Part shown: positions 1-64,000 of the stretch, piece by piece
How positions within the stretch are numbered: position 1 is the stretch's first letter
Layout of the letters: every line of letters starts with the position of its first letter
Assembly: GCF_051105105.1 (NCBI RefSeq)
Contig: NZ_CP185339.1
Source of the DNA: Nannocystis pusilla
GTDB lineage: Bacteria > Myxococcota_A > Polyangia > Nannocystales > Nannocystaceae
Length of the DNA: 64,000 bases
Direction: 5' to 3' (one strand)
The notes under the pieces: generated by a model
The model's input: the letters and a program-made list of their open reading frames with translations, nothing else
The model's database searches: none
What the model was told of the DNA's origin: nothing
Program-made: the position numbers and the translations under genes

Positions 1-767
1 GAACCCGCTGAGGTAGCCGGCCTCGAAGCCGCGCAGGTTGTGGAGGTCCCAAGGCTCGAGCTTCTCGATCAGCGGCCGCGGCAACGACTGCGACGCGCAC
101 ACCAGCACGTCGTCGAAGCCGACGTGGACCGTCCCGCTCGCCGGGCGCCAGCGGGTCTTCTGCACCTGCCGCGTCTGCCGGTTGCCCTGCGCGTCGGTGT
201 ACGACTCGGTCACGTAGTAGTGATCGCCGCGCAGCCCCTTGTAGCGCGTCGTCGTCTGCGAGTCGTAGGTCCAGTACGGCAGGTAGACCCCGTCGATCCC
301 GTGGACCTGCGCCAGCCGCTTCAGGTCGTTGGGAGCGAACCACAGCTTGCGCACCCACTGCTGGAACGCCTCGCGCGCCTTCGGCCCGTCGATGCCGAAC
401 GGCAGCAGCGACTCGGGCGGCACGATCTCGCCGAGCTCCTTCACGTCCATCACCACCGGCGCGCCGCAGAAGGCGCAGCGACCGGCCTGTCCCGCCAGCA
501 TCGCCTGCGCGCCGCAGCCCTCGCACTGGACGCTGTGCCCGCCCAGCGTCGACGCCGGCGCACGGGCGACCCGCTGCAACATGGCCTCGAAGTCATGTTC
601 GAGGATCGACCGCTCGCCCTGGATCGCCTGCGTGTGACCGCAGTGGTTGCAGCGCAGCTGGTCCGAGCCGGGCGCGTACTCGAGGGCAGAGCCGCACTGC
701 TCGCAGGGGAACGTCAGCTTGCCCTCACCGAGGGCCACGTTGGTTTCGGGGTCGCGCTCGGCCATCG
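1..767 (-). CDS. Hypothetical protein with four zinc-ribbon-like CxxC pairs (CEQCG, CNHCG, CEGCG, CAFCG). Partial: the 3' end runs off the window.
   Basis: ATG at 765-767 on the minus strand. Reverse-complement translation begins MAERDPETNVALGEGKLTFPCEQCGSALEY with high GC3 throughout. The ORF track omits it because it hits the window edge. Confidence 0.6.
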
Positions 768-948
768 GGCGCGAGTGTACCCGAGCGCCCCGGTCGCTTG
801 CGACGGCCCGGGCCGCCCCGCTCGGCGGTGCGCGATCGTGCCTCCATGATCCGCCTCCGGCAGCCCCTTGCCTCGCGCGCGCGGCTCGTGCCTGCCGCCT
901 CCGCCCGCGCCCGTCGAGACCGTCCAGGAGCTCAAGGGACAGGTCCCG

Positions 949-1300
949 ATGGACAGCCTCGACCGCTTCTTCGTCGCCTTCAACGTCCCGCCCGGCACGC
1001 GCGAGATCGAGATCGCCCGCGACGCTCACCCGGACGACAACACCCTCGACTGGGGCCTCGTCGACCCGCAGGGTGTGTTCCGCGGCTGGGGCGGCGGCCG
1101 CGGCCTCGACGGCGTGCCATCACCGGCCACGACACCCCTCGCACCTCGACTTCTCCGCCGACGCCGGGCGCGTCCCCCCGACCGCCTGTTCGTCCCTGGC
1201 CGCGAGCTCACCACCTACGCCGGCGACATGAACGCCATCGGCGCGACCGCCCGGTCGACCACGAGCTCGGCCAGCCCGCCGAGGGCTCGCAGCTCCAGAA
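949..1300 (+). pseudogene. Possible degraded PHP-domain-like phosphoesterase fragment with scrambled reading frame
   Basis: High-GC3 coding signal hops between three frames within about 60 nt (1113-1175). Frame 0 reads MDSLDRFFVAFNVPPG...GLDGV, then AITGHDTP in frame -1, then HLDFSADAGRVPP in frame -2, then back to frame 0 for DRLFVPGRELTTYAGDMNAIG. The AITGHDT segment resembles the PHP motif. Confidence 0.2.
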
Positions 1301-1307
1301 GCATGGA

Positions 1308-1372
1308 AAGGACATGTCCCTCAAGTCATGTCTTTTCAAACACAACTAGGACCTGTCCTTTCGACCATCCAT
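1308..1372. repeat. Palindromic decamer element array (GGACATGTCC, AGTCATGTCT, GGACCTGTCC)
   Basis: GGACATGTCC at 1310-1319 and GGACCTGTCC at 1349-1358. Lies 3' of the methyltransferase gene and ends with the shared terminal motif CTGTCCtttcgaccaKCC. Confidence 0.7.
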
Positions 1373-1376
1373 CCGC

Positions 1377-2138
1377 TCACACCGCCCGCAGCACGTAGAA
1401 CGAATACCCGTAGTCCTCGGCGTGCGCGCGGAACATCGCCACCTCCGCCTCCGTCTCGCGGATGGCCGCGCGCATCGCCGCATCCGCCGTCGCACGGACC
1501 TCTTCCACCCGGCGCAGGCGCGGCCCGTAGTAGTTGTCCCACCACGCTCGCGCCGGCAGCCGATGCACGCCCAGCACCGCGAACCCCGCCTCACGCGCGC
1601 GCGCGGCGTTCGCCGCCTCGGTCCCCATCGTCGGATAACCGGCGGCCCAGAACTCGCGCGCCGCCGCGGCCGGCGTCTCGGTCCACCAGCTCGCCTCCGA
1701 GATCACCGCGAGCCCGCCCTGGGCCAGCAGCGGTCGCCAGCGCTGCACCGCGCCGGTGAACGTCAGGTGGTACGCCGCCCCCTCCGACCACAGCAAGTCG
1801 ATCGATCCCGCCGGCCAGTCGAGCGCTCCGAAGTCGGCCTCCACCGCGCGCACCAGCGACGCGAGCCCGCGCTCGCGCGCTCGCGCCTCGAGTTGGTCGA
1901 GGAACGCCCGCAACGCATCCACCGCGATCACCGGCACCCCGAACGTCTCCGCCAGCAGCAGCGCCCCGGCCCCCGCCCCGCAGCCGAGGTCGGCGATCCG
2001 CGGCGCCTCCGGCAGCGCCGGCAAGCCCGCCAGGAGCTCCCGGCTGAACTGCAGGTCTCCCGGCCCCATGCGCTCGAGCCCGCGGTGCAGCTCGATGAGC
2101 GCGGCCATCATCTCTTCTCCCGTGGGCTCGTCCGCCAT
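1377..2138 (-). CDS. Class I SAM-dependent methyltransferase
   Basis: The C-terminal 253 aa of ORF 1377..3509 starts MADEPTGEEMMAALIELH and carries the SAM-binding motif DLGCGAGAGALLLAE. Upstream codons have low GC3, so the start is placed at the ATG at 2138. Confidence 0.8.
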   Translation of the reverse strand: MADEPTGEEMMAALIELHRGLERMGPGDLQFSRELLAGLPALPEAPRIADLGCGAGAGALLLAETFGVPVIAVDALRAFLDQLEARARERGLASLVRAVEADFGALDWPAGSIDLLWSEGAAYHLTFTGAVQRWRPLLAQGGLAVISEASWWTETPAAAAREFWAAGYPTMGTEAANAARAREAGFAVLGVHRLPARAWWDNYYGPRLRRVEEVRATADAAMRAAIRETEAEVAMFRAHAEDYGYSFYVLRAV

Positions 2139-2197
2139 GCCGCCACGATACCACCCTTCTCCGCCCTCGATCGCCCGCCCGATCACGTGACTCTTCC

Positions 2198-2258
2198 ACC
2201 ATGTCCCTTCAGACATGCGCATGCTCCCGCCTCGCGGTGTATGCTCGCGCGCATGTCC
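2198..2258. repeat. Palindromic element cluster in the divergent promoter region (ATGTCC, AGACATGCGC, GCATGTCC)
   Basis: CATGYCC-type half sites lie between the methyltransferase start (2138) and the hydratase start (2253). Confidence 0.5.
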
Positions 2259-3038
2259 ACGGACCGCCGGATCTCGACCCAGACACACGGCCACGTGCGG
2301 ATGATCGGCCTCGACCGCGCCGCCAAGCGCAACGCCTTCGACCTCGCCATGCTGCGGCAGCTGGCCGAGGCCTTCACTGAATTCGAGGACGACCCGCAGC
2401 TGCGCTGCGCCGTCGTGTTCGCCCACGGCGACCACTTCACCGCCGGCCTCGACCTCGCCGAGGTCGGCCCCGCCGTCGCGCGCGGCGAGCCGTTGTTCCC
2501 CGCCGGCGCCGTCGACCCGCTCGGCCTCTACGGCCGCGTCCGCAGCAAGCCGGTCGTGCTGGCGGTCCAGGGCTACTGTCTGACCCTCGGCATCGAGTTG
2601 ATGCTGGCCGCCGACATCCGGATCGCCGCCAACGACGCGCGCTTCGGCCAGATCGAGATCCGGCGCGGGATCTTCCCGTTCGGCGGCGCCACCTTGCGGC
2701 TGCCGCAGGTCGCCGGGTGGGGCAACGCGATGCGCTGGCTCCTCACCGGCGACATGTTCGACGCGGCCGAGGCGCTGCGGATCGGCCTCGCGCAGGAAGT
2801 CGTCGAGCCCGGGCGGCAGGTCGAGCGGGCCGCCGAGATCGCGGCCACGATCGCCGCCCAGGCCCCGCTCGGCGTGCGGGCGACCCTCGCCACCGCCCGG
2901 ACCACCGTCGAGCGCGGCCCCGAAGCCGCCCTCGCTGGCATGATGGCCGAGGTCCGCGCGATCATGGGCTCGGACGACGCGCGCGAGGGCATGCAGTCGT
3001 TCGTCGAGCGCCGGGCGGCGAAGTTCACCGGCGCCTGA
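2253..3038 (+). CDS. Enoyl-CoA hydratase/isomerase (crotonase) family protein
   Basis: Translation MSTDRRISTQTHGHVRMIGLDRAAKRNAF, then FAHGDHFTAGLDL, then ELMLAADIRIAANDARFG. The crotonase fold pattern is recognisable. Confidence 0.85.
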   Translation: MSTDRRISTQTHGHVRMIGLDRAAKRNAFDLAMLRQLAEAFTEFEDDPQLRCAVVFAHGDHFTAGLDLAEVGPAVARGEPLFPAGAVDPLGLYGRVRSKPVVLAVQGYCLTLGIELMLAADIRIAANDARFGQIEIRRGIFPFGGATLRLPQVAGWGNAMRWLLTGDMFDAAEALRIGLAQEVVEPGRQVERAAEIAATIAAQAPLGVRATLATARTTVERGPEAALAGMMAEVRAIMGSDDAREGMQSFVERRAAKFTGA

Positions 3039-3167
3039 CCTTTGGGCCAGGCCCCGCGGCGAGCCCGCGCTGGCCGCTCGCCCGCCGCGCCGGTTCGTGG
3101 CGACCCGCGAGGACAGGGTTATACTCGCGCGGCACGGCGCGGCGACCGCGCCACGAAGGAGACAGCG

Positions 3168-3455
3168 ATGAAGATCGACCTGGAGAAGTTCCTCGCGGCC
3201 ACCATGCTGCTCGCCACCGCCGCCACCCCGGCCTGCGGCAGCAAGGACGCCAAGAAAGTCGAGACCAAGGCCGACACCAAGACCGCGGCCCCGCCGCCCG
3301 CTCAACCGCAGCCGACCCCGGCGCCGGTCGCCGCTCCGCCCGCTGCGCCCGAGGCCGCCCCGCCGGCGACCCCGCCCCCGTCGGCAGCCACCGACAAGCC
3401 GTCCGGCGCCGCCAAGCCCGACCCGGGCCCCGAGGAAGAGAAGCCCTCCTGGTGA
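3168..3455 (+). CDS. Small Pro/Ala-rich lipoprotein
   Basis: AAGGAG ribosome-binding site 6 nt upstream. Translation MKIDLEKFLAATMLLATAATPACGSKD suggests a signal peptide with a lipobox-like Cys; the tail is low-complexity PA-rich. Confidence 0.6.
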   Translation: MKIDLEKFLAATMLLATAATPACGSKDAKKVETKADTKTAAPPPAQPQPTPAPVAAPPAAPEAAPPATPPPSAATDKPSGAAKPDPGPEEEKPSW

Positions 3456-3459
3456 CCTT

Positions 3460-3580
3460 CCGGGCATGTCCTCCGCGACATGCCCCATCGGACCTGCCCT
3501 CTTTGCCATGCCCCGAGAGCCACCCGCGCTCTCGGGGCATTTCGTCTAACTGTCCCGCAGGCCATGTCCCGCGGGACAGC
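3460..3580. repeat. Palindromic decamer element array with about seven half-sites (GGGCATGTCC, GACATGCCCC, GGACCTGCCC, GCCATGCCCC, GGCCATGTCC, GGGACAGC)
   Basis: Fills the convergent intergenic gap between the lipoprotein stop (3455) and the epimerase stop (3584). Confidence 0.75.
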
Positions 3581-3583
3581 CGC

Positions 3584-4609
3584 TCAGATCCGCGTCTCGC
3601 TGCTCGCCAGGCGCTTCTTGCCGAGCATCCCCGCGGCGTCGAACCACTCGTAGATGTCGCGCACGCTGTCCGCGAACGGCCGGACCGTGTAGCCGAGCGC
3701 GCGCGCGGCCTTGCCGTGGTCGAAGCGCGCGCGGGTGGCCAGCACCGACAGCGACTCGTGGGTGTAGAGCGGCTCCTGCCGCATCACCGCGCCGGCGACC
3801 CCGAACAGCGGCACCCCGATGCGCGCGAACCAGATCGGCGCCACCAGCCGCGGCGGCTTGACGCCGGTGATGGCCTCGGCGATGGCTCCGATGTCGCGCA
3901 CGTGGACCGTGTGCCCCGTCAGCAGGTAGTTCTCGCCGCTCTCGCCGCGGGCCTGCGCGGCCAGCATCCCGGCCACCACGTCGCGCACGTCGACGAAGTC
4001 GAACGCCCCGTCGATCAGGCTCGGCAGCGACCGCCGGTACAGCTGCAGGAACATCCGGCCCATGCGCGACGGCCCGAAGTCGTACGGCCCGATCACGCCC
4101 GAGGGATGCACGATCACTGCGTCGAGGCCGCGACCCATCACCTCGCGGAGCGCCCGCTCGCCGGCCGCCTTCGAGCGGTCGTACGCGAAGTGGCTCGGCT
4201 CGTCGGGCACCCGCGGCCAGCGCTCGTCGACCTCCACGCCGCTCGTGCCCTCGCGGTAGAGGTCGAACGCGTGGACCGAGCTGCAGTGGATCAGCCGGCG
4301 CACGCCCGCCGCCAGTGCCGCCTCGGCGATCGAGCGCACGCCGTCGACGTTGACCGCGCGCACCAGCCCCCGCGGGTCGCCCGAGATCGAGATCTGGGCC
4401 GCGAGGTGATACACGACGTCGACGCCCGCGGTCGCGCGGCGCGCCGCGTCCGGATCGCGCACGTCGCCGGTGACGCGTTCGACGTCGAGTCCCGCGAGCG
4501 CGCGCTGGGAATTGCGGACGAGCACGCGGACGCGCTCGCCGCGAGACAGCAACGTACGGACTAAATTCGCGCCGATGTGACCCGCGGCGCCGGTGACGAG
4601 GACGGTCAT
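3584..4609 (-). CDS. NAD-dependent epimerase/dehydratase (extended SDR)
   Basis: Translation MTVLVTGAAGHIGANLVR gives a GxxGxxG Rossmann motif, and YxxxK is present as YDRSK. This is the 341 aa C-terminal part of ORF 3584..4795. Confidence 0.85.
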   Translation of the reverse strand: MTVLVTGAAGHIGANLVRTLLSRGERVRVLVRNSQRALAGLDVERVTGDVRDPDAARRATAGVDVVYHLAAQISISGDPRGLVRAVNVDGVRSIAEAALAAGVRRLIHCSSVHAFDLYREGTSGVEVDERWPRVPDEPSHFAYDRSKAAGERALREVMGRGLDAVIVHPSGVIGPYDFGPSRMGRMFLQLYRRSLPSLIDGAFDFVDVRDVVAGMLAAQARGESGENYLLTGHTVHVRDIGAIAEAITGVKPPRLVAPIWFARIGVPLFGVAGAVMRQEPLYTHESLSVLATRARFDHGKAARALGYTVRPFADSVRDIYEWFDAAGMLGKKRLASSETRI

Positions 4610-4697
4610 GCGATCGGCGGGATGATACAGGCGCGCGGCATTGCGCCTCAAGCCCGACACGACAGCGCAGCACCGTCGGGTTAGCCTGGACCCGCAG

Positions 4698-7600
4698 ATG
4701 TCGCGCGCCGGCGGTGATCCCACCCCGCGGTCCTCCGGGCCGGACCCCGATCCCACGCTTGTCGGCGACCTTCCTCCGCGACCGGATTTCGCCACCGACG
4801 AGACTCTGGCCGGAGATCTGTCGCCCCGCGCGCGGCCTGCCGCGAGCCCCCCGAGCCCGCCCCCGGACCTCGACCGCTCGTCGCTGTCGCAGCGCGAGCG
4901 CGCGCTTCAGCTCACCCGTTACGTCCTCATGCGTCGCCTCGGCGCCGGCGGCATGGGTGTCGTCTACCTCGCCTACGACCCCAGCCTCGATCGCAAGGTC
5001 GCGATCAAGCTGCTGCGCGTGGCCCCCGGCGACGGCCCCGCCCAGGCCGCGCACGCCCGCCTGCTGCGCGAGGCCCAGGCGCTGGCCCGGCTGTCGCACG
5101 GCAACGTCGTCGCGGTCCACGACGTCGGCAGCTACGACGCCGACGCCCTGACCACCATGAGGATCGGCCCGCACCGCACGGAGCCTGTCCCGAAGGACAG
5201 GATGCCGCAGGCCGCCGGCGTGTTCCTGGTGATGGAGTACGTCCCCGGCATCACCCTCGCCCAGTGGCTCGACGACCGCGTCCGCGGCGTCCGCGAGGTC
5301 CTCGACGTGTTCCTCGCCGCCGGCCGCGGCCTCGTCGCCGCCCACGCCGTCGGCATCATCCACCGCGACTTCAAGCCCGGCAACGTCCTGGTCGGAGAGA
5401 CAGGTCGGATCTGCGTGTTCGACTTCGGCCTGGCGCGGCCCGCCGGCGAGGTCGAGCCGACGAGCCCCGCCGGCTCGCCCGACCCTCACGCCCCGATCGA
5501 CCCGCTGTCCTCGTCGCTGGTGTCCGGCCCGCTCACCCGCGTGGGCACCCTCGTCGGCACGCCGGCCTACATGGCCCCGGAGCAGCGGGGCGGCGCGGCG
5601 ATCGACGAGCGCGCCGATCAGTTCAGCTTCTGCGTCGCGCTCTACGAGGGCCTGTACGGCAACCGCCCGTTCAGCGGCGACAATCTGTTCGCGCTCGAGG
5701 CGGCCAAGGCCCGGGGCCGCGTCGATCCGCCGCGGCGCCCCACCAAGGTCCCGCCGGCGATCCACCGCGCCATCCTCCGCGGCCTCTCGGCTGAACCCGG
5801 GGACAGGTGGCCGTCGATGCAGGCGCTGCTCGACGCGCTCGAGCGGCCGCTGCGGCGCGATCGCCGGCGCTGGGCCCTCGTCGGCGGCGGCGCGTCGCTC
5901 GTCGCCGGCGCCCTCGCCTTCGCCCTCGCCGGCGAAGCGCCCGCGCTGTGCACCGGGGCCGCCGAGGCGCTCGCGCCGACGTGGAACCCCGAGCGCCGCG
6001 CCGCCCTCGACGCCGCCTTCGCGGCCACCGGCCTGCCCTACGCCCCCGACGCGGCCGCGCGCGCCGGCGCCCGCGTCGACGCCTGGGCCGAGGCGTGGAT
6101 CGCCGGCCACACCGACGCGTGCGCGGCGGCCAACATCCGCGGCGAGCAATCACATGACCTTTTGGACAGGCGCATGCACTGCCTCGAGGATCGCCGCCAC
6201 GAGCTCGACGCCTTGCTCGGCGTGCTCGCCGGGGCCGACGCCGACGCCGTCGCGCACGCCCACGACGCCGTCGAGGCCTTGCCGTCCCCGGCCCGCTGCG
6301 CCGACCTCGACGCCCTCCGCGCCGCCGTCGCCCCGCCCGCGCCGGCGCTCGCCGAAGCGGTGCAGGGCCTGCGCGACCAGCTCTCGCTCGCCAGCGCCGA
6401 GGCGGCGGCCGGCCACCCCGGCGCCGGTCTCAACCTGCTCGCGGCCGCCGAGCAGCGCTCGCGCGACCTCGGCTATCGCCCGCTGCGCGCCGAGGTGCTG
6501 GCGCAGCTCGCCGAGCAGCTGTTCGTCGCCAGCAAGTACGACGACGGCGTCCGCGTCTACGGCGACGCCTACTGGGAGGCGCTCGCCGCCGGCCACGACC
6601 GCCTGGCCTTCGAGACAGCCAGCGGCTTCGCCGGCCGCCTGGCGCAGACCCTCGGCCACCCCGACGACGCCCAGCCGTGGCTGCGCCACGCCGAGGCCCT
6701 GTACGAGCGCCTCGGTCGCCCGCCCCGCCTCGGCGGCGACCTCGAGTTCCGCCGCGGCCAGATCGCCGAGGCCCGCCGCGAGTACGTCACCGCCATCGAC
6801 CACTACCGCCGCTCGCTCGCCGACCTGCCCGAGCGCTCGATCTCCTCCGTCACCACCCGCCAGAACCTCGCCAACGTCCACCTCAGCCTCGGTCAGCTCG
6901 ACCCGGCGCAGATCATCTTCGAGGACCTCCTGGCCCTGCGCCGCGACATCTACGGCGAGGGTCACCCGAGCAACGCCTTCTCGCTGGGCGACCTCGGCAA
7001 CGTCGCCACCCTGCGCGGCGACTTCGACACCGCCGAGCAGCACCAGCGCGCCGCCCTGACAATCCTCCGCGCCGCCCTGCCGCCGCGCCACGAGCGGCTC
7101 GCCTACCCGCTGTCGGCGTTGGCCGACATCGCCGCCCAGCGCGGCGACTTCGGCGCGGCCCTCGACGCCTACGAGGAGGCGCGGGCGATCTGGGAGCACA
7201 ACTTCGGCCCGCTGAGCACCCGCGTGGCCGCCATGCTCGAGCGGCTCGCCTCGGTCCAGCTGGTGCGCGGCGAGCTCGGGCTGGCCGAGCAGCACGCCAC
7301 CCGCGCGCTCGCCATCTGGAGCGCCGCGCAGAGCCCCGACCCTCAGGGCATCGTGCTGGCCCACCTCGCCCTCGCGCAGATCGAGCTCGCCCGCGACAAC
7401 TACGCCGCCGCCCGCGACCACACCGACCAGGCCCTGCCCCTGTCCGCCTCGGTGCTCGGCGAGGACAACCTCTATACCGCCGTCAGCCGGGCGATCCGGG
7501 GGGTCGCGCTCGCGGGCCTCGGCGACCTGTCGGGGGCCGAGCGCGAGGCCGACGCCGCCGTCGCGGCGATCGAGCGCAACTACGGCGGCGACTCGCTGTG

Positions 7601-7886
7601 GATGTCCGAAGTCCTGACCCCCCGCGCCAAGGTGCGGCAGTCGCAAGGTCGCCTCGACGACGCCCGCCGCGATCTCGAGCGCAGCATTTCCTTGCTCGAT
7701 CCGCGCAACGCCCCCATCCAGCGCGCCCAGGCCGAATTTCTGCTCGCACAGGTGCTCTGGGGCTCTCGCGGAGATCGCGCACAGGCACGCACCCTCGCTG
7801 TCTCGGCGCAGACCCTGTTCCGAAAAGCAGGGGCGAAGCGCTACCAGGCCGAGGTCGACGCCTGGCTCGAGCGTCACCCGGCCTGA
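4698..7886 (+). CDS. Ser/Thr protein kinase with C-terminal TPR repeats
   Basis: Kinase motifs are present: GAGGMGVVY, the AIK lysine, HRDFKPGNVL, DFGLA and GTPAYMAPE. The C-terminal half is a TPR-like helical repeat region. About 22 extra residues sit between subdomains IV and V and coincide with a palindromic element copy. Confidence 0.9.
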   Translation: MSRAGGDPTPRSSGPDPDPTLVGDLPPRPDFATDETLAGDLSPRARPAASPPSPPPDLDRSSLSQRERALQLTRYVLMRRLGAGGMGVVYLAYDPSLDRKVAIKLLRVAPGDGPAQAAHARLLREAQALARLSHGNVVAVHDVGSYDADALTTMRIGPHRTEPVPKDRMPQAAGVFLVMEYVPGITLAQWLDDRVRGVREVLDVFLAAGRGLVAAHAVGIIHRDFKPGNVLVGETGRICVFDFGLARPAGEVEPTSPAGSPDPHAPIDPLSSSLVSGPLTRVGTLVGTPAYMAPEQRGGAAIDERADQFSFCVALYEGLYGNRPFSGDNLFALEAAKARGRVDPPRRPTKVPPAIHRAILRGLSAEPGDRWPSMQALLDALERPLRRDRRRWALVGGGASLVAGALAFALAGEAPALCTGAAEALAPTWNPERRAALDAAFAATGLPYAPDAAARAGARVDAWAEAWIAGHTDACAAANIRGEQSHDLLDRRMHCLEDRRHELDALLGVLAGADADAVAHAHDAVEALPSPARCADLDALRAAVAPPAPALAEAVQGLRDQLSLASAEAAAGHPGAGLNLLAAAEQRSRDLGYRPLRAEVLAQLAEQLFVASKYDDGVRVYGDAYWEALAAGHDRLAFETASGFAGRLAQTLGHPDDAQPWLRHAEALYERLGRPPRLGGDLEFRRGQIAEARREYVTAIDHYRRSLADLPERSISSVTTRQNLANVHLSLGQLDPAQIIFEDLLALRRDIYGEGHPSNAFSLGDLGNVATLRGDFDTAEQHQRAALTILRAALPPRHERLAYPLSALADIAAQRGDFGAALDAYEEARAIWEHNFGPLSTRVAAMLERLASVQLVRGELGLAEQHATRALAIWSAAQSPDPQGIVLAHLALAQIELARDNYAAARDHTDQALPLSASVLGEDNLYTAVSRAIRGVALAGLGDLSGAEREADAAVAAIERNYGGDSLWMSEVLTPRAKVRQSQGRLDDARRDLERSISLLDPRNAPIQRAQAEFLLAQVLWGSRGDRAQARTLAVSAQTLFRKAGAKRYQAEVDAWLERHPA

Positions 7887-7888
7887 TG

Positions 7889-7935
7889 TTCGCATGTCCT
7901 TTCCGCCATGTCGCAACCGACATCCGGCTAAAAGC
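7889..7935. repeat. Palindromic element (CGCATGTCC, GCCATGTCG, GACATCCGG)
   Basis: Lies immediately 3' of the kinase stop. Confidence 0.6.
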
Positions 7936-8121
7936 CCTAGGGGATCGAGCAGGGCACCGGAACCGTGATCGCGGCGACGCCTCGCCCCAGGAGGGTCGCG
8001 CCGCGGACCTACCTTGTGCGCCGGATCGCGGGCCGTCCGCTCGCCGGTCTTGCGACCACGTCACAGAAATTTCGTCGGTCGGCGCTGGCGCATCGGCCAG
8101 CGTCGTGGGAAAGATCAGCGC

Positions 8122-10206
8122 ATGTTGTCCTGCTCTGGCCTGGTCTCGCGCGCGTGCCTCACGGTCACGTGGCTCGCCCTCGCCGGCTGTTACAGCGGCT
8201 TCTCGGGCGCCATCCCTGACGAGCAGACGCCGCCGACGCGCCCGCCCGTCAGCCAGGGCCCGCTGGGCGGCCCCCAGCTGTCGCCGCTCGACCTCGACGC
8301 GCTCTCGCCCGACCCGGCGCCCGGCGGCGTCGCCTTCGACCTCCACGTCACCGGCGCCGGCTTCACGCGCTCCAGCGTCGTCGTCGTCGCCGGCCAGGAG
8401 TTGCCGACCACCTTCGTCTCGGGCGGCGAGCTGCACGCTCACAGCGGCCCGCGCAAGCGCGGCGACTACGAGGTGCTGGTCCGCCGCGACGACGAGGAGT
8501 CGCGTCCGCTGACCCTCGCCGTCGAACGCTCGGCCCCGCGGATCCTCGTCCCCGCCGAGGTCGGGGTCGACGAGGACACCGAGGTCGGCCTCGTCGTCGA
8601 CGTCGTCGACGTCGCCGATCCTGCGGCCCTGCGCGTCCACGTGCTCGGCCTGCCGCCGGGCGCCACCTGGGACGAGCCGACCCGCACCTTCCGCTTCACC
8701 CCCGACTTCACCCAGGGCGGCGATCGCTGGACCGTCACCGTGCTCGCCCACGACCACGAGTCGCGCGTCGAGGCCACCTTCAACGTCGTCGTCCGCGACA
8801 CCATCCAGCCGCCGTGGCCCGAGGTCGTCGACACCGAGTTCCTCGACGGCAGCGGCTATGTCCGTTACCACCTGTCCCAAAAGACAGATGATTACCTCGA
8901 CAGCCCGGGCTACGCCGGCCGCGAGTTCGTCGCCAAGGTGATGGTCCCGCTCGAGGTCCCGCCCGAGGGCGTGCCGGTGCGGATCGGCCTGCACGGCTTC
9001 GCCACCGCCAACCCCGGCGGCACCGGCTCGGCCAACGAGATCCGGATCTCCCCGCACGACCCCGACAACACCTACTGGTGGGGCTACGCCTCGTCGCTGC
9101 CCGACGTCGAGCCCGCGGCCGGCGGCGCCGCGCCAGACTACACCGCGCGCCGCGTGCTCCACCTCGTCGAGTACGTCCTGCGCCACCACCCCGAGGCCGA
9201 CCCGCAGCGCGTCTACGTCTACGGCAGCTCGATGGGCGGCGCCGGGGCGATGCTGCTCGGCCTCCTGCGCGGGCGTCACTTCGCTTACATCGACGCGCGC
9301 CTCGGCCAGGCGATCGCGCGCAACCACCGGCCGTCGCGGATCACCCAGCTGTCCGGCTGGTGGGGCGCGCCGGAGCTCGACCTCGACGGCGGCGGCGGTC
9401 TGTCGGCCTGGGATCACATGGACCTCACGCGCGCCCTCGCCGAGTCGAGCGAGGCCCGCGACCAGTTCCTGTTCCTCAAGCACGGCAAGGACGACCCGAC
9501 CATCCACTTCGGCGCCACCGTCCTGCCGAGCCCGCGCACCGGCGAGAGCTTCTATCAGGCGCTGCAGAGCCGGGGCGTCGGCCACTTCGCCATCTGGGAC
9601 GAGGGCGGCCACGGCGTCGCCGATCCTGTCCTCGGGGACAGCTGGTGGGCCGGCTCGTGGGCGCCGATCAGCGGCGACGAGGCCACGCTGCGCCGCGACC
9701 GGGCGTTCCCTGCCTTCTCGTACTCCTCGCTCGACGACGACCCCGGCGTCGGCGTCGGCAACGGCAAGCAGGACTGGAGCGCCAACGCGGGCTTCGCCGG
9801 CGAGGTCGCCGTCGCCGGCGACACCGGCTGGGACGGCGCCATCGCCGGCGCGCTCGGCCGGTTCCTCCGCTGGGACGGCGCCTCGGTGGTCGACACCGTC
9901 GATCGCCTGCAATTCGCCCTGCGCGTCCACGCCGGCGACGGGGCCGACCCGCCGGCCCCCGGCTACCCGAGCGAGGGCGACCGGGTGATGGCCGAGCTGC
10001 CCGCGTTCGTCGACGTGACCCCGCGCCGCGCCCAGGCGTTCCGCTGCCGCCCCGGCGAGCGCGTCGCCTGGTCGTTCGGCCAGGACCACGGCGAGGTGGT
10101 CGCCGGCCCCGACGGCAGCGTCACGATCCCCGCCCTGCCGCTGACCGACACCTGGACCACTCTGGTCCTGCGCCGCACGCTCACGGTGATCGCCGCCTCG
10201 CACTGA
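8122..10206 (+). CDS. Lipoprotein: alpha/beta-hydrolase (esterase or S9-peptidase-like) with an N-terminal Ig/TIG-like domain
   Basis: Translation MLSCSGLVSRACLTVTWLALAGCYSG has a LAGC lipobox. The GxSxG nucleophile elbow appears as YGSSMGGAG. Confidence 0.75.
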   Translation: MLSCSGLVSRACLTVTWLALAGCYSGFSGAIPDEQTPPTRPPVSQGPLGGPQLSPLDLDALSPDPAPGGVAFDLHVTGAGFTRSSVVVVAGQELPTTFVSGGELHAHSGPRKRGDYEVLVRRDDEESRPLTLAVERSAPRILVPAEVGVDEDTEVGLVVDVVDVADPAALRVHVLGLPPGATWDEPTRTFRFTPDFTQGGDRWTVTVLAHDHESRVEATFNVVVRDTIQPPWPEVVDTEFLDGSGYVRYHLSQKTDDYLDSPGYAGREFVAKVMVPLEVPPEGVPVRIGLHGFATANPGGTGSANEIRISPHDPDNTYWWGYASSLPDVEPAAGGAAPDYTARRVLHLVEYVLRHHPEADPQRVYVYGSSMGGAGAMLLGLLRGRHFAYIDARLGQAIARNHRPSRITQLSGWWGAPELDLDGGGGLSAWDHMDLTRALAESSEARDQFLFLKHGKDDPTIHFGATVLPSPRTGESFYQALQSRGVGHFAIWDEGGHGVADPVLGDSWWAGSWAPISGDEATLRRDRAFPAFSYSSLDDDPGVGVGNGKQDWSANAGFAGEVAVAGDTGWDGAIAGALGRFLRWDGASVVDTVDRLQFALRVHAGDGADPPAPGYPSEGDRVMAELPAFVDVTPRRAQAFRCRPGERVAWSFGQDHGEVVAGPDGSVTIPALPLTDTWTTLVLRRTLTVIAASH

Positions 10207-10283
10207 CCTGGCCATGAGCGCGACGCCGCCGCGTTTGCGCGCTCCGGCGGCCGCCCTCGACGAAGGCCGCTCGCTGCGGTTAG

Positions 10284-11279
10284 ATGCCTCCCGTGCGCGA
10301 CCCGCGGGTGCTCACGGCTGGCCTGGCGGCCGCGCTCGCCTGCGGGGAGCCGGCGCCCGCGGCTGCGCCCGAGGAGGATGCGCCCGCACCGACCTCGCGC
10401 CCGCTCGTCCCCCGCGACCTCGACCGCACGCGTGGGTCCTCGCCGGCGTCTCGACCGACCGTCCATCGCGAGCCGATCGACGCCCGCGACCTCGACCTCC
10501 TGGCGCGCTGGCCCTCGCTCGCGCACTACCCCCGCGTCCCGCAGTCGCTCGCCGCGGGCCTGCGCGCCCGCGACCCCGCCGCGATCTTCCGCGGGATCGA
10601 GCTCGCCTTCGAGCCCGATCGCTGGACCGAGATCGACGCCTGGGAGCGCCTCGCCCATATCCGCCTCGGCGAGCCCGCGGGCTTCTGCCGCACCGACGCC
10701 GGCCGCCCCGTGCAGCTGTCCCCCGGGACATACGACCTCGGCTGCCTCGGCGGCTTCCTCGAGGGCGTCCGTCTGCTGTGGCTGCCGCGGCTCGAGCTCG
10801 CCGACCTCGTCCCCTGCGACCCGCCCGGCGGCTTCGAGTCGTGCCAGGACGGCGCCCACGCCGGGCGGGCCGCCCTCCTGCAGACAGCGGCCCGCCTGCC
10901 CGCGGACACCCTCCCGCACGGCCTCGAGCTGCTCGACCTGCGCCTCGCCGAGCTGGACCCCGAAGCCCTGCTCGCCGCCCTCGTCCCCGACGCGCTCCAC
11001 CTCTGCAGCGTCTCGCACCGGGCCAGCGCCCGCGGCGGCGAGCGCATGTACCATCACATGATGATCGTCGACCCCGCCCGCGATCGCCTCGGCCGCGTGC
11101 GCGTGTTCGACACCACCGGCGCCGCCGGCGTCGCCTGGCGGTCGATGCGACCCGAGCGCTTCCACGGCTACGCGCGCCGCCTCCTGGCCCGCCACGACGC
11201 CTTCCGCTACGACCCCGCGTCCGCCTGGCTCACCTGCCTCCCCGTGCGTCCGCCCGCGAGCGAAATCACAGGTCCATGA
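10284..11279 (+). CDS. Hypothetical lipoprotein
   Basis: Translation MPPVRDPRVLTAGLAAALACGEP gives a signal peptide with an ALAC lipobox. GC3 is high throughout. Confidence 0.55.
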   Translation: MPPVRDPRVLTAGLAAALACGEPAPAAAPEEDAPAPTSRPLVPRDLDRTRGSSPASRPTVHREPIDARDLDLLARWPSLAHYPRVPQSLAAGLRARDPAAIFRGIELAFEPDRWTEIDAWERLAHIRLGEPAGFCRTDAGRPVQLSPGTYDLGCLGGFLEGVRLLWLPRLELADLVPCDPPGGFESCQDGAHAGRAALLQTAARLPADTLPHGLELLDLRLAELDPEALLAALVPDALHLCSVSHRASARGGERMYHHMMIVDPARDRLGRVRVFDTTGAAGVAWRSMRPERFHGYARRLLARHDAFRYDPASAWLTCLPVRPPASEITGP

Positions 11280-11290
11280 GGACAGGTCCC
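11266..11290. repeat. Palindromic element (ACAGGTCC, GGACAGGTCCC) overlapping the sanA-like start
   Basis: Sequence cacaggtccatgaggacaggtcccATG. Confidence 0.55.
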
Positions 11291-11875
11291 ATGCGCCAGG
11301 TGCGAAAGTACATCCTCCGCCTCCTCGCCCTCCTGTGCGTCTGGGGCCTGGTCCACCTGGTCGTCATCGCCGTCGACGGGTGCACCGACGAGGACCGCCC
11401 CGCCAACGTCGCGGTCGTCCTCGGCAACCACGTCAGCCCCGCCGGCGAGCCCTCGCGCCGCCTCCAGCTGCGCCTCGACCGCGCCGCCGACCTGTACGCC
11501 GCCGGCCTCGCCCCGCGCCTCATCGTCAGCGGCGGCCAGGATCCCGGCAGCCCGCACGAGGCCGACGTCATGCGCGACTACCTGGTCGCGCGCGGCGTCC
11601 CGACCGAGCGGATCGCCGTCGACCGCGGCGGCGTCAACACCCACGCCACCGCCCGCTTCGTCGCCGCCGACCTGCGCGCCCGCGGCGAGCGCTCCGTCAT
11701 CGCCGTCAGCCAGTACTACCACGTCACCCGCGCCAAGCTGGCGCTGCGCCGCTTCGGCGTCGAGGCCACCGGCGCGCACGCTGACCTCGAGCTCGAGCCG
11801 CGCGAGCCGTGGTCGCTGCTGCGCGAGGTCGTCGGCTTCTACGCCTACCTGTTCAAGGACTACCGCCTCGACTGA
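11291..11875 (+). CDS. SanA/YdcF (DUF218) family membrane protein
   Basis: Translation MRQVRKYILRLLALLCVWGLVHL, then VVLGNHVSPAGEPSRRLQLRLDRAADLYAAGLAPRLIVSGG. Confidence 0.75.
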   Translation: MRQVRKYILRLLALLCVWGLVHLVVIAVDGCTDEDRPANVAVVLGNHVSPAGEPSRRLQLRLDRAADLYAAGLAPRLIVSGGQDPGSPHEADVMRDYLVARGVPTERIAVDRGGVNTHATARFVAADLRARGERSVIAVSQYYHVTRAKLALRRFGVEATGAHADLELEPREPWSLLREVVGFYAYLFKDYRLD

Positions 11876-11885
11876 TCGAGGCGCT

Positions 11886-11936
11886 CCCATGCCCGAGAGG
11901 ACATGTCCGTATGAACATGCCCTCCCGGACAGCCCG
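11886..11936. repeat. Palindromic decamer array (GGACATGTCC, GAACATGCCC, GGACAGCCC)
   Basis: Sits in the convergent gap between the sanA-like stop and the cyclase stop. Period is 14 nt. Confidence 0.75.
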
Positions 11937-11944
11937 CCGGTGAC

Positions 11945-13033
11945 TCAGAACTCGTCGAGGCCCTGGCCGAGCTCGACCCCGAGCGCCTCCTGGGCGGCGG
12001 TCGGGCACGGCGACGCGAAGCGCGACTCGTAGCGGGCCGCGAACTCGGCGTTGGCGACCATCGCCTGGTCGTCGGCCTGCAGCTCGGGGAGCAGCCCGCG
12101 GACCGCGAACACCTCGATCTCGCCGACGCTGCGGGTCACCGTCGTCTGCAGGAACTCGAGCGAGAAGAACGGCTCGATCAGCTGCCGGACCGCCCCCGAC
12201 ACGCACACCGAGTCGGGCTGGCCGACGCGCTCGACGTGGCTGGCGACGCTGACCGTGTCGCCCCACAGGTCGTAGACCGGCTTCTTCGAGCCGAGCACGC
12301 CGGAGATGCAGGGGCCCGAGTGGAGGCCGATGCGGAAGCTCCAGTCCCACTCGTCGACGATCGGCGTCAGCCCCGACGCCACCACCTGGGCGCAGCGCAG
12401 CGCCGCGAACGTCGCGTCGACGGCGTGCGACAGGCGGCGGTGAGGGATGCCCGAGACCGCCACGTACGTGTCGCCGGCGGTGCGCAGCTTCTCGACCCCG
12501 AACGCCGACGTGATCTGGTCGAAGGCCGAGAAGAAGAAGTCGAGCTGCTTGAGGCAGGTGACCGGGTCGACGCGGGCGGCCAGGCGCGAGAACTGGACCG
12601 CGTCGATGAACATCACCGTCGACTCGCGGTAGGCCTTGGGCTGGAGCCGCTCGCCGAGCGGCGCCGCCGACTCGCGCGGCAGCACCGCCAGCGCCAGGCT
12701 CTTGTCGAGCAGGGTCGCGGTCGCCAGCTGCGACGCCAGCGCCCGCGGCGAGCGGATGGCGACGCCCACCGCCAGCACCCCGTCGGAGGGCTCCAAGGAC
12801 AGGTCCCATGCGACAGGTCCTTCGGGCCAGGGATTCTCGGGCACCGCCTTGCCGCTGCTCTCGGCCAGGCTGCGCAGGAACGCCGGCGACGCGGCGCCGA
12901 ACAGCGCGCCGAGGCTGGGCGCGCCGGGGCGAGCCGCCAGCCACCGGGCCGCCGCCGGCGACGCCGGGGTCACCTTGCCGTCGGCATCGACGCGCAGCGC
13001 GATCGACTCCACCAGCTCGAGGATGGCCACCAT
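11945..13033 (-). CDS. Class III adenylate/guanylate cyclase (CHD domain) with an N-terminal sensor-like domain
   Basis: CHD motifs are present: STVMFIDAVQFSRL, RTAGDTYVAVSG and GLHSGPCISGVLGSKKPVYDLWGDTVSVASHVE. The start codon directly abuts the stop of the DUF1987-like gene upstream. Confidence 0.85.
   Translation of the reverse strand: MVAILELVESIALRVDADGKVTPASPAAARWLAARPGAPSLGALFGAASPAFLRSLAESSGKAVPENPWPEGPVAWDLSLEPSDGVLAVGVAIRSPRALASQLATATLLDKSLALAVLPRESAAPLGERLQPKAYRESTVMFIDAVQFSRLAARVDPVTCLKQLDFFFSAFDQITSAFGVEKLRTAGDTYVAVSGIPHRRLSHAVDATFAALRCAQVVASGLTPIVDEWDWSFRIGLHSGPCISGVLGSKKPVYDLWGDTVSVASHVERVGQPDSVCVSGAVRQLIEPFFSLEFLQTTVTRSVGEIEVFAVRGLLPELQADDQAMVANAEFAARYESRFASPCPTAAQEALGVELGQGLDEF
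12794..12835. repeat. Palindromic element copy (GGACAGGTCC twice) embedded in-frame in the cyclase CDS
   Basis: Encodes WPEGPVAWDLSLE using low-GC3 codons: gaa gga cct gtc gca tgg gac ctg tcc ttg. Confidence 0.55.
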
Positions 13034-13034
13034 G

Positions 13035-13442
13035 TCAGAACTCTCGCACGTCCTCGAAGGTCGTCCGGGCGGCGATGGTCTCCTCGTCGAGGTTGAGCAG
13101 GATCGGCAGCGTCTCCTGCTGCCAATCGTCCTCCTGCAGGCGGCGGACCAGCACCGGCCCGGGCAGCAGCAGGTAGACCAGCTCGACGATGTCCATGATC
13201 ACATAGAAGCCGTTGGAGTTGCAGAACTCGAGCTCGGTGAAGTCGAGCACGCTGCGCTGGATCTCGCGCTTCGGCAAGATCTCGCGCAGGTCCTGCAGCA
13301 GGGCCGACAGATAGCGATAGGGGTTGTCGATCCGGACCACGCCCGAGAACGTGAGGGAGAAGTTCCCCTCGTCCTCGCGGGCGACGCAGTGGAACACACT
13401 GACGCCGCCGTCCATGATCTCGCCGTAGGTGAGGACGTTCAT
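13035..13442 (-). CDS. DUF1987 (SiaC-like) partner-switch protein
   Basis: 135 aa, starting MNVLTYGEIMDGGVSVFHCV. The segment LEFCNSNGFYVIMDIVELV parallels the LNTSSIKAMMDILDLL region of SiaC as recalled from the literature. Its ATG overlaps the upstream stop as ATGA. Confidence 0.65.
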   Translation of the reverse strand: MNVLTYGEIMDGGVSVFHCVAREDEGNFSLTFSGVVRIDNPYRYLSALLQDLREILPKREIQRSVLDFTELEFCNSNGFYVIMDIVELVYLLLPGPVLVRRLQEDDWQQETLPILLNLDEETIAARTTFEDVREF

Positions 13443-13954
13443 TGCGCACCTCGCAAAGGAAACACCGCCTGCATCGTCAAGTTCTCGCCCGAGTATGTCG
13501 CGGTCAAGCGGAAGCGGTTCTCGGACACCAGGCGGATGAGGCCGAGCCCGCCGCGCAGCCGCTGCATGCGGCGGGCGCGGAGCGTGTCGGCGAACAGGCG
13601 CTTGGGGTCGGTCGCCGTCGTCAGCCGTTCGACGCGGTCCTTGACGTCCTGGTACTGCTCGAAGGTCGCCTTGTTGGTGACCTGGACCTGCAGCGCGTCG
13701 CCGTCGATGCGCAGGTCGACGCGCATCTGGCTGCCCGGATCGCTGACGTTGTCGATCACGTTCTGGACCAGCTCGGTGATGACCACGTTGGCCTTCTTGC
13801 ACAGCGCCTGCGGGTAGAACACCGTCAGCATCGCCAGCAGCGACTCGCCGACGGTCGTCGCCAGGTTACCGCGCGCGTCGCCCATCGGCGCGACCGTCAG
13901 CGTCAGGCCGACGCTGGTCGTGATCGGTTCATCGTCGAACTCGTGCTCGCTCAC
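13439..13954 (-). CDS. HATPase_c Ser/Thr kinase or anti-sigma-factor-like protein (SiaB/RsbW-like)
   Basis: Translation ELVQNVIDN...GGLGLIRL. The GTG start overlaps the PP2C stop as GTGA. Confidence 0.75.
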   Translation of the reverse strand: MSEHEFDDEPITTSVGLTLTVAPMGDARGNLATTVGESLLAMLTVFYPQALCKKANVVITELVQNVIDNVSDPGSQMRVDLRIDGDALQVQVTNKATFEQYQDVKDRVERLTTATDPKRLFADTLRARRMQRLRGGLGLIRLVSENRFRLTATYSGENLTMQAVFPLRGAQ

Positions 13955-14877
13955 GCCGCCCGCCTCCGCAGCACGATGAGGGTGATGTCGTCGGCGTCGA
14001 CGCGACGGAACTGCCCGTAGTCGTCGAGGCACCGCTGAAGGATCTGATTGGCCGGCAGCTCCGCGTTGGTGCGCACGAGCTCGTGCAGCCGGCGAGTGCT
14101 GTAGTCGGCGCCCGCGCTGTCCTGCGCCTCGACCATGCCGTCGGTGTACAGCGCCAGCACGTCACCTGTCTCGAAGGGCAGCTCGTACTCGCTGTAAGCG
14201 CGGCGGCGCAGGCCGATGAACGGGTCGCCCTTGTTGAACGTGTGGACCTCGCCGCCGCGGACCAGCACCCCGTAGCCGCCGCCGCACACGTAGCGGAACG
14301 TGCGCTCGCCGAACGCGACGAAGTTGACGGTGGCGTAGCGGCGGACCTCGCGGAGGAACCCGACGGTCGCGTTGTTGAGGTACTCGACGATGTCGCGCGG
14401 GCGCGACACCTGCTCCATCGTCTGGACCAGCTGGGCCTTGAGGTAGGCCATGATCAGCGCCGCCGACACCCCGTGGCCGGAGATGTCGAACACGCCGATC
14501 GCGTGGCTGCCGTCGCGCAGGCGGTAGAAGTCGTAGTAGTCGCCGCCGACCTCGGTCATCTGCTTGTGGTAGACCGAGAACTCGAAGCGCGCGAGCATCT
14601 CCGGGTGGTCCTTCGGCAGCAGCGCGTGCTGGACCTGCTGGGCGATCTCGAGGTCCTGGCGGATGGTCTGGTAGGCGCGGGCCAGCTCGCGCTCCTGCTC
14701 GTCGAGCCGCTCGTACGCGGTGCGCAGGTTGTCGTTGGTCGCCTGCCAGTAGGCCGTGTCGCGCTCGACCCGCTTGAGCAGGCCCTTGTACATCCAGAAC
14801 AGCTTGCGCATGTCCTCGCGCGACAGCTCGGACAGGCGGTCGGGGTCTCGCCCCTCGAGGATCTCGTCGAGCGTCAT
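13951..14877 (-). CDS. PP2C-type Ser/Thr phosphatase (SiaA/RsbU-like) with an N-terminal coiled coil
   Basis: PP2C (SpoIIE family) motifs GGDYYDF, FDISGHGVSAAL and LYTDGMVEAQD. The start lies 1 nt after the upstream stop. Confidence 0.85.
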   Translation of the reverse strand: MTLDEILEGRDPDRLSELSREDMRKLFWMYKGLLKRVERDTAYWQATNDNLRTAYERLDEQERELARAYQTIRQDLEIAQQVQHALLPKDHPEMLARFEFSVYHKQMTEVGGDYYDFYRLRDGSHAIGVFDISGHGVSAALIMAYLKAQLVQTMEQVSRPRDIVEYLNNATVGFLREVRRYATVNFVAFGERTFRYVCGGGYGVLVRGGEVHTFNKGDPFIGLRRRAYSEYELPFETGDVLALYTDGMVEAQDSAGADYSTRRLHELVRTNAELPANQILQRCLDDYGQFRRVDADDITLIVLRRRAA

Positions 14878-14878
14878 C

Positions 14879-15421
14879 TCAGTGGAACTCCACCACGAGC
14901 CGGTTGGGGTCGCCGTCGTTGGTCACGTCGACGTAGTAGAGGTCGCCGGGCGCCATCACCCCGCCGATCAGCACGCCGCGCTCGATCGTCTTGTCGAACG
15001 GCGTGGACGAGCGGATCACGGCGTGGCCGCGCTCCGAGTCGAACTCGGCCAGGTCGAACGAGCCGACCACCTCGCGCGGGCCGCGGATGACGCTGGCGAT
15101 GCCGTGGCTGCCGGTCTGAAAGTGCAGGAAGTCGGCGCCACGGTGGATGAGCGCCTTGCCGGGCCCGCCGTGGTACCACAGCCGCATCATCTCGATGCCG
15201 AGCTTGAGCCGGATCGGCTCGACGTTGGCGTACGACTCGCCGACCATCCGCTCGATCTCCATCCACTTCGACAGCGGGAACCACCGCCCCATGTCGATGT
15301 CGGCCAGCAGCGCTGTGGCTCGGCGACCGGCCACGATGTTGAGGTTGACGCACGCCTGGGCGAAGCCGCCCATCAGCGCCCCGTGGACCACCGGCTCGCT
15401 CGGCTCGCTCGGCTCGCTCAT
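14879..15421 (-). CDS. Hypothetical 180 aa protein, possibly a ligand-binding sensor
   Basis: Translation MSEPSEPSEPVVHGALMGGFAQAC. GC3 is high, and the start overlaps the GRAS-like stop as ATGA. Confidence 0.65.
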   Translation of the reverse strand: MSEPSEPSEPVVHGALMGGFAQACVNLNIVAGRRATALLADIDMGRWFPLSKWMEIERMVGESYANVEPIRLKLGIEMMRLWYHGGPGKALIHRGADFLHFQTGSHGIASVIRGPREVVGSFDLAEFDSERGHAVIRSSTPFDKTIERGVLIGGVMAPGDLYYVDVTNDGDPNRLVVEFH

Positions 15422-16512
15422 CCCGCCTCCCCCGCGAACGCGAACACCGCGATGATCGGCACCCCGCGGTAGGACAGCCGCACGAGCCCGGAGCTGACCG
15501 AGGAGCGGCAGTACTCGGGCAGGTCGACGTCGAGGTCGATCGCCGGGTACGGCACGAAGCCCGACTTCTTCAGCCGGAGCAGCCACGACTCGAGCGTCTC
15601 GTGGCGCTCGGTGCGGAAGGCGTCGCTGGTGCCGAGGATGTCGCGGACCTCGCGGCCGAAGAAGCCCTCCTTGATGGCGAACTTCTCGTCGGGGGACGCG
15701 TCGCTGCGGTCGACCAGGTCGAACACCGTCGCGAAGTGCTGCCAACAGTGGTGCATGCGCCGGGTCAGGTGCTCGGTGTCGTGGTCCGAGCTCGGCTCGA
15801 CCAGCGTGAACACCCGCGGCCTCAGGGCCCGCAGCCGCCGCAGCAGGCGGGTGCGCGCGTCGCTGTCGGGGCCCGTGGTGTGGTGCAGCGTGTAGGCCGC
15901 GTTGATCGACAAGCTCCCCTCGGCGAGCGCCTCGAAGTGCGCGTAGTCGGCATCCTCGCAGACCTCGATCAGCTTGACCAGCGGATAGATCTCGATGTCG
16001 AACGGCAGCTCGGCGCGGACCTCGTCGATCGCGGCCACGCCCTCGTTCAGGGCGGTGCGGTTGGGCTCGAGCGCGATCACGCGGAGGCGCTCGATCTTGC
16101 CGGGGTCGCGCGCGAGCGCCCGCAGCAGCGCGACGATCTGCAGGCCCTTGCCGATCCCGATCTCGAGCAGCGCCGGCGTGCTCGACTGCCGCATCGCGTG
16201 CACGAGGTACTGGTTGGCCAGCGCGTAGCCCTGCGGCACCGCCGGGATCGCCCGCTGCAGCAGCGTGAACAGGTCGATCTGCGGCCGCTTCTCGGCTTGC
16301 AGGTACAAGTTCCGCCCCGACAGCAGGTTGCGGTCGATCCGTCGCAACAGCGACTCGGCGACGATGTGGGACAACAGCGCGTCGCTCGGGACATCGACGT
16401 CGAGGGCGTCGAGGAGCTGGCTCGCTATCACCGTCTTGGCGACCTGCTCGCGATGCCGGCGAATGTCCTGGCACGCGGCCAAAATCAGCTTGTAGCGGTC
16501 CTCGTAGAGCAT
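15418..16512 (-). CDS. Bacterial GRAS-like domain protein (Rossmann-fold, methyltransferase-related)
   Basis: A VHIID-like block reads ALLEIGIGKGLQIVALLRALARDPGKIERLRVIALEP, and a SAW-like C-terminus reads RTERHETLESWLLRLKKSGFVPYP. The start is placed at MLYEDRYK because upstream codons have low GC3. Confidence 0.6.
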   Translation of the reverse strand: MLYEDRYKLILAACQDIRRHREQVAKTVIASQLLDALDVDVPSDALLSHIVAESLLRRIDRNLLSGRNLYLQAEKRPQIDLFTLLQRAIPAVPQGYALANQYLVHAMRQSSTPALLEIGIGKGLQIVALLRALARDPGKIERLRVIALEPNRTALNEGVAAIDEVRAELPFDIEIYPLVKLIEVCEDADYAHFEALAEGSLSINAAYTLHHTTGPDSDARTRLLRRLRALRPRVFTLVEPSSDHDTEHLTRRMHHCWQHFATVFDLVDRSDASPDEKFAIKEGFFGREVRDILGTSDAFRTERHETLESWLLRLKKSGFVPYPAIDLDVDLPEYCRSSVSSGLVRLSYRGVPIIAVFAFAGEAG

Positions 16513-16805
16513 GCGCCGCAGACTGAAGGTCACACAGGGGATCCGCCTTGGCAAGCTGATGCGCACCCGATCGTGGCCGAGAAGATTATCTCGGCCCTCG
16601 CGCGGAAACGCGCCGCGTAGCCTGGCGCAGGCCCCGTCGGCCTCTGTCTCAAAGACCACCCAGCGGCGCTACCGGACCGCGGGCCACTGCGCAGGTCGCG
16701 TGCGGCAGAGGACCGTGACGCACACGACGGACTGCATCTTGAGACATGGTCCGAAAACCATGACGCGGCGCGGCGAATCCGGCAGAAAGTGGCCGAAAGC
16801 AGGCC

Positions 16806-17333
16806 TCACGCGGCGGCGGCGCCGCCAGCCATCTGCACCTCTGCAGCGGCGCTCGCCAGCGATCGCAGCTCGAGCCCGACCTCGAAGCTCAGCGCGGTCG
16901 CACCGACGCGGCCGCGCTGGCTCTCGCGGTGGACTTCGACGGCGAGCGTCACGTGCGTCGCATTCGGTACTCTGCCGCTGCGGAAGCGCACCGTCGCGAT
17001 CGCAGTCAGCGGCTCCCCCACCAGCACCTCACCGAAGCGCCGCACGCGGCTGATGCTGCGCAGCGTCAGCGCAACGTCGCGGAACGGCTCGCTGTGGGCC
17101 AGGGCCGACAGCGCCCGACCGAACGCGACCGGCAGCGGACAAACTCGACCCCACGGCTCGGGCGCGCCGCCGCCGGACACGCTCCCGGTCGACAGCATCT
17201 CCTCTCCGCAACCCACTACCTGTCCCAAGAAGCTGGACTCCACATGCGCAGTCAGATCGGCCGGCTTCACCGTGAAGGTGGAAGTCGTCAAGACCGTTCC
17301 GACGCTGAGAGATCCGAGATCGTGTGCGAGCAT
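16806..17333 (-). CDS. Hypothetical protein with atypical codon usage
   Basis: 175 aa ORF in a locally lower-GC stretch. GC3 is lower than in neighbouring genes, so coding status is uncertain. Confidence 0.3.
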   Translation of the reverse strand: MLAHDLGSLSVGTVLTTSTFTVKPADLTAHVESSFLGQVVGCGEEMLSTGSVSGGGAPEPWGRVCPLPVAFGRALSALAHSEPFRDVALTLRSISRVRRFGEVLVGEPLTAIATVRFRSGRVPNATHVTLAVEVHRESQRGRVGATALSFEVGLELRSLASAAAEVQMAGGAAAA

Positions 17334-17612
17334 GACGCGGCCTCCTTGGAATTAGCGTGCCGCCCACTGCCGCGATTTGCACGCCAGATCACGTCCAGCG
17401 ACGATGTGTGCGTCTTCCTCCGCCGTGGATCGCGAGCATCGCCGCAGATCCGGCGAATTTCTCGGCGTCGGCGCCGATCGTGCGCATGACCGCCTGCTTG
17501 CATCGGACGGCGAAATGATCTTCACACGCCTCCTGTGCTGCGAATTCGACGCGATCTCCAGCGCGATCTCTTGCGCGTGCAACAACGACGGCGGTTCACA
17601 CGACCTCTCCGT

Positions 17613-18251
17613 GTGCTCCTCGACTTCATCGCGCCGCCGGTGTGCATCGCCTGTCGTCACCTCCTCCGGGCCCCGCCGGTCGGGGGCGTGCCGCCCCTGT
17701 GCAGTCGCTGCGCCCCCGAGCTCGCGCTGCTCGACCCGGCCGCGCGGCGCGTCGGCGCCGTCGAGGCCTGCTTCCTTTATGACGGCCCGCTCGCCGCCGC
17801 CGTCCGGCGGCTCAAGTTCGTCGGCGAGCTCGAGCTCGCCGGGCCGCTGGGCCGGCTCCTCGCCCACGCGCCGGTGTGGCGCGAGGGCTGGGATCTCGTC
17901 GCGCCGGTGCCTCTGCACTGGCGCCGCGCCCTCGCCCGCGGCTTCGACCAGGCCGCCTTGCTGGCTCGCTGGGCCGCCCGCGAGCACCCGACCGGCGCCC
18001 GCCTCGAGCCGCGCCTCCTGCAGCGCACGCGCGCCACGGCGCCGCAGAGCGAGCTCGACGGTCCGGCGCGCCGCGACAACCTCGCGGGCGCGGTCGTCGT
18101 GCGAGCCGGGCGGTCGCTCGTCGGCCGGCGGGTCCTCGTGGTCGACGACGTGACCACCACCGGCGCCACCCTGACCGCCTGCATCGCCGCCATACGGGCC
18201 GCAGGGGCCGCCCGCGCCGCCGGGCTTGCCCTCCTGCGGTCCGCTTTGTAG
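17613..18251 (+). CDS. ComF family protein (double zinc ribbon plus phosphoribosyltransferase domain)
   Basis: Zinc-ribbon pattern PPVCIACRHLL...LCSRCAPEL, and a PRTase motif RRVLVVDDVTTTGATL. The GTG start is placed where GC3 rises. Confidence 0.75.
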   Translation: MLLDFIAPPVCIACRHLLRAPPVGGVPPLCSRCAPELALLDPAARRVGAVEACFLYDGPLAAAVRRLKFVGELELAGPLGRLLAHAPVWREGWDLVAPVPLHWRRALARGFDQAALLARWAAREHPTGARLEPRLLQRTRATAPQSELDGPARRDNLAGAVVVRAGRSLVGRRVLVVDDVTTTGATLTACIAAIRAAGAARAAGLALLRSAL

Positions 18252-18266
18252 CTTTCCACCCCCGCC

Positions 18267-18743
18267 GTGAAGAAGACCGACAAGACCGCGACGAAGGACG
18301 GCCACATCTTCGTCCAGAACCGCCGAGCCACCTTCGAGTACGAGGTCCTCGAGCGCTACGAGGCCGGCCTCGCGCTCATGGGCAGCGAGGTCAAGTCGAT
18401 CCGCGACGGCCGCGCCAGCCTGGGCGAGTCGTACTGCCAGTTCCAGGGCGACCAGCTCTTCCTCTATCAATCGCACATCGGCGAGTACACGCAGGCGCAC
18501 GACCGCAACCACCTGCCGCTGCGCCCGCGCAAGCTGCTGCTGCACCGCAAGGAGCTCGACCACCTGACCGAGGCGGTCGACCAGGCCGGGCTCACGCTGA
18601 TCCCCCTGGCGCTGCTGGCCCGCAACGGCCGGATCAAGCTCGAGATGGCGCTGTGCCGCGGCAAGAAGACCTACGACAAGCGGGCCTCGATCAAGGAGCG
18701 CGAGCAGAAGCGTGAGATCGAGCGGGCCATCCGGGAGCGGTGA
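18267..18743 (+). CDS. smpB: SsrA-binding protein SmpB
   Basis: Translation IFVQNRRATFEYEVLERYEAGLALMGSEVKSIRDGRASLGESY matches the SmpB signature. The start is GTG. Confidence 0.9.
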   Translation: MKKTDKTATKDGHIFVQNRRATFEYEVLERYEAGLALMGSEVKSIRDGRASLGESYCQFQGDQLFLYQSHIGEYTQAHDRNHLPLRPRKLLLHRKELDHLTEAVDQAGLTLIPLALLARNGRIKLEMALCRGKKTYDKRASIKEREQKREIERAIRER

Positions 18744-18744
18744 C

Positions 18745-19488
18745 GTGAGCGGCCGGCGCTCGGACGGACCTGTCCCATCGGACACCCTCGCGGCCCTCGA
18801 CCGCGCCCGCGATCAGCCCGGCCCGCACCTCTGGTTGGTCCCCAGCCCGCCCGCCGCCGGCGACGCCGACGAGGCCCTGCGCGAGCTCGACGACCTGCTC
18901 GTCCGCGGCGAGCTCGACGAGCCCGCCGTCGCTCGCCTGGTGGCCCTGGCGCCGCGCGCCCCGGGCCGCCTACGGGCCGTCGTCGCCGCCCTCGCGGCCG
19001 CCGGCAGCCCCGCCGCGGTGGCCGGCCTGCTCACCCTGCCGCAGGTCCCCGGCGCGCTCGCGGCGGCGGCCCGCGCCCTCGCCCGCGGCCTCACCCGCGC
19101 CCTGCCCGGCTCCGCCGCCGCCCCGGTGTTCTTCGCCCTCGACTTCCGCGGCTCGCGGGCGCGGCCGTTCCCCGACCTGCTGCGGCGCGCCCAGCTCGTC
19201 GCCGCCGATCCGAGCGGCGCCCTGCGCCTCAACGTCCTCCGCGTCGACGGCAAGCCCGCCTATCGCCTGTCCTTTTGGCCAGACACGATCCCGCCGCGCC
19301 CGCGCGCCGAGCTCGCCCGCGCCTGCGCCGCCGACCTCGCGCTGCTCCACGGCCGCCTCGCGCGCCTCCGCGGCGCCCGCCTGTGGCTGAACGGCTTCTG
19401 CTTCCCTGACGACGGCCCGGTGTCGGTCGCCGCCCAGGGCCACCTGCTGGCCGCGTGGCTGACATGGTCCGAGGGACATGCGCCGTGA
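18745..19488 (+). CDS. Hypothetical protein, coupled upstream of the AAA ATPase gene
   Basis: GC3 is high. A GTG start overlaps the smpB stop; the first codons contain a GGACCTGTCC element, so the exact start is uncertain. Confidence 0.5.
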   Translation: MSGRRSDGPVPSDTLAALDRARDQPGPHLWLVPSPPAAGDADEALRELDDLLVRGELDEPAVARLVALAPRAPGRLRAVVAALAAAGSPAAVAGLLTLPQVPGALAAAARALARGLTRALPGSAAAPVFFALDFRGSRARPFPDLLRRAQLVAADPSGALRLNVLRVDGKPAYRLSFWPDTIPPRPRAELARACAADLALLHGRLARLRGARLWLNGFCFPDDGPVSVAAQGHLLAAWLTWSEGHAP

Positions 19489-19510
19489 GACATGACCTGA
19501 AGGACACCCC
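19461..19510. repeat. Palindromic decamer array (GACATGGTCC, GGGACATGCGC, AGACATGACC, GGACACCCC)
   Basis: Spans the junction between the hypothetical gene and the AAA ATPase gene. Period is 14 nt. Confidence 0.65.
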
Positions 19511-20981
19511 GTTCGCGCGCGCGCGCGTCCGCCTGGGCGAGGCGCTACAAGCCGGCGCGCGCGGCCTGGGGCTGCGCGCGGTCGACGAGGCGCGGGCGCT
19601 GCGGCTGTGCGAAGACACAGGCGAGCGCCTCGACTGGCCGGTCCACACCTGGAGCGCCGCCGGCGGGCGCGACGGCCTCGGCGCGCCCGAGCCGCTGCTC
19701 GACCTCCTGCGCGGCCTCCTGCGCGACCCCGATCCCGGCCTGTGGGTGCTGCTCAATCCGCCCCCGCTGGAGCCCGTCGCCTTGCGGGCCCTCCGCGAGC
19801 TCGCGCAGCGCAGCGTCGGTCCGGCGGTCGTCGTCGTCGGCGACCTCGCGCCTGCGCTCGTCGCCATCCCCGAGCTCGAGCTGCTGGAGCTCGAGCTGCC
19901 CGACGCCGACGAGCTCACCGGCCTCGCGGCCGACCTCGTCGACGAGCTGCGGATCGCCGGCCGTCCCGGCCCGGCCGCCGCGCTCGACCGCCGCGCGTCG
20001 CAGCTCGCCCACGCCGCCCTCGGCCTGTCGGAGCACCAGGCCCGTCGACTGCTGCGCCGGGCCGCCCACGCCCCCGCCGACGACGCCGCGCTCGCCGAGC
20101 TGGGCGCCGGCAAGGCCGAGCTGCTGCGCCGGGGCGGCCTGCTCGAGCGCGTCGAACCTGTCCCTTCAGACATGCTCGGCGGCCTCGCCCAGCTCAAGCA
20201 GTGGCTGGCCCGCCGCGCCCTCGCCCTCCGGCCCGAGGCCCGCGCCGCGGCGATCCCCGACCCGCGCGGCGTCCTGCTCGTCGGCGTGCAGGGCTGCGGC
20301 AAGAGCCTGGCCGCCCGCGTCTGCGCCCACGCGCTCGGCCTCGGCCTCCTGCGGCTGGAGCCGGGCCGGCTCTACGGCGGCACGCTCGGCGAGAGCGAGG
20401 CCAACCTGCGCCGCGTCACCGCCACGGTCGAGCGCATCGCTCCGGTCGCGCTGTGGATCGACGAGCTCGACAAGGGCCTGGCCGGCAGCGAAGGTCCGGC
20501 AAGCGACGGCGGCACCGCGGCGCGCGTGCTCGGCGGCCTGCTGACGTGGCTGCAGGAGCGCCGTCGTCCGGTGTTCGTGGTCGCCACCGCCAATCAGGTC
20601 ACGCGCTTGCCGCCCGAGCTGACACGTCGGGGCCGTCTCGACGAGATCTTCTTCGTCGATTTGCCCGATGCGGACGAACGCGCTGCCATCGCGGAGATCC
20701 ATCTCGAGCATGCGCCGCGCTCACACATGGGCGCCGCCCCGGTCCTCGCTGATCCGTTGCCCGACCTCGTCGACCTCGTACGCGCGGCCGACGGACTCTC
20801 GGGCGCCGAGATCGAGGGCGCGATCGTGGAAGCTCGCCTCGACGCGTTCGCCGAGTCGCGACCGCTCGCGCGCCGCGACCTCGCTCGCGCGCTCACCGCG
20901 ACCATCCCGCTCAGTCGCAGTCGTGCCGGCGAAATCACGGCCCTGCGTGCGTGGGCGAGCGCTGCGGCCCGCAGGGCTTGA
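19485..20981 (+). CDS. AAA+ family ATPase
   Basis: Walker A appears as GVQGCGKS, Walker B as ALWIDELD, and an arginine finger as RRGRLDEIFFV. The GTG start overlaps the upstream stop as GTGA. Confidence 0.8.
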   Translation: MRHDLKDTPFARARVRLGEALQAGARGLGLRAVDEARALRLCEDTGERLDWPVHTWSAAGGRDGLGAPEPLLDLLRGLLRDPDPGLWVLLNPPPLEPVALRALRELAQRSVGPAVVVVGDLAPALVAIPELELLELELPDADELTGLAADLVDELRIAGRPGPAAALDRRASQLAHAALGLSEHQARRLLRRAAHAPADDAALAELGAGKAELLRRGGLLERVEPVPSDMLGGLAQLKQWLARRALALRPEARAAAIPDPRGVLLVGVQGCGKSLAARVCAHALGLGLLRLEPGRLYGGTLGESEANLRRVTATVERIAPVALWIDELDKGLAGSEGPASDGGTAARVLGGLLTWLQERRRPVFVVATANQVTRLPPELTRRGRLDEIFFVDLPDADERAAIAEIHLEHAPRSHMGAAPVLADPLPDLVDLVRAADGLSGAEIEGAIVEARLDAFAESRPLARRDLARALTATIPLSRSRAGEITALRAWASAAARRA

Positions 20982-21260
20982 AGAACCTGTCTTTAAGTTT
21001 CAATGCGGTGCGTGACTCGCGGTCGCGCAATGTCTGCACAACCGCGCCAATCGCCCGAGGATGGCCGGCGAACGGTGGTTCGCACGGTGTGCTGTTGAAC
21101 ACAATTCAAGTGAGCACGATGTCGCGAGCGGACGTGACTCGCACCGCCAAACCTGCTGCGAGCCTTGTGGGAATTTTCGTGCTCACGTCCCACCCATCCT
21201 GCGAACTCCAGGTGCGTGACACTGCGATCACGGCTATGGGATATTGTACGAGCGCTCATT

Positions 21261-21992
21261 ATGACCGTGCAGCCGCCGATCACTCCCCTGTCTCAAGGAA
21301 CAGGACCCGCGGACCAGCCCTCGTCGCCGGCGCGGGTCCTCCTCGTCGACGATCACCCGATCTTCCGCCTCGGCCTGTCGCAGCTCCTCGGAGCCGAGGC
21401 CGACCTCGAGATCGTCGGTGAGGCCGAGGACGCCGAGGCCGCCCTGACGATCCTGCGCGAGAAGCCCGTCGACCTCGCGGTCGTCGACCTCTCGCTCAAG
21501 ACCGGCAGCGGCATCGATCTGATCAAGCAGATCCGCGCCGCCTGGCCCGAGCTCAAGCTGCTGGTGCTGTCGATGCACGACGAGCAGCTGTTCGGCGAGC
21601 GGGTGCTGCGGGCCGGCGCGCACGGCTACCTGATGAAGCACGTGCCCGCCGAGCGGATCGTCGGCGCCATCCGCAAGTCGCTGAAGGGCGAACTGGCGGT
21701 GAGCGAGCAACTGGCCGAGACGATGCTGAACGCCATGGTCTCGCGCCCGCGGGCCGGCACCGGCATCGAGAACCTCAGCGACCGCGAGCTCGAGGTGTTC
21801 GAGCTGCTGGGGCGCGGGCACGACACCCGCAACATCGCCGAGTCGCTCAAGATCTCGATCAAGACCGTCGAGACCCACCAGTCCAACCTCAAGCTCAAGC
21901 TCGGGGCCCACAGCGCGCACCAGCTGCGCCGCCTCGCCGTCCTGTGGGCGACCGAGGGCCTGGCCGGCCAGCCCGCCGCCGGCCGCACCTGA
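21261..21992 (+). CDS. NarL/FixJ-family response regulator (REC plus LuxR-type HTH)
   Basis: Receiver-domain pattern VLLVDDHPIFRLGL...DLAVVDLSL. The HTH reads LSDRELEVFELLGRGHDTRNIAESLKISIKTVETHQSNLKLKLG. Confidence 0.85.
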   Translation: MTVQPPITPLSQGTGPADQPSSPARVLLVDDHPIFRLGLSQLLGAEADLEIVGEAEDAEAALTILREKPVDLAVVDLSLKTGSGIDLIKQIRAAWPELKLLVLSMHDEQLFGERVLRAGAHGYLMKHVPAERIVGAIRKSLKGELAVSEQLAETMLNAMVSRPRAGTGIENLSDRELEVFELLGRGHDTRNIAESLKISIKTVETHQSNLKLKLGAHSAHQLRRLAVLWATEGLAGQPAAGRT

Positions 21993-22089
21993 GCCGTCCT
22001 GCTCGCCCTGAGCGCGCTCCTGCACGGCCCCCGGCGCGCTCATCCGGCGAGAATTTGCCAGGCCGGCCCGCTCGGGTCAGCCTCTGGCC

Positions 22090-22272
22090 GTGTCCCGCGC
22101 GCGCAACCTCGCCCAGCAGCAGCTCGAGCTGCCCGCGCTGGACGAGCCTGCCAACGTCGCCGACCTGCCCGAGCCGACCCCCGCGGCCGCCTGCGCCCGC
22201 TGCGGCTGGCTGGTGCGCCAGGCAGAAGAGACATGTCCTTTGTGCCATGCCCCGAGGGACAGCAAGCCATGA
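22090..22272 (+). CDS. Small zinc-ribbon protein (CxxC-x11-CxxC); C-terminus encoded by a palindromic element
   Basis: Translation CARCGWLVRQAEETCPLCHAP. The last roughly 15 codons have low GC3 and coincide with AGACATGTCC...GCCATGCCCC. Its stop overlaps the next start as ATGA. Confidence 0.3.
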   Translation: MSRARNLAQQQLELPALDEPANVADLPEPTPAAACARCGWLVRQAEETCPLCHAPRDSKP

Positions 22273-22673
22273 GCCGCTACGTCCGCCTCGACCTCGGCGC
22301 CCGCGAGCTCGCGCGGGCTGATCTGGAGGCCGCGCTGAGCGAGCTGGAGCTTCGCGCCGAGGTCGCGGAGATCCCCGGCGGCCTCATGCTCGAGGGCAAC
22401 TTCGAGTGCGCCGGCGAGCCGGTCGACCTGCGCCTGCCCGCGGGCACGCTGACGGCCGTCGCCGACTTCGGTCTGCGCGCGGCCGGCAGCACCTTCGTCC
22501 TGGTGTGCGGCGAGCACGATCGCGCCGTCCTGGCCGAGCGCCTGGTCGCCCCGCTCACCCGGGCGCTGGCGACCGCCCGCGTGCGCGCCGCGGCGAGCGC
22601 CGCCGGCCTGGCCGTCGACACCACCCAGGCCGCCGACGGTACCCTGCGGCTGCGGGTCCGCCCCCCGGCGTAA
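22269..22673 (+). CDS. Hypothetical protein
   Basis: 135 aa with high GC3, starting MSRYVRLDLGARELARADLEAALSELELRAEV. Confidence 0.55.
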   Translation: MSRYVRLDLGARELARADLEAALSELELRAEVAEIPGGLMLEGNFECAGEPVDLRLPAGTLTAVADFGLRAAGSTFVLVCGEHDRAVLAERLVAPLTRALATARVRAAASAAGLAVDTTQAADGTLRLRVRPPA

Positions 22674-22717
22674 CACTCGCCCGGGGCCCCGCGTTGTCCG
22701 AGCCGGAAGGTCGAACG

Positions 22718-23441
22718 ATGTCCGCCTCTCGCCCGCTGCACCCCGCCGTCTCCGCCGCCATGAGCCGGCGCGATTTCCTCGCCCGCGCCGCCAGCGGCAC
22801 CGTCGTCGCCGCCATGGGCGGCGGCATGTTGTGGGTCCTGAACGACCGCCTCACGCGCGAGGCCAAGGCCATGACCCTCGCCGACGGCCGTCCGCGCCTC
22901 CCGCCCGGCCAGCGCGTGCTCGAGGCGCTGCGGCCCATGGGGGGCGTGCCCGGCTCGCCGAGCCCCGCCAACGTCAAGATCAAGGTCTACGGCGAGGTCG
23001 AGAAGCCGTTCGAGCTCGACTGGAACGGCCTGCTCGCCGAGCCGCAGACCGAGCTCGAGGCCAACGTCCACTGCGTCACCGGCTGGTCGCTGCTCGGCGC
23101 GGCGTGGAAGGGCGTGCGGGTCAGTCACCTGGCCGAAAAGGCAGGCCTCAAGAAGACCGCGCGCCACGTCGTGTTCGAGGGCGCCCACGGCTACACCGCC
23201 AACGTCTTGCTCGCCGAGGCGCTCGCGCCCGAACGTCCTGGTCGCCCACCGCCACGCCGGGAGGCCGCTCGCGCGCCCGCACGGCAGCCCGGTGCGCGCC
23301 GTGGTGCCCGGCCTCTACTTCTGGAAGAGCACCAAGTGGCTGACGGGCATCAAGTTCGTCGCCCGCGACGAGCCCGGCTACTGGGAGACCCGCGGCTACA
23401 ACGACCACGCCGACCCGTGGAAGGAAGAGCGCTATGCCTGA
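22718..23441 (+). CDS. Sulfite-oxidase-family molybdopterin oxidoreductase (MsrP/YedY-like) with a TAT signal. Frame disrupted by +1 at 23231 (GAACGTC).
   Basis: TAT signal [20 protein letters not shown]. The GGAAGG ribosome-binding site is present. The frame reads ...[16 protein letters not shown], then shifts +1 to [37 protein letters not shown]...[19 protein letters not shown]. Confidence 0.7.
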
Positions 23442-24015
23442 GCCCGAGCGCCGGCGCCCGGTCCGCTGGCGGCCGTGGCTGCGCGCCCTCCACCGCGACA
23501 TCGGCTACGTCGCCGTCGGCCTCACCTTCGTCTACGCGCTGTCGGGCCTCGCGGTCAATCACATCGCCGACTGGGACCCGAACTTCGACAACTACGAGGC
23601 GCGCCACCAGGTCGCCGTGCCGCTGCCCGAGGACGACCACGCCGCCGCCGACAAGGTGCTCGCCGCGCTCGCCGTCACCGGTCCGCCGACCGAGGTCTAC
23701 CGCAGCGACGCGCGCGAGCTGTCGATCCTCCTCGACGGCAGCACCCTCCACGTCGACCTCGACAGCGGCGTCGTCCTGGAGGACGGCCAGCGCCCGCGCC
23801 TCTTGCTGCGGGTCGCCAACTGGCTGCACCTGAACCGCGGCAAGAAGGCCTGGACCTACATCGCCGACGGCTACGCCGTGTTCCTGCTGTTCCTCGCCGC
23901 CTCGGGCCTGTTCATGCTGCCCGGCCGCAAGGGCCTGGTCGGCCGCGGCGGGGTGTTCGTGCTGCTCGGGATCGCCGTCCCGGTGCTGTACGTGACCCTG
24001 TCCGGCGGGCCATGA
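23434..24015 (+). CDS. PepSY-associated TM-helix membrane protein
   Basis: Translation [34 protein letters not shown] second TM near the C-terminus reads [15 protein letters not shown]. It overlaps the upstream gene by 8 nt. Confidence 0.7.
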
Positions 24016-24090
24016 CCTAAAAGACATGCCCGTTCGGGCATGTTCAAAAGGGCATGCCCTCACGGACATGCCCTTTCGTCCATTCCCCGC
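24010..24090. repeat. Palindromic decamer array, five units at 14 nt period (AGACATGCCC, GGGCATGTTC, GGGCATGCCC, GGACATGCCC, GTCCATTCCC)
   Basis: Best-ordered copy of the family in the window, in the convergent gap between the PepSY-like stop and the dienelactone-hydrolase stop. Confidence 0.8.
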
Positions 24091-24097
24091 CTCGGCC

Positions 24098-24880
24098 TCA
24101 CTGCAGCCGCTCGCGCAGGAACGACAGCGTGCGCTGCAGCGCCTGCTCGGTCGGGTGGCCGGTCTCGCGCACGAGGTCGACCGTCAGCACGCTGTGGGCC
24201 GACGGCTTGATCCCGTGGGCGTTGCCCGGGCCGGAGTCGATCTCGATCGCCTCGAAGCCCTCCTTGAGCTCGCGCTTCAGCGTCTCGAACCGCTCGCGCG
24301 GGACCTTGCCGTCGTGGGTGAAGCACAGGCCGAGCACCTTGAGGCCCTCGTCCTTGACCCGCCGCTTGACCGTGGCGAGCTCGTCCGGCGCGATCGCCAG
24401 CTGACCGCGCCGGGCCTTGCCGACCGGCAGCGGCAGCGCCGGCTGCGACATCACCGGCGCCATCAGCGACGGCTCGACCGCCATCGACAGCGCGAAGTTC
24501 CCCGTCAGGCACATGCCGATCGCGCCGACGCCCTTGCCGCCGAGCTCCTTGTGCAGCGCGCGGGCCAGGCCGCGCAGCCAATTCGTGATCGGGCTCGACT
24601 CCTGGCCGGCGAGCAGCTTGAACTCCTTGCTCACGCACAGCTTGAGCATCGTGCTGGCGAGGTAGCCGCCGGACACCGGCTTCATCGGCTCGCCGAACAG
24701 GTCGGGCAGGACCACGGTGAAGCCCGCGTCCGCCACCAGGTTGGCGAACGTGACCACCGCCTCGTGGATGCCGGGGACCTCGGTGATGATGATGACCCCC
24801 GGGCCGCGCCCGCGCCGATAGACCGTCTTGGTGACGCCCTCGTGGGTGAACTCCGATGCGCTGTAGCCCTGGATCGACAT
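24098..24880 (-). CDS. Dienelactone hydrolase family protein
   Basis: DLH-fold motifs IGMCLTGNFAL and HDGKVP. Confidence 0.85.
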   Translation of the reverse strand: MSIQGYSASEFTHEGVTKTVYRRGRGPGVIIITEVPGIHEAVVTFANLVADAGFTVVLPDLFGEPMKPVSGGYLASTMLKLCVSKEFKLLAGQESSPITNWLRGLARALHKELGGKGVGAIGMCLTGNFALSMAVEPSLMAPVMSQPALPLPVGKARRGQLAIAPDELATVKRRVKDEGLKVLGLCFTHDGKVPRERFETLKRELKEGFEAIEIDSGPGNAHGIKPSAHSVLTVDLVRETGHPTEQALQRTLSFLRERLQ

Positions 24881-24956
24881 CGGCGCGAGTGTATCAGCCT
24901 TCGGGCCGGCGTGAGCTTGTCAAATCGCGCAGAGGCGTGCGAGGCTCGGCGCCGCC

Positions 24957-25319
24957 GTGTCCTACGAGCTCTTCCTGGTCCTCCACATCTTCGGCATCGT
25001 CCTCCTCTTTATGGGCCTCGGCGGCCTCGCGTTCCATGGCATCGCCGGCGGCACTCGCGAGACCAACCCCGCGCGCGGGCTGGTCGCTGCCACGCACGGC
25101 GTGGGAACGTTGCTCATCGTCGCGGCCGGCTTCGGCATGCTCGGGGTGAAGTACGGCGGCGCCATGCCGGGCTGGGTTCACCCCAAGTTGCTCGCGTGGA
25201 TCTGCCTCGCGGCGGCCCCGGCGTTGGTGGCCCGCAAGCCCGGCGCCGGTCGCGTGCTGTGGTTCGTCGCACCGCTGCTCGGCCTCCTCGCCGCGTACTT
25301 CGGCCTCGACCACAAGTAG
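24957..25319 (+). CDS. Small integral membrane protein (about 4 TM)
   Basis: GTG start. Hydrophobic segments include LFLVLHIFGIVLLFMGLGGLAF and GVGTLLIVAAGFGML. Confidence 0.6.
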   Translation: MSYELFLVLHIFGIVLLFMGLGGLAFHGIAGGTRETNPARGLVAATHGVGTLLIVAAGFGMLGVKYGGAMPGWVHPKLLAWICLAAAPALVARKPGAGRVLWFVAPLLGLLAAYFGLDHK

Positions 25320-25325
25320 CGCGCG

Positions 25326-26888
25326 CTAGAACCAGCGCGCTGCGTAGGCCCGAAGCACCTCGATGCGAGCCAGCGGCGCTCGCACTGCGATGTGGCCGTC
25401 GGGCCTGAGCAGCACGAGCTCAGGCCCGCGCACTCTCCACCCGCGGACCACCGCGCCCGAAGGATCGCCGAGAGTCTCGGCGTCTCCTGTACCCAGGACC
25501 AGGTCGCGAACTACCAGCGATCGGCCCCACTTCTCCGCCAGCTCCCGACCCGCGATCGCCAGCGCCTGCGAGCGTGACGATCCGTGCATGAGCAACAGGG
25601 TCATCTTCGCCTCGCTCGCCACCAGCGCGTGCAGTGACACCGTCGCATCGCCCGCGCGCAGCATCGCCGCCGGCGCTCGATCACCGGCCTTCGGCGAGCG
25701 CCGCGACCAGCCGCGAGCGTCGATCACCGCCGGCGACTCGCGATACGACACGCCCGTCTGCGACATGCGCCGCGCCATCCGCTGCTGCAGCGCGCGTGAT
25801 CGCAGCGCCGTGCCGACGATCAGCTTGCGCAGCATCATCGTCCGTCGGCTCGTCGCGCCGCGGAACAGGCGGTCCGTCATCTCGAGCGTCCGCCTCGCCA
25901 CCGGCAATCGCTCCGCGTCGTACGTCGCCAGCAGCTCCGGGCGAGCGGCGCCGCGGGCCACCATCGCCAGCTTCCACGCCAGGTTGAAGGCGTCCTGGAT
26001 CCCCGTGTTCATCCCCTGCCCGCCGGCAGGGCTGTGGATATGCGCCGCGTCGCCGGCGAGGAACACCGAGCCCACCGCCATCCTCGGCACCATGCGGTGG
26101 TGCAGGCGGAACCGCAGGATCCACTCCGGGTCGTACAGCACCGCTCCGGGCACCAGCTCGTCGGCCAGCTTCTGGAACATCTCGAGCGTCGGCTCGGGCC
26201 CGTGACCGTCGCCGCCCATGGCGATGATGCGATAGCGACCGCGCGGCAACGGGGCGAACACCACCAGCCCCGCGGGCCGCAAAAACCCGCAGCCGAGCCC
26301 TGGCGGGCGGTCCCAGCGGATCTTCAGATCTGCCTGATCGAACATGTCCTCATAGGCAGAACCTTCGAACGGCAGCCCCAGGCCGTGGCGCACCGCGCTG
26401 TGGGAACCGTCGCAGCCGATCAGCCAGCGCGCCGTGACCGACTCGGTGCGGCCGTCGTCGCCGCCGATCGTCGCCACCACCTGCGAGCCCTCGTCGCGGA
26501 ACGACAGCAGCCGCAGCCCGCGATCGACCGCCCCGCCGAGGTGCCCCAGGTGCTCGGCCAGGATCCGCTCCGTCGCGCTCTGATCGAGGAACACCGGCCG
26601 CGGCACGTCGGGCCCGAACCGCGCGACGTCCAGCGTCCCCAGCAGTTGCGTCTCGAAGTACACCTGCACCGCCATCAGCGCCTCGGCCTCGGCCTCGACC
26701 GCCGCGCGCAGCCCCATCGCCTCGAACACCTCGCGCGTGCGCGCGTGGACGACCAGCGCCTTCGAGTGCTCGGTCGTGCGCGGCGCGGGATCGACCACCC
26801 GCACGGTCAGCCCGAACCGCCGCAGCTCGCACGCCATCGTCAGGCCCGTGGGCCCCGCTCCTGCCACCAGCACATCGATCGCCGCCAT
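25326..26888 (-). CDS. FAD-dependent aromatic-ring monooxygenase (PheA/TfdB class)
   Basis: FAD-binding GxGxxG as VLVAGAGPTGLTMA. Further motifs DGSHSAVR and GDAAHIHSPAGGQGMNTGIQDAFNLAWKLA. Confidence 0.85.
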   Translation of the reverse strand: MAAIDVLVAGAGPTGLTMACELRRFGLTVRVVDPAPRTTEHSKALVVHARTREVFEAMGLRAAVEAEAEALMAVQVYFETQLLGTLDVARFGPDVPRPVFLDQSATERILAEHLGHLGGAVDRGLRLLSFRDEGSQVVATIGGDDGRTESVTARWLIGCDGSHSAVRHGLGLPFEGSAYEDMFDQADLKIRWDRPPGLGCGFLRPAGLVVFAPLPRGRYRIIAMGGDGHGPEPTLEMFQKLADELVPGAVLYDPEWILRFRLHHRMVPRMAVGSVFLAGDAAHIHSPAGGQGMNTGIQDAFNLAWKLAMVARGAARPELLATYDAERLPVARRTLEMTDRLFRGATSRRTMMLRKLIVGTALRSRALQQRMARRMSQTGVSYRESPAVIDARGWSRRSPKAGDRAPAAMLRAGDATVSLHALVASEAKMTLLLMHGSSRSQALAIAGRELAEKWGRSLVVRDLVLGTGDAETLGDPSGAVVRGWRVRGPELVLLRPDGHIAVRAPLARIEVLRAYAARWF

Positions 26889-26900
26889 CGCTCCGCTCCT

Positions 26901-26963
26901 GCAAGTGAGTGCTCACTCACCGTGCCACGGCCCCATGGCGGTTGCAAGTGAGTGCTCACTCAG
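26901..26963. promoter_or_regulatory. Duplicated 20 bp operator-like inverted repeat GCAAGTGAGTGCTCACTCA(C/G), two copies 43 bp apart
   Basis: Copy 1 at 26901-26920 and copy 2 at 26944-26963. Each holds the inverted repeat TGAGTG-CT-CACTCA. Both lie in the divergent gap between the monooxygenase start and the tetR start. Confidence 0.6.
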
Positions 26964-26980
26964 GCCAAGCTCTCCGGGTC

Positions 26981-27604
26981 ATGGCCACGCGCGAAGACGA
27001 TCCAGGGCCGGTGCGCGGCGTCGAGCGCATCGTCCGCGCCGCGATCGAAGTCATCGCGGAGCGCGGCTTTCGGGGCGCCGCGACCAGCGAGATCGCCAGA
27101 CGGGCGGGCGTCGCCGAGGGCACGATCTTCCGCCACTTCAAGACCAAGCAGCTGCTGCTCGACCACATCCTCGAGCCGTTCGTCGAGCGGGTGCTCGCTC
27201 CGATCGCCTTCCGCGACCTGCACCGGCTGATCGACACCGACTACCCGGACTTCGCCGATTTCCTGCGGGAGTTCGCGCGCAACCGCCTCGCGGTCGCGCG
27301 CGAGCACGTGCCGGCGCTGCGGATCTTCTTACAAGAAGTCCCGCTCAGCCCGGAGCTGCGGACGATGGTGTTCCGCCACATCGGCCGCCACGTCGTCCCC
27401 GAGCTGCTGGCCGTCATCCGCAAGTACCAGGCGCGCGGACAGATCCGCAGCGACCCACCGGAGACCGTCCTGCGACTCCTCATGAGCGCGCTCGGCGGCT
27501 ACATCATCACGCGCCTGGCCATCCTGCCTGACTACCCGTGGGACGACGACCGCGAGATCGAGCTCACCATCGGCGCGATGACCCGCGGCCTGCGCCCCGA
27601 CTGA
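26981..27604 (+). CDS. TetR/AcrR family transcriptional regulator
   Basis: N-terminal HTH: RIVRAAIEVIAERGFRGAATSEIARRAGVAEGTIFRHFKTKQLLL. Confidence 0.85.
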   Translation: MATREDDPGPVRGVERIVRAAIEVIAERGFRGAATSEIARRAGVAEGTIFRHFKTKQLLLDHILEPFVERVLAPIAFRDLHRLIDTDYPDFADFLREFARNRLAVAREHVPALRIFLQEVPLSPELRTMVFRHIGRHVVPELLAVIRKYQARGQIRSDPPETVLRLLMSALGGYIITRLAILPDYPWDDDREIELTIGAMTRGLRPD

Positions 27605-27712
27605 CCTGTCCCTTCGACCAGCCTCGCGCGCGTCCGGAGCGACGCTTCCCGCGGCATGTCTCTGAGGTCATGTCCTCGAAGTCCTGTCCTTTCAACCAGC
27701 CCCGCGCGCGTC
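27603..27712. repeat. Palindromic element array (ACCTGTCC, GGCATGTCT, GGTCATGTCC, AGTCCTGTCC) with duplicated terminal motif YTTCRACCAGCC
   Basis: Begins at the tetR stop. Two copies of the end-motif CTGTCCyttcRACCAGCC flank it. Confidence 0.7.
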
Positions 27713-27874
27713 CTCCGATACGTCCGTCTCACGCCTGAGCCTGCCTGTCGCCGTCCTGCCCTCTCGCCAACCTCACGCGCGCATCCCCGCAACGTCCCGT
27801 TCACCCTGCGCCTGCACCCTCATAGGGCTGGCCCCGCCCCTGCGTCCGCGCGCCCCGGTGCTACTCTGACGCAC

Positions 27875-29582
27875 GTGTTCGGCTCGCTCCCGCCGCCGCC
27901 GCGGCGCTACTTGCCCGCGCGCGTGCGCCTCGATCGGCTCGCCGATCTGGAGGCCTGCTACGGCGAGCTCGGCGCGCGACCGCTGCCGGCCGACGATCCC
28001 TGGACCCTCGAGCAGTGGCTGCGCGACTGGTCCGAGCTCGAGAGCCACCTCGCCGAGGCCCAGGCGCGGCGACAAATCGCCACCAGCTGCAGCGCCGACG
28101 ACCCCGAGGCCGCGCGCGCCTGGCTCGTCCACGTCGACGTCCTCGGCCCGGCCTGCAAACCGCTGCGCCACGGTCTCGCGCGGCGGCTCGTCGAGCACCC
28201 GGCGGCGGCTCGCCTCTCGCCGGGCCACGCCTGCGCCCTCGCGGTGCTGCGCAACCAGGCCGACCTCCACCGCCCCGCCCTCGTCCCGCTCGAGGCCGCC
28301 GAGCAGCACCTGTGCGCCGCCTACGGCCAGCTGCGGGCTGGCATGCGCTTCCACTGGGACGGCGTCGACACCCCGCTGGCCCACGTCGAGCGCAGCGAGG
28401 ACGACCCTGACCGTTCGCGGCGCGAGGCCGCCTGGCGCACCGTCGCGGCCGAGTTCCGCGCGGTCAAGCCCGAGCTCGATCACCTGTTCGACCGCCTCCT
28501 CGACAACCGCCGGGCCCAGGCTGCCGCCGCCGAGCTGCCCGACTACCGCGCCTATCGCTTCCGCCGCCTCGACCGCCTCGCCTACGGCCCCGCGGACTGC
28601 CTCGCGCTGCACGAGGCCATCGCCGCCGAGTTCGTCCCGCTCGCCGGCCTGGTCCTCCGTCGCCGCGCCGCCGCGCTCGGCCTCGAACGTCCTGCGCCCG
28701 TGGGACCTCGGGGCCTTGCCCGGTGGCCCGCTCGTCCCGTTCACCCGCGAGGAAGAACTGATCGCCGGCTGCGCGCGCGCCTTCGAGGCCGTCGATCCCG
28801 AGTTCGCCCGCCAGTTCTCGCGCCTCGCCGAACATGGCCTTTTGGACCTGATGTCGCGGCCAGGCAAGGCCGCCGGCGCCTTTCAGGTCCACCTCCACGC
28901 CAGCGGCCTCCCGTTCGTGTTCGCCGGCGGCGTCGGCCGCCACGAGGACCTGCTCACCGTCTTGCACGAGGGCGGCCACGCCTTCCACGCCCTCGCCTGC
29001 GCCGCCGACCCGCTGATCTGGAACCGCCACCCGCCGATCGAGTTCTGCGAGGTCGCCGGCATGGGCATGGAGCTGCTCGCCGCCGCCCACCTGCGCGCCT
29101 TTTACGACGCCGACACCTGCGCCCGCGCAGCCCGCCACCAGCTCGAGCAGCTCGTCCTCTTCCTCCCCCACGCCGCGGCCATCGACGCCTTCCAGCACTG
29201 GGTCTACACCCGCCCCGACGAGGCCCGCGAGCGTGCGGCCCGCGACGCCGCCTGGCTCGCGCAGCACCGGCGGCTGTGCCAGGGCGTCGACTGGAGCGGC
29301 CTCGAGGCCGACCGCGCCGCCCTGTGGCAGCGCCGCCTCCACGTGTTCGAGCTGCCCTTCTACTACATCGAGTACGCGATCGCCGGCCTCGGCGCCGTCC
29401 AGCTCCACCGCCGCGCCCTCGCCGAGCCCGCCGCCGCCGTCGCCGACCTCCGCCGCGCCCTCGCCCTCGGCGCCCGCGCCCGCCTGCCCGACCTGTTCGC
29501 CGCCGCCGGCCTGCACTTCGGGACCGATCGCAGCGCCGTGCGCCGGGCCGCCGCCGCCTGCCGCGAGCTCCTCGACCTGTAA
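27875..29582 (+). CDS. pepF: Oligoendopeptidase F (peptidase M3B). Frame disrupted by +1 at 28685 (GAACGTC).
   Basis: Zinc-binding motif HEGGHAFH. The upstream frame ends ...AAEFVPLAGLVLRRRAAALGLE and the protein continues in the +1 frame as NVLRPWDLGALPGGPLVPFTREEEL. Confidence 0.8.
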
Positions 29583-29725
29583 CGTCACCTGTCCTTCCGG
29601 ACATTTTGCGGCGGCGCTGCGATGTCAGATGTCCCGAAGGACATCTCGCTACCGCCGAAGCCCTGCCGAAGCCTGCCGCGAGCGTGCAGCGCCGTCACAC
29701 GACATGTCCTTCGAGCCAGCTCGCG
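29583..29725. repeat. Long palindromic element cluster (CACCTGTCC, GGACATTTT, AGATGTCC, GGACATCTC, GACATGTCC)
   Basis: Lies in the convergent gap between the pepF stop and the lipoprotein stop. Confidence 0.65.
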
Positions 29726-29759
29726 GCAGCCGGCCGCCGCGAGCGCCTAGACCTTTGTC

Positions 29760-30995
29760 TCACTCGTACGCCGTCACGTACATGTGATAGGCCTCGAAGT
29801 CGACCGCACCGGACGCGAAGATCGTCCCCGCGTCGTCGATCGCCACGTCGACCTCCCACGAGTCGCTATCGCAGCGGTGCACCGCCACCTGCGATCCGGA
29901 CGGGTCGAGCCGGGCCACCATCCCGCGGAACGGCGGCTCGTTGCTGTACTCGCCGCCGACCGCGATCTCGCCGCTCGCGTTGACGGCGAGGTCGCCGAAG
30001 CCCCACATGTTCTCGACGAACGTGTCCCACAGCGGCGCCCCGTCGGCCGCGAACTTCCCGATCTTCACCGCCGATGACCCGATCTCGGCCCCGACCACCA
30101 CCGCGCCCGCCCCGTCGATCGCCGCCGTGCTGAGCACCGAGAGCTCCCACGGGCGCGTCCACAGCTCCTCGCCGGACGGGTCGAGCAGCCGCACGCCCAC
30201 GTTCCACACCAGCGCCACCATCGCGCCCGACGTCCCGATCGCCGCCACCTCGAGTTGATCCGCCACCTCGAGGTCCCACAGCAGCGTCCCGTCGGCCGCG
30301 TGCTTGACCATCCGGGTCCCGTCGCCGACGGCAGCGCGGTCGCTGTACACCGTCGTCCCGTCGGCCGCGATGGCGACGTCATAGCCCCACCAGTAGCCCT
30401 GATCGCTCGGTCCCAGGTCGCTCTCCCACAGCATCGTCCCCGCCGGGTCGAACTTGCGCAGCCACTTCCGCGGCGACACGCCGCCCTCGTCGCGGAACAT
30501 CGCGTAGCCGTTGCCCGCCGCGTCGATGTCCCAGTGGATCGCCCCCGACGGGATCGGCGTCGTCGCCACCAGCGTCCCTGCCGCATCGAACTCGCGCGTC
30601 AGACCGTCGCTGAACACCCGCGCCCGCCCGTCGGCCGCGAGCGACACCTTGCCCGCGCCGCTCTTCTCCGGGTCGACGAACAGCCACGCACCGCCCTCGC
30701 ACGCGAAGTCTTCCGGCGTCGACCCCGAGTCGGTGTCGTGCATGCCCGTCGTCGTCTCGGTCGTCGCGTCGCCCGGTCCGTCAGTCGTATCGTCCGGTCC
30801 GCCGGTCGTCTCCGCCGCGCTCGTCGTCCCTTCGCTGTCGCTCCCGCCGCCGCCGGTCGTCCCCTCGCTGTCGCTCCCGCCCGTGGTCGTCCCTGTGCTG
30901 ACGGTCCCGCCCGTGACCCCCGGGTCCTTCGGATCGCAACCTGTCACCACAGCCATGAACCCAAGGACATGTCCAATATACCATGTTCTAATCAT
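29760..30995 (-). CDS. Lipoprotein with a Gly/Thr-rich linker and a beta-propeller-like (PQQ-like) repeat domain
   Basis: Translation [20 protein letters not shown] has a VTGC lipobox. The body has repeated WD/YWWGYD-type blades. A GAGGAG ribosome-binding site and the first seven codons lie inside the palindromic element GGACATGTCC..TACCATGTTC. Confidence 0.7.
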
Positions 30996-31526
30996 ATTTT
31001 TCTCCTCGCTCGCGGCCGCCGAGGCCGTCCGCAATTCGTCGTTCGTCGCCCCACGACGGCGCCCCGCCGCGCGGCACCGGCCCGGCGCCGCCCTCCGCCC
31101 ACGAGCGGCGCCCGCGCCTCGCCCCGAACACCTTCAGCCCGGTCCGACCTGAACCTGCCTCTTCGGTCAGCCTCGGCCTCGCGGCCCCCGCCGTCGTCGT
31201 CGCGCGCGCCTGCCTCCCCGGCAGCGAACTCCCGGCGACCATCTCCGCGCGGAGACTCGTCACCGTGAATCGCAGCCCGGAGCGACGCCGCATCTGTCGC
31301 TTCCGCAAGCAATTCCCGCACCTCACGATCCTCCCGAAAATCCCTAATCCTCTTGAAGACCGTCCGCGGGCGCGTAAGTCCCATCACGACCGCCGCGTCC
31401 GACCCGGCCGGCGCCGCGCCCGTCACGAGTCCGGAGGGTCATGTCTCCGAGGACAGCTCATGGGCGCCGCCGGCCCCGGTCCCCACCTCTTGCGCCGCTC
31501 GCCCGCGCTCGCGCATCCTTCGCCCC

Positions 31527-33341
31527 ATGTCGTCGTCCCGCGCCTCCTGGCTCCTCCTCGCCTCTTTGCTCGCCTGCCGGCCCGAGCAGTCCACGCAGGC
31601 CCCGACGAGCCAGCCCGCCGCCGACGACGCCTCGCGCTCCGCCTCGCAGGACCCGCCGCCGGTCGAACCGGAGCGCTTGCGCGGGCACCTCGCCTTCCTC
31701 GCCGACGACGCCCAGGAGGGCCGCCCGCCCGGCACCGCCGCCGACCAGCGGGTCGAGGAGCACATCGAGCAGGCCTTCCGCCAGCTCGGCCTCCAGCCTG
31801 GCTTTGGGGACAGCTTCCGTCAGGGCTTCGAGTTCACCGACGGCGTCGCCCTCCGCTCCGGCGAGCAGAGCGTCCTCCAGCTCGGCGGCAAGCCGATCGT
31901 GCACACCCTCGTCCCCTTCGCCGCCGCCTCGTCCGCCCCCGTCAACGCCAAGATCGTCTACGTCGGCCACGGCATCCCCGGCGACACCCCCGACAGCGGC
32001 GACTACGCCAAGCTTCTCGACAAGGTGAAGGGCGCCATCGTCGTCGCCCGCAGCGGCGCCCCGGCCGACCCTCACCTCGATCCGGCCAAGACCCGCGTGC
32101 AGTCGAAGGTCATCGCCGCCCGCGATCGCGGCGCCGTCGGCTTCATCCTGTGGGAGCCCGACGCCACCGTCCCGTACCCCAACCACGGCGAGGCCAACGA
32201 CCTCCAGCTGCCCGCGCTCGCCGTGTCCGCCGCCGGCACCCCCGACCTCCTCAAGGCCTTCGGCAAGAAGGGCCCCGTCACCGCCGACAACCCGCACGGC
32301 GGCCTGAGGCCCGGCGCCGTCGCCAAGGGCTCGCTGCACAGCCCCGTCCAGCGCGTCACCGCCACCACCGCCAACGTCGCCGGCCTGCTCAAAGGGACAG
32401 GTTCGAAGCGCATCGTCCTCGGCGCGCACATGGACCACCTCGGCCGCGGCAGCAGCTCCTCGCTCGCGCCCGGCGTCGACGCCATCCACAACGGCGCCGA
32501 CGACAACGCCTCCGGCGTCGCGGCCCTGCTCGGCGTCGCCGCGGCGCTCGCCCGCCTCCCGCCCGAGGCGCGCCCCTTCGACCTCCAGTTCGTCGCCTTC
32601 GCCGCCGAGGAGATGGGCCTTCTGGGCAGCAAGCGGGTCGTCGAGTCGCTCTCGCCCGAGGCGCGCAAGGACATCGTCGCCATGCTCAACTTCGACATGG
32701 TCGGGCGGGTGCGCGACAACACCGTCGTCGTCGTCGGCACCGGCACCAGCAGCGCCTGGCCGGGCCTGCTCGATCGGGCCAAGGTCGACCCGCGGGGCGC
32801 CGCGCGGACGCTCGTGATCAAGCCGAGCGAGGACGGCTTCGGCGCCTCCGACCAGGCCAGCTACTACGCCGCCGACATCCCGGTCCTCCACTTCTTCAGC
32901 GGCGCCCACGACGACTACCACCGGCCGACCGACGACTTCGACAAGATCAACCTCGACGGCGCCGTTGCGATCGCCGACCTCAGCGTCCGCCTGGTCGCCT
33001 TGATGCTGCGCGAGCAGCCCGTCCTCGACTTCAAGAAGATCGCGGCCGCGGCCCCGCGCGGCGGCGGCTTCCGCGTCTCGCTCGGAACCGTCCCCGACTA
33101 CGCCGCCAGCGTCGACGGCATGAAGCTGACGGGCGTCCGCCCGCAGAGCCCCGCCGAGGCCGCCGGGCTCAAGGCCGGCGACATCATCGTCAAGATCGGC
33201 AAGCGCGAGATCCACAACATCGACGACTACATGGCCTGCTTCGGCGAGCTGCAGCCGGGCGTCGCCGTCCCGGTGGTCGTCGATCGCGAGGGGGCGAAGG
33301 TCGAGCTGACCATCACGCCGGCGGCTCCCACGCGTCGCTAG
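31527..33341 (+). CDS. M28 family aminopeptidase with a PA domain and a C-terminal PDZ domain
   Basis: Signal peptide [18 protein letters not shown]28 metal ligands appear as [19 protein letters not shown] and [12 protein letters not shown] domain forms the C-terminus. Confidence 0.85.
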
Positions 33342-33520
33342 CCGCCGGGTCCGATTCGGCGTCGGTCGTCCGTCCGGAACCGGCGCGATCGTCGCACCTT
33401 TGGCGGAGATTCGCGGTGGAGCGCGAGATCAGCGTCCATCGGCCGCTCCGGCGCCGTTGCTCCGATGCCTCCGCGGCTGGTATATGCAGCGCGGACCTCC
33501 TAGGGGGAAAGATCTCGCAC

Positions 33521-34485
33521 ATGTCACGTCGCAACAAGATCACGATCGTGGGAGCCGGCAACGTCGGGGCGACGGCCGCGCACTGGGCCGCCCAGAAGCA
33601 CCTCGGCGACATCGTCCTCGTCGACATCGCCCAGGGCGTACCGCAGGGCAAGGCGCTCGACCTCGCCGAGGCCGCGCCGGTCATGGGCTTCGACCTCAAG
33701 ATCGTCGGCAGCAACGGCTACGACGAGACGGCCGACAGCGATGTCGTCGTGATCACCGCCGGCGTGCCGCGCAAGAAGGACCCGGTCACCGGCAAGTTCA
33801 CCAGCCGCGACGAGCTCGTCGAGATCAACCGCAAGATCGTCGGCGGCGTCACCCGCGAGGTCGCCAGCCGCTCGCCGAACGCGGTGCTGATCTGCGTCAG
33901 TAACCCGCTCGACGCCATGTGCCACGTCATGTACGCCGAGTCGGGCTTCCCCAAGGAGCGCGTGATCGGCATGGCCGGCGTGCTCGACACGGCGCGCTAC
34001 AAGTACTTCATCTCCGAGGCGCTGAACGTCAGCGTCGACGACATCCACGGCATGGTCCTCGGCGGCCACGGCGACACCATGGTCCCGCTGCCGAGCCACA
34101 CCTCGGTGGCCGGCATCCCGCTGACCGAGCTGCTGCCGCAGGACAAGATCGACGCCATCATCCAGCGCACCCGCGGCGGCGGCGGCGAGATTGTCGGCAT
34201 GCTCGGCTACTCCGGCTACTACGCGCCGGCGGCGGCCTCGGTGGCGATGGTCGAGTCGATCGTCCGCGACCGCAAGCGCGTGCTCCCGTGCGCCGCGCTG
34301 CTGTCGGGCGAGTACGGCTACAGCGACCTCTTCATCGGCGTCCCGTGCGTGCTCGGCAAGGGCGGCGTCGAGAAGGTCATCGAGATGAAGCTCGGCGACA
34401 AGGAGAAGGGCATGCTCAAGGTCTCGGCCAACGCCGTGCGCGAGCTGGTGGCCCTCCTGCCCTACGGGAAAGGCCAGGCGACCTG

Positions 34486-34486
<1 letters not shown>
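33521..34486 (+). CDS. mdh: Malate dehydrogenase (LDH-like MDH)
   Basis: Translation [22 protein letters not shown], then [30 protein letters not shown], then catalytic MVLGGHGD. Confidence 0.9.
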
Positions 34487-35681
<1,195 letters not shown>

Positions 35682-35685
<4 letters not shown>

Positions 35686-36578
35686 GCGTCCTCGTCGACA
35701 AGAACACCCGCCTCATCGTCCAGGGCATCACCGGCAAGGTCGGCCTCTTCCACGCCGAGCAGTCGCTCGCCTACGGCACCCAGGTCGTCGGCGGCGTCAC
35801 GCCCGGCAAGGGCGGCGAGACCGTGCTCAACGGCCGCGTCCCGGTGTTCCACACCGTGCGCGACGCCGTCGAGAAGACCGGCGCCAACGCCAGCGTCATC
35901 TTCGTGCCGCCGCCGTTCGCCGCCGACGCGATCATGGAGGCCGCGGACGCCGGCGTGCCGCTGATCGTCTGCATCACCGAGGGCATCCCGGTGGCCGACA
36001 TGGTCAAGGCCAAGCGGTTCCTGCAGGACAAGCCCGGCTCGCGCCTGCTCGGCCCCAACTGCCCCGGCATCATCACGCCGAAGCAGTGCCGGATCGGCAT
36101 CATGCCCGGCTACATCCACACCCCGGGCCGCGTCGGCGTCGTCTCGCGCTCCGGCACCCTCACCTACGAGGCCGTGCATCAGCTGACCACGCTCGGCCTC
36201 GGCCAGAGCACCGCCATCGGCATCGGCGGTGATCCGGTCAACGGCACCAACTTCGTCGACTGCCTCAAGTTGTTCCAGGACGACCCGGAGACCGAGGGCA
36301 TCATCATGATCGGCGAGATCGGGGGCTCGGCCGAAGAGGACGGCGCGGCCTTCATTCGCGAGCACGTCACCAAGCCCGTGGTCGGCTTCATCGCCGGCGT
36401 CACCGCCCCGCCGGGCAAGCGCATGGGCCACGCGGGCGCCATCATCTCGGGCGGCAAGGGCACCGCCGACGCCAAGCTGGCCGCGCTGCGCGAGGCCGGC
36501 GTGACGATCGCCGACACGCCCTCCGACCTCGGCTCGACCATGGCCCGCGTGCTCGGGGCCAAGAAGACCAGCGCGTAA
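35682..36578 (+). CDS. sucD: Succinyl-CoA synthetase alpha subunit
   Basis: Translation [19 protein letters not shown], then [14 protein letters not shown]. Overlaps the sucC stop as ATGA. Confidence 0.9.
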
Positions 36579-36732
36579 GCATCGACACCGTGCGCGCGCG
36601 GGCCCGCGATGTCCTGGCGACATCCGGGCCTTTCGTGTTTGTTCGGCGCGGAGTTGCGCTCGATCGACGTTCGCGTCGACGCGCGCGGCAAACACGCTTG
36701 CAAACGCGCAGTGGCCGGCCTAACGTTCGGAT

Positions 36733-37830
36733 ATGCGCAGATTGGGATGGATGCTGGCGCTCGCGGCCTGCACACCGACGCCGAACATGACGAGCACTGG
36801 GTCGCCGACCTCGACGACCGGCTCGACCACCGAGGACGAGGACACCGGCATCCAGACCGTCACCGGCCATCCGACCACCGTCGACACCGACGGCACCGCG
36901 ACCACCAATCCCACCGACACCGGCGTCACCTCGCAAGGTCCCACCAGCGAGCCGACCACCTCCACCACCGAGCCCGTCGGCGAGTGCGGCAACGGCGTCG
37001 AGGAGGGCGACGAGCTGTGCGACGACGGCAACGCCGACGACCTCGACGGCTGCACCTCGAAGTGCCGGCCGCCCGAGTGCGGCGACGGCATCATGCACGA
37101 GGGCGAGGACTGCGACGACGGCAACCAGGACAGCACCGACGACTGCACCGCCGAGTGTCTGTTCCCGGTGTGCGGCGACGGCTGGGCCCAGCCCGGCGAA
37201 GAGTGCGACGACGGCAACACCAAGGACGACGACGCCTGCCTCGAGGGTTGTGTCGCCGCCGCCTGCGGCGACGGCCTGATCTGGGGCGGCGTCGAGGCCT
37301 GCGACGACGGCTTCAACGACAACAGCTACAACGGCTGCGCGCCCGGCTGCGGCAAGCTCGGCCCGCACTGCGGCGACGGCATCGTCGACAAGGTCGACAT
37401 CAACCAGCCCAAGGGCTTCGAGTACTGCGACGACAAGGATCCGTACGCCGGCGTCGGCTGCACCGAGGACTGCATCTACGACTTCTCGTCGGTCCCGCAG
37501 CTGTACTGCGCCGGCACCTGCTCGTGGGGCGGCGCGTCGGGCTGCGATCAGGCCGACGCCGACGTGTTCTGCAAGCTGCGCACCGGCGACCCCGCCGCCA
37601 AGGCCACCGCCTTCACGCTCGGCATGCCGCTCGAGGCCGGCGGCTTCCCGTGTTCGAACATCGGCGTCCCCATCGAGCTCGGCGGCGAGGACCCGCGCAT
37701 CTCGCTCGGCCCGCTGCCCGACTTCAACATCGCCAAGACCGTTTATTATCAGGTCGCGCAGATCAAGACCTCGCACGGCGGCAACGCCAGCTCGACCATC
37801 ATCGGCGCCACGCTGAAGTGCTCGCCCTAG
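36733..37830 (+). CDS. Lipoprotein with Myxococcus cysteine-rich (CGDG...CDDGN) repeats
   Basis: Translation MRRLGWMLALAAC has a LAAC lipobox. At least five repeats of the form CGDG(x)nEECDDGN follow. Confidence 0.75.
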   Translation: MRRLGWMLALAACTPTPNMTSTGSPTSTTGSTTEDEDTGIQTVTGHPTTVDTDGTATTNPTDTGVTSQGPTSEPTTSTTEPVGECGNGVEEGDELCDDGNADDLDGCTSKCRPPECGDGIMHEGEDCDDGNQDSTDDCTAECLFPVCGDGWAQPGEECDDGNTKDDDACLEGCVAAACGDGLIWGGVEACDDGFNDNSYNGCAPGCGKLGPHCGDGIVDKVDINQPKGFEYCDDKDPYAGVGCTEDCIYDFSSVPQLYCAGTCSWGGASGCDQADADVFCKLRTGDPAAKATAFTLGMPLEAGGFPCSNIGVPIELGGEDPRISLGPLPDFNIAKTVYYQVAQIKTSHGGNASSTIIGATLKCSP

Positions 37831-38134
37831 CGGCGCCCACCGGCTGCTTCGCGTCGTCCTCGCGCCGGCGCCCGGGCGCGCGAGGGCATGCGAGCGCCGC
37901 TCGAAATGCCGCGGCCTGGGCAGTGGTAAAGCCCCGGCGCGCGGTCCGGACCCCAGCGTCCTGAGCCGCGCAGAACCTCGCTCGCCGCGGCTTCTCGCGT
38001 GCGACTTGCTTCAGGACCCGCGCCGCCTGAGACTTCTTCGAGCCGGATGGGACCGTTCCGCCTCGAGACTTCTCACCAGCCGCAACGTCCGGGACCGCCT
38101 CGAACGTCTCGAGCTACCGTTCAATCAATACGGG

Positions 38135-38968
38135 ATGGATCCGTTCGGGATCTCCAAGAAGCACCTCGGCGTCTTCTATTCGATGCTCGAGGTCTTCTAC
38201 AAAAATTACTTCCGGGTGAAGTGTTTCGGCATCGACAACGTGCCGGAGCGCGGCAGCGCGATGCTCGTCGGCAACCACTCCGGCGGTCTACCGGTCGACG
38301 GCGGCATGGTGCTCGCCTCGCTGTTCTTCGCCCGCGACCTCCCGCGCCACGCCACCGGCATGGTCGAGAAGTTCGCCGGCAACTGGCCCTTCGTCTCGGA
38401 GTGGTTCTCGCGCGTCGGTCAGCTCCCCGGCCTGCCCGAGCACGCCTTGCGGCTGCTGCAGGACGGCCGCCTGCTGATGATCTTCCCCGAGGGCGCGCGC
38501 GGCACCGGCAAGCTCTTCAAGGATCGCTACCGCCTCGTCCAGTTCGGCACCGGCTTCATGCGGATCGCCCTGCAGACCGGCGCGCCGATCGTCCCCTTCG
38601 CCTTCATCGGCGGCGAGGAGGCCCTCCCCACCATCTACCACGCCAAGACGCTGGCCAAGATCGTCGGCGCGCCCTACTGGCCGGTCCCTCCGTACCTCGT
38701 CCCGTTCCCGCTGCCGCTCGGCTGCGAGATCCACTACGGCAAGCCGATGCACTTCCCCGGCACCGGCCGCGAGCCCGACGAGGTCATCGAGGGCTACGTC
38801 GAGCAGGTCAAGAGCGTCGTCGAGCTGCTGGTCCTCCGCGGCTGCGCGCTCCACCGCCAGCGCGCCGACGGAACTTTCGCACAGGAACCCGAGGACAGCT
38901 CGTCCGGCTCGTCCTCCCCCGCGCCCTCCTCGACCTCCGGCTCGACCGACTCCGACTCCGAACCATGA
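38135..38968 (+). CDS. Lysophospholipid (1-acyl-glycerol-3-phosphate-type) acyltransferase
   Basis: Acyltransferase motifs NHSGGLPVDG and FPEGARG. The start is placed at MDPFG because upstream codons have low GC3. Confidence 0.7.
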   Translation: MDPFGISKKHLGVFYSMLEVFYKNYFRVKCFGIDNVPERGSAMLVGNHSGGLPVDGGMVLASLFFARDLPRHATGMVEKFAGNWPFVSEWFSRVGQLPGLPEHALRLLQDGRLLMIFPEGARGTGKLFKDRYRLVQFGTGFMRIALQTGAPIVPFAFIGGEEALPTIYHAKTLAKIVGAPYWPVPPYLVPFPLPLGCEIHYGKPMHFPGTGREPDEVIEGYVEQVKSVVELLVLRGCALHRQRADGTFAQEPEDSSSGSSSPAPSSTSGSTDSDSEP

Positions 38969-39876
38969 AGATCCTGATCACCGGCATCAACGGCGCCCAC
39001 GCGCGCATGGTCGCCCTGCGCCTGCGCGCCCGCGGCGACGAGATCCTCGGCATCGACCGCCGCCCCTGGCCCGACGCGCCCGAGGGCGTGCACGTGTTCC
39101 AGACCGACGTGCGCAAGCGGCCGGCCGCCGACGTGTTCCGCCAGCACCGGCCCAACGTCGTCATCCACATGGCGACGATCACCCACTTCACCGCCAGCGC
39201 CGAGGAGCGGCTGCGCATCAACCTCCACGGCACGCGCCTCGTGTTCGAGTACTGCCACGAGTTCGGCGTCAAGCAGGCCGTGTTCGTCGGCCGCCACACG
39301 ATCTACGGCGCCGCCCCCGACGCGCCGCTGTACCGCACCGAGGAGGAGCCGCCGCTGGCCGTCTCGACCTTCCCCGAGCTGGCCGACCTCGTCGCCGCCG
39401 ACCTGTTCGCCGCCGCCGCGCTGTGGCGCTGGCCCGGGCTCAAGACCGCCGTCCTGCGCATGGTCTACATGCTCGGCCCGACCCACCGCGGCACCCTCGC
39501 CAGCTTCCTCGCCGGCCCGCGCGTGCCGATGATCCTCGGCTTCGACCCGCTCTACCACTTCATGCACGACGAGGACGGCGTCGAGGCGATCGTGCGCGCC
39601 GTCGATCACCAGCTGAGCGGGATCTACAACGTCGCCGGTCCGCCGCCCGTCCCGCTGTCGACGCTGGCCCGCGGCACCGGTCGCCAGCCGATCCCGATCC
39701 CCGAGCCGCTCTTCAAGTACAGCGCCGGCCGCTTCGGCCTGCCCTACCTGCCGCCCGGCGCCGTCGCCCACATCAAGCACCCGATCGTCGTCGACGCCAC
39801 CGCCTTCCGCCGCGCCACCAACTTCGAGCACAAGCACGACGCCCACGCCGTCATGGTCAGCTTCCGCGAGTCCTGA
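38965..39876 (+). CDS. NAD-dependent epimerase/dehydratase family protein
   Basis: Translation MKILITGINGAHARMVALRL. Overlaps the acyltransferase stop as ATGA. Confidence 0.8.
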   Translation: MKILITGINGAHARMVALRLRARGDEILGIDRRPWPDAPEGVHVFQTDVRKRPAADVFRQHRPNVVIHMATITHFTASAEERLRINLHGTRLVFEYCHEFGVKQAVFVGRHTIYGAAPDAPLYRTEEEPPLAVSTFPELADLVAADLFAAAALWRWPGLKTAVLRMVYMLGPTHRGTLASFLAGPRVPMILGFDPLYHFMHDEDGVEAIVRAVDHQLSGIYNVAGPPPVPLSTLARGTGRQPIPIPEPLFKYSAGRFGLPYLPPGAVAHIKHPIVVDATAFRRATNFEHKHDAHAVMVSFRES

Positions 39877-39925
39877 AGGACATGTCGCGGAGGCCATGTC
39901 GTGACAGACATGTCCCTCAGGACCC
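39877..39925. repeat. Palindromic decamer array (GGACATGTCG, GGCCATGTCG, AGACATGTCC, GGACCC)
   Basis: Starts immediately after the epimerase stop. Period is 14 nt. Confidence 0.75.
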
Positions 39926-40652
39926 GCGGTACGTCCCCGGCCGGTAGCGCAGCAGCGCCACCTCGAACGCCTCGAAGTGCTCGGCCAGCAGCTCGACCCG
40001 GCGCACCAACGCCGCCAGCTCGACCGGCGCGAGCCGCGGACCCCGTCCCGCCGCGCGCTTGGCCGGCAGCGCGGGGCTGTCCCCGGGGCTGTCCGCCGGG
40101 CCGGCGTCGAGCGCCTCGCCGAGCAGCACCGCCTCGAACGTCGTGGGTCGAGATCCCGACGTGGGCGACAAGCTCGCGCTCCTCGGGCCCGAGCTCGCGG
40201 ACGCTGCGGATCCAGCTCCACACCCAGGCGTCGATCGCCGCGTCGGCCGGGTCGGCGGCCTCGACCGCGAGCCGCAGCGCGCGTGTCTCTCGGGCCAGCT
40301 CGGCCACGCGGGGCGGCAGGTGCTCGAGGGCCAGCGCCGCGTCCGCGCCCGCCAGCGCTTGCCGCTCCATCAACGGCAGCGGGCGAGCGAGCACCCCCGA
40401 GAACGACGCGAACGCGATCGTCCCCAGCGTGCTCGCGAAAAACACCAGCTCGAGCGGGTCAAACACCCCACGGATGAGCGCGGTGACGATGACGGCGATC
40501 GTCGACACGGCCGCCCAGATCGCCAGGATCTTGGCTCGCCGGCGGCGCTCGAGGCGACGCGTCTCGATCGCCGCGGCGAGCCGCTGGTGACGAGCCGTGC
40601 GCGTCTGCGCACGAATGGTTATCGCCGCCCCGTCGCCTCGATCACCTGGCAC
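39917..40652 (-). CDS. Hypothetical membrane protein (2 TM plus C-terminal domain). Frame disrupted by +1 at 40136-40142 (coding-strand GACGTTC).
   Basis: The N-terminal frame ends ...GISTHDV and the C-terminus continues in the +1 frame as ...FEAVLLGEALDAGPADSPGD. Removing one base at plus-strand GAACGTC rejoins them as ISTHDVEAVLLGE. The start is uncertain. Confidence 0.5.
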
Positions 40653-40823
40653 CGACCGCAGCGTAGATCACACTCGCGTCGGCGGCAGTGCCTTGGGTGC
40701 CTTCACCCCCGGGAGTTTCTCCGAGCAACCCCGAACTTCCGTGCTTGCCGCAAGACACGTTAGAATCACCGCGCGCGCCCCGGTCTACGGAGCGTGCCCC
40801 TTCCCTCGCTCGCAGGAGTCTCC

Positions 40824-41576
40824 ATGACCCAGGCCACCACCTCGGACCGTCCCCTGCCTGTCACTACTGGTCGTCGCCGACGTCGCTTCGGCCTCGCCAC
40901 CGCGGCGCTCGGCGCCGCCCTCCTCGGCAGCACGGTCGCCCCGTCGAACGCTGAAGCGGCCGTCCCTCGAGTGCTGCGACCAGGCACCCGCCCGATGCAG
41001 TTCCTGTTCGGCATCGGCCCCTCGTGGGGCATCGGCGGCTCGTCGTACTACTACGACGCCGGCTACTACGGCCCCGGCTGCGGAGCACCCGGCTTCCCGT
41101 GTCGCTACGGCGGCTTCGGCTACTGGGGCTCGTTCAAGCTGACCCAGGAGTTCAGCGGCCACTTCAGCGGCAACGCCTCCGGCCCGGCGCTGGGCATCCT
41201 CCTCAACGAGGAGTTCGGCTACCGCCGCTTCGGCTTCGTCGTCGCGCCCAAGTTCACCTACGACATCCAGGTCAAGCGCGACCTCGGCCTCTACATCTCG
41301 CCGAACGTCTCGCTGGGCTACCACCTGCTGTCGGACCGCTGGAACTACTACAACGGCGCCTACTACCACTACACGAACCACGCCGCGAACTTGCAGTTCG
41401 GCGTCGGTCTCAAGCTCATGCTCGACGACCGCTGGATCGTGTGGCTGCAGTTCCCGCAGTTCGACATGAGCTTCGGCCCGCGCTACGGCTACGGCTGCGG
41501 CGCCGTCCCCGGCGCCTGCCCGGCCTTCTTCATCGCCCGCCTGAACCTCCTGCTCGGCGGCGGCGTGTCGTTCTGA
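40824..41576 (+). CDS. Secreted Gly/Tyr-rich protein, possibly an outer-membrane beta-barrel
   Basis: AGGAG ribosome-binding site. Signal MTQATTSDRPLPVTTGRRRRRFGLATAALGAALLG. The C-terminus ends in Phe. Confidence 0.6.
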   Translation: MTQATTSDRPLPVTTGRRRRRFGLATAALGAALLGSTVAPSNAEAAVPRVLRPGTRPMQFLFGIGPSWGIGGSSYYYDAGYYGPGCGAPGFPCRYGGFGYWGSFKLTQEFSGHFSGNASGPALGILLNEEFGYRRFGFVVAPKFTYDIQVKRDLGLYISPNVSLGYHLLSDRWNYYNGAYYHYTNHAANLQFGVGLKLMLDDRWIVWLQFPQFDMSFGPRYGYGCGAVPGACPAFFIARLNLLLGGGVSF

Positions 41577-41587
41577 GCGAGCCGCGC

Positions 41588-42470
41588 GTGCCCGGCGGCG
41601 CGTCCCCTCTCGCTCGTCCGGTCGCCGTCGTCGGCGCCGGCTTCCTCGGCGCCCCCGTGGCCGCCGCGCTCGCGGCGACCGGGGGCGTCGGTGATCCACC
41701 TGTCCTTGCGACCACGCGCTCTGGGACATGGCCTGGCGGACATGTCCCGGAGGGCATCGAGCTCCGCCCGCTCGAACGTCGCCGCGCTCGCCCCGGCCGA
41801 CATCGCCGCGGTCCTCGCCGGCGCGCGCGCGCTGGTCGTCTGCTACGCCCCCGGCAAGCAGCAGGACCGCCGCGAGCTCTACGTCGAGGGTACCCGACGG
41901 CTGCTCGCCGCCGCGGTCACTCTCCCGCTCACCCGCCTCGTCTACACCTCATCCACCTCGGCCCTGCCCGACCGCGACGGCTGGCTCGACGACGACTGCC
42001 GCGAGTGGCCCGACGAGCCGCGGGGCCGCGTGCAGCGCGAGGCCGAGGAGCTGGTGCGCGACACCTGCACGCGCCGCGCGGTGCCGTGGACGATCCTCCG
42101 CCTCGGCGGCCTCTACGGTCCGGGTCGCGAGCTGTTCCGCCTCTACCGCGGCGCCGACGACGACGCAGTCCTTGCGGGCGACGGCATGCAGCCGACCAAC
42201 CTCATCCACTGCGAGGACGCCGTGCAGGCCGTCCTCGCCGCCTTGACCCTCGCGCCGGACGAGCACGGCGTCGTCAACGTCGTCGACGACGACCACACCC
42301 CGCGGCGCGAGATCTTCGCTCGCCTCGCCGCCCTCGCCGGGCGACCGCCCCCGCAGTGGGAGCGGCCCGCGGGTCCGGCCGCGATCGGCAAGCGGGTCGG
42401 CAACGCGCGCCTGAAGACGCTCCTGCGCGTGGCCCTCCGGCATCCCTCTCACACCCCGGCGAGCCCCTGA
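41588..42470 (+). CDS. NAD(P)-binding epimerase/SDR-fold protein. Frame disrupted by +1 at 41774 (GAACGTC), beside a palindromic element.
   Basis: The Rossmann N-terminus RPVAVVGAGFLGAPVAAALAATGG reads in one frame up to ...PEGIELRPLE. The remainder (NVAALAPADIAAVLAGARALVVCYAPG...) reads in the +1 frame. Confidence 0.65.
41697..41760. repeat. Palindromic element (CACCTGTCC, GGGACATGGCC, GGACATGTCC) inside the SDR coding region
   Basis: Codons across it have low GC3: tct ggg aca tgg cct ggc gga cat gtc. Confidence 0.65.
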
Positions 42471-42512
42471 TCTTGCGTGCCTCGGGCGGGTGGTTAAACC
42501 CCTGAGCACGCC

Positions 42513-43409
42513 ATGAACGTCGCCGCCGCCGTCACCCACCTCCTTCCCCTCCCGGCCGGTGGCGGCGTCGCCGCCCCTCTTGATGTGGTGGAGCTCCAGT
42601 CCGAGCTCAACGTCCTCGCCGACGAGGCCCTGCGCGCGCGCCGCCAGGGCCTTTCTTTGTTGGCCGCCGTCCGCGACCCGCGTTTCCCGGCCCTCCAGAG
42701 CTTCCACCAGGGCCTGCGCGACGCCCTCTTCCTCGAGATACCGGAGGAGCTGGAGCCGTGGGCGCGGCTCGCCGCCAACGGAGCCGGCAATCCGCCGCTG
42801 CAGCACATGCTCGTCGACTTCGCCCGCGGCGGCGACGACGACCGGCGCAGCGCCCTCCAGGCCGCCCTGGCCGAGCTGCTGGTGTTCGAGGCCATCCGTC
42901 TGCGCCTGTTCGTCACCGCCTTCCGCGGCGAAGAGTTCGAGGTCGTCGGCGGCGAGGAGTCCGACGTCGACGCCATCGCCTACACCGAGGTAGCGACGCT
43001 CCTCCACCGCCCCGAGCTGGCCGACCCCGATGTCCGCCCGCTCACCGTCCTGCTCGCGTCCGCCTCCGTCTCGCTGGCCCGCGACGCCCAGTCGCGCGCC
43101 GAGGAGCTGCGTGACACCGGCGAGGACACCCGGGAGGAGCTGCGCATGCGCGCCCGCCTCCGCGCCGCCCTCCGCGAGCTCCGTCTGCCCGAGGCCGTCC
43201 TGCTGGAGAACGCCCTGGCCGCGCTGCTCGGCGAGGAGCGGCGCGAACTCACCGAACTGCAGGCCGAGCGCCCCGTCGCCCTCGACGGCATGACTCGCCA
43301 GGCCATGGATCAGCGGGTCTCTCGCGGCCGGCGAGCGCTCGCCCACCCCCGCTCGACCTGGCCCCGCCGCCGCCGCCCGGCCCTGTTCGATCTGCTCCAG
43401 CGCGCCTGA
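42513..43409 (+). CDS. Hypothetical protein
   Basis: 298 aa with high GC3. Confidence 0.55.
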   Translation: MNVAAAVTHLLPLPAGGGVAAPLDVVELQSELNVLADEALRARRQGLSLLAAVRDPRFPALQSFHQGLRDALFLEIPEELEPWARLAANGAGNPPLQHMLVDFARGGDDDRRSALQAALAELLVFEAIRLRLFVTAFRGEEFEVVGGEESDVDAIAYTEVATLLHRPELADPDVRPLTVLLASASVSLARDAQSRAEELRDTGEDTREELRMRARLRAALRELRLPEAVLLENALAALLGEERRELTELQAERPVALDGMTRQAMDQRVSRGRRALAHPRSTWPRRRRPALFDLLQRA

Positions 43410-43793
43410 AGACTCGCCGAACGAAAGCGCGACGGCTGGTCGACGCAGCTTCGAAGCCGTGCGGCCTGCCCCGCGACCACAGCCGAGCGTCGAGCGACCA
43501 CATGTGCCTCGTTCCACGGCACCGGTTCCGACCGCCCAGCGTGGCTCGACCAGCTCCGACTCGCGTCCGGCTGGTGGCGCTCACCGGTCGGCGCGCCGCA
43601 GAACATCGCCTGTCCCGGGGATCGCCATCGAACGGGCGCGAACCGAGGGACCGTCGCTGACATCGTACGCTGCCCTTTGGGCCCCTGGAGCCGCGGCTTT
43701 GGAGGCGCGCCGCGCGTGCGAGGTCGACGTCACGGATCTCGCCTCGCGAACGGGTTCACGGCGGGCGCGACCCTGGTATGCTCCGCGCCCGCC

Positions 43794-44330
43794 ATGGCCG
43801 CCCCACCCGAACCCACACGCGGACCGCGGATCGCCCTCGCAGCGGTGATCGCCGGTCTCAGCCTCGGCCTCGACCTTTGGAGCAAGGCGTGGGTCTGGAA
43901 CAACCTGCGAGACCAGGCCGCCTGGAAGGTCAGCGACAAGCTGCTGCACTTCGACTTCGCCTGCAATCCCGGCTCTGCCTTCGGGTTCCTCAACGACGTC
44001 GACTGGGCGCGCTACTTCTTCATCGTCATCACCCTGGCCGCGGTCGGCTACCTCGTCCACCTCGCGCGGACCTTGCCGACCACCAGCCGGGCCGCCTTCA
44101 TCGCCATCGGCCTGATCGCCGGCGGCGCCCTCGGCAACCTGCACGACCGCCTGGTCCGGGTCTACGCCGGCGACTACTGCGTGGTCGACTTCATCGTCGT
44201 CTACCTGTGGGGCGGCAAGACCTGGCCGGCCTTCAACATCGCCGACGCCGTCCTGGTCGCGGGCGTGTTGTTGTTCCTGCTCGTGCTGCCGCGCACCGAG
44301 GCCGCCGCCGACGACCGGACCTCCGCCTGA
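43794..44330 (+). CDS. lspA: Lipoprotein signal peptidase (signal peptidase II), copy 1
   Basis: LspA motifs NPGSAFG and FNIADAVLVAG. Confidence 0.85.
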   Translation: MAAPPEPTRGPRIALAAVIAGLSLGLDLWSKAWVWNNLRDQAAWKVSDKLLHFDFACNPGSAFGFLNDVDWARYFFIVITLAAVGYLVHLARTLPTTSRAAFIAIGLIAGGALGNLHDRLVRVYAGDYCVVDFIVVYLWGGKTWPAFNIADAVLVAGVLLFLLVLPRTEAAADDRTSA

Positions 44331-44830
44331 GCCTCGTGCTGCCCGGGGCAACCATCTGCCTGAGCCACTGGCCCCGGCGCCTCGAGCCCGAGGCTGCGGC
44401 CGACAATCGGACCTCCGCCTGAGCCGCGAGCTGCCCCGCCGCGAGGCAGCCGGCATCGGCGAAGCGCGAGCTCCCGCGCCGCGAGGCAGCCGACCTCGGA
44501 GTTCCGCCCGAACCCTCGAGCTGCCCAGCCAATGCACCGAGGCGGCGCCCGACGAGCGGACCTCCGCCTGAGCCGCGAGCTGCCCCGCCCCGAGGCAGCC
44601 GGCATGGGCGAAGCGCGAGCTCCCGCGCCGGGAGGCAGCCGACCTCGGAGTTTCGCCCGAACCCTCGAGCTGCCCAGCCAATGCATCGAGGCGGCGCCCG
44701 ACAATCGGACCTCCGCCTGGGGACCTCCGCCCGAACTCTGGAGCTGCCCCGCCCAGGACCCCGGGAGGCGGCCGACGATCGGACTCCGCCTGAGCCTTGA
44801 GCTCCCGCTCCGAACCCCGCCGCTACCCGC
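44292..44830. repeat. Tandem direct repeat of about 150 bp (about 3.5 copies) seeded from the 3' end of lspA copy 1
   Basis: Units start near 44292, 44386, 44536, 44686 and 44770. Each re-creates ...GAGGC(G/C)GCGCCCGACRAKCGGACCTCCGCCTGAGCC, encoding DxRTSA*. Confidence 0.75.
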
Positions 44831-45022
44831 TGAACCTGCCTCGTGCCTACCAAGGCGACGGGCCGGCCGAACTCGCCGGAAGCGCCTAGCGGCGACCGCG
44901 CAGCCGAGCCCACAACCCTGCCCGGCTGCCTTTCCGACCGCCTCTGCGCCCCGCGGCCCAGCGGCGGCTGCGCTTGCTCGCCCTGATGCCTCGGGTACAC
45001 TGGCCCGGTTTTTCGGCCCTAC

Positions 45023-45607
45023 ATGAGCGACACGCCAGCATCGAACCGGCTCCGGCCAATCCTCATCACCGCCTCTGCAGCCGCGGTGTTTCTGATCCTC
45101 GACCTCGTGACCAAGAGCTGGGCCTGGGACAACCTCCGGCCGCCGAACCGGCAGATTGCCGCGATCGGCAACTGGTTCCACTGGTCCTACAGCTTTAACA
45201 CGGGCTCCGCCTTCGGCTTCCTGCGCGGCCAGGACTTCTCGCGCCCCCTGTTCATCGTCGTCACCCTCGTGACGGTGGTCTACATGGCCGCCCTCGTCCG
45301 CAAGCTGCCGACCGACCGCCTGTACGGCTTCTTCGCCATCGGCTGCATCATCGGCGGCGCCCTCGGCAACATGCACGACCGCCTGTTGCGCCAGGACACC
45401 GACCCCCACGGCAACCTCACCCACGGCGTGGTCGACTTCATCCGCGTGTGCTCCCCGTGGAACCCTCGCGGTCTGTGCTGGCCGAACTTCAACGTCGCCG
45501 ACATCGCCCTCGTCGTCGGCGTCCTGCTGCTCATCCCGTACTTGATGTTCCACGCGCAACCACCGGAAACAAAAGAGAATACAGCCGAGGCAAAACCCGC
45601 TTCCTGA
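45023..45607 (+). CDS. lspA: Lipoprotein signal peptidase (signal peptidase II), copy 2 (paralog)
   Basis: LspA motifs FNTGSAFGF and FNVADIALVVG. Confidence 0.85.
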   Translation: MSDTPASNRLRPILITASAAAVFLILDLVTKSWAWDNLRPPNRQIAAIGNWFHWSYSFNTGSAFGFLRGQDFSRPLFIVVTLVTVVYMAALVRKLPTDRLYGFFAIGCIIGGALGNMHDRLLRQDTDPHGNLTHGVVDFIRVCSPWNPRGLCWPNFNVADIALVVGVLLLIPYLMFHAQPPETKENTAEAKPAS

Positions 45608-45982
45608 GCCGCGATCGCGCCCGGACAACGCCGACCTGAGCGAGAGCGAAGCGCGAAACCTGGCAGCCGCCACCTAAAGCCGACACCCCAAGCTCCGCGC
45701 GCAAGTCCCCCTGGTCGAGCCGCGCCCGATTGCCGCCCAGGAAACCCCCTGGACCGTCCTCGGCCCGCCTGCTGCCAAGAAGCCTCCTGTACGCCCTCGG
45801 CCCGCCTCCCCGGCAAGCGGGGGCCCGTTCACCCGCGGGCCTGCCAGCTTCTCAGGGCACCGGACGGCGAATCGAGGAGTTCCCTGCGCGGCAGGGCCCC
45901 CAGTCGCCCTCCGTCTTTTCGCCTGCCGGCCAGGCCACTCACCGAGTGCCGCCGCTGCGAGTCGAGCTCGGAAGCCGACCGC

Positions 45983-47248
45983 TCAGACCCGCTCGAACGC
46001 GCGCACCTTGTCCCAGGACTCGCGGCGTTCGGCCTCCGGGTCGGAGTCGATCACGATGCCCCCACCGCTCTGCAGCCACAGCCCGGCCGCGTCGGCCACC
46101 CCGGTGCGGATCGGGATGCTGCAGCGCAGCCCGTCGGGCAGCAGCGCCACGATCGCCCCGCAGTAGATCCCGCGAGCGCGCTGCTCCAGTCGCTCGATGT
46201 GCTCCACCGTTCGCCGCTTGGGGGCTCCCGTCACGCTGCCGCCGGGGAACACCGCCGCCATCACCTCCGCCAGCGTCCATCCCTGGCGCAGCGTGCAGCG
46301 GACCTCCGACACCAGGTGATGCACCGTCGGCAGCGTCACCAGTTCGGGCCGGGCCGGCGCGCGGACCGAACCCGGGCGCGCGAGCCGGCCGAGATCGTTA
46401 CGCACAAGATCAACGATCATCACATGTTCAGCGAGATCTTTGATGCTCTGCTGCAACTCTTCTTGGGCTGCCCGGTCGCGCCCAGGATCGGCCCCTCGCG
46501 GGCGCGTGCCCTTGATCGGCCACGAGCGCGCCAGGTCGCCGCCGTCCTCTCCCGCCCCCAGCTCGATCGCCAGCAGCGTCTCCGGCGAATTGGAGATCGC
46601 CCAGCGCCCGCACGGCCGCCCGGGCTCGATCGCCAGCAGACCTCCCATGCTCGCCGGCGTCGCCGCCTGCACTGCCGCGTACACGGCCGCCGCCCTGGCC
46701 GCCACCGGCCGACTCTCCCATTCCGGCAGCCACCTGGCCACGAACGGCTGCGTCAGGTTGATCTGGTACGTCTCCCCGGCCGCGATGAACTCCTGCGCCC
46801 GGCGCACGCGCCCCCGGTAGTCCTCGGCGGCCACCAGCGCCTCGACCGGACCGAGCGGCCAGTCCTGTCCCCAAGGCCAGGTGGCAGTCGCCAGCCGCGC
46901 CAGCAGCTCCGCCCCCGCGCGAGCGTCCCCGTGGATCCGTTCGCGCGCCCCGAGCTCGAGCGCCGCCCGGTAACGGCGGAGCACCAGCCCCGGCAAGCTC
47001 GCCGCCTTCGGCGGGCGGCCGAGCAGCGCCGCCGTGCCGACCTCGTAGGTCAGCCAGCCGAACCACGGCAGCGCCGGTTCCGCTCGCCAGAGCGCCTCGA
47101 TCGTCGGCAACGCCGTCAGATCGTCGGCCACCACCTCGAGGTCGGGCTCGAGCGCCACGAACCCACGGCCGGCCCCGCCGTCGAGCCACGCCAGCGCTCC
47201 GCCCGGCTCCGACGCGGCCAGCGCCGCGATCTGGCGCGCCCGGGTCAC
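45983..47248 (-). CDS. Chorismate-binding enzyme, aminodeoxychorismate/anthranilate synthase component I-like
   Basis: Chorismate-binding motifs LVRNDLGRLARPGSV, VFPGGSVTGAPK and IYCGAIV. The GTG start overlaps the pgsA stop. Confidence 0.8.
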   Translation of the reverse strand: MTRARQIAALAASEPGGALAWLDGGAGRGFVALEPDLEVVADDLTALPTIEALWRAEPALPWFGWLTYEVGTAALLGRPPKAASLPGLVLRRYRAALELGARERIHGDARAGAELLARLATATWPWGQDWPLGPVEALVAAEDYRGRVRRAQEFIAAGETYQINLTQPFVARWLPEWESRPVAARAAAVYAAVQAATPASMGGLLAIEPGRPCGRWAISNSPETLLAIELGAGEDGGDLARSWPIKGTRPRGADPGRDRAAQEELQQSIKDLAEHVMIVDLVRNDLGRLARPGSVRAPARPELVTLPTVHHLVSEVRCTLRQGWTLAEVMAAVFPGGSVTGAPKRRTVEHIERLEQRARGIYCGAIVALLPDGLRCSIPIRTGVADAAGLWLQSGGGIVIDSDPEAERRESWDKVRAFERV

Positions 47249-47844
47249 TCGGCGTTCTTCTGCGCCAGCGCCTCGCGGAAGCCGAACGTGTAGTCGACCG
47301 CGCTCTTGATCGACACGAACACCGACAGGCCGAGCAGCACCAAGCCGACGCGATGGAAGTCGAGCGCCTCCTCGATGCCCGGCAGGCGGTAGCGGTAGTG
47401 CATCAGCAGGAACGAGATGCCCGTCAGCTGGAACGCCGTCTTCGCCTTACCGCCGGCGCTGGCGGCGATGATGATGTTCTCCGAGCTGGCGAGCGAGCGC
47501 AGGCCGTTGATGTAGAACTCGCGGGTCAGCAGCAGCACCACCAGCCAGGCGGGCGCGCGGTCATCCATCACCAGGTAGATGAGCACCGCCGCCACCATGA
47601 TCTTGTCGGCGAGCGGGTCGACGAACTTGCCGAACACCGTCACCAGGCCGGAGCGGCGGGCCAGCCAGCCGTCGATCAGGTCGAGCAGCGACGCCACCGT
47701 GAACAGCAGCGACGCGAGCACGCAGCGCCACGGATCGGTCTTGTCGATCAGCATGAGCACCGGCGGGATGAGGAACACCCGACCGATGGTGATCATGTTG
47801 GGGAGATTCAGGATCTCCCGGCGGAAGCCTTCGTACCTCTTCAC
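47245..47844 (-). CDS. pgsA: CDP-diacylglycerol--glycerol-3-phosphate 3-phosphatidyltransferase
   Basis: CDP-alcohol phosphatidyltransferase motif DGWLAR...G...D...AD. The N-terminus reads NLPNMITIGRVF. The start is uncertain (GTG at 47844 or ATG at 47796). Confidence 0.75.
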   Translation of the reverse strand: MKRYEGFRREILNLPNMITIGRVFLIPPVLMLIDKTDPWRCVLASLLFTVASLLDLIDGWLARRSGLVTVFGKFVDPLADKIMVAAVLIYLVMDDRAPAWLVVLLLTREFYINGLRSLASSENIIIAASAGGKAKTAFQLTGISFLLMHYRYRLPGIEEALDFHRVGLVLLGLSVFVSIKSAVDYTFGFREALAQKNAE

Positions 47845-47922
47845 AGAAAGCCGCGGGAGCCTACCCCGAAGCCAGGGCCACGTCCAAGACAAGACGCGAG
47901 GCCCCGCGAGATCGGCGGCGGC

Positions 47923-48685
47923 TCACGGCCCGGCGATCGCCCGCGCGGGGCTCGCCCCGCCGGCCCCGTCCTGAAGCAGCCGCTCGTACGCATAGAACCG
48001 GCGCAGGACCGCCTTCACGTACGCCCGCACCCCCGGGTGTGGCGGTACCCCGCCGTACTTCTGCACCGCGCCGGCGCCCGAGAAGTAACCGGCCGCCACC
48101 AGCACCATGTCGCCGCCGAACCGGTTGGCCAGGAGGCGCAGGAACTTGGCCCCGCCGTAGATGCTTCTGGCGTGGGTCGAACGGCTGCTGGACCCCGAGG
48201 AAGCGCGCAGTCGACGGCATCAGCTGCATCAGCCCCATCGCCCCGGTGCTGCTGACCGCCCCGGGATAGTAGTTGCTCTCGGTGTGAATCACCGCGCGCA
48301 CCAGCGACTCGGGCAGCTGATACAGCCGCGCCGCCCCGCGGATGTGCGTCTCCCAGCGACGCGAGCGTTCGTCGGCCAGCGCCTCGGCGACCTCGACCTG
48401 CGGATCGCGGCGCGGCGCCGATGGTTCCGCCTCGGCCGCCGCTGTCTTCGGCGCCCCGCCTTCGCCGCCGCTGCCTGGCATCTCTTCGACCTCGCGTCGT
48501 CCCGCGCCGACAGCGCGCACGGGCGTCACGTGGACCACCCCCTGCGCGTCCGTGTAGCGGCGGTAGGTCGGTTCGGCCGCACCCGCGGTGCCCGGAAGCG
48601 CGATCAGGATCGCCGCCAGCACCGCCGCGCAGCTGTCCCGCGTCTGCCAGGTCCGCCGCTGCGGCATGGGCCGATCCGCTCCCAC
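47923..48685 (-). CDS. Lytic transglycosylase (SLT domain) with signal peptide. Frame disrupted by +1 near 48160 (not at GACGTC).
   Basis: The catalytic region ESNYYPGAVSSTGAMGLMQLMPSTARFLGV...FDPRQ reads in one frame. The rest of the SLT domain (IYGGAKFLRLLANRFGGDMVLVAAGYFSGAGAVQKYGG) reads in the +1 frame. Confidence 0.7.
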
Positions 48686-48756
48686 GGGCCCAGCCTATCG
48701 CCGCCGCGGACCCTTGTCGACCGGCCCCGCCGCTCTGCTACTTTCGCCCCACCACC

Positions 48757-50370
48757 ATGACCGCCAGCACGCCGATCCACCACGCGCGCTACCTCGTGCT
48801 CGGCAGCGGGCTCGCGGGCCTCTACTTCGCCCTCGAGGTCGCGGATCGCGGACCGGTGGTGATCCTCACCAAGCACCGCGCCGAGTCGAGCAACACCCGC
48901 TGGGCCCAGGGCGGGATCTCGGCCGTGTTCGCGGGCGACGACTCGCTCGAGGAGCACATCGAGGACACGCTGACCGTCGGCGCCGGCCTGTGCAACCGCG
49001 ACATGGTCACCTACGCCGTCCAGCGCGGGCCCACCCTCGTGCGGCGCCTGGCCGAGCGCTACGGCGTCCGCTTCGATCGCGTCGGCGGCGACGAGCACGC
49101 CCCCTTCGAGCTCGGGCGAGAGGGCGGGCACTCGCGCCGGCGGGTCGTGCATCACCGCGACACCACCGGCTACGAGATCGAGCGCGCCCTGCTGGCGGCC
49201 GCGCACGCCCACCCCAACATCACCATCCACGAGCACCACACCGTCATCGACCTCCTGAGCTGGACCAAGGTCGACGGCAGCCGCGGCTGCTTCGGCGTGT
49301 ACGCGCTCAACAACGCCGCCGACCGCGTCGAGGCGTTCGTCGCCCCGATCACCGTCCTCGCCACCGGCGGAGCCGGCCGCGTCTACCGCTATACGACCAA
49401 CCCGGCGGTCGCCACTGCCGACGGCGTCGCGGTCGCCTACCGGATCGGCGCCTCGGTCGGCAACCTCGAGTTCATGCAGTTCCACCCGACCTGCCTGCAC
49501 CACCCCGACGCCAACACCTTCCTGATCTCGGAGGCGCTGCGCGGCGAGGGCGGCATCCTGCGGCGGGCCGACGGCAGCGATCTCATGGCCGAGCGGCACC
49601 CGATGGGCTCGCTCGCCCCGCGCGACGTTGTCGCCCGCGAGATCGACGCCGAGCTCAAGCGGTCGGGCGAGCGCTGCGTGTTCCTCGACATGACGCACCT
49701 CGATCCCGACTACGTGGTCAGCCGCTTCCCGGCGATCCACGCCCGCTGCATGTCGGTCGGCATCGACATGCGCAAGGACCCGATCCCGGTGGTCCCCGCG
49801 GCCCATTACATGTGCGGCGGCGTCGTCGTCGATCGCCACGGCCGCACCGACATCCCCGGCCTGATGGCGATTGGGGAGGTCGCGATGAGCGGCCTCCACG
49901 GCGCCTGCCGCCTGGCCTCCAACAGTTTGCTCGAGGCGGTCGTCCTCGCCGACGGCGCCGCCCAGGCCTGCGACGACTTCGGCCGCGGCCCGCCCGATCA
50001 GGTCAGCCCGTGGAACGAGGGCGCCGCGCGCGATTCGGACGAGGCGGTCATGGTCTCGGCCAACTGGGAGGAGGTGCGCGCCGCCATGTGGAACTTCGTC
50101 GGCATCGTCCGCTCGGACAAGCGCCTCGAGCGCGGGCGGCGGCGGCTCGACCTCATCCGCGAGGAGATCCTCGAGTACTACTGGAAATTCCGCGTCACCC
50201 GCGACGTGCTCGAGCTGCGCAACATCTCTCTGGTCGGCAGCCTCATCATCGACTGCGCCCGCCAGCGCAAAGAGTCGCGCGGCCTCCACTACACGATCGA
50301 CTACCCGACCACGCGCGACGAGTACGCGCACGACATCATCCTCGACAAGCGCAGCGGGCCCAAAGCCTGA
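48757..50370 (+). CDS. nadB: L-aspartate oxidase
   Basis: Translation MTASTPIHHARYLVLGSGLAGL. Flavoprotein motifs RWAQGGI and HYMCGG are present, and the C-terminus is RESRGLHYTIDYP. Confidence 0.9.
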   Translation: MTASTPIHHARYLVLGSGLAGLYFALEVADRGPVVILTKHRAESSNTRWAQGGISAVFAGDDSLEEHIEDTLTVGAGLCNRDMVTYAVQRGPTLVRRLAERYGVRFDRVGGDEHAPFELGREGGHSRRRVVHHRDTTGYEIERALLAAAHAHPNITIHEHHTVIDLLSWTKVDGSRGCFGVYALNNAADRVEAFVAPITVLATGGAGRVYRYTTNPAVATADGVAVAYRIGASVGNLEFMQFHPTCLHHPDANTFLISEALRGEGGILRRADGSDLMAERHPMGSLAPRDVVAREIDAELKRSGERCVFLDMTHLDPDYVVSRFPAIHARCMSVGIDMRKDPIPVVPAAHYMCGGVVVDRHGRTDIPGLMAIGEVAMSGLHGACRLASNSLLEAVVLADGAAQACDDFGRGPPDQVSPWNEGAARDSDEAVMVSANWEEVRAAMWNFVGIVRSDKRLERGRRRLDLIREEILEYYWKFRVTRDVLELRNISLVGSLIIDCARQRKESRGLHYTIDYPTTRDEYAHDIILDKRSGPKA

Positions 50371-50385
50371 GCCCACCTGGCCTTT

Positions 50386-51084
50386 GTGACAGGAATCAAC
50401 CGAGCCGTGCCCACGCTCCGCGCACCCGGCCTTCGGCGGCCCGTACGGCGCCGCTCGTCCTTGCTGCTCGCAGGTCTGTTGCTGATCGCCTGTCGCGGCG
50501 GAGGCGGCGCGCGCAGCCCCGAAGCGTTGCGCGAGGCCTATGCCCGCGCTCTGGCCGCCGACGACCCGGCAGCTGCGTACGCGCTGCTAAGCCCGGAGCT
50601 GCGCGCGGCGACCTCGAAAGAGGCGTTCACGGCGCGCTGGAAAGCGCAGGCGGCCGAGCGCTCGGCAGCCAAGGCCGCGCTCGACACGCTGCCTCCGGCG
50701 CTCAGGACGCCGGTGCGCGGCGGCGAGACCATCCACGACGGCGCCGTGCTCGCATGGGCGCAAATCGGCGGCGAGTACCAGGTCGTGACCGGCCTGCCGG
50801 GCTTGCCGGACCTCTCGACCCCGGCTAGCGCGATTCGGGCCTTTCTGGCCGCCGTTCGGCGGGCCGATCTCGGCGCGCTCTCCGCGCTGCTCGCAGACGA
50901 TCTCTCTTCGCGCCTCCGCGACGACTGGAACCGCCGGGCGGACCTTCTGGAGCAACTCCTGAAGCAACCTGGGGCAATTGAGTTCACGCCGGGGATGGAA
51001 CGCGCGATCCTGCGCTACGAGCCCGGGCGCGCCCTGACGCTCGAGCAGACTCCTCAGGGATGGCGGATCGTGGCCCTGCAGTGA
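50386..51084 (+). CDS. Hypothetical lipoprotein
   Basis: LLLAGLLLIAC lipobox. GC3 is moderate. Confidence 0.5.
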   Translation: MTGINRAVPTLRAPGLRRPVRRRSSLLLAGLLLIACRGGGGARSPEALREAYARALAADDPAAAYALLSPELRAATSKEAFTARWKAQAAERSAAKAALDTLPPALRTPVRGGETIHDGAVLAWAQIGGEYQVVTGLPGLPDLSTPASAIRAFLAAVRRADLGALSALLADDLSSRLRDDWNRRADLLEQLLKQPGAIEFTPGMERAILRYEPGRALTLEQTPQGWRIVALQ

Positions 51085-51546
51085 GATATGCCAGGTTCAC
51101 ACCGTTCTTTTCACTGGACGCGCCTTACCCGGCTGCTATCTACTTTGCCCGACAGGCGGGCAAACCCGCTCGTCCGGGGTGGCTACAATCGTAGCCACCT
51201 CCAGTAGCCACCTGACTGCTGGCCTCGCGATGGCCGGCAAGTGGCCGACCGGTGTCCGGGCGGCCGTCCGATTACCGACCCCTTGGCTTGTCGCTGCTTC
51301 TTCGCCCTTTCCGCCGCGCCATCCACCGGCGGCGCCGTCACCCGCAGGATTGCCCCGATCGGCCCCCTGGGCCTTTTTTCCGCTTAAGGAGCACCCTGCG
51401 CCGACGCGCCGAGCCCGACTGCACCGGGCCCAACTGTCCCGAACTACCCTGAAGGTGGGGGAAATCGTCCCCACGACGCCCGTCGACGAGTCGGCGGCAC
51501 AAGAGGTGCAGAGGGGCGCGCGCAAACGCCTGGAGACGAACTGCCG

Positions 51547-52038
51547 ATGCAACCCCGATTCAACGTTGGTGAGAAGGCCGTTTACCCGACTCACGGTGTC
51601 GCCGAGGTCATGGCCCTCGAGACGAAAATCATCGAGTCGCGCCCCTTCCAGTTCTATCACCTGCGCGTCCTCGGCTCCGGCCTGAAGATTATCGTGCCGG
51701 TGGCCAAGGCCGAAGAGAACGGCATGCGGTCCCTCGCCGACGGCGAGATGATCGACGAGCTCTACGATCTGCTGCGCGACCACGAGGTCCCGTGCGATCG
51801 CCAGACCTGGAACCGGCGCTACCGCGGCTTCATGGAGAAGATCCGCACCGGTTCGCTGTTCGAGGTCGGCGAGGTGTACCGCGATCTGAGCCTCCTCAAG
51901 CACACCAAGAACCTCTCGCACGGCGAGCGGCAGATGCTGCAGACCGCCCGGAACCTGGTCATTCGTGAGCTCTCGACCGTCCGCAACGAGCCCGAGTCCG
52001 CGATCGCCGCCGAGCTGGACTCGATGCTGCAGGCTTGA
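51547..52038 (+). CDS. cdnL: CarD/CdnL family RNA-polymerase-binding transcription factor
   Basis: 163 aa. Translation FNVGEKAVYPTHGVAEVMALETKIIESRPFQFYHLRVLGSGLKIIVP. Confidence 0.85.
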   Translation: MQPRFNVGEKAVYPTHGVAEVMALETKIIESRPFQFYHLRVLGSGLKIIVPVAKAEENGMRSLADGEMIDELYDLLRDHEVPCDRQTWNRRYRGFMEKIRTGSLFEVGEVYRDLSLLKHTKNLSHGERQMLQTARNLVIRELSTVRNEPESAIAAELDSMLQA

Positions 52039-52051
52039 GTAAGGTCCGCGC

Positions 52052-52579
52052 GTGGCCACCGACATCAATGAGTCCGTCGAGATCCAGATCTCGACCTTGC
52101 CCTGGGAGCAGATCGCGGTCGACGCCTTCGTCTGTCCGACCAACTCCGAGGGCGTGATGAGTCACTTCCCGGCCAACAAGATCCGCGACCTTGCCGGTCG
52201 CGAGGTCGAGGCGATGGTGAAGGAGCACACCCCGCTGGCGATCGGCGCCGCGTTCGTGACGCCGGCGGGCAAGATGAAGGCGAAGTACCTCATCCATGTG
52301 CCCAACACCGATCGCCCCGGCGGTCGCGTCCAGGTCGAGGATGTCCTGCGCGCCACCGCGGCGGTGTTGGTGGCCTGCAAGGTCAAGGGCTTCACGAGCG
52401 TCGCCGTCCCGCTGATGGGTGCGTTCGAGCTCGGGATCCCGGCCGAGGAGGCCGCTCGCGCGATTCACAGCGAGCTCAAGGTCTACCGCGGCGACCGCCC
52501 GCTCCGCGCCTTCCTCATGGCCAAGGACGCCGACGACGTCGAGGTGTTCGAGCTGGCCATGGAAGGGAACATCCCGTAG
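52052..52579 (+). CDS. Macro domain (ADP-ribose binding/processing) protein
   Basis: Translation AFVCPTNSEGVMSHF...KYLIHVPNTDRPGG...VAVPLMGAFELGIP. Confidence 0.8.
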   Translation: MATDINESVEIQISTLPWEQIAVDAFVCPTNSEGVMSHFPANKIRDLAGREVEAMVKEHTPLAIGAAFVTPAGKMKAKYLIHVPNTDRPGGRVQVEDVLRATAAVLVACKVKGFTSVAVPLMGAFELGIPAEEAARAIHSELKVYRGDRPLRAFLMAKDADDVEVFELAMEGNIP

Positions 52580-52927
52580 ATGGGCCCCCTGCTCGACTAC
52601 CTGCCGCTCGTCGCAGCCGTCGGGCTGATCGGGGTCCTCGCCGGCCTGGTCCGTGCGCGCGCGAGGCAACAGGCCGCGCCCGACGCCGGCGAGAGTCTGG
52701 TGCAGCTGCGCCCGCGTCAGCCTGTCGACACCGGCGGCCTCCTCGCGCTCGCCGGCCTCGGCTTCGCGCTCGCGCTGGCCCTGGTCCTGTTCGCGCCGAC
52801 CGCCGCGGTCTGTCTGTCCAGCACGACATGTCCGGAAGGACCTGCCCTTTGGGTCAGCGCCGCCGGCCTCGGTCTGCTGGGCCTGGCGACCGCGATCGCC
52901 TGGCCTTCGCTGACGCGCGCGCCATGA
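52580..52927 (+). CDS. Small membrane protein with a palindromic element embedded in-frame
   Basis: The ATG directly follows the macro-domain stop. Two TM segments. Codons 52824-52858 (acg aca tgt ccg gaa gga cct gcc ctt) have low GC3 and equal GACATGTCCggaaGGACCTGCCC. Confidence 0.5.
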   Translation: MGPLLDYLPLVAAVGLIGVLAGLVRARARQQAAPDAGESLVQLRPRQPVDTGGLLALAGLGFALALALVLFAPTAAVCLSSTTCPEGPALWVSAAGLGLLGLATAIAWPSLTRAP

Positions 52928-53650
52928 TCCGCCCGCGCGCCGCCGCCTCGCCTGCGCCCGCGTCGGCGAGCGGCGCCGTCTCGCTGCGCGTCTCGGCGAA
53001 TGATTCTGCCCCAAGCGTCGGCGACGTAGCGCTGCCGGACGAAGTCTCGCGCGAGCTCCAGTCGCAGCTTCGCGGCATCGAGGTTCGTGCGAGCTCCTCG
53101 CTCGGGCTCGCGTCGCGGGACTTCGCGCTGCGATCGTCCACTTCGTTCTCGCGTCGCGTCGAAGAAACGCCGGCCATCTCCTCGCCCTACGCCGCTTCGA
53201 CGCCCCCGCTTCGTAGCGACGTTCGAGGCAAGCGCGAGCGTACGGTCGGAGGTCAGGTCACTGCAACCGTCCGCTTCGCTCATGCACGCAGTCGACGCGA
53301 CGCTGGTGCTCTCCTCGCGCGAGGCCGCGTCGCCGCCGCTTTTTCATCGCGGCTCCGAAGCAAGCGCGAGCACTCGCTTTGCGCTCGCGTCGCCGCGACC
53401 GTCCGCTTCGGTCATGCATGCGGTCGACGAGACGCGGACGAGTTCCTCGTCCGAGACCGCGTCGCCGCCCGCACTTCCTCGCGACCTCGACGTAAGCGCG
53501 AGCGCCCGGCCCGAGGTCGCGTCGCCGCATCTCCTTCCTCGCGGCTTCGATGTGAGCGCGAGCTCTTCGTCCGAGGCCGTGTCGCGGGGCGGCGCGCTGC
53601 GACTGTCCCCGCTCCGTCTCGGTCGCGTCGCGCACGCGAGCTCGTTCCCC
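52928..53650. repeat. Degenerate tandem repeats of about 66 nt (GCTTCG..CATGCA..GTCGACG..AGCGCGAGC..GCGTCGCCGC)
   Basis: At least five copies. In translation they give a 22-aa Ser/Ala/Pro-rich period. One copy contains a GACGTTC variant at 53218. Confidence 0.6.
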
Positions 53651-53652
53651 CG

Positions 53653-54878
53653 TCGCAGCATCCTCGGCACCGCGACGTCGCCCGTCGCGCCTTGTGTCCT
53701 CTTCTTCGCCCTCGCGCTCGGCTGCGGCGCGCCGCCCACGGGTGTGCGCGCCGAACCGGGAACGCTGGTGTTCACCCCGGCGGCGGAGCGGCTCGAGCTG
53801 CGGCTCGTGAATCACGGCGCGGCGCCCGTCCCGTTGACGCGGATCCGCTTCGACACCCGTACCCCCGACTGGGGCGCCTTCTCGATCGAGAACCGCGAGT
53901 ACCCGCGGGAGATCGCTGCCGGCGGAGCCGTGAGCCTGCGCCTCCGCGTCGACCGCGACCACTTCGATCGCACCGGCGCCTCCCGCTCCGGCAGCGCGCG
54001 CCTCCTCTTTGCGGCGGGAGAGGCGCCCCAGATCGTCGAGCTCCGCTATGAGCCGCCCGATCTCGGGGGCGATCTGCGGCGCACGGCGATCCGCACCGCC
54101 CTGGCGCTCGCGCTCGTCGCGCTGGCGTGGATCTCGACGCGGCGTACCCGGCTGAACTGGACCGCGTGGCTGCCGGTGGTGGCCGTCCTGGCGCTGTTCC
54201 CGTTCGGTCCGGGCCTGTGCTTCGACAGCGTCGGCAGCAGCCTCTCCGCCGCGGACGTTCGAGCAGTGCTCCGCGGGTCGGGGAGGTACTTCGCTGTCGC
54301 TGATCGCCGTGGGCGAAGGCTGGCTCGTCTATCTCGTCGCTCTCGTGCTCGCCGGTCTCGGTCGCCTCGTCGACCGGGCTGCGCTGGCCCGCCGCCTCGC
54401 GTCGCGCGACCTCGCCCTCGCCGCCGCATTCGCCGGTCCATTGCTGGCCTTTGGCACCCTCGATCCACGGCGACTCGTGGGGGAGCAAGCAGCGAGGCTC
54501 GTCGGCGGTGCTGCGATCCCCCCCGCCTGGGGAATCTTCGTGCAACCGATCGCCGCGGCCGTCGCCCTCGCGGTCGCGGCCGCCCCGCCGGCAGGACGAC
54601 TCGAGCGGCTCGCCTTTGCGGCGGCGTTCGTCGCCTGTTTCCTCGGCGGCGGTTTGCCCGCGGCGGCGCTCGCCGGCAGCGGCCACGGCCTCGTGCTGTT
54701 CATCGGCGCAGTCGTGGCGGCGGCGAAGATCGCTGCGGTCGTGTGGTTCGTGCAGCGGCTGCACGCGTCGGCCACCGGCTCGCGTGCGCGCGCTGCTCTC
54801 TTCTTTCTCGAGCGGGCCGCGATGCCCCTGGCGATCGCGAATTTGCTGGTGACGTTGGCCTACGGCCTGCTGCGGTGA
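53653..54878 (+). CDS. Lipoprotein/membrane protein (N-terminal Ig-like domain plus C-terminal polytopic TM). Frame disrupted by +1 at 54254 (GACGTTC). Start unresolved.
   Basis: LFFALALGC lipobox with no canonical start codon nearby. The frame reads through ...SLSAADV and continues in the +1 frame as SLSLIAVGEGWLVYLVALVLAGLG. Confidence 0.45.
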
Positions 54879-55263
54879 CTCGAGATGCGAGCAGGGCCGG
54901 GGGGCCAGGTCCCGAGAGACTGGTGCGGCGCTGCGCACTCAGCGCGCAGCGTGTCCGGTGTCTCCAACGTAGCTTTTTTCCGAAGCTGGTGTTAGCGTGG
55001 CCGGCGAAAAGCCTTGACCGCAGGCTTGCCCGGCGAGCGCGGATGCTAGTTCGGACGCCAAACCTCGTAATCCGAGTGAGACGGGACACACGCGACGCCG
55101 TTACGGCCCCACGGACCTGGGCTGAGATGGCGTCGCCGCAGGCTCGCGTGAAGAACCTGTCCCAAAGATATGAGCAGGCGCGGTATTGTACCCAGACCAA
55201 CATCGGCGGGAGCTGCCCCTCCGATCGCGGTCGCGGCCCACGTGGGCCACGGGGAGGCGAATA

Positions 55264-56193
55264 ATGGCAACCACGATCGCCCAGATCGGTGGATTTGAAC
55301 TTTGGGACATCCTGCAACTTGCGCAGACATCGCGCATGTCGATCAAGCTGTCCGTCGAGTCGCCGCATGGCGTCGGCGCGATGTTTTTCCAGGGCGGCAA
55401 CCTCGTCCACGCCGAGACCGGCGCGGCCCAGGGTGACGACGCCGTCAACACGATCCTCGACTGGCGCGAGGGCAGCGTCTCGTCTTCGCAGTTGCCCGAG
55501 AACTGCCCGCAGACGGTGCGCCACACCTCGATCGTCGCGTTGTTGATGGACCGGGCGCGTCAGCGCGACGAGGCTTCGCGCAACGAGCCGCCGCCGCGCA
55601 GCGAACCGCCGCGCAGCGAGCCGCCGCCGCGAAGCGAGCCGGCGCCACGCGCCGCGACGCCGCCCTCCCCTCCGCCGGTGCCGGTGATCGAGAAGCCGCA
55701 GCGAGCTGCGCCGGTCACCGTCCCACCACTTCCGCCGCTGCCCGTCACCCCACCGACTCCGGCCTACGCGGCCGCCCCCAACGTTGCAGCGCGCGACAAG
55801 GAGCTGTCAGACATGGACCTCAAGGTCGTGAAGGCCATCCTCGAGGAGCTCGACGACCACCTCATGGGCGGCCTCATCAGCGTCGACATCATCAGCAAGG
55901 CCTCGGGCATGTCGCTCGCGGGTATCAACTCGGCGCCCAAGGCGTGCGCCATGTTCAACCGCCTGTCCGAGCAGCTGCACAACGCGCTGACCCGCTCGGA
56001 AGACGCCCTCGCCAAGGGCATCAACAAGTTCATCATCGAGGGCGACAACGGCCTCCTGATCTTCGTGATCGAGCTCGACGAGCGCCACCGCTGGGCGATC
56101 CTCGTCGACGGCGTCAAGGCGCAGCTCGGGTGGGTGTTCGTCATCATCCCCGAGCTCCAGCCGCGCCTCATCGCCGCGCTGAAGGGTCGCTGA
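55264..56193 (+). CDS. DUF4388-like N-terminal domain, Pro-rich linker and roadblock/LC7-like C-terminal domain
   Basis: GGGGAGG ribosome-binding site. Translation MATTIAQIGGFELWDILQLAQTSRMSIKL. The linker has PPRSEPPRSEPPPRSEP repeats. Confidence 0.6.
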   Translation: MATTIAQIGGFELWDILQLAQTSRMSIKLSVESPHGVGAMFFQGGNLVHAETGAAQGDDAVNTILDWREGSVSSSQLPENCPQTVRHTSIVALLMDRARQRDEASRNEPPPRSEPPRSEPPPRSEPAPRAATPPSPPPVPVIEKPQRAAPVTVPPLPPLPVTPPTPAYAAAPNVAARDKELSDMDLKVVKAILEELDDHLMGGLISVDIISKASGMSLAGINSAPKACAMFNRLSEQLHNALTRSEDALAKGINKFIIEGDNGLLIFVIELDERHRWAILVDGVKAQLGWVFVIIPELQPRLIAALKGR

Positions 56194-56197
56194 GCCG

Positions 56198-56270
56198 ACT
56201 GTCCTGAGGGACATGTCCTTATGGGCATGTCCCTCGGCACCTGCTCCCGAGCACCTGCCCGAACAAACCT
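56198..56270. repeat. Palindromic decamer array (GGGACATGTCC, GGGCATGTCC, GCACCTGCTCC, GCACCTGCCC, ACCTGGCC)
   Basis: Starts 5 nt after the upstream stop. Confidence 0.75.
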
Positions 56271-56288
56271 GGCCGATCGGACAGCGCC

Positions 56289-56894
56289 GTGGTCTACATC
56301 AGCAAGGTCTACACGAAGTTCGGCGACCGCGGCGACACGATGCTCGCCAGCGGCGACACCGTCGGCAAGGACGCCCCGCGGGTCGCCGCTTACGGCGAGG
56401 TCGACGAGCTCAACGCGGTGCTCGGCGTGCTGCGCGTCGAGCTCTCCCGCGTCGACGAGCCCGGCGAGCGGCGCGAGTTCCTGGCCGCGCTCGACGCCTC
56501 GCTCGCGCGGATCCAGCAAGAGCTGTTCGACCTCGGCGCCGAGCTGGCGACGCCCGGCGCGACCGAAGGCAAGGCGCCGCTCAAGGTCGAGGAGGCCGAC
56601 GTCACGCGGCTCGAGCACGAGCTCGACGCGTGGAACGCCGACCTGCCGCCGCTGCGCAGCTTCATCCTGCCGGGCGGCGGGCCGCTCGGCGCCTGGGCCC
56701 ACCTCGCGCGCACCGTGTGCCGCCGCGCCGAGCGCAGCGTCGTCGCGCTCGCTCGCGTCGAGCCGGTCCGCGGCGAGGCCGTCCGCTACATCAATCGCCT
56801 GAGCGACTGGTTCTTCGTCGTCGCCCGCGCCGCGGCCCACGCCTTCGCCGTCCCCGAGGTGCTGTGGGATACCCACCGGAAGCCCGCCCCGTGA
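56289..56894 (+). CDS. PduO-type ATP:cob(I)alamin adenosyltransferase
   Basis: GTG start. Translation MVYISKVYTKFGDRGDTML...RVAAYGEVDELNAVLG. Confidence 0.8.
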   Translation: MVYISKVYTKFGDRGDTMLASGDTVGKDAPRVAAYGEVDELNAVLGVLRVELSRVDEPGERREFLAALDASLARIQQELFDLGAELATPGATEGKAPLKVEEADVTRLEHELDAWNADLPPLRSFILPGGGPLGAWAHLARTVCRRAERSVVALARVEPVRGEAVRYINRLSDWFFVVARAAAHAFAVPEVLWDTHRKPAP

Positions 56895-57118
56895 CCCCGC
56901 CCCTCCTGAAGTTCCGCTACGAGTACCCGCCCGGCGAGGCGCACTTCCTCGAGGCGCCGACGGCCGAGGCCGCGGTGCTGTTCCTGCGCCGCACGTACCC
57001 GCACAACCCCGTCGACGTGCTGCCGACGCTGCGCGAGATCTCGCGCTGGCCCGCCTTCTGGAAGACCGTCGACGCGCAGGGGCTCGTCGTCCCCGACAAC
57101 GCCAAGCCGCGCTCCTGA
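56891..57118 (+). CDS. Small hypothetical protein
   Basis: 75 aa with high GC3. The GTG start overlaps the upstream stop as GTGA. Confidence 0.45.
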   Translation: MTPPLLKFRYEYPPGEAHFLEAPTAEAAVLFLRRTYPHNPVDVLPTLREISRWPAFWKTVDAQGLVVPDNAKPRS

Positions 57119-57181
57119 GCGGTTTTTGCGGCGCCGGGGCTCGCTTGACAGGGCCCGAGGCCCCGCCCACCCTCCGGGGCG

Positions 57182-57985
57182 ATGGCCGACGACGATCCGA
57201 TCACCGAGGGAACTCTCGATCGCCACCTCCATCGGCCGCTCGCAGCGTGGGTCCTCGAGCGAGTGCGACCGGCGCCGAGCGTCGAGCTGCTCACCCTCGC
57301 CGGACTGGTGGTCGGACTCACCGGCGCCGTCGCCGTGCTGCTGGCCGCGCCGAGCGGCGTCGACTGGATCTTCCCCGCCTGGCTGCTGTTCGCCTTCACC
57401 ATCGCCAGCCGGTGTCGCCGCCTCGTCGCCGGCGCCGCGGAGGCCGAGGCCGGCACGCTCGAGTTCGCGATCGGCGCCGCCTTCTGGGTCGCGCTGACGC
57501 TGCGAGCCGCGCCCGCCAACGCGTGGGCCTGCACCCTCGCGTCGGTGGCGCTGGTCAGCGCGCTGATCCAGGTCGGGCTCCACGCCGAGCTGCGTCGGCG
57601 ATTCCGCGACCTGACCGGCGGAGGCGGCGACGCAGCGCCACCCTCGCCGCGGCCCTCGGTGGCGGCGCTGTCCCGCGGGCTCGGCCCCGCTGTGTTCCAC
57701 GACATCGCCGCCGCGCTTCTCGGGCCGGAGCACACCGGCCCCCGTCCCACCGCCGGCGCGGCCCGCTCGCTGCTGGCCCCTCCCCTGCGCATGGCGGCGC
57801 CGCTGAGCCACGACACCCACCTCGCGCTGCTCTACGTCGCCACCGCCGCCGCCGCGCTCCGGCTCGACCTGTCCTTCTGGACAGCCGCGCTCGCGGTCGC
57901 GCTCGGGCTCAACGTGTGGGCGCTCCTGGTCGTGTCGGCCTGGCGCCGCGCCGAGGCGCTGGTCCGCCGACTTCCGCCCGCCTGA
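57182..57985 (+). CDS. Hypothetical polytopic membrane protein
   Basis: 267 aa with multiple hydrophobic segments. Confidence 0.55.
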   Translation: MADDDPITEGTLDRHLHRPLAAWVLERVRPAPSVELLTLAGLVVGLTGAVAVLLAAPSGVDWIFPAWLLFAFTIASRCRRLVAGAAEAEAGTLEFAIGAAFWVALTLRAAPANAWACTLASVALVSALIQVGLHAELRRRFRDLTGGGGDAAPPSPRPSVAALSRGLGPAVFHDIAAALLGPEHTGPRPTAGAARSLLAPPLRMAAPLSHDTHLALLYVATAAAALRLDLSFWTAALAVALGLNVWALLVVSAWRRAEALVRRLPPA

Positions 57986-58008
57986 GGCGAAAGCGTGGTG
58001 TGACGGAG

Positions 58009-58160
58009 CCACGCACCTGGCCCGAAGGCCAGGCACCGGATCGCCGCTGCGCTGCCCCTCCGGAGTCCGCACCTGCCCCTCAGGCCAGGTTTGACGGCGG
58101 AGCGCGGCCCAAAGGCCGCCCGAAGGCTGCGCACCTGGCCTCTGGCCTGGTGCGTCGGTT
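58009..58160. repeat. Cluster of three hairpins sharing the stem GCACCTGGCC/GGCCAGGYGC (ACCTGYCC variant of the palindromic family)
   Basis: Copies are cacGCACCTGGCCcgaaGGCCAGGCACcgg, tccGCACCTGCCCctcaGGCCAGGTttg and gcGCACCTGGCCtctGGCCTGGTGCg. Confidence 0.6.
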
Positions 58161-58407
58161 CGCCGCAGCGCTGGTCCGCCGGCTACAACCCGACCCGAGT
58201 CCGCATATGACCCGAAGGACAGGCGTCTCGCCGCGGCGTTGTCCGCCCGAGGTCCGCACTCGAAGTGCAGCGCTTCGCTCACCCAGCGCTGCGCACGACT
58301 CTGCTCGAGCCGCGCGGCTGGACGGCTCGCCCGCGCGAGGTCCAGGTACGACGAGCGCGCCCGAGCTGCGGCGAGCGCAGCGCGGGCGCGACGTGTCGGG
58401 CCGATTG

Positions 58408-58440
58408 GTCATGTCCCCGGGACCTGTCCGCGGGGACACA
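58408..58440. repeat. Palindromic element (GGTCATGTCC, GGGACCTGTCC, GGGGACACAC) 3' of the ACP gene
   Basis: Period is 13-14 nt. Confidence 0.6.
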
Positions 58441-58452
58441 CGCCGACGGCGC

Positions 58453-58719
58453 TCAGGACGCGGCGGCCTGCTTCTCTTGCACCGTCTTGTGCAGCAGGTC
58501 GACGAGCTCGTTGATGTTCGTCAGCTTGTTGAGCTCGGCGCGGGGGATCTTCACCTTGAGCTCGCGCATGCTGCAGGAGACGACCTCGACGATGTCGAGG
58601 CTGTTGGCGCCGAGGTCCTTCATCGACTTGGCGGGGTCGACCTGGGCCGCATCGATCCCTTCGACGGTGTCCACGAGGTGGCGCTTGACGACGGCCAAGA
58701 CATCATCGCGGGTGCTCAT
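58453..58719 (-). CDS. Acyl carrier protein
   Basis: 88 aa with the phosphopantetheine attachment motif DLGANSLDIVEVV. Confidence 0.85.
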   Translation of the reverse strand: MSTRDDVLAVVKRHLVDTVEGIDAAQVDPAKSMKDLGANSLDIVEVVSCSMRELKVKIPRAELNKLTNINELVDLLHKTVQEKQAAAS

Positions 58720-58782
58720 TCTCGGTTCTCCTTGGTGGGCGCGGTGCAGGTTGCCCGCAGCGAATCTCGCAGGAAGCGAAGG

Positions 58783-59598
58783 TCAAAAACTCAGCCCGAG
58801 GCGCTCGCGCGCCGAAAACAGGCGAACGACGTTGTCGGCGAAACCGAGGCCCCTGTCCAGTAGCAGAATCTGCCCCTTGACCCCGTCCATGAGACCGCTG
58901 CAGAGGGCCAGCGCCGCGGCCGCGACCTCGTCGGGGTCGATGAACCAGCCTTCCGAGTAGTACTTCTTGCAGAACGGCACGAAGTCGGGCCCGAAGGTGG
59001 CCTCCAGCGATGCAGTCTCGACCGGGTTCGCGCGCAGGATGTTGATGCGAACATCCTCACTGAGCAGATCTGCCGTGAGGTAGCGACAGAAGGTCTCCAT
59101 CACGGTCTTGCTCGCGGCCACGAAGTCGTAGCCCGGGAGGAAGTACTCAGGCCCGCGCGACGACATTCCCACCGCGTAGCGGGGCCAGCGACCGAAGGTC
59201 TCGCGGATGGCCTGCAGGTAGCCGACGAACGGCCACGCGCTGTAGCCGAGGCTGCGGAGGAAGCTCTTCTTGTCGAGGTCCTCGTGCGACTTGCTGACGT
59301 GGGCGAACGACACGTTGCTGATCAGCGCGAACACGGCGTCGTGGTCGCGCTTGACCGCCTCCATCAGCGCCTCGGTGTCCTCGTCTTGCGACGCGTCGGC
59401 CTCGACGATCGTCGGCGCCGGCGCGCCCGCGGCGTCGAAGCGGGCCCGCAGCTCGTCTTCGTCGGCCGAGCCCCAGCGGTGCGTCAGGTACACGTGCGCG
59501 CCGTACTTGCCGAACAGCAGGCCGGTCGCCAGGCCGATGCCCGCCGTCCCGCCGGTGACGATGACGGCCTTGCCCTTGAGGTCGTTGCGGAGGATCAC
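58783..59598 (-). CDS. SDR family oxidoreductase, paralog B (atypical FabG/FabL-like)
   Basis: GGAAGGAG ribosome-binding site plus GTG start. Translation VIVTGGTAGIGLATG; catalytic YDFVAASK. Confidence 0.8.
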   Translation of the reverse strand: MILRNDLKGKAVIVTGGTAGIGLATGLLFGKYGAHVYLTHRWGSADEDELRARFDAAGAPAPTIVEADASQDEDTEALMEAVKRDHDAVFALISNVSFAHVSKSHEDLDKKSFLRSLGYSAWPFVGYLQAIRETFGRWPRYAVGMSSRGPEYFLPGYDFVAASKTVMETFCRYLTADLLSEDVRINILRANPVETASLEATFGPDFVPFCKKYYSEGWFIDPDEVAAAALALCSGLMDGVKGQILLLDRGLGFADNVVRLFSARERLGLSF

Positions 59599-60410
59599 GC
59601 CGGAGCTCCTTCCTTGTCGCTGCCGCCGACGAGCCGCGGCCCGAGCGTGGCGACGTTGTCGACGAACGCCGCGCCGCGGTCGAGCGTCAGCACCTGCCCG
59701 CCCATGGCGTCGAACAGCCCGCTGCACAGCGCGAGGGTCGTGTCGGCGACCTCGTCGACGGTGCACGCGAACTCGGGGAACTTGCCCGCCAGCTCGCGCT
59801 GCTGGGCGGCGAACATCTGCTCGTAGCTCTCGGTCATCACCTGGCGGGTGCGCAGGGCGTTGACGATGCAGCCGTGCTCGTAGAGGTGCGTGCTCATGTA
59901 GCGCACGAACGTCTCGAGCACCGCCTTGGCCACGGCCACGTAGTCGTAGCCGGGGTAGTGCGTGTCGGGCCCGTCGGACGACATCGCCAGCGCGTAGCGG
60001 GGGTAGCGACCGAACGCGGCGTGCAGCGCCTGCAGGTAGCCGACGAACGGCCAGCTCGAGTACTCGAGGCTCTTGTACAGCGCGCGCCGGGTGTGCTTCT
60101 CCGGCCCTTCGCCGCGCTGGACCACGCAGACGTTGCTGATGAACGCCCACACGCCGTCGCACTCCTCCTTGAGCCGCGCGGTCAGCTTGTCGGTGTCCTC
60201 CTCGCGCGACGCGTCGGCCTCGAGCACCAGCGGCGCCGGGGCCCCGACGGCGGTAAAGCGGGCCTTGAGCTCGTCCTCGTCGGCCGAGCCCCAGCGGTGC
60301 GTCAGCACCGTGCGCGCGCCCTGGCGCCCGAACGCGAGCCCGCACGCGAGGCCGATGCCGCGCGTCCCGCCCGTGATCAAGACGACCCTGTCCTTGAAGT
60401 CATTGAGCAA
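59595..60410 (-). CDS. SDR family oxidoreductase, paralog A
   Basis: Translation VVLITGGTRGIGLACG; catalytic YDYVAVAK. About 55-60% identical to paralog B by eye. Confidence 0.8.
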   Translation of the reverse strand: MLNDFKDRVVLITGGTRGIGLACGLAFGRQGARTVLTHRWGSADEDELKARFTAVGAPAPLVLEADASREEDTDKLTARLKEECDGVWAFISNVCVVQRGEGPEKHTRRALYKSLEYSSWPFVGYLQALHAAFGRYPRYALAMSSDGPDTHYPGYDYVAVAKAVLETFVRYMSTHLYEHGCIVNALRTRQVMTESYEQMFAAQQRELAGKFPEFACTVDEVADTTLALCSGLFDAMGGQVLTLDRGAAFVDNVATLGPRLVGGSDKEGAPA

Positions 60411-60413
60411 GCG

Positions 60414-61190
60414 TCATCCTCCCTGGCCTGGCCCGTAGTTCGTGCGGATCCGCGCCACCGTCTCCGGGTCGGCGAAGCATACCTCGTGCATCATCGACTC
60501 GACCGTACGCGCCTCCTCGAAGGCGCGGCGGCGCGGCAACGCCAGCGCACGTTTCAGCAACAGCAGCGCAGCCCGCGGCTTGTCGGCGATCCGCGCCGCC
60601 ATGTCGAGCGCCCGCGGCAGCACCTCGGCGCGCGGCACGACCGCGTTGACCTGGCCGCGCCCGGCCAGCTGCTCGCCGCGGAAGTACTGCGAGCCGTACA
60701 GCATCTCGGCCCCGACGTACTCGCCGAACGCGAACTGCACGAGGCGCGTGGCGCCCATCCCCGGCGTGAAGCCGAGGTCCATGAAGTTGGCGCCGTAGCG
60801 GCTCTCGCGGGCCATCACGACCATGTCGCAGGCGAGGCCGAACACCAGGCCGCCGCCGACCGCGGGCCCCGCCATCGCGGCGATCGTCGGCACCGGCACC
60901 TCGAGCAGCGCGCGCGTCAGCAGCAGGTCGTACGGCGCGATCGTGCCGTCGGCGAGGCCGAGCAGGACGTCGCGGTCGCCGCCGGCGGAGAACACCTCGG
61001 GCAGGCCGGCGATCACGACCACGCGCACGTCGGCGCGCTGGCCGAGGTCCCCCAGCGCGCGCGTCAACACGGCGACGAACGCCCGGCCGAACGCGTTCTT
61101 GCCCGCCGCGTCGCGCATGGTCAGCACGGCCACGCCGTCGCGCTCGAGCGTCACCTCGACGAGGCTGTCTGTTTGGACATGCGCGTTCAT
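60414..61190 (-). CDS. Enoyl-CoA hydratase/isomerase, PksI/ECH2-like
   Basis: Crotonase fold. Translation MNAHVQTDSLVEVTLERDGVAVLTMRD...FSAGGD. Confidence 0.8.
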   Translation of the reverse strand: MNAHVQTDSLVEVTLERDGVAVLTMRDAAGKNAFGRAFVAVLTRALGDLGQRADVRVVVIAGLPEVFSAGGDRDVLLGLADGTIAPYDLLLTRALLEVPVPTIAAMAGPAVGGGLVFGLACDMVVMARESRYGANFMDLGFTPGMGATRLVQFAFGEYVGAEMLYGSQYFRGEQLAGRGQVNAVVPRAEVLPRALDMAARIADKPRAALLLLKRALALPRRRAFEEARTVESMMHEVCFADPETVARIRTNYGPGQGG

Positions 61191-61942
61191 TCCTGTCCTT
61201 TCAGCCTGGCGAACCACGGCGGCGCCTGCCCCTCGGCCAGCAGGGCCGCCAGCGCCGCCCGCAGCTCGGGGTCCTCGAGGTCGGCCGCGGTCTGGGCCAC
61301 CCCGCCCTGCCCGGCCGGCCCGGTGATCCTCTTGAGCGTCGCCACCGCCTGCGGGCGCGCGCGCAGCAGCGAGCGCATGAGCCCGCGCAGCGCCTTGTCC
61401 GGGTCGTCCGCGACCACATCGACGAGGCCCCACGGCTCGGCCTGGGCCGCGGTCACCAGCTCGCCGGTCAGCGCCAGCCGCCGGGTCCGCCGCGCGCCGA
61501 TCCGGGCCTCGAGCGCCGGGAAGATCACCGCCGGCACCAGCCCGTAGCGCAGCTCCGGCAGCGCGAACGTGGCCGCCGGCGCCGCCACCACCAGGTCGCA
61601 CGCGGCCGCCAGGCCGACCCCGCCGCCGCTGGCCGCGCCGGTGACCACCGCGATCGTCGCCAGCTTCGCGCTCGCCAGCAGCTCGAGGCAGCCGGCGAAG
61701 CGCTGCATCGCCTCGCGCATCTGCGCCGACGGGGTCCGCAGCGCCGCCGCGAGGTCCATGCCGGCGCAGAACTCGGGGCCCTCGCTGGCGATCACCAGCG
61801 CGCGCGCCGGTCCGGCGACCGCCTGCTCGACCGCGTCGGCCAGCGCGGCGATCCCGTCGGTGTCCAATGCGACATGTCCTCCGGGACCTGCCCCGAGGAA
61901 CAGCCGATGGATCAGCTCGCCCTCTTCGCAGCGGACGCGCAT
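61187..61942 (-). CDS. Enoyl-CoA hydratase/isomerase, PksH/ECH1-like
   Basis: Crotonase fold. Translation ALVIASEGPEFCAGMDL. The N-terminus contains a palindromic element copy (GACATGTCC..GGACCTGCCCC). The start is uncertain. Confidence 0.75.
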   Translation of the reverse strand: MRVRCEEGELIHRLFLGAGPGGHVALDTDGIAALADAVEQAVAGPARALVIASEGPEFCAGMDLAAALRTPSAQMREAMQRFAGCLELLASAKLATIAVVTGAASGGGVGLAAACDLVVAAPAATFALPELRYGLVPAVIFPALEARIGARRTRRLALTGELVTAAQAEPWGLVDVVADDPDKALRGLMRSLLRARPQAVATLKRITGPAGQGGVAQTAADLEDPELRAALAALLAEGQAPPWFARLKGQE

Positions 61943-62050
61943 CGGCTCACCGCTCCCGCGCAGGGGGACGAGGGGACGAGCGATCCGGCCGCGCGCCGAG
62001 GGGCGGCGCGGCAAGCGTGGCGAGGGGCGTGCGCGGCATGATTCTGGCCC

Positions 62051-63292
62051 TCAGGACAGGCGGTACTCCCGCTGGAAGCCGCGCACCGCGTCGAGCACGA
62101 GGCGGCCCTTGCCGGCGTAGGCGCGCTCGTAGAGCCCGCGCAGGCCCGACTGGTCGACCTCGTAGTCGCTCTGGTCGATGAAGGCGGCGCGCTGGCGCTC
62201 GAGCGCCTCGTACTCCTCGATGGTCAGCGGCATGCGGCGATCGAGGCCGGCGCCGACGCGCTGGCCCGCGACCTGCTCGCGCGCGCGCTCGCCGACGGTC
62301 GCGCGGTAGAACTCGGCGCACGAGCCCGAGCCGTAGGAGAAGATCGAGACCTTGTCGCCCGCGCGCAGCTCGGGGTCGGCGTCGATGAGGCCGAGCATGG
62401 CGATGAAGGTCGCCGAGGTGTAGGTGCCGCCGAAGCGCGAGTTGTAGCGCAGCGCCTGCTTCGACTTGCGCTCGAAGTGAGCCCTGGCCTCGCGCAGCGA
62501 CATCTCGTGCGGGCCGCGGCGGAGCAGCGCCCGGTGGGCCCGGAAGGTCATGCCGCCGAACGGCACGTGGTAGATGTGGCGCGCGAACTCGGCGTCGTAG
62601 TCGACCATGCCCGAGCGGGCGACGAAGTGGTCGTAGGCGCCCTCGAGCGCGTCGAGGTAGCCGTACAGGCTGGTGTCGGCGTGGCCGACCTCCTTCGTCG
62701 AGGTCGGGCGGTAGGTGTCGAAGATCTCCTGCGTCCAGTAGCCGCAGGTGTCGAGGTCGATCTCGAGGACGTTGGGCTGGGCGCTGACCAGCATCGCCGT
62801 GGCCGCCGCGCCGAGCACGTACTCCCACGGCTGGCCGAGGTGCACGCGGCTCTGATCGGTGCAGACCACCAGCGCCTTCTTGCCCGGCGCCGCGCCCGAC
62901 GCGACCCAGTGGGCCGCCATCATCAGGCCGCCGGTGCCGCCGTAGCAGGCGTGCTTGGTCTCGAAGTTGCGGCAGTTGGCGGTCAGCCCGCAGTAGCGCT
63001 GCACGTAGGTCGAGATCGGCTTGCCGAAGTCGACCGACGACTCGGTGCCGACGATCACGAGCTCGATGTCCTTGCGGTCCTCGGGCCGGACGATCTGCAG
63101 CGCGGCGTTGACCGCCATCGTCACCGGGTCTTCCCACGTCGGGTTGAGCGAGCGCTCGCTGACCCACAGCTCCTCGAGCGGGTGGCGCGGATCGTGATCG
63201 CGCGCCTCCGCGAGCAGCTTCATGTCGAGCGAGAGCGTGCACGGGTACGCCGTGATCCGCTCGATGCCCACGCGCGGCCGGTGGTGCGCCAT
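62051..63292 (-). CDS. HMG-CoA synthase-like beta-branching enzyme (PksG/CurD-type)
   Basis: Translation VGIERITAYPCTLSLDMKLLAEARDHDP...ACYGGTGGLMMAAHWV...SYGSGSCAEF. Confidence 0.85.
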   Translation of the reverse strand: MAHHRPRVGIERITAYPCTLSLDMKLLAEARDHDPRHPLEELWVSERSLNPTWEDPVTMAVNAALQIVRPEDRKDIELVIVGTESSVDFGKPISTYVQRYCGLTANCRNFETKHACYGGTGGLMMAAHWVASGAAPGKKALVVCTDQSRVHLGQPWEYVLGAAATAMLVSAQPNVLEIDLDTCGYWTQEIFDTYRPTSTKEVGHADTSLYGYLDALEGAYDHFVARSGMVDYDAEFARHIYHVPFGGMTFRAHRALLRRGPHEMSLREARAHFERKSKQALRYNSRFGGTYTSATFIAMLGLIDADPELRAGDKVSIFSYGSGSCAEFYRATVGERAREQVAGQRVGAGLDRRMPLTIEEYEALERQRAAFIDQSDYEVDQSGLRGLYERAYAGKGRLVLDAVRGFQREYRLS

Positions 63293-63307
63293 CGCCGTCC
63301 TCTCCTC

Positions 63308-64000
63308 TCAGTACGTCCAGTCGAGGCCGCCGGTGACCGGCACGACCTGACCGTTGATGAAGCTGCCGCCCGTGGCCAGGAACAGGACCGTCGCCGCCAG
63401 CTCGGCCAGCGTGCCCATGCGCCCCTTCGGCATCGGGCAGTACTGCTGCCAGTAGTCCTTGGCCGCCTGCGGCATGGTCTCGCGCGTCATGTCGGTGTCG
63501 AAGAAGCCCGGCACGACGACGTTGGCGGTGATGCCCTTGCGCCCGTACTCCTTGGCGAGCGCCTGGGTGAAGCCGTGCAGGCCGGCCTTGCTGGCGGCGT
63601 AGTTGGCCTGGCCGGCCGCGCCGTTGTGCTGGATCGACGAGATGTTGACGATCCGCCCGAACCGCGCCGCCAGCATGGCCGGCAGGAACGCGCGCACGAC
63701 GTAGAACGGCCCGTGCAGGTTGGTGGCGAGCACGTCGTGCCACTCCTCGTCGGACATCGAGACCACGAGGTTGGCGCGGTTGATGCCGGCGCAGTTGACG
63801 ATCACCTCGACGCTGTCGAAGTCGTTCAGCACCTCGTCGGCGACCTCGCCGACGCGGTCGGAGCGGCTCACGTCGAGCGCGTAGCCCTTGACCTTCGCGC
63901 CCGGGCGGATCGCCGCCGCCTCGGCCTCGATCTTGCGCGCAGCGTCGTCGTTGCTGCGGTACGCGAACGCGACGTCGTGGCCGGCGCGCACCGCCTCGAG
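63308..64000 (-). CDS. 3-oxoacyl-ACP reductase (FabG-like SDR). Partial: the N-terminus runs off the window.
   Basis: Translation NCAGINRANL...NISSIQHNGAAGQANYAASKAGLHGFTQALAKE...VVPGFFDTDMT. Confidence 0.85.
   Translation of the reverse strand, partial: LEAVRAGHDVAFAYRSNDDAARKIEAEAAAIRPGAKVKGYALDVSRSDRVGEVADEVLNDFDSVEVIVNCAGINRANLVVSMSDEEWHDVLATNLHGPFYVVRAFLPAMLAARFGRIVNISSIQHNGAAGQANYAASKAGLHGFTQALAKEYGRKGITANVVVPGFFDTDMTRETMPQAAKDYWQQYCPMPKGRMGTLAELAATVLFLATGGSFINGQVVPVTGGLDWTY

Follow-up and report, generated by a model that had tools for sequence, protein, structure and literature searches.

Arrays of a 14-bp palindrome at gene 3′ ends in Nannocystis and their likeness to REP/BIME elements

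Introduction

The closest described counterparts of the repeats analysed here are the REP/BIME elements (REPIN) of Enterobacteria, Pseudomonas and Stenotrophomonas, which are extragenic, present in hundreds to thousands of copies and lineage-specific in sequence. These imperfect palindromes form stem-loops and are concentrated in convergent spacers and at the 3′ ends of genes. Their clusters alternate in arm orientation and can be reiterated at a higher order along with flanking DNA; the arrays of Nannocystis are alike in all of these respects. One end of the REP palindrome also bears a conserved tetranucleotide, GTAG or CGTC (Di Nocera et al. 2013, PMC3733652), and this tag is absent from both the unit profile and the array-end profiles of the repeats described here.

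The window is a stretch of 64,000 nucleotides from Nannocystis pusilla (NZ_CP185339.1). A first-pass annotation had noted in it a dispersed family of short palindromic elements, which it read as REP- or MITE-like, as uptake-signal-like or as the operator array of a global regulator. The underlying observation is confirmed by our analysis, and the interpretation is partly supported.

Results

The repeat unit and its arrays

The self-complementary decamer GGACATGTCC occurs five times in the window (1310, 11899, 30965, 41738 and 56209) against 0.04 expected; of the seven perfect sites originally listed five are exact, and the two near 29701 and 39912 each carry a single mismatch (CGACATGTCC at 29700, AGACATGTCC at 39906). 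The degenerate form RRRCATGYCC has 25 matches against 1.7 expected, and TGYCC-N4-GGRCA has 17 against 0.28. Same-strand distances in the window peak at 14, 28, 42 and 56 nt (counts of 13, 7, 4 and 2), and the same peaks are found in 788 kb of Nannocystis DNA (308, 128, 102 and 41), where distances of 13 or 15 nt are nearly empty, and the spacing is thus strictly 14 nt and not the 13–15 nt first suggested. The repeat unit is a 14-bp palindrome, best read as TGYCC-N4-GGRCA, in strict 14-bp phase; units abut head to tail, so that their junctions read RCATGY and a 10-mer window across them reads GGACATGTCC.

A weight matrix trained on other genomes only, with the window excluded, found 17 arrays in the window at threshold 6 (0.13 in shuffles) and 25 at threshold 4 (0.47 in shuffles), which makes the earlier count of more than 20 loci a fair one. 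Motif density is 17-fold higher outside genes than inside. Arrays comprise 2–6 units with half-units at their ends, and the CCTG variants that had been described (GGACCTGYCC, GCACCTGCCC) are present, for example at 56237–56260. Some arrays are reiterated as higher-order modules of about 50–100 nt, as seen at 27603–27705 in the window and in two other loci (L087, 7717–7966; L027, 3669–4110). The arrays and related motifs of the window are as follows, with no strand assigned unless given.

1310–1372: two CATG units (1310–1333), one CCTG unit (1349–1358), then the asymmetric motif CTGTCC-TTTC-GACCATCC; a methyltransferase gene (1377–2138, minus strand) has its stop 5 nt away
2197–2220: two units, weak (score 16), in a divergent spacer
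3462–3513: four units, beginning 7 nt past the stop at 3455, between convergent genes
3565–3578: lone 14-mer unit TGTCCCGCGGGACA, in the same convergent spacer as the array at 3462–3513
7890–7913: two units, weak, 4 nt past the stop of a kinase gene (7886)
11885–11931: three units and a terminal half-unit GGACA, filling the 69-nt convergent spacer between 11875 and 11945; the minus strand as RNA has a predicted stem of about 19 bp
19460–19497: three units, across the stop/start junction of genes 18745–19488 and 19485–20981
22229–22261: two units and a half-unit, ending 8 nt 5′ of the ATG at 22269; near-identical among four strains
23994–24087: six units, filling the convergent spacer up to a dienelactone hydrolase gene (24098); the first two share sequence with the final codons and TGA (24013–24015) of a PepSY-like gene; length strain-dependent (116 vs 185 nt)
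27603–27622, plus strand: asymmetric motif TGACCTGTCC-CTTC-GACCAGCC, overlapping the TGA stop of a TetR gene
27652–27705, plus strand: three units, then the asymmetric motif; within a higher-order module of about 71–80 nt with two copies in the window and three in strain Na p29
29583–29725: degenerate cluster in a convergent spacer, with lone 14-mers at 29590–29603 and 29630–29643 and a unit plus asymmetric motif at 29700–29722
30965–30988: two units in a divergent spacer, about 8–15 nt upstream of a minus-strand gene start
39878–39920: three units, beginning 2 nt past the stop at 39876; the stop codon falls within a predicted stem
41696–41756: CCTG unit, GACCACGC motif and two CATG units, with co-directional genes on either side
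52824–52847: two units (CATG, then CCTG), where no gene was called with confidence
56200–56274: half-unit and five units (two CATG, three CCTG), beginning 7 nt past the stop at 56193; 13-bp stem in the first hairpin
58407–58438: two units (13-nt spacing) and a 14-mer, downstream of a minus-strand gene stop at 58453, which is 15 nt from the array end and 24 nt from the first unit
61870–61897: two units (CATG, then CCTG) and a half-unit, with co-directional minus-strand genes on either side

In the array-end profiles information falls to zero past the half-unit, the flanks hold no conserved sequence, and neither TIR nor TSD was found at array ends. A scan of the whole window against Rfam gave no covariance-model match at the gathering threshold.

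An asymmetric motif, CTGTCC-N4-RRCCAKC, had been put forward as marking discrete element ends. The motif itself is real, with three matches in the window against 0.02 expected, but only about 5% of array ends carry it and it is found both alone and in a sister lineage that lacks CATG arrays, and so it is not a general marker of element ends. It is a separate, minor and older motif.

Arrays are anchored to gene 3′ ends

The arrays are anchored to gene 3′ ends, chiefly between convergent genes. Convergent spacers hold 5.1 arrays per kb, co-directional spacers 0.9 and divergent spacers 0.34, which makes arrays about 15-fold denser in the convergent than in the divergent class. The median distance to the stop codon is 13.5–15 nt, with favoured offsets of +4, +9 and +14, and arrays frequently begin 0–15 nt past the stop or overlap it. 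In co-directional spacers 47 of 61 arrays lie nearer the upstream stop than the downstream start. The position after the stops of convergent pairs described in the first-pass annotation, and the association with gene ends that it proposed to check, are thereby borne out; its preference for divergent promoters is not, since arrays are rare there and its example at 2197–2220 is weak.

Neighbouring units covary as hairpin arms

Adjacent units covary as array stems of 10–14 bp with 4-nt loops, and compensated TGTCG/CGACA stems are present. As neighbouring units are mutually reverse-complementary, either strand, as DNA or as RNA, can fold into hairpins; among neighbours there are 38 perfect reverse complements and 18 direct copies. 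The 14-pair helix between units shows 76.3% pairing, compared with 72.6 ± 0.6% in shuffles, and its covariation of 0.213 against 0.157 was exceeded in none of 500 shuffles. Position 3 of one unit covaries with position 8 of the next (OR 3.1, p = 2e-5), whereas the reciprocal pair, position 8 with the following position 3, reaches only OR 1.39 (p = 0.21). A covariation test of the palindrome within units showed none, positions 3 and 8 of the same unit being anticorrelated (OR 0.41). The covariation between units is partial, with about two of the six variable arm positions typically mismatched.

As RNA the arrays are predicted to fold down to −25 to −45 kcal/mol, with z-scores of −3.5 to −6.0 for five of eight array segments and of only −1.5 and −1.7 for two plus-strand segments; array-free 3′ regions fold as stably as array-bearing ones. 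No U-tract or T-run follows the arrays, and a terminator scan found five candidates against 4.8 expected, which is chance, with one array arm flagged. Sense and antisense arrays fold equally well, and the strand bias proposed for checking is not seen; G·U pairs on the sense strand (94, vs 76 A·C) show no significant excess, and array hairpins contain no GNRA or UUCG loops. No feature points specifically to RNA as the working form of the hairpins, and hairpin formation alone leaves the invariance of CATG unexplained.

The family within Nannocystis

Among the matches listed for the two-unit pattern, 92 of 120 stretches come from at least nine Nannocystis assemblies, and those listed from outside the genus are a single ascertained match each. 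Within the genus arrays occur about once per 3.5 kb, loci averaging 3.3 arrays per 8 kb; the genome-wide total of a few thousand copies is an extrapolation from about 0.85 Mb of sampled DNA and not a direct count. In about 20 kb of syntenic DNA from the sister lineage (L140/L141, 75% amino acid identity) there are no arrays, and an orthologous convergent spacer measures 5 nt there instead of 82–151 nt. Four strains of about 97% identity have all seven arrays over 20 kb in common, with no difference in the presence of whole arrays; only copy number varies. Most array positions are also kept between species at about 90% identity. Across 14 orthologous arrays the CATG core has diverged by 2%, the arms by 17% (70% of it transitions), the spacers by 36% and the flanks by 8.6%, rates which indicate that the core is under purifying selection and that the spacers drift. 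We found no description of these arrays in the literature, in keeping with the first-pass annotation, which did not recognise them as a described myxobacterial repeat and was right to place the DNA among the myxobacteria; the family is apparently undescribed and, in this dataset, apparently confined to the genus Nannocystis.

Discussion

Our preferred interpretation, which we hold to be somewhat better than evenly probable, is that the arrays are a REP/BIME-like extragenic palindromic family acting as symmetric 3′-end boundary hairpins, with a conserved core that is read by a protein. Hairpins in the transcript would block 3′ exonucleases or help to terminate transcription from both directions, and the invariant core would be recognised by a putative sequence-specific protein; the arrays probably have such a partner. 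A candidate reader is a host DNA- or hairpin-binding factor like the BIME binders (gyrase or IHF-like), and an alternative candidate is the enzyme that formerly spread the units. The family may have expanded in the Nannocystis ancestor, with present change mainly in the copy number of units and modules. The REP-like reading proposed at the outset agrees with what was found, namely high-copy, extragenic, hairpin-forming palindromes at gene 3′ ends in clusters with alternating arm orientation, and the lack of the GTAG/CGTC tag counts against it. REP systems also have a cognate RAYT gene, for a Y1 HUH transposase, which the repeats usually flank; a weak test over about 0.85 Mb found no RAYT.

It is possible, if rather unlikely, that the hairpin potential is a by-product of palindromic sites and that the arrays are double-stranded DNA platforms for a protein reading RRRCATGYYY every 14 bp, in the manner of a cooperative metbox array of MetJ placed at gene ends, where the protein might act as a roadblock to transcription, as a supercoil or gyrase site, or as a nucleoid organiser between convergent genes. 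The near-invariance of CATG across species beside drifting spacers, the purine/pyrimidine identity held by the arms, the strict phase, the missing U-tract and the relatively common 42-bp spacing (four helical turns) all fit such a platform, as does a symmetry so full that sense equals antisense even where one strand alone is mRNA. Independent sites should not covary, however, and yet neighbouring units and even their variable flanking spacers are complementary; it also speaks against a platform that the palindrome within units shows no covariation, positions 3 and 8 being even anticorrelated, and no candidate protein was found. We regard as improbable that the arrays are selfish, currently mobile non-autonomous elements (REPIN- or MITE-like), spread by a transposase that recognises hairpins, for instance a Y1 HUH enzyme of RAYT type, which might cut at CA^TG and add units of 14 nt, with stop-codon proximity reflecting just where insertions are tolerated or targeted. 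The expansion within a single genus, extrapolated to a few thousand copies, beside a sister lineage without arrays, the variable unit and module number between 97%-identical strains, the perfectly mirrored or identically repeated spacers at some loci, which point to recent palindromic or tandem duplication, and the same tetranucleotide bounding each unit would all be expected of mobile elements. Against this, no whole array has been gained or lost among the four strains (7 arrays, 20 kb) and most positions are shared by different species, the core is conserved site by site at orthologous loci, which favours selection over recent copying, conserved ends, TIR and TSD are absent, and anchoring about 15 nt from the stop even in long spacers exceeds simple tolerance. 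A tblastn search of 0.79 Mb with an IS200 TnpA query gave no Y1 transposase match (best E = 2.8), which is a weak test.

The remaining proposals, that the arrays serve a global transcription factor as operators or work as DNA uptake signals, are suggested by a short, over-represented palindromic motif in tandem and are very improbable. Operators would be expected at promoters, but the spacers that hold them are depleted of arrays, and co-directional arrays adjoin the upstream stop rather than the downstream start; uptake sequences are unlike the phased arrays and their 17-fold enrichment outside genes.

Beyond the boundary-hairpin interpretation, we suggest only tentatively that the arrays are the cis-element of a protein-dependent gene-end marking system, or the substrate of a new kind of hairpin-directed enzyme that adds 14-nt units at CA^TG. 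In the first case a sequence-specific factor recognising RRRCATGYYY every 14 bp, whether in duplex DNA, in extruded DNA hairpins or in RNA stems, would set the 3′ ends of transcripts or ease torsional stress at several thousand gene ends. Either, if true, would amount to a "gene-end code" defined by sequence and specific to one lineage, for which no counterpart has been described.

Comparison with known systems

A MITE with discrete ends, as once proposed, is not supported: array length varies from 2 to 6 units, nothing is conserved past the half-unit, there is no TIR or TSD, and no insertion polymorphism was seen over 20 kb among the four strains of about 97% identity. The arrays likewise do not fit a rho-independent terminator, since the hairpin is present but the U-tract and the sense/antisense asymmetry are absent; the arrays are like terminators in placing a stable hairpin soon after the stop, one that could work bidirectionally at convergent genes, and differ in conserving sequence beyond structure and in forming several phased hairpins. 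Inverted uptake-sequence pairs, which act as terminator hairpins, occur at gene ends in Neisseria and Haemophilus. The DUS and USS pairs share with the arrays an over-represented motif on the 10-mer scale and hairpins at gene ends, whereas DUS and USS are non-palindromic, common within genes, not in phased arrays and read by a competence receptor.

MetJ metboxes (2–5 × 8 bp) and the p53 half-site RRRCWWGYYY resemble the arrays in their abutting palindromic units with an invariant centre and degenerate purine/pyrimidine arms. The decamer GGACATGTCC is the consensus p53 half-site, a likeness of sequence alone because bacteria are not known to have a p53-family protein. Unlike these operators, the arrays lie outside promoters at thousands of loci and their neighbouring units covary as hairpin arms. 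Cyanobacterial HIP1 (GCGATCGC) is similarly a lineage-specific, highly iterated palindrome kept at orthologous sites, but it is a single octamer, mostly intragenic, and neither arrayed nor tied to gene ends. From REP/BIME elements, the nearest of these systems, the Nannocystis family differs in its unit of just 14 bp, fused in exact phase through shared CATG junctions, in the full symmetry of its arrays, and in positions kept between species with a core under site-specific purifying selection.

Phased arrays of a 14-bp palindromic unit

The window contains 25 matches to RRRCATGYCC, the half-site consensus of the first-pass annotation, against 1.7 expected, and five copies of the decamer GGACATGTCC (1310, 11899, 30965, 41738 and 56209), against 0.04 expected; seven perfect decamers had been proposed, the other two being one-mismatch variants. 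The proposed tandem arrangement is real, but the spacing is not a range of 13-15 nt: same-strand distances of 14, 28, 42 and 56 nt between CMTGYCY motifs occur 13, 7, 4 and 2 times in the window, where distances of 13 and 15 nt are single cases only, and in 788 kb of Nannocystis DNA the same four distances occur 308, 128, 102 and 41 times, an exact phase of 14. The position weight matrix that had been suggested as a check was trained on the arrays of other genomes only, with the window excluded, and found 17 arrays in the window at a threshold of 6 and 25 at a threshold of 4, whereas dinucleotide shuffles of the window gave 0.13 and 0.47, respectively, which rules out chance or base composition as the source. 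The arrays are not explained by any Rfam family, tRNA or TRF-type tandem repeat in the window.

The 788 kb hold 228 arrays, with two, three, four, five and six units in 118, 35, 39, 29 and 7 cases. The unit profile reads GGRCATGYCC, followed by a 4-nt, relatively A+T-rich spacer that is almost free in sequence. We rejected a reading of each unit as an independent 10-bp palindromic site, since pairs inside the unit lack covariation, its positions 3 and 8 show an anticorrelation (OR 0.41, p = 1e-5) and the arrays end in half-units: outward from both array ends a half-unit (GGNCA) is conserved, and beyond it the information content is zero. This makes TGYCC-N4-GGRCA, a 14-mer palindrome with 17 copies in the window (0.28 expected), the natural unit, and the CATG junctions arise where such units abut head to tail. 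Conserved flanks, terminal inverted repeats and GTAG/CGTC tags were all absent from the Nannocystis array profiles. In some spacers arrays and linkers are reiterated as higher-order modules; at three Nannocystis loci (L087, L027 and L105) tandem modules of about 50-100 nt, each a 2-3-unit array plus linker, fill long convergent spacers and look like BIME clusters.

Features of the array family in the window, in Nannocystis loci (L027, L087, L105) and in the syntenic sister lineage (L140, L141)
Window 3565, 29590 and 29630: isolated 14-mers TGYCC-N4-GGRCA
Window 23994-24015: array overlapping the last codons and stop of a gene
Window 27603-27705: cluster of higher-order modules
L087 7717-7966: cluster of higher-order modules of about 71 nt
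L027 3669-4110: cluster of higher-order modules
L105 7030-7263: cluster of higher-order modules
Window 1349-1372, 27603-27622 and 27680-27705: asymmetric motif ACCTGTCC-N4-GRCCAGCC
L140 14400-14610 and L141 6996-7180: the same asymmetric motif

Arrays are placed at the 3' ends of genes

Genes were called with a codon-bias caller, for which stops are exact and starts conservative. Arrays had been reported directly after the stop codons of convergent gene pairs, and this is borne out: convergent spacers contain 91 (5.1 per kb), co-directional spacers 61 (0.9 per kb) and divergent spacers 11 (0.34 per kb). Divergent promoters, the other location put forward, thus carry some arrays but are not a preferred site. 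The median distance from the stop codon to the start of the first unit is 13.5 nt, with preferred offsets at +4, +9 and +14, and the stop often falls within the flanking spacer or, where the first unit is degenerate, within its TG. TGA accounts for 152 of the 184 array-adjacent stop codons (83%) in the Nannocystis loci and the window, and is often part of the array register. Of the 61 arrays in co-directional spacers, 47 are closer to the upstream stop (median distance 15 nt) than to the downstream start (211 nt). Where the spacer is 30 nt or longer, about a third of the gene ends in the window bear an array, and RRRCATGYYY is 17-fold denser outside genes than inside.

Distribution, evolution and an asymmetric motif

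The window has a G+C content of 72% and a gene content typical of myxobacteria. It matches three Nannocystis pusilla-like assemblies at about 97% identity, and one of its proteins shares 100% identity with one from N. pusilla. Scanning 185,579 species genomes with GRNCATGYCC-N4-GRNCATGYCC gave at least 120 matching stretches; 92 among the matches listed are from Nannocystis (N. exedens, N. pusilla, N. punicea, N. radixulma, N. bainbridge, sp. RBIL2 and three MAGs), scattered along whole chromosomes. The Nannocystis 8-kb blocks average 3.3 arrays, that is 2.3 on top of the ascertained one, and hence a density of about one per 3.5 kb, the same as in the window, while among the matches listed each block from outside the genus holds essentially the ascertained match alone. 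Extrapolated from block density, an 11-13 Mb Nannocystis genome would carry a few thousand arrays. With merely 14 matching stretches among 2.9 million viral contigs, a phage origin was rejected. The sister lineage (75% protein identity) has no CATG arrays over about 20 kb of syntenic DNA, and an orthologous convergent spacer measures 5 nt there against 82-151 nt in N. pusilla.

Array positions are kept between species that share about 90% identity in the flanks. A comparison of 14 orthologous arrays that align without gaps (49 units) gave a divergence of 2% for the four core positions, 17% for the arms (70% transitions), 36% for the spacers and 8.6% for the flanks. Since the spacers are still 64% identical, the units were aligned to true orthologues, and by this comparison the CATG core is under purifying selection. 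Restriction-site avoidance or methylation pressure was rejected, as CATG is not avoided in genes (observed/expected 1.14). Between strains about 97% identical, no whole array was gained or lost over 20 kb; the differences are in copy number, 116 versus 185 nt at 24 kb and two versus three modules at 27.6 kb. These indels (55 + 14 nt and about 71 nt) are not clean multiples of 14 and we therefore do not claim unit-wise slippage.

The asymmetric motif CTGTCC-N4-RRCCAKC, put forward as a shared element end, is real and enriched (three in the window against 0.02 expected), but it was rejected as a general marker of ends because it is found at only about 5% of them and also exists independently. 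It lies in sense to the neighbouring genes in 11 of 13 co-directional cases, and in the sister lineage five to six tandem copies occupy one spacer in which CATG arrays are absent. The motif is separate from the arrays but related to them, and may be an older member of their kin.

Predicted hairpin pairing between neighbouring units

Position 3 of one unit covaries with position 8 of the next (OR 3.1, p = 2e-5), whereas the reciprocal combination, position 8 with position 3 of the next, gave merely OR 1.39 (p = 0.21). The most frequent successions join GGACATGCCC and GGGCATGTCC, in either order, and neighbouring units are perfect reverse complements in 38 cases versus perfect direct copies in 18. 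In 147 distinct unit pairs, the first pair of each array, a 14-pair helix composed of flanking spacer and arm, loop, then arm and flanking spacer was paired at 76.3% (72.6±0.6 in shuffles), with 217 double changes (153±12) and a covariation of 0.213 (0.157), each exceeded in 0 of 500 shuffles; the within-unit palindrome showed no excess of covariation over shuffles. Compensated stem variants such as TGTCG-N4-CGACA are present.

Array segments are predicted to fold with -25 to -45 kcal/mol, and their stems frequently run on across spacers; the folding z was between -3.5 and -6.0 for five of eight segments and only -1.5 and -1.7 for two plus-strand segments. Arm pairing is imperfect, typically with two mismatches among six variable arm positions. 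Mirror spacers over all array centres show a modest excess of complementary matches (1.23 versus 1.07), and long perfect palindromes are therefore a minority, with 20 perfectly complementary mirror spacers against 4.9 expected. Fold energies of 3' ends with and without arrays were -31.5 and -30.8 kcal/mol, in a comparison where gene starts are truncated and some 'spacers' are really coding.

Other features of the window

Two stretches lack a confident gene and contain long or overlapping ORFs with no Pfam match. One, of about 755 nt, includes a 149-bp tandem repeat (2.2 copies, 93% matches) with an overlapping 74-bp repeat at 44388-44792; the other, of 2.7 kb with two long ORFs (52580-55335), includes 132-bp and 60-bp tandem repeats at 53178-53585. 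TRF repeats of 30-33 bp at 30812-30915 and 15-33 bp at 55577-55664 are probably within coding sequence. A bacterial GRAS-domain protein (15418-16533, minus strand; Pfam E = 1e-35), kept in four strains, adjoins a SpoIIE-type phosphatase gene. At 59595-63292 (minus strand) a gene resembling HMG-CoA synthase (62051-63292) heads a run of genes; together with a gene for an enoyl-CoA hydratase elsewhere (2241-3038, plus strand), it may belong to a beta-branching or isoprenoid cassette.

Possible role and comparison with known systems

Several readings suggested for the arrays do not agree with their structure or placement. A MITE with discrete ends is contradicted by the lack of terminal inverted repeats and conserved flanks and by the variable length of 2-6 units; the operator array of a global regulator by a density lowest in divergent spacers and by proximity to upstream stops; and an uptake signal by phased arrays concentrated outside genes. 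A canonical terminator was rejected, as no T-run, and hence no U-tract, follows the arrays. None of these readings is supported.

The principal rival is a platform bound purely as duplex. RNA-specific signatures were rejected: GNRA and UUCG loops are not enriched in the array hairpins, the sense strand has no significant surplus of G·U over A·C (94 versus 76), and sense and antisense folds of the arrays do not differ in stability. The constraint on the arrays is therefore symmetric, which is consistent with a role at the DNA level or with use on both strands. Taken together, the selected CATG core and the arm covariation suggest a structure read by a sequence-specific protein, and we regard pure duplex binding as rather unlikely. 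On balance we lean towards 3'-end boundary hairpins with a protein partner, in which the hairpin structure would be read by that protein.

Nannocystis genomes (11-13 Mb) appear to spend several thousand sites on one short phased palindrome, a handle on how high-GC bacteria without canonical U-tract terminators end or protect transcripts. The arrays could also provide myxobacterial engineering with a compact, natural bidirectional insulator, metagenomics with a genus-specific marker and, through their polymorphism, a means of strain typing. The first-pass annotation did not recognise the family as a described myxobacterial repeat, and we likewise found no description in the searchable literature.

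The REP-like reading of the first-pass annotation holds, in that the arrays resemble REP/BIME elements in being high-copy, extragenic, hairpin-forming and located at 3' ends or between convergent genes, with alternating arms and higher-order clusters. A tblastn search of 0.79 Mb for a RAYT/IS200 transposase, a weak test with an IS200 TnpA query, gave no match (best E = 2.8). Unlike REPs, the arrays lack the GTAG/CGTC tag, and REP membership failed on this point. They also differ from classical REPs in the per-site selection that orthologous comparisons show on the 4-bp core, which speaks for a function in the host and for a specific protein that reads the arrays.

Follow-up and report, generated by a model that had tools for sequence, protein, structure and literature searches.

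What pathway is encoded by six tightly packed minus-strand genes of Nannocystis pusilla, and what is a GRAS-domain protein doing at its head? Positions given here are those of the window, the whole 64,000-nucleotide stretch of DNA that was analysed. All six reading frames are present at 11945–16512, and third-position GC agrees with the frames of g1–g6. The features are as follows.

16513..16805, minus strand: upstream leader of g1; conserved non-coding, probable promoter/5' UTR of the operon
15418..16512, minus strand: g1, 364 aa; bacterial GRAS-domain protein, predicted SAM-dependent methyltransferase
14879..15421, minus strand: g2, 180 aa; stand-alone predicted sensor with a haem-less H-NOX/V4R-like fold, unannotated domain family
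13951..14877, minus strand: g3, 308 aa; cytosolic PP2C (PPM/SpoIIE-type) Ser/Thr phosphatase with an N-terminal helical transducer module (about residues 1–95)
13439..13954, minus strand: g4, 171 aa, GTG start; GHKL-fold kinase-like protein of the DUF6272/slr1658 lineage, putative g5 kinase or binding partner
13035..13442, minus strand: g5, 135 aa; SiaC/STAS-like switch phosphoprotein, candidate phosphosite S76 in FCNSNGFY
11945..13033, minus strand: g6, 362 aa; class III cyclase-homology domain with a PAS-like N-terminal region, hexad degenerate in Nannocystis

The junctions were read directly from the sequence. The pairs g1/g2 and g4/g5 are joined by ATGA and g3/g4 by GTGA, whereas g2/g3 (TGAgATG) and g5/g6 (TGAcATG) are separated by 1-nt spacers. 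The compact unit described in the first-pass annotation was thus recovered, although its wording was slightly loose in counting the two spacers with the three 4-nt overlaps. Plus-strand genes lie on both flanks (DUF218, ending at 11875, and ComF-like and SmpB genes from 17535), and a search inside the cluster gave no site resembling a promoter or terminator, which is weak evidence. When the leader was aligned across five Nannocystis species, its last ~110 nt were almost invariant and several more conserved blocks could be seen, with neither a sigma-70-like consensus nor an Rfam match.

Conservation of gene order was counted at genome loci whose contigs were long enough (31 complete loci). The order g1–g5 was identical in all 31, mainly from Myxococcota and Spirochaetota, and the 4-nt ATGA overlap of g4/g5 recurred without exception (32 of 32 loci). 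Purifying selection acts on each of the six genes (dN/dS 0.0–0.36 among Nannocystis species). Because the order recurs in 31 loci of distant lineages, together with the overlap and these dN/dS values, the arrangement lies far beyond chance; the earlier reading had staked itself on a conserved neighbourhood and on overlaps that recur in homologues. The cyclase gene g6 follows g5 in 24 loci and is missing from about 8, so the conserved core is g1–g5 and g6 is an optional sixth gene. Beyond the cassette's own genes, no further recurrent neighbour was present in the loci compared. The searchable literature yielded no description of the six-gene architecture, in keeping with the earlier remark that none was known, and the cassette is apparently an undescribed, conserved variant of partner-switching systems. 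Taken as a whole, g1–g6 probably form one operon whose products signal by partner switching and take their input through a new module.

For the switch itself, the phosphatase is the clearest component. Pfam SpoIIE matched g3 at 8.7e-28 (98 bits, cut-off 25; model positions 2–192 of 192), and the metal-binding motifs GDYYD, DISGHG, YTDG and DDIT are kept in all orthologues, bearing out the PP2C identity first proposed. The match to NCBIfam SiaA (6.5e-21) was limited to the PP2C part and, at 74.5 bits, fell far under the equivalog cut-off of 700, so g3 was rejected as a SiaA orthologue. SiaA of the Pseudomonas aeruginosa SiaABCD system (PMC8457831, 10.1101/674879) is ~660 aa, whereas g3 is short and cytosolic with a coiled-coil N-terminus.

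The fold of g5 matches SiaC, SpoIIAA and RsbV, the best Foldseek match being SpoIIAA in complex with SpoIIAB. By sequence, g5 scored 12.3 bits against Pfam SiaC/DUF1987 (PF09345), below the cut-off of 24.5, and this model matched 15 of 28 g5 orthologues at E ≤ 1 (best 7.9e-4). The initial "DUF1987-like (SiaC-type)" label therefore holds for the fold, to which the SiaC likeness of g5 is confined. In the g5 model, Ser76 starts the helix spanning residues 76–92; N-S-N-G is invariant at the N-terminus of alpha2, and at least 90% of sequences keep S76 in FCNSNGFY. The equivalent position is occupied by T68 in SiaC and by the SpoIIAA-type S58 (10.1101/674879), and S76 is the candidate phosphosite of g5.

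The GHKL protein g4 had been called a HATPase_c kinase, a designation that needs amending, as it falls in the DUF6272/slr1658 lineage. Its N-box (E61, N65) and G2 box (GGLGL) do not vary among orthologues, but the G1 box DxGxG is replaced by N94-K-A-T, with the adenine-binding Asp and both Gly gone in all orthologues. Pfam DUF6272, HATPase_c and HATPase_c_2 all matched the window protein below threshold; among 20 orthologues, DUF6272 matched 19 (best 6.6e-8) and HATPase_c_2, the RsbW/SpoIIAB-type family, matched 10. Given the degenerate G1 box, kinase activity of g4 is uncertain. The protein was also considered as a SiaB, to which it has no detectable sequence relation: no relative was found in the PDB at E ≤ 10, 6kko SiaB included, nor anything in NCBIfam at E ≤ 1 but slr1658-type families and Ada, and this candidate was ruled out. 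The best named matches were NCBIfam slr1658_superfam for g4 (7.5e-9, 35.3 bits) and slr1659 for g5 (25.2 bits), both far under the curated cut-off of 100. The Synechocystis proteins, likewise an adjacent pair of DUF6272-type GHKL and STAS-like members, are recorded as a regulator pair (NF047703/NF047705; Zer et al. 2018, as cited in PMC7555055).

Pfam Guanylate_cyc matched g6 at 3.3e-36 (125 bits, cut-off 21.9), and in the PDB it comes closest to mammalian AC5, AC8 and AC9 and to mycobacterial ACs, so the domain of the proposed adenylyl/guanylyl cyclase could be confirmed. Its predicted output in this genome is another matter. The class III hexad consists of two metal-binding Asp, the substrate residues Lys/Asp (or Glu/Cys), and a transition-state Asn and Arg. 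In the window it reads D144-R184-D188-D255-S262-H266; the g6 proteins of L001–L006 likewise have D-R-D-D-S-H, and those of L008 and L010 carry T at the second position (D-T-D-D-S-H). The canonical D-K-D-D-N-R is present in 14 of 15 orthologues from outside Nannocystis, the exception being L031, with Gly for Arg. Since Nannocystis g6 has lost three of the six residues (substrate Lys, transition-state Asn and Arg), cAMP/cGMP output is doubtful here. As a homodimer the protein is probably inactive or weakly active, and it may instead be a regulatory C1-like heterodimer subunit or a non-catalytic effector. With dN/dS of 0.12–0.27, it is a naturally occurring example of a cyclase-homology domain held under purifying selection after loss of catalytic residues. 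Most other lineages have the full residue set, with which the output would be cAMP, and cAMP/cGMP output is plausible in Spirochaetota and other Myxococcota.

Comparison with SiaABCD suggests how these parts would work together. Unphosphorylated SiaC binds and activates the adjacent nucleotide cyclase SiaD (PMC8457831). By analogy, g3 would take the phosphate off Ser76 of g5, and unphosphorylated g5 would exchange its GHKL partner g4 for a target. This would be g6, bound at its stalk or at its cyclase-homology domain and so controlled in its dimerisation or activity; g4 would then re-phosphorylate g5, or only sequester it. The output of SiaABCD is a GGDEF protein, whereas that of the cassette is a class III cyclase-homology domain, with no GGDEF gene within g1–g6. 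To that extent the wiring to a different cyclase proposed in the first-pass annotation survives, but roughly one cassette in four lacks a downstream cyclase, so g6 is not the sole target and may not even be the main one. If the scheme is right, the logic of a SiaC-type phosphoprotein activating an adjacent cyclase would reach from c-di-GMP to cAMP signalling.

Those cyclase-less loci also sit well with RsbW-type wiring, a reading that we consider unlikely, in which g4 would be the effector binder (an anti-sigma factor or cyclase inhibitor) titrated by g5 once g3 had dephosphorylated the latter. A sigma factor encoded elsewhere might then be the real output, and g6 a lineage-specific add-on. 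The HATPase_c_2 matches of 10 of the 20 g4 orthologues, the SpoIIAA–SpoIIAB complex as top structural match for g5, and the universal g4/g5 coupling are all consistent with it. RsbU/RsbV/RsbW and SpoIIE/SpoIIAA/SpoIIAB combine a GHKL kinase with a STAS-fold antagonist phosphorylated at the start of helix alpha2; the cassette likewise pairs the kinase-like GHKL protein g4 with the STAS-like g5, whose candidate phosphosite occupies that place. The cassette differs from these switches in having no linked sigma factor, and g5 from their antagonists in carrying extra N-terminal strands typical of SiaC.

A distinctly improbable reading makes g4 a pseudokinase and dispenses with phosphorylation in the switch, with another substrate for g3 and with g4 and g5 in a constitutive complex regulated by ligand or nucleotide. 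The replacement of the G1 Asp by Asn94, the loss of the G1 glycines and the sub-threshold HATPase matches would be expected from such a protein; the perfectly conserved PP2C motifs of g3, the near-invariant Ser of g5 at the SiaC/SpoIIAA phosphosite position, and the invariance of the Mg-binding N-box Asn and of the G2 box argue against it.

Upstream of the switch genes are two extra ones, g1 and g2, to which SiaABCD has no counterpart. The 180-aa g2 had been left as an unknown; its family is indeed unannotated, but it can now be assigned the full H-NOX fold, as a haem-less sensor domain. No Pfam family, HNOB included, matched g2 or 31 relatives at E ≤ 1. No column has His in 30% or more of 107 representatives, H100 of the window protein varies among relatives, and the haem-propionate motif Y-x-S-x-R is not conserved. 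Lacking the HNOB match, the conserved proximal His and this motif, all of which set it apart from H-NOX sensors, g2 is unlikely to sense haem or NO.

The g2 family comprises at least 211 representative clusters, and elsewhere the domain is the N-terminal sensor of histidine kinase, PAS and GGDEF proteins. Of 92 long fusion proteins, 62 carry a module like the N-terminus of g3 directly after this domain (E-values as low as 1e-16), and the same module heads the kinases adjoining g2 in L022 and L033. These matches are partly coiled-coil and composition could inflate their scores, although their constant position speaks against that. Pairs of g2 and histidine kinase genes and a g2-linker-GAF-PAS fusion were also seen. 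As with bacterial H-NOX proteins and their histidine kinases or diguanylate cyclases, members of the g2 family stand alone beside, or are fused before, histidine kinase and GGDEF outputs via a helical linker. Animal soluble guanylate cyclase combines H-NOX, a coiled coil and a class III cyclase, and a class III domain also ends the pathway of g1–g6; coupling to the cyclase in the cassette would be indirect, via phosphatase and partner switch.

The GRAS assignment of g1 was upheld, with Pfam GRAS (PF03514) matched at 1.4e-35 (123.4 bits, cut-off 27; model positions 37–328 of 374). Plant GRAS structures were matched by phmmer at 1e-15 to 1e-11, among them rice SCL7 (5hyz, 1.9e-15), DELLA RGA and SCARECROW, and the likeness extends over ~300 residues of rice SCL7 or DELLA RGA, including the RERHE...W..R...GF motif kept in g1 orthologues. 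The EIGIGKG (GxGxG) loop and the E/D-P at the end of beta2 are kept in 39 orthologues; rice SCL7, the one plant GRAS protein aligned, has GIVQG. The protein g1 is a true GRAS-domain protein with a retained, putatively SAM-binding loop, and a class I SAM-dependent methyltransferase is predicted from the Gly-rich motif I and the acidic residue ending beta2. Zhang, Iyer and Aravind are said to have described bacterial GRAS proteins as methyltransferase-like in 2012 (see PMC4279901). Unlike its plant relatives, g1 is a single-domain protein of a prokaryotic signalling operon. The gene of a distantly related GRAS homologue shares an ATGA junction with that of a GAF histidine kinase, again a signalling protein.

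On the input side of the proposed switch, g2 would bind a small ligand, maybe made, modified or co-bound by g1, and in its liganded or unliganded state would dock on g3 at its N-terminal helical module, where coiled-coil dimerisation would activate the PP2C domain. [quoted passage not shown] In the Rsb and SpoIIA systems the PPM phosphatase is likewise run by a separate partner through an N-terminal helical linker; there the activating partner is the RsbT kinase or the stressosome, whereas here it would be an H-NOX-fold sensor. A tie between g1 and the ligand of g2 is guesswork, because g1 is missing where g2 stands with a histidine kinase or is part of a fusion. That absence, and the methyltransferase motifs, would fit g1 (perhaps also g2) as an enzyme of metabolism or biosynthesis that only shares its transcript with an unrelated partner-switch/cyclase module. 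This is very improbable given that g1, g2 and g3 adjoin in every PP2C-type locus of two phyla, with g1/g2 ATGA-coupled in several lineages, that the distant GRAS homologue is itself coupled to a kinase, and that no biosynthetic genes recur near the cassette.

It is conceivable, if rather doubtful, that the cassette is a perception pathway for a hormone-like small molecule, in which a catalytically competent GRAS methyltransferase and the haem-less H-NOX-fold receptor share a ligand and gate the PP2C switch. Were this true, plants would have recruited their GRAS domain from this signalling context, which would be the ancestral one. What the fold did before that becomes directly testable with a bacterial GRAS homologue that sits in a conserved signalling operon open to experiment. 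The g2 domain, unannotated and without haem ligands, appears with one shared helical linker to histidine kinases, diguanylate cyclases and phosphatases; if the perception pathway is real, it would be a new and widespread family of sensors whose signals pass to histidine kinases, GGDEF proteins, PP2C phosphatases and, via a SiaC-like protein, class III cyclases. For g1 itself, RefSeq prefers an alternative start, a GTG at 16533, which gives a protein of 371 aa.

The cassette is real and conserved. In the window it comprises six minus-strand genes (g1 to g6, in order of transcription), listed here with their neighbours.

15418-16512, minus strand: g1, GRAS protein, 364 aa
14879-15421, minus strand: g2, H-NOX-like sensor, 180 aa
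13951-14877, minus strand: g3, PP2C phosphatase, 308 aa
13439-13954, minus strand: g4, GHKL kinase-like protein, 171 aa, GTG start
13035-13442, minus strand: g5, SiaC/STAS-like protein, 135 aa
11945-13033, minus strand: g6, class III cyclase-homology protein, 362 aa
ends at 11875, plus strand: DUF218 protein gene, flanking the cassette
16806-17333, minus strand: ORF upstream of g1, 175 aa, conserved, without Pfam match
17535-18251, plus strand: ComF-like phosphoribosyltransferase gene, on the other flank, before SmpB
18267-18743, plus strand: SmpB gene (Pfam 9.5e-55)

Because plus-strand genes lie on both flanks, the six genes form an isolated same-strand block; the nearby ComF-like and SmpB genes are ordinary housekeeping context. 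Read from g1 to g6, the junctions are ATGA, TGAgATG, GTGA, ATGA and TGAcATG, with 4-nt overlaps at three of them and 1-nt spacers at the other two, whereas the first-pass annotation had spoken somewhat loosely of 4-nt or 1-nt overlaps. All six frames were tracked by third-position GC (0.94-1.0, in a window of ~70% GC overall), and the window proteins are 98-100% identical to proteins of Nannocystis pusilla or Nannocystis sp. RBIL2. No Rfam match, sigma-70 consensus promoter or intrinsic terminator was found in 11000-18000, the cassette interior included.

A genome collection was scanned with the g2 family as seed, and the resulting 42 loci were compared by tblastn using the six window proteins as queries. 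The order g1-g2-g3-g4-g5 on one strand was seen in all 31 loci with a long enough contig, and loci on contigs too short for g1-g5 were consistent with the same order. Besides Nannocystis, g1-g5 are carried by other Myxococcota, by many Spirochaetota and by a few unclassified MAGs. The ATGA overlap of g4 and g5 was present in 32/32 loci, and g3 and g4 either overlapped or lay no more than 17 nt apart; both the conservation of the operon and the recurrence of its overlaps in homologues, on which the first-pass reading hinged, were thus found. The next gene after g5 was g6 in 24 loci (spacing 0-102 nt), and unrelated genes occupied this position in about 8. Among Nannocystis species, dN/dS was 0.0-0.36 for all six genes. 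A search around the cassette loci for a further recurrent neighbour family, such as a sigma factor, returned none.

The assignment of g1 to the GRAS family was upheld, with 123 bits against Pfam GRAS and matches to rice SCL7 (1.9e-15), DELLA RGA and SCARECROW. In g1 and its orthologues the motif EIGIGKG stands where rice SCL7, the sole plant GRAS protein aligned, has DFGIVQG, and an acidic residue closes the strand that follows. Together these motifs suggest the signature of a SAM-binding Rossmann methyltransferase, a reading that fits the proposal of Zhang, Iyer & Aravind (2012), as cited in PMC4279901. A distant bacterial GRAS homologue (P0429, 34% identity; loci L043 1465-2595 and L044 471-1601) shares an ATGA junction with the GAF-HisKA-HATPase_c histidine kinase gene upstream of it and faces a convergent alpha/beta-hydrolase. 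This gives bacterial GRAS a second signalling setting, unlike that of the cassette.

The 180-aa product of g2, previously listed as unknown, can now be described as a haem-less H-NOX-like sensor. An exhaustive profile search gave 211 representative clusters, in which the g2-type domain is mostly the N-terminal part of longer proteins. The long members sampled were histidine kinases, PAS-containing hybrid kinases or a GGDEF cyclase, and in none of them did a Pfam model cover the first ~180 residues; from its N-terminal place before signalling domains and the lack of a Pfam model, g2 therefore represents a so far unannotated sensor-input domain family. The g3 product is a PP2C phosphatase, as first annotated, with all four metal-binding motifs conserved, and it begins with ~90 helical residues, which contain the motif FW..TN.NL..AYE.LDE. 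Of 92 long members of the g2 family, 62 have a module of this N-terminal type directly after their g2-type domain (E-values down to 1e-16). Such a module also heads the histidine kinases adjoining stand-alone g2 genes in loci L022 and L033, joins g2 to GAF-PAS domains in L041, and joins it to a Cys-rich module in protein P0079. The strongest case that g2 may signal via the g3 N-terminus comes from these fusions. Such a layout would be compatible with the coiled-coil linker mechanism of RsbT-activated RsbU, which has been proposed to operate in phosphatases as well as in diguanylate cyclases and kinases that have sensor domains in common (PMC12143880).

At L022 4667-6121 and L033 4958-7191 a gene for a g2-type sensor is paired with one for a histidine kinase, in L033 with a response regulator too; these contigs were binned as Thorarchaeota and Heimdallarchaeota MAGs and may be either genuinely archaeal or mis-binned bacterial DNA. 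The C-terminal ~90 residues of P0079, P0080 and P0082, behind the g2 domain and linker, form the Cys-rich module LPICASCKKIRDDKGYW...SHGICPEC, which is without a Pfam model and may be a zinc-binding output domain.

The switch pair g4 and g5 resembles its earlier description in part. Annotated at first as a HATPase_c kinase, g4 is only weakly HATPase-like, with every Pfam match sub-threshold, and its family is that of DUF6272/slr1658: the best named family is NCBIfam slr1658_superfam (7.5e-9), and 19 of 20 orthologues match DUF6272. Its N-box (E61, N65) and GGLGL G2 box are invariant, and the G1 box reads N94-K-A-T in place of DxGxG. The weak likeness, the intact N and G2 boxes and the altered G1 box together leave kinase activity plausible, though insecure. 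Searches of PDB sequences with phmmer and profiles returned no chain matching g4, SiaB included, and nothing meaningful for g5. The latter is a SiaC-like putative phosphoprotein that fails SiaC membership by HMM, a weaker assignment than the DUF1987-like (SiaC-type) one originally made. Its motif FCNSNGFY is near-invariant and contains the candidate phosphosite, Ser76, which follows an Asn and sits at the N-terminal end of helix alpha2; the same alpha2 position is held by SiaC T68 (peptide LLYLN-T-SS) and by the phospho-Ser of anti-sigma antagonists (10.1101/674879).

The cyclase call for g6 stands at the level of the domain (class III, 125 bits), which is preceded by a PAS-like region and a helical stalk. 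The six canonical catalytic and substrate residues read D-K-D-D-N-R in 14 of 15 orthologues from outside Nannocystis, the exception being L031, with Gly in place of the catalytic Arg; this is the adenylyl-cyclase pattern. The window copy and all copies of the Nannocystis lineage read D-R/T-D-D-S-H, retaining the metal-binding Asp residues but having lost the substrate Lys as well as the two transition-state residues, Asn and Arg. By alignment, the S/T...H pattern is that of the C1 half of mammalian cyclases, and a homodimer of class III subunits with such residues has an incomplete active site. Only a single g6 match was found in each of the Nannocystis loci L001-L006 (±10 kb around the cassette), with no second cyclase or paralogue in the window. 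Judged from these residues, catalysis has likely been lost in the window genome. The g6 proteins of six spirochaete cassettes (L021, L025, L031, L032, L034 and L036) are short (278-282 aa), keeping the stalk and catalytic domain without the PAS-like region.

Of known systems, the cassette most resembles the Pseudomonas aeruginosa SiaABCD partner switch, but its proteins fail the membership tests for SiaA, SiaB and SiaC (by HMM) and for SiaD. The cassette is better regarded as a new partner-switch variant, in which the input is a new pair of genes (GRAS and the haem-less H-NOX-like sensor), the kinase-like protein is of the DUF6272/slr1658 type, the switch protein is a SiaC-like putative phosphoprotein and a class III cyclase is an optional output. 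The first-pass annotation is thereby kept in outline and revised in four respects: what the 180-aa protein is, to which family the kinase-like protein belongs, how strong the SiaC assignment is, and cyclase catalysis, which is likely lost in the window genome. As it had suggested, no published description of this architecture was found in the searchable literature, the 2012 bacterial-GRAS paper, which may mention the neighbourhood, being outside that scope; the cassette is apparently undescribed so far.

Starting from the observed gene content, fold assignments, motif conservation, fusions and synteny, with contacts, phosphorylation and regulatory direction inferred from SiaABCD (PMC8457831) and RsbT/U, the following route may be proposed. 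A small ligand, possibly tied to the g1 methyltransferase, would bind the g2 sensor, which would act on the N-terminal helix of g3 and activate the PP2C domain. The phosphatase would remove phosphate from S76 of g5, which would then part from g4 and engage its target, g6 where present, and g4 would reset the switch. Since some cassettes are without a cyclase, g6 cannot be the sole target. The main rival is an RsbW-type wiring, in which the output would be contacted by g4 and not by g5. A defence-system reading was rejected, since the one PADLOC match was to the generic cyclase domain (PycC 5.5e-7).

Upstream of g1, the ORF at 16806-17333 is taken as a real gene because substitutions among Nannocystis species sit at third codon positions. 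Its adjacency to the cassette is confined to Nannocystis (L001-L006, L008), whereas ~6 kb separate the two in L007, L009 and L010, and for this reason it was rejected as a seventh operon gene. The leader between this ORF and g1 (16513-16805, ~290 nt) has no Rfam or sigma-70 match; alignment of five Nannocystis species revealed near-invariant blocks, with the last ~110 nt conserved above synonymous sites, and the palindrome CATGGTTTTCGGACCATG lies within it at 16746-16763. Two starts are available for g1: the ATG at 16512, which agrees with the N-termini of orthologues and is without a Shine-Dalgarno-like motif, and a GTG 21 nt further upstream at 16533, which has one (AAGGCGG) and from which RefSeq begins the identical N. 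pusilla GRAS protein (P0351, 371 aa).

Follow-up and report, generated by a model that had tools for sequence, protein, structure and literature searches.

Within a 64,000-nucleotide stretch of Nannocystis pusilla DNA (here called the window), five genes change reading frame by +1 at one and the same heptamer, GAACGTC or its complementary form GACGTTC, each of which is the palindrome GACGTC with one extra base. Are these broken genes, genes decoded by a new mechanism, or errors in the deposited sequence? The original prediction that five genes are shifted at this heptamer was borne out by motif positions, frame switches and relatives. GAACGTC was found at plus-strand motif positions 23231, 28685, 40136 and 41774, and GACGTTC was found at 54254. 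Codon-position GC content revealed the +1 switch at 23231, 28685, 40136 and 54254, and at 41774, where the upstream frame spans only ~190 nt, the switch was visible by translation. Relative to all close relatives, the deposited window carries one extra base at each of 23232, 28686, 40137, 41775 and 54258, and the comparison placed all five extra bases within an ancestral GACGTC.

In the YedY/MsrP-like molybdopterin oxidoreductase gene (22718 to 23441, plus strand), the GAACGTC at 23231 to 23237 has its extra A at 23232; the ancestral GACGTC codes for Asp-Val, and the relatives have GACGTC (six), GATGTC (one) or GACGCC (one), the extra base occurring in none. The M3 oligoendopeptidase gene pepF (27875 to 29582, plus strand) has GAACGTC at 28685 to 28691 with the extra A at 28686, where strain Na p29T has GACGTC, MIELM has GACGTT and N. 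bainbridge has GCCGGC, again with no extra base in any of them. The gene for a 198-aa membrane protein (39917 to 40514) lies on the minus strand, and its heptamer at 40136 to 40142 (extra base at 40137) reads GACGTTC on the coding strand and GAACGTC on the plus strand; Na p29T and the short-read Logan contig L087 have GACGTC at this site, and N. bainbridge has GATGTC. The NAD-dependent epimerase/SDR gene (41588 to 42470, plus strand) has GAACGTC at 41774 to 41780 with the extra A at 41775, and Na p29T and three Logan contigs have GACGTC. Finally, the NuoH-like lipoprotein/membrane protein gene (about 53651 to 54878, start uncertain, plus strand) has GACGTTC at 54254 to 54260 with an extra T at 54258, and both Na p29T and Logan contig L090 have GACGTC. 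None of the close relatives, among them short-read Logan contigs and a JGI metagenome contig, has the extra base, and almost all have GACGTC.

Removal of the extra base, which had been expected to restore an uninterrupted protein, did so in all five genes, so that the ortholog, previously matched in two pieces in different frames, aligned over its full length in one frame. The repaired YedY-like protein aligned to ortholog residues 1 to 240, PepF aligned in one frame over residues 1 to 568 (568-aa orthologs cover 99%), the membrane protein aligned to ortholog residues 1 to 198, the SDR aligned over residues 1 to 293 (293-aa orthologs cover 100%), and the NuoH-like lipoprotein aligned over residues 1 to 501 (ortholog coverage, 100%). 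A single Pfam domain stretch crosses the shift site in three of the repaired proteins, namely, PF00174 in the YedY-like protein, PF01432 in PepF (residues 180 to 549) and PF01370 in the SDR (residues 14 to 230). The frameshifted genes are otherwise intact, with 93 to 95% identity to their orthologs on either side of the shift, and their downstream parts show no decay, giving full-length, high-scoring alignments once repaired.

Two further frameshifts, missed by the original prediction, lie outside GACGTC. An extra T at 38070 on the plus strand, GAGAC[T]TCTC, shifts the acyltransferase gene (38047 to 38968) at about codon 9; it is absent from Na p29T and N. bainbridge, and the repaired protein aligned to ortholog residues 1 to 303. 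The second, an extra T on the plus strand at 48165, GATGC[T]TCTGG, falls in an SLT lytic transglycosylase gene on the minus strand (47923 to 48667); neither Na p29T nor Logan contig L090 has it, and the repaired protein aligned to ortholog residues 1 to 247. The 64-kb window, with roughly 55 genes, therefore holds seven frameshifted genes. Ancestral GACGTC sites account for 0.44% of the compared sequence and contain five of the seven coding 1-nt insertions specific to the window (P about 4e-11).

The census of the motif itself departed from what had been claimed. Instead of about 13 other intact GACGTC sites, we counted 24 in the window, and instead of a single further heptamer (six in all), the window has 18. 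Nine of these have the same length as in the relatives and no frame consequence (eight are identical in the relatives, and that at 35577 is CAACGTC there), and four lie where no relative provides coverage. The GAACGTC that had been assigned to a probable leader at 38092 is in fact at 38102, where it is ancestral and in frame.

Insertions were not the commonest change at the motif. Among 36 GACGTC sites whose ancestral state is backed by relatives, 19 were kept, 9 had become AACGTC, 5 carried an insertion and 3 had other changes; the AACGTC substitutions had escaped the original prediction. Each is a G-to-A change at base 1, which in all eight sites in assigned coding frames falls at codon position 1 and converts Asp (GAC) to Asn (AAC). 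On the plus strand, these eight are at 8782 to 8787 (GACGTC in four relatives), 11405 to 11410 (five relatives), 19231 to 19236 (seven), 22970 to 22975 and 23063 to 23068 (eight each, both in the YedY-like gene), 38084 to 38089 (GACGTC in relatives; acyltransferase N terminus), 39154 to 39159 (three relatives; a 303-aa epimerase whose Asn form occurs only in the matching N. pusilla record) and 42609 to 42614 (five relatives). The ninth, at 27791 to 27796 on the plus strand (GACGTC in Na p29T and MIELM), falls in an unassigned stretch upstream of pepF. With weaker support, GACGTT on the minus strand at 54851 to 54856 corresponds to GACGTC in Na p29T and GACCTC in Logan contig L090, and that at 62768 to 62773, an Asp-to-Asn change in the minus-strand HMG-CoA synthase gene, corresponds to GACGTC in one relative only, Na p29T. 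In total, G1-to-A or C6-to-T events at GACGTC number nine that are well supported and up to four that are weaker. The AACGTC at 17073 is common to the window and a short-read contig, and at least this one AACGTC change may be natural.

These changes are concentrated at the motif. Of the 31 GACGTC sites of Na p29T, 21 are altered in the window, whereas the corresponding figure for all 6-mers is 19% (P = 3.5e-9), and the control 6-mers GTCGAC and GAGCTC differ at 4 of 64 and 6 of 63 sites, respectively. The base-1 G-to-A rate exceeds the background rate of transitions by a factor of about 25 (P = 4e-9 or lower). The window has 24 GACGTC sites against 43 expected from shuffles, and restoring the changed sites brings the count to about 41. 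The changes are not shaped by selection, since every coding G-to-A change is Asp to Asn, whereas window-specific substitutions overall are 402 synonymous versus 197 nonsynonymous, and since seven genes in one 64-kb window are frameshifted yet otherwise intact.

The events are also phased by strand. From 8782 to 42609 (8.8 to 42.6 kb), the extra or substituted A is always on the plus strand, and from 49624 (about 49.6 kb) on, in a block of one well-supported and three weaker events, it is always on the minus strand (P = 3e-4 or lower). This phase is independent of gene strand, and the GC skew shows no flip. The affected fraction varies regionally as well, with 12 of 17 sites changed at 17 to 43 kb versus 2 of 13 at 3.5 to 17 kb (P = 0.004).

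How the sequence was obtained bears directly on these patterns. Eight window proteins match exactly the NCBI proteins XWX07132 to XWX07173 from one N. pusilla contig of 12,213,092 bp, and the source genome is almost certainly that of N. pusilla strain UBH4. Native DNA of this strain was sequenced on Oxford Nanopore (ONT) R10.4.1 only, with Guppy v6+, Flye and medaka and without short-read polishing (PMC12766979). Two metagenome scans found no sequence from the same strain, and short-read contigs of other strains have GACGTC at these sites.

Errors of this general kind have been described. In R10.4.1-only assemblies, methylated motifs show G2A and C2T errors that neither medaka nor Racon removes; these are confined to one read strand, read accuracy at the affected sites is 54 to 65%, and at GATC the affected bases are G and C (Liu et al. 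2024, Genome Res, PMC11610603; bioRxiv 10.64898/2026.01.14.699587; PMC10687267). Such motif-bound errors vanish in amplified DNA (PMC11610603; bioRxiv 10.64898/2026.01.14.699587). The window resembles these cases in its native, nanopore-only source, in the concentration of changes at one short motif and in a spectrum dominated by G-to-A and C-to-T changes near the presumed modified base. As at GATC, the altered G adjoins a presumed methylated A, the changes survive medaka and depend on strand, and the involvement of only some sites fits the reported read accuracy. There are two differences. About one-third of the events here are insertions of 1 nt in which an A is duplicated, whereas these papers describe substitutions, with indels unaffected, so that the insertion form would be an extrapolation from them; and the strand dependence seen here is a block-wise phase of the consensus, whereas theirs is seen in the reads. 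In Listeria, ONT errors at lineage-specific motifs, corrected by Modpolish, reflect a strain-specific modification, as is probable here, recur at one conserved motif and are recognizable by comparison with close relatives, the logic used here, but they involve the pentanucleotides GCAGC and GCTGG and mismatches only, in contrast to the palindrome and insertions in the window (Chiou et al. 2023, PMC10687267). Long-read assemblies are also prone to homopolymer indel errors, which are present in Na p29T and MIELM and which, too, create single-base frameshifts and inflate gene counts; the window insertions, however, lie outside homopolymer runs and duplicate a single A in a specific hexamer.

Taken together, these results make it highly probable that the five +1 frameshifts are consensus errors of a nanopore-only assembly at modified GACGTC sites, rather than broken genes or the trace of a new mechanism. 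A basecalling or assembly insertion beside a modified base, the first of two origins offered by the original prediction, thus gains support from the orthologs, from the native-DNA nanopore-only source and from the G-to-A miscall at the same motif. The changes are unique to this record, confined to ancestral GACGTC and strand-phased in blocks. The palindrome would be modified on both strands, most likely as G-6mA-CGTC, and the modified site would be miscalled, either because the G before the A is read as A (AACGTC) or because the A is called twice (GAACGTC). At each half-site, the miscall would occur in one read strand only, so that about half of the reads would disagree and the polished consensus would tip either way according to the local read-strand mix. 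A strand-limited miscall combined with a locally varying strand mix would account for the involvement of only about half of the sites, for the same affected strand over tens of kilobases and for the regional differences in the affected fraction. The implied motif, G-6mA-CGTC, is a probable assignment drawn from the position of the errors and from REBASE entries, which would make adenine the modified base in GACGTC. The error pattern implies the recognition sequence of an AatII-type restriction-modification system. Within the window, we saw no gene for an AatII-type methyltransferase or endonuclease, and no DNA methyltransferase domain was found among its genes or those of the relatives' syntenic regions.

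The same errors might instead come from a weakness of the basecaller or polisher in the sequence context of GACGTC, irrespective of any methylation at the motif. The nanopore-only assembly would suit such an origin, as would the finding of no methyltransferase among the window genes and the two frameshifts outside the motif (38070 and 48165). However, MIELM, which the same laboratory sequenced on the same platform (R10.4.1, with Guppy, Flye and medaka), kept GACGTC at all shared sites, its own errors being homopolymer deletions, which fits a strain-specific modification and not a general basecaller weakness; the absence of motif-bound G2A/C2T errors from amplified DNA also argues against it. 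We regard a pure context effect as improbable.

Still less credit is due to real mutation, in which a site-specific process at GACGTC, for example, an AatII-type restriction-modification system, would have left true Asp-to-Asn changes and frameshift pseudogenes. The changes are indeed present in the deposited sequence and strictly motif specific, GACGTC is depleted, the change at 17073 also occurs in a short-read contig, and a base-1 G-to-A change is, on the other strand, a C-to-T change at base 6, as expected from deamination of a methylated outer cytosine. Deamination leaves five identical 1-nt insertions unexplained, however, and a cut 6-bp palindrome has overhangs of 0, 2 or 4 nt, so fill-in repair would not duplicate an A. 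Seven of roughly 55 genes would have been freshly inactivated without further decay, the coding substitutions are all nonsynonymous when selected loss of a restriction site should be synonymous, the strand phase tracks position rather than gene strand or GC skew, and the genome is nanopore only. A real site-specific process, the other origin first offered, is thus much less likely than an artefact, and we consider it very unlikely in its own right. A 5-methylcytosine deamination hotspot (Dcm-like) was rejected separately: it would account for the substitutions but not for the 1-nt insertions, which make up five of about 17 events.

The weakest reading, with a negligible chance of being right, is programmed recoding, in which the extra base is real and +1 ribosomal frameshifting or RNA polymerase slippage yields the full-length protein: the shared heptamer and the intact downstream frames would suit it, but three genes carry GAACGTC on the coding strand and the other two carry GACGTTC (the mixed orientation already taken to argue against recoding), nine other heptamer copies are read in frame, no homopolymer run is present for slippage, and every ortholog is single-frame and lacks the extra base, so that neither a fixed mRNA orientation nor ortholog conservation was found.

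A recent strand-asymmetric mutational process at GACGTC, such as a side activity of restriction-modification or DNA editing, is likewise very doubtful; if real, it would act on about half of the sites, either duplicating the A or converting the G beside it, and would inactivate many genes at once. The frameshifts are almost certainly artefacts of a known kind, and the error pattern suggests that GACGTC is probably modified in this strain, which would link them to methylation.

The original prediction held that five genes in the window carry a +1 frameshift at GACGTC with one extra base, and this proved correct. As deposited, the YedY-like gene (shift at 23231), pepF (28685), a membrane protein gene (40136), an SDR gene (41774) and a NuoH-like lipoprotein gene (54254) each gave two partial ortholog alignments in different frames, and removal of a single base converted these into one full-length alignment every time. 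A codon-position GC model placed a +1 change of coding frame, with no stop codon there, at 23231, 28685, 40136 and 54254. The upstream frame at 41774 is only ~190 nt long, and there the shift was visible by translation, with the Rossmann-fold N terminus VAVVGAGFLG leading into the heptamer, and not from codon-position GC. The ancestral reading at all five sites is GAC GTC (Asp-Val). When the extra base was removed, one unbroken Pfam stretch ran over the shift site (PF00174, PF01432 and, in the SDR, PF01370), and the repaired PepF, SDR and NuoH-like proteins had full-length Nannocystis orthologs at 85-95% identity. A search of genome contigs with repaired PepF gave, among the matches listed, relatives at ≤45% identity.

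For comparison at the DNA level, we used N. pusilla Na p29T (GCA_026626665.1), strains MIELM (GCA_049060185.1) and ILAH1 (GCA_026626585.1), GCA_049337375.1, the genome records of N. bainbridge and N. punicea, short-read contigs from Logan, and a metagenome contig from JGI. Together the close relatives, at 96-97% identity to the window, cover 58 kb of it, with at least two genomes over 50 kb. The extra base was absent from every relative at all five sites, and nearly all of them read GACGTC. The window, which has a G+C content of 72%, contains 18 copies of the heptamer (GAACGTC or its complement). At the other 13 occurrences, eight were identical in the relatives, one carried a substitution and four were covered by no relative. 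Since the nine of these that relatives cover are unchanged in length, the heptamer alone is without consequence for the frame, and what counts is an ancestral GACGTC.

We therefore located each GACGTC in the relatives and read the window at the equivalent place; most such sites differed. Relative to Na p29T, 21 of 31 GACGTC sites were changed in the window, versus a mean of 19% for all 6-mers (P = 3.5e-9), and the control palindromes GTCGAC and GAGCTC were changed at 4/64 and 6/63 sites. In a set of 36 ancestral sites, each backed by at least two relatives, 19 were kept, 9 had become AACGTC through a G-to-A change at base 1 (8782, 11405, 19231, 22970, 23063, 27791, 38084, 39154 and 42609), 3 carried other substitutions, and 5 had gained 1 nt, these being the five frameshift sites. 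The frameshifts are thus the minority form of a broader change at GACGTC. No base flanking the motif separated changed from kept sites: CTC precedes four of the five insertions, but CTC-GACGTC also occurs in kept (35383) and in substituted (19231 and 42609) form. At base 1, G-to-A was ~25-fold more frequent than transitions in the background (P ≤ 4e-9). The window holds 24 GACGTC sites versus the 43 ± 6 expected from shuffles, and adding back the changed sites gave ~41, near expectation. Support is weaker for this change at four more sites (17073, 49624, 54851 and 62768); the last three read GACGTT, which is the change as seen from the opposite strand. AACGTC at 17073 was also found in the short-read Logan contig SRR26602169, as the sole such change there. 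Site 17073 may therefore reflect natural variation and not an error, which would make blind correction of every such site unsafe.

Eight proteins of the window matched NCBI entries XWX07132 to XWX07173 (WP_4344156xx) exactly, all from one contig of Nannocystis pusilla. The source strain is almost certainly Nannocystis sp. UBH4, a one-contig genome that has been called a subspecies of N. pusilla (PMC12766979), and it is on this identification that the nanopore-only status of the assembly rests. According to that study, every isolate was sequenced with ONT R10.4.1 flow cells; Guppy v6+ served for basecalling, Flye for assembly and medaka for correction, with short reads unmentioned (PMC12766979). 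Two scans of short-read metagenomes for the same strain, with patterns flanking site 23231, gave no match. Assemblies based on R10.4.1 reads only are known to contain C2T and G2A errors that arise from base modification and survive medaka or Racon; these are confined to reads of one strand, the read accuracy at such sites is 54-65%, and at GATC the miscalled bases are G and C (PMC11610603). With R10, no error class rises as much as G2A at methylated motifs; some positions have alternative-base fractions of >50%, and strand imbalance is also seen (10.64898/2026.01.14.699587). Lineage-specific motifs have left thousands of consensus mismatches after medaka (PMC10687267). The duplicated-A insertion is not described in PMC11610603, 10.64898/2026.01.14.699587 or PMC10687267.

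The relatives, the motif-wide substitutions and the nanopore-only source together support the explanation favored in the original prediction, a basecalling or assembly insertion at a modified GACGTC. We consider it highly likely that the five frameshifts are absent from the DNA of the organism, and likely that modification of GACGTC is their cause; whether the modification is 6mA is evenly balanced. The same probably holds for the ≥9 Asp-to-Asn changes, which would likewise be errors in the consensus of an assembly built from nanopore reads only, at a GACGTC motif that is probably modified. By analogy with G-6mA-TC, G-6mA-CGTC would be misread as AACGTC by reads of that strand, which matches the substitution observed, and the same disturbance of the signal could, as an alternative, produce the duplicated A. 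Na p29T (ONT R9.4.1) and MIELM (ONT R10.4.1) have homopolymer errors of their own and retain GACGTC at the sites concerned. The error pattern thus suggests a strain-specific modification of GACGTC, which makes an AatII-type restriction-modification system probable in this strain.

The events are also ordered along the window. From 8782 to 42609 the changed or added A lies on the plus strand in every event, including the insertion at 40136 in a minus-strand gene; all events at 49624 and beyond lie on the minus strand, including the insertion at 54254 in a plus-strand gene. For 17 oriented events to segregate perfectly, P is ~3e-4, and the later-found 8782 and 11405 agree with the plus block. 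Dependence on the coding strand would suit the substitutions but is contradicted by these two insertions, which keep the orientation of their block, so that orientation tracks position and not gene strand. A switch in replication direction was rejected, as GC skew is negative throughout the window with no change of sign. Frequency varied as well, with 12/17 sites changed at 17-43 kb versus 2/13 at 3.5-17 kb (P = 0.004). Variation of phase and frequency over tens of kilobases would be expected if the local mix of long reads sets the outcome.

An error of the basecaller caused by sequence context, without any modification, appears improbable. Still less probable is a real mutational process at GACGTC. 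All coding G-to-A events convert GAC to AAC, replacing Asp with Asn at residues kept by all relatives, in a window whose specific substitutions are in general 402 synonymous versus 197 nonsynonymous; selected loss of a restriction site would proceed by synonymous changes, of which at most two were observed. Moreover, none of the frameshifted genes has decayed before or after the shift, and 7 of ~55 genes in the window are apparently broken. Restriction cutting followed by end joining can be set aside by reasoning, as the overhangs that a cut 6-bp palindrome leaves would not give rise to a duplicated A. Programmed recoding has a negligible probability.

The seven apparently broken genes include two with window-specific coding frameshifts outside GACGTC, an acyltransferase gene (38070, codon ~9) and an SLT transglycosylase gene (48165). 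Each has an extra T in C[T]TCT, i.e., AGAG to AGAAG on the opposite strand, with the A doubled after G-A. These two cases, the only ones, may mark a second modified motif. The heptamer at 38102 was rejected as a sixth case, being ancestral and in frame, with the true shift of the acyltransferase gene at 38070. Na p29T and MIELM have frameshifts of their own, of the homopolymer kind. In both, pepF reads CC for CCC at window position 28405, and the acyltransferase gene of Na p29T lacks 2 nt at 38205. Many G, C and A runs of MIELM are one base short, and such frameshifts have probably inflated the gene count of that strain, 14,925.

Several other features of the window were recorded. A polyketide beta-branching cassette on the minus strand (58459-64000), conserved in all Nannocystis relatives, comprises genes for an acyl carrier protein, two enoyl-CoA hydratases, a ketoreductase-like protein, two tandem SDR paralogues (58783-59590 and 59595-60410, minus strand) and an HMG-CoA synthase (62051-63292, minus strand). 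A DDE_3 transposase is inserted between conserved genes in Na p29T (14933-16359 of its DNA segment L091, equivalent to ~58.0-58.2 kb of the window) but not in the window. Two signal peptidase II genes (lspA, Peptidase_A8) lie near each other (43794-44330 and ~45023-45607), and both are present in a short-read Logan contig (L090). Upstream of the NuoH-like lipoprotein gene, 53178-53585 contains tandem repeats, of 132 nt and 60 nt, whose units match imperfectly (72-75%); 53131-53606, with the heptamer at 53218 inside, did not align to relatives. A minus-strand partner-switching module (11945-15422) with a STAS-like protein, a kinase-like gene and a SpoIIE phosphatase adjoins a gene with a guanylate cyclase domain, and the 135-aa STAS-like protein (13035-13442) is identical in at least five Nannocystis genomes.

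Modified motifs are apparently able to give insertion errors besides the substitutions described to date. About half of the GACGTC sites of the genome are likely miscalled and, if this one window is typical, false frameshifts in the 12.2-Mb genome would number on the order of a thousand and false Asp-to-Asn changes a few thousand. Such errors swell the number of apparent pseudogenes and distort analyses of the pan-genome and of biosynthetic clusters. The frameshifts themselves carry little biological weight, as the YedY-like, PepF, SDR, membrane-protein and NuoH-like genes are very probably intact in the strain. Knowledge of the likely GACGTC modification and its probable AatII-type system would help in the genetic manipulation of the strain.

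Follow-up and report, generated by a model that had tools for sequence, protein, structure and literature searches.

Introduction

Enterobacterial REP and BIME elements are GC-rich imperfect palindromes that lie after stop codons, are dispersed in hundreds of copies and are conserved in sequence. In Mycobacterium tuberculosis, the MIRU-VNTR are described as a dispersed family of 46-101-bp tandem repeats present at 41 loci (PMC3914561, citing Supply et al. 1997, 2000). For lipoprotein signal peptidase genes (lspA), M. xanthus lspA1 and lspA2 are described as tandem housekeeping genes of the lgt operon, the resistance-linked lspA3 and lspA4 being placed inside the myxovirescin cluster, and producers of myxovirescin and globomycin are described as having extra lspA copies (PMC8689077).

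Here we describe a locus of Nannocystis pusilla, within a stretch of 64,000 nucleotides (the window), where a hierarchical tandem array fills about 550 bp of the 692-bp gap between two lspA genes. It resembles REP and BIME elements in having imperfect GC-rich palindromes just past a stop codon in a multi-gene unit, where stabilisation of the upstream mRNA is conceivable; in contrast to REPs, its units stay local, differ in sequence from strain to strain and gain no folding stability over shuffled sequences. The likeness to the MIRU-VNTR lies in tandem units some tens of bases long that sit, in a genome of high GC content, between two genes of the same orientation in an operon-like pair, with strain-variable length and copy number and no evident coding role (PMC3914561). 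However, compared with MIRUs as described in that source, the lspA unit was found at one locus instead of 41 and derives from the 3' end of the adjacent gene, the array is built hierarchically, 40-59-nt units being nested in 106-149-nt repeats, with a period not divisible by three, and the differences between strains concern sequence and organisation besides copy number.

[quoted passage not shown] The array is probably a strain-variable, non-coding minisatellite that grew from the lspA1 3' end by slippage or unequal recombination and that lies, probably as a neutral element, beside an old housekeeping pair.

Results

Structure of the lspA1-lspA2 region

Both genes that flank the gap encode proteins matching PF01252 (Peptidase_A8), with 106.3 and 110.7 bits against a gathering cut-off of 25, and the gap between them measures 692 bp (44331-45022), in agreement with the original prediction of two lspA genes about 690 bp apart. 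The catalytic Asp pairs, Asp132 (VVDF) and Asp151 (FNIAD) in LspA1 and Asp138 (VVDF) and Asp160 (FNVAD) in LspA2, aligned to Asp124 and Asp143 of P. aeruginosa LspA (structures 5dir/9emz), and the dyad of the VVDF and FNxAD motifs was invariant in the LspA protein alignment. Judged by these motifs, lspA1 and lspA2 are signal peptidase II genes, with predicted prolipoprotein cleavage. An exact-sequence look-up of the two window proteins returned no record; LspA1 was 100% identical to the N. pusilla protein P0129, found in the 90% cluster of P0001. The features of the region are listed in Table 1.

Table 1. Features of the lspA1-lspA2 region, in window positions.
Feature	Position	Strand	Supporting data
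lspA1, lipoprotein signal peptidase II, 178 aa	43794..44330	+	PF01252 E 2e-30
Unit U0, last 16 codons plus stop of lspA1 (VLPRTEAAADDRTSA and stop)	44283..44335	+	83-88% identity downstream
Degenerate units U1, U2	44336..44427	+	unit alignment; orthologous units in RBIL2, L028
Higher-order copy 1, 149 nt (U3+U4+U5)	44428..44576	+	TRF period 149 (other register), unit alignment
Copy 1, sub-unit U3, 40 nt	44428-44467
Copy 1, sub-unit U4, 50 nt	44468-44517
Copy 1, sub-unit U5, 59 nt	44518-44576
Higher-order copy 2, 149 nt (U6+U7+U8), tail TGG not TGA	44577..44725	+	95% identical to copy 1
Third higher-order copy, truncated (U4-type tail + U9), 1-nt tail-motif deletion	44720..44798	+	TRF period 74
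Last degenerate unit U10 and non-repetitive spacer	44799..44957	+	74% identical to RBIL2 counterpart
Conserved block, putative lspA2 promoter or 5' leader	44958..45022	+	94% identical to RBIL2
lspA2, lipoprotein signal peptidase II, 194 aa	45023..45607	+	PF01252 E 9e-32

The array is made up of roughly 11 elementary units of 40-59 nt; two higher-order copies of 149 nt are flanked on both sides by degenerate ones. Head-to-tail repetition was beyond chance, as TRF detected a period of 149 nt (2.2 copies, 93% matches, score 601) at 44388-44719, and the second 149-nt copy matched the first with an nhmmer E-value of 8.5e-30. One 149-nt repeat consists of three related sub-units of 40, 50 and 59 nt; between the two copies, identity was 96% for U4/U7 and 95% for U3/U6. 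The motif CGGACCTCCGCCTGAGCC occurred three times exactly and once with three mismatches, against 0.48 occurrences expected by chance. Partial degenerate copies were found at 44283-44427 and 44720-44830. The third higher-order copy was 75-79% identical to copies 1 and 2, and is older than both.

Three earlier statements about this gap were correct in part. It had been said to consist of some 3.5 repeats of 150 bp; about 550 bp are indeed repetitive, but only 2.2 copies of 149 nt are clean, the flanking ones being degenerate and partial, and the final ~190 bp (44831-45022) showed no recognisable repetition. Each repeat had also been said to regenerate the lspA1 tail and its stop. The tail motif is present five times, at 44298, 44390, 44539, 44688 and 44765 (spacings of 92, 149, 149 and 77), and unit U2 encodes EAAADNRTSA and a stop in a frame different from that of lspA1, but the fourth copy reads EAAPDNRTSA-W, with TGG replacing the stop, and the fifth carries a 1-nt deletion. 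Finally, a GC-rich hairpin, GCTGCC-N9-GGCAGC, was found at 44430-44450 and 44579-44599, but its stability was no better than that of dinucleotide shuffles.

The GC content by codon position was flat in the spacer (0.75/0.77/0.73) compared with lspA1 (0.65/0.47/0.94), the plus-strand frames of the array contain stop codons and the repeat period is not divisible by 3. The array is apparently non-coding.

Origin of the repeat unit

A 52-nt piece of the repeat unit was 83-88% identical to the lspA1 3' end (44293-44344), and a lone 149-nt unit used as nhmmer query found the end of the lspA1 gene (E 0.002). The 5' part of the unit matches the coding sequence GTGCTGCCGCGCACCGAGGC (VLPRTEA), also present in two array-less relatives, L001 and N. 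exedens L029; the latter ends in EAPADGRTTA and a stop, the same type of tail, followed by a 132-bp gap. As these relatives already have the matching end, the gene end predates the array and the array was copied from it. Therefore, the proposal that the repeat is an amplification which re-copies the lspA1 3' end was supported, and the event is specific to one lineage.

The following course of events would account for this structure. The first step, in the N. pusilla complex, would have been a tandem duplication of the final ~53 nt of lspA1 (VLPRTEAAAD.RTSA and stop) directly downstream of the gene. Slipped-strand mispairing or unequal recombination, with short direct repeats such as GAGCTGCC and CGGACCTCCGCC as the pairing sites, would then have acted repeatedly and produced a hierarchical minisatellite with 40-59-nt units grouped into 106-110-nt higher-order repeats. 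The 149-nt period of the window would result from the addition of an extra 40-nt unit, the enlarged repeat having subsequently been duplicated or homogenised.

Variation among relatives

Within the N. pusilla complex, the gap measured 692 bp in the window, 620 bp in L028, 498 bp in RBIL2, 424 bp in L023 and L025, and 318 bp in L024, L026 and L027. Outside the complex it was 132 bp in N. exedens, 116 bp in L004, 61 bp in L001, 21 bp in L022, 4 bp in L002 and L003, and -4 bp in L005-L008; among the loci compared, the array is limited to the N. pusilla complex. Array periods were 106 nt (two copies) in RBIL2, 110 nt (2.5 copies) in L028 and 149 nt (2.2 copies) in the window, where both 149-nt copies hold a 40-nt unit, that of the perfect hairpin, which is wholly absent from RBIL2 and L028. 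Identity to the window within the complex was 97-99% for lspA1 and 95-97% for lspA2, compared with only 39-68% for the spacers. The five spacer lengths, with differing organisation between lspA genes that are 95-99% identical, confirmed the expectation that copy number differs among strains, and this length polymorphism, like the head-to-tail repetition and the lack of coding character, is that of a minisatellite.

Identity was higher among the copies of one genome (93-96% in the window) than across genomes (72-86%), and the third window copy matched the second copy of RBIL2 ambiguously, being 72-79% identical to everything. Comparable units diverged by 14-28%, compared with 2.8-8.7% at third codon positions of the flanking genes, and this excess requires an elevated local rate of mutation or conversion, or else mis-assigned orthology. 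The array was kept in at least five lineages, a persistence compatible with some benefit, but a self-renewing repeat would also persist.

The 61-bp gap of L001 is homologous over its whole length to the conserved block (~65 nt) upstream of lspA2, which array-less relatives thus also have. The block contains TTGCTC-N16-TACACT and the invariant GGTACACTG, and plausibly carries lspA2's own promoter or leader. No site passed a scan for sigma-70 consensus promoters, the conserved block included, TTGCTC having 3/6 matches to the first hexamer. The array is most likely selectively neutral, and its position between the lspA1 stop and this block is probably the reason why it is tolerated.

RNA structure and expression of the pair

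The original prediction had also considered a regulatory or attenuator array. If the array worked as an RNA element between the two cistrons, the GC-rich hairpins would stabilise the lspA1 mRNA, or pause, terminate or process the transcript, and lspA2 would be uncoupled from lspA1 with a ratio tuned by array copy number. As the lspA genes abut or overlap in relatives (-4 to 4 bp), an untranslated insert of 692 nt must alter any coupling; an imperfect inverted repeat is present in every unit, the spacer is rich in C (272 C and 201 G in 627 nt), and the whole 692-nt spacer folded better than 20 shuffles (z -4.2), which leaves room for long-range RNA structure. However, the units themselves showed no excess stability over dinucleotide shuffles (z -0.7 to +1.3), no U-tract follows the array hairpins (only two TTT runs in 627 nt), and Rfam gave nothing in 43000-46500 at a permissive E-value, nor in the whole window at gathering score. 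No terminator-like site was found inside the array; the single candidate (44991-45013) lies outside it, and was rejected as its stem needs a C at 45006, a position occupied by A in the genomes of the N. pusilla complex and of N. exedens. The GC-rich hairpin followed by a U-tract of an intrinsic terminator or attenuator is thus lacking in the array, and neither the spacer sequence nor the unit composition is conserved between strains. With these results the attenuator proposal lost its support, and a functional RNA element of any of these kinds is unlikely. A Rho-utilisation role of the array was likewise unsupported, its G content being 32%.

Less likely again is that the array serves as a store of alternative lspA1 ends and as a length-variable spacer, changes in length resetting the expression ratio of the LspA paralogs. 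If so, the last residues of LspA1 would be swapped whenever the end of lspA1 recombined unequally with downstream units, which have tail codons and a stop of their own, and this would explain why LspA1 amino-acid differences in the N. pusilla complex all lie within residues 174-178; position 174 is occupied by six different residues among Nannocystis sequences.

Search for copies at other loci

Another conceivable source of the units is a dispersed family of intergenic repeats (REP/BIME-, MITE- or MIRU-like), which would have inserted at the lspA1 stop and given the gene a new 3' end. Each unit, 40-59 nt long, has an inverted repeat within it, the genes on either side point the same way, and the stop codon of the upstream gene is part of the unit; in this the units resemble MIRUs, which PMC3914561 describes as tandem repeats of 46-101 bp found at 41 loci. 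The window also holds another array, unrelated to this one, at 53178-53585. Nevertheless, nhmmer found no further unit copies in the 64-kb window or in loci L001-L017, and a scan of species-representative genomes for the exact 23-base motif returned the RBIL2 lspA locus only, once, so that the motif occurs nowhere else in the RBIL2 genome. The copies at many loci expected of a dispersed family were therefore not seen in any of these searches, and the VLPRTEA-matching part of the unit is ancestral in array-less relatives. Metagenome matches to a degenerate tail motif amounted to eight single hits, attributable to chance, with no lspA and no array. An origin from a dispersed family is very improbable.

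Conservation of the lspA pair and self-resistance

The two lspA genes were in tandem at every related locus examined (L001-L009, L018-L029). LspA1 and LspA2 share 43.7% identity, and throughout Nannocystaceae, array-less lineages included, the genes beside the pair are conserved, which excludes a recent duplication of lspA itself, as had been suggested. In the distant relatives L018-L021 the order is lspA-lgt-lspA, and the Nannocystis clade has no lgt at this position. Given this order, the spacer was considered as a decayed lgt, but tblastn with two Lgt proteins found nothing in the window. The flanking genes encode an acyltransferase, epimerases, a chorismate-binding enzyme, a CDP-alcohol phosphatidyltransferase and a flavoprotein; the neighbours within ~10 kb are primary-metabolism or envelope genes, shared by distant relatives, and no PKS or NRPS genes were found within that distance. 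An HMG-CoA-synthase/ACP/ECH gene set is located ~13 kb downstream of the lspA pair.

The second lspA had been proposed to be a resistant copy shielding an organism that makes an LspA inhibitor, the repeat marking its recent acquisition or amplification. The extra lspA copies described in myxovirescin and globomycin producers (PMC8689077) and the gene set ~13 kb downstream speak for it. However, the age and conservation of the pair and the nature of its neighbours stand against it, no inhibitor cluster adjoins the pair, no copy exists beyond the conserved housekeeping set, and the arrangement fits the M. xanthus housekeeping lspA1/lspA2-lgt and not the cluster-embedded lspA3/lspA4, as these are described in PMC8689077. 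Self-resistance is thus a highly improbable role, and the pair is, from its distribution, an old and conserved housekeeping pair of Nannocystaceae.

Repetitive DNA is easily misassembled, the 3' end of a target gene is duplicated when an integrative element inserts, and the LspA1 differences confined to residues 174-178, with six residues at position 174, could suggest a diversity-generating retroelement (DGR); but it is highly improbable that the array is an assembly artefact, since homologous arrays are present in five independent assemblies, multi-megabase contigs included, with copies diverged by 5-27%, or a set of att-site scars of integration and excision at the lspA1 3' end, since the copies follow each other head-to-tail in a hierarchical order and neither an integrase nor foreign DNA separates them, or a DGR template repeat targeting the LspA1 tail, since mismatches between unit and gene end are mostly at G, C or T and not at adenines (U2 1/4, U5 0/4) and no reverse transcriptase was found among the conserved neighbours scanned.

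Discussion

The locus adds an ordinary bacterial minisatellite to a known type, and no link to antibiotic self-resistance was seen. A tempting but unsupported story, that of an extra lspA for self-resistance or of a regulatory array, is thereby removed, and the array has no evident bearing on LspA biochemistry or on antibiotic discovery.

In practical terms, the array is a hypervariable marker with which strains of the N. pusilla complex could be distinguished, and short-read assemblies are likely to contain errors at the lspA gap. For the biology of the group, it represents a clean natural case in which the 3' end of a bacterial gene gave rise to a minisatellite beside it, and in which the N. 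exedens outgroup fixes the direction of origin and five alleles show the later remodelling.

The tandem lspA pair and its context

Both genes predicted to encode signal peptidase II gave Peptidase_A8 matches, and their catalytic Asp residues (D132/D151 in LspA1, D138/D160 in LspA2), which lie in the motifs VVDF and FNxAD, aligned with those of the solved P. aeruginosa LspA. As the proteins share just 43.7% identity, the genes are old paralogs. The nearest LspA1 homologues come from Nannocystis and the Nannocystaceae; named Nannocystis proteins sit in the 90% cluster of the top homologue, among them an N. pusilla entry (P0129) with exactly the sequence of the window's LspA1. The G+C content of the window is 71.8%.

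Features of the lspA locus
Feature	Coordinates	Strand	Description
lspA1	43794-44330	+	178 aa, Peptidase_A8 match, E 2e-30
Unit U0			final 16 codons and stop of lspA1
Units U1, U2			degenerate units
Higher-order copy 1	44428-44576		U3+U4+U5 (40+50+59 nt)
Higher-order copy 2			U6+U7+U8
Third copy, truncated	44720-44798		followed by the last degenerate unit
Conserved block	44958-45022	+	final ~65 nt before the lspA2 ATG
lspA2	45023-45607	+	194 aa, Peptidase_A8 match, E 9e-32

The pair and its neighbours were conserved in every related locus examined, with an acyltransferase, epimerases and two unknown genes upstream and a chorismate-binding enzyme, a CDP-alcohol phosphatidyltransferase, SLT and a flavoprotein downstream. 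[quoted passage not shown] The window's neighbours were also seen around lspA-lgt-lspA in two of these distant Nannocystaceae loci (at 5001-6975 in L018 and 5001-7027 in L020). The Nannocystis clade lacks lgt between its two lspA genes; as the entire window is also free of any lgt remnant, the gene must sit elsewhere in the genome. The proposal that the extra lspA copy confers antibiotic self-resistance gained no support from this context, because the neighbours are conserved, the arrangement with lgt is of the housekeeping type, and no PKS/NRPS genes were found within ~10 kb of the pair.

Anatomy of the array

TRF detected 2.2 copies of a 149-nt period over 44388-44719 (93% matches, score 601) and a second period of 74 nt over 44654-44792. 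No repetition was recognisable in 44831-45022. The original prediction of 3.5 copies of 150 bp was right about the array but overstated its regularity. Splitting of 44283-44830 at the anchor G[A/T]GCTGCC yielded about eleven units, 40-59 nt long and related to one another. The lspA1 3' end (44293-44344) was 83-88% identical to a 52-nt portion of the repeat unit, and one 149-nt unit used as a query in nhmmer recovered the gene end (E 0.002). The predicted GC-rich hairpin was found as GCTGCC-N9-GGCAGC. The tail motif occurs five times, spread over three frames: EAAADDRTSA, EAAADNRTSA and EAAPDERTSA, each with its predicted stop, EAAPDNRTSA-W, where TGG replaces the stop predicted for it, and a fifth copy with a 1-nt deletion.

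Codon-position GC was flat in the spacer (0.75/0.77/0.73) compared with lspA1 (0.65/0.47/0.94), and the array period is not divisible by three. A regulatory array, which would act in mRNA stabilisation or in uncoupling of lspA2, is an unlikely alternative that found no positive support. In folding stability, single units and 149-nt repeats did not exceed their dinucleotide shuffles (z -0.7 to +1.3); only the complete 692-nt spacer did, against a set of 20 shuffles (z -4.2). Rfam gave no match for the locus at a permissive E-value or for the whole window at the gathering score, a scan found no terminator-like sites within the array, and there were only two TTT runs in 627 nt of spacer.

The block upstream of lspA2 was 94% identical in Nannocystis sp. 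RBIL2 and corresponds to the whole gap of L001. Within it, GGTACACTG, 20-30 nt 5' of the lspA2 start, was invariant in every lineage whose gap measures 61 bp or more (alignment A4), and may be a -10 element or protein-binding site; L004 keeps it although the remainder of its gap is unrelated. TTGCTC-N16-TACACT also lies in the block, too weak for a consensus promoter scan. We infer that the block is a putative lspA2 promoter or leader, in which case the DNA 5' of it would be free to expand. A terminator-like hairpin (44991-45013) was rejected, as its stem relies on C at 45006, replaced by A in N. pusilla-complex and N. exedens genomes.

Variation of the spacer among relatives

Gap from the lspA1 stop to the lspA2 ATG
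Locus	Gap (bp)
Window	692
L028, N. pusilla GCA_049060185.1	620
L009, RBIL2	498
L023 (N. pusilla GCA_026626665.1), L025	424
L024, L026, L027	318
L029, N. exedens	132
L004	116
L001	61
L022	21
L002, L003	4
L005-L008	-4

The strain variation expected for the repeat was borne out within the pusilla complex by spacer lengths of 318-692 bp and differing periods. Nucleotide identity to the window was 97-99% for lspA1 and 95-97% for lspA2, whereas spacers reached only 39-68%. The arrays of RBIL2, reported as close to N. pusilla (PMC10435759), and L028 have periods of 106 nt (x2) and 110 nt (x2.5, 73%), and a three-way alignment revealed a backbone common to both and the window. The 40-nt unit of both full window copies is missing from the other two. 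Copies were more alike within a genome (window 93-96%, RBIL2 83-92%) than across genomes (72-86%), which points to lineage-by-lineage duplication or homogenisation. The L023 and L024 arrays are shorter and differently organised, again re-copying GTGCTGCCGCGCACCGA from the lspA1 end.

No further copies were found with the unit profile, either across the 64-kb window or among loci L001-L017. Among 185,579 species (one genome each), the exact motif CCGACNNNCGGACCTCCGCCTGAGCC had a single match, in the lspA locus of RBIL2; eight metagenome matches to a looser motif, without lspA, were attributed to chance.

A second hierarchical array, unrelated in sequence, lies at 53178-53585 (period 132 x2.7 at 72%, period 60 x2.5), with a 115-aa ORF on one side and a coding region beginning near 53500 on the other, and shows no codon-position GC signal; this genome may commonly carry long minisatellites between its genes. 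A GRAS domain (PF03514, E 2e-35), of a family known chiefly from plants, occurs in a 416-aa protein encoded on the minus strand at 15418-16668. Also on the minus strand, consecutive genes for an ACP (PP-binding), a short-chain dehydrogenase, an enoyl-CoA hydratase, an HMG-CoA synthase and an SDR/KR protein (58453-64000) look like an HMG-CoA-synthase cassette; ended by the window edge, it may border a biosynthetic cluster, and lies ~13 kb from lspA2 with housekeeping genes in between.

Origin of the array

N. exedens has a tail of the same type (EAPADGRTTA and stop), the coding sequence GTGCTCCCGCGCACCGAGGC and a gap with no repeat, and VLPRTEA is present in L001. As the 5' part of the array unit matches this ancestral VLPRTEA-type coding sequence of array-less relatives, the gene end is the template and the array the copy, and an outside element as donor of the gene end was rejected. 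The best-supported reading is a minisatellite that would have been seeded by tandem duplication of the lspA1 terminus. The short direct repeats bounding every unit would then have allowed slippage or unequal recombination to enlarge and reshape it.

LspA1 proteins of the N. pusilla complex differ in amino-acid sequence only at residues 174-178. Codon 174 (44313-44315) is the most variable, with six residues among otherwise nearly identical Nannocystis proteins, and the matching triplet, the most variable spot among units, reads GAC, AAT, GAG, AAT and GAT (four different triplets) in the five tail copies. A small quasi-palindrome, CCGA-NNN-TCGG, holds this triplet in its loop. The simple explanation is that the tail is under relaxed constraint; alternatively, units may possibly exchange sequence with the gene end. 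The mismatches show no adenine specificity and no reverse transcriptase lies nearby, which makes a DGR unlikely.

The array probably evolves at a neutral rate or above. Between the members of a conserved housekeeping lspA pair lies a real and well-defined intergenic minisatellite that varies among strains, a fresh example of an already known feature type and of low general interest.
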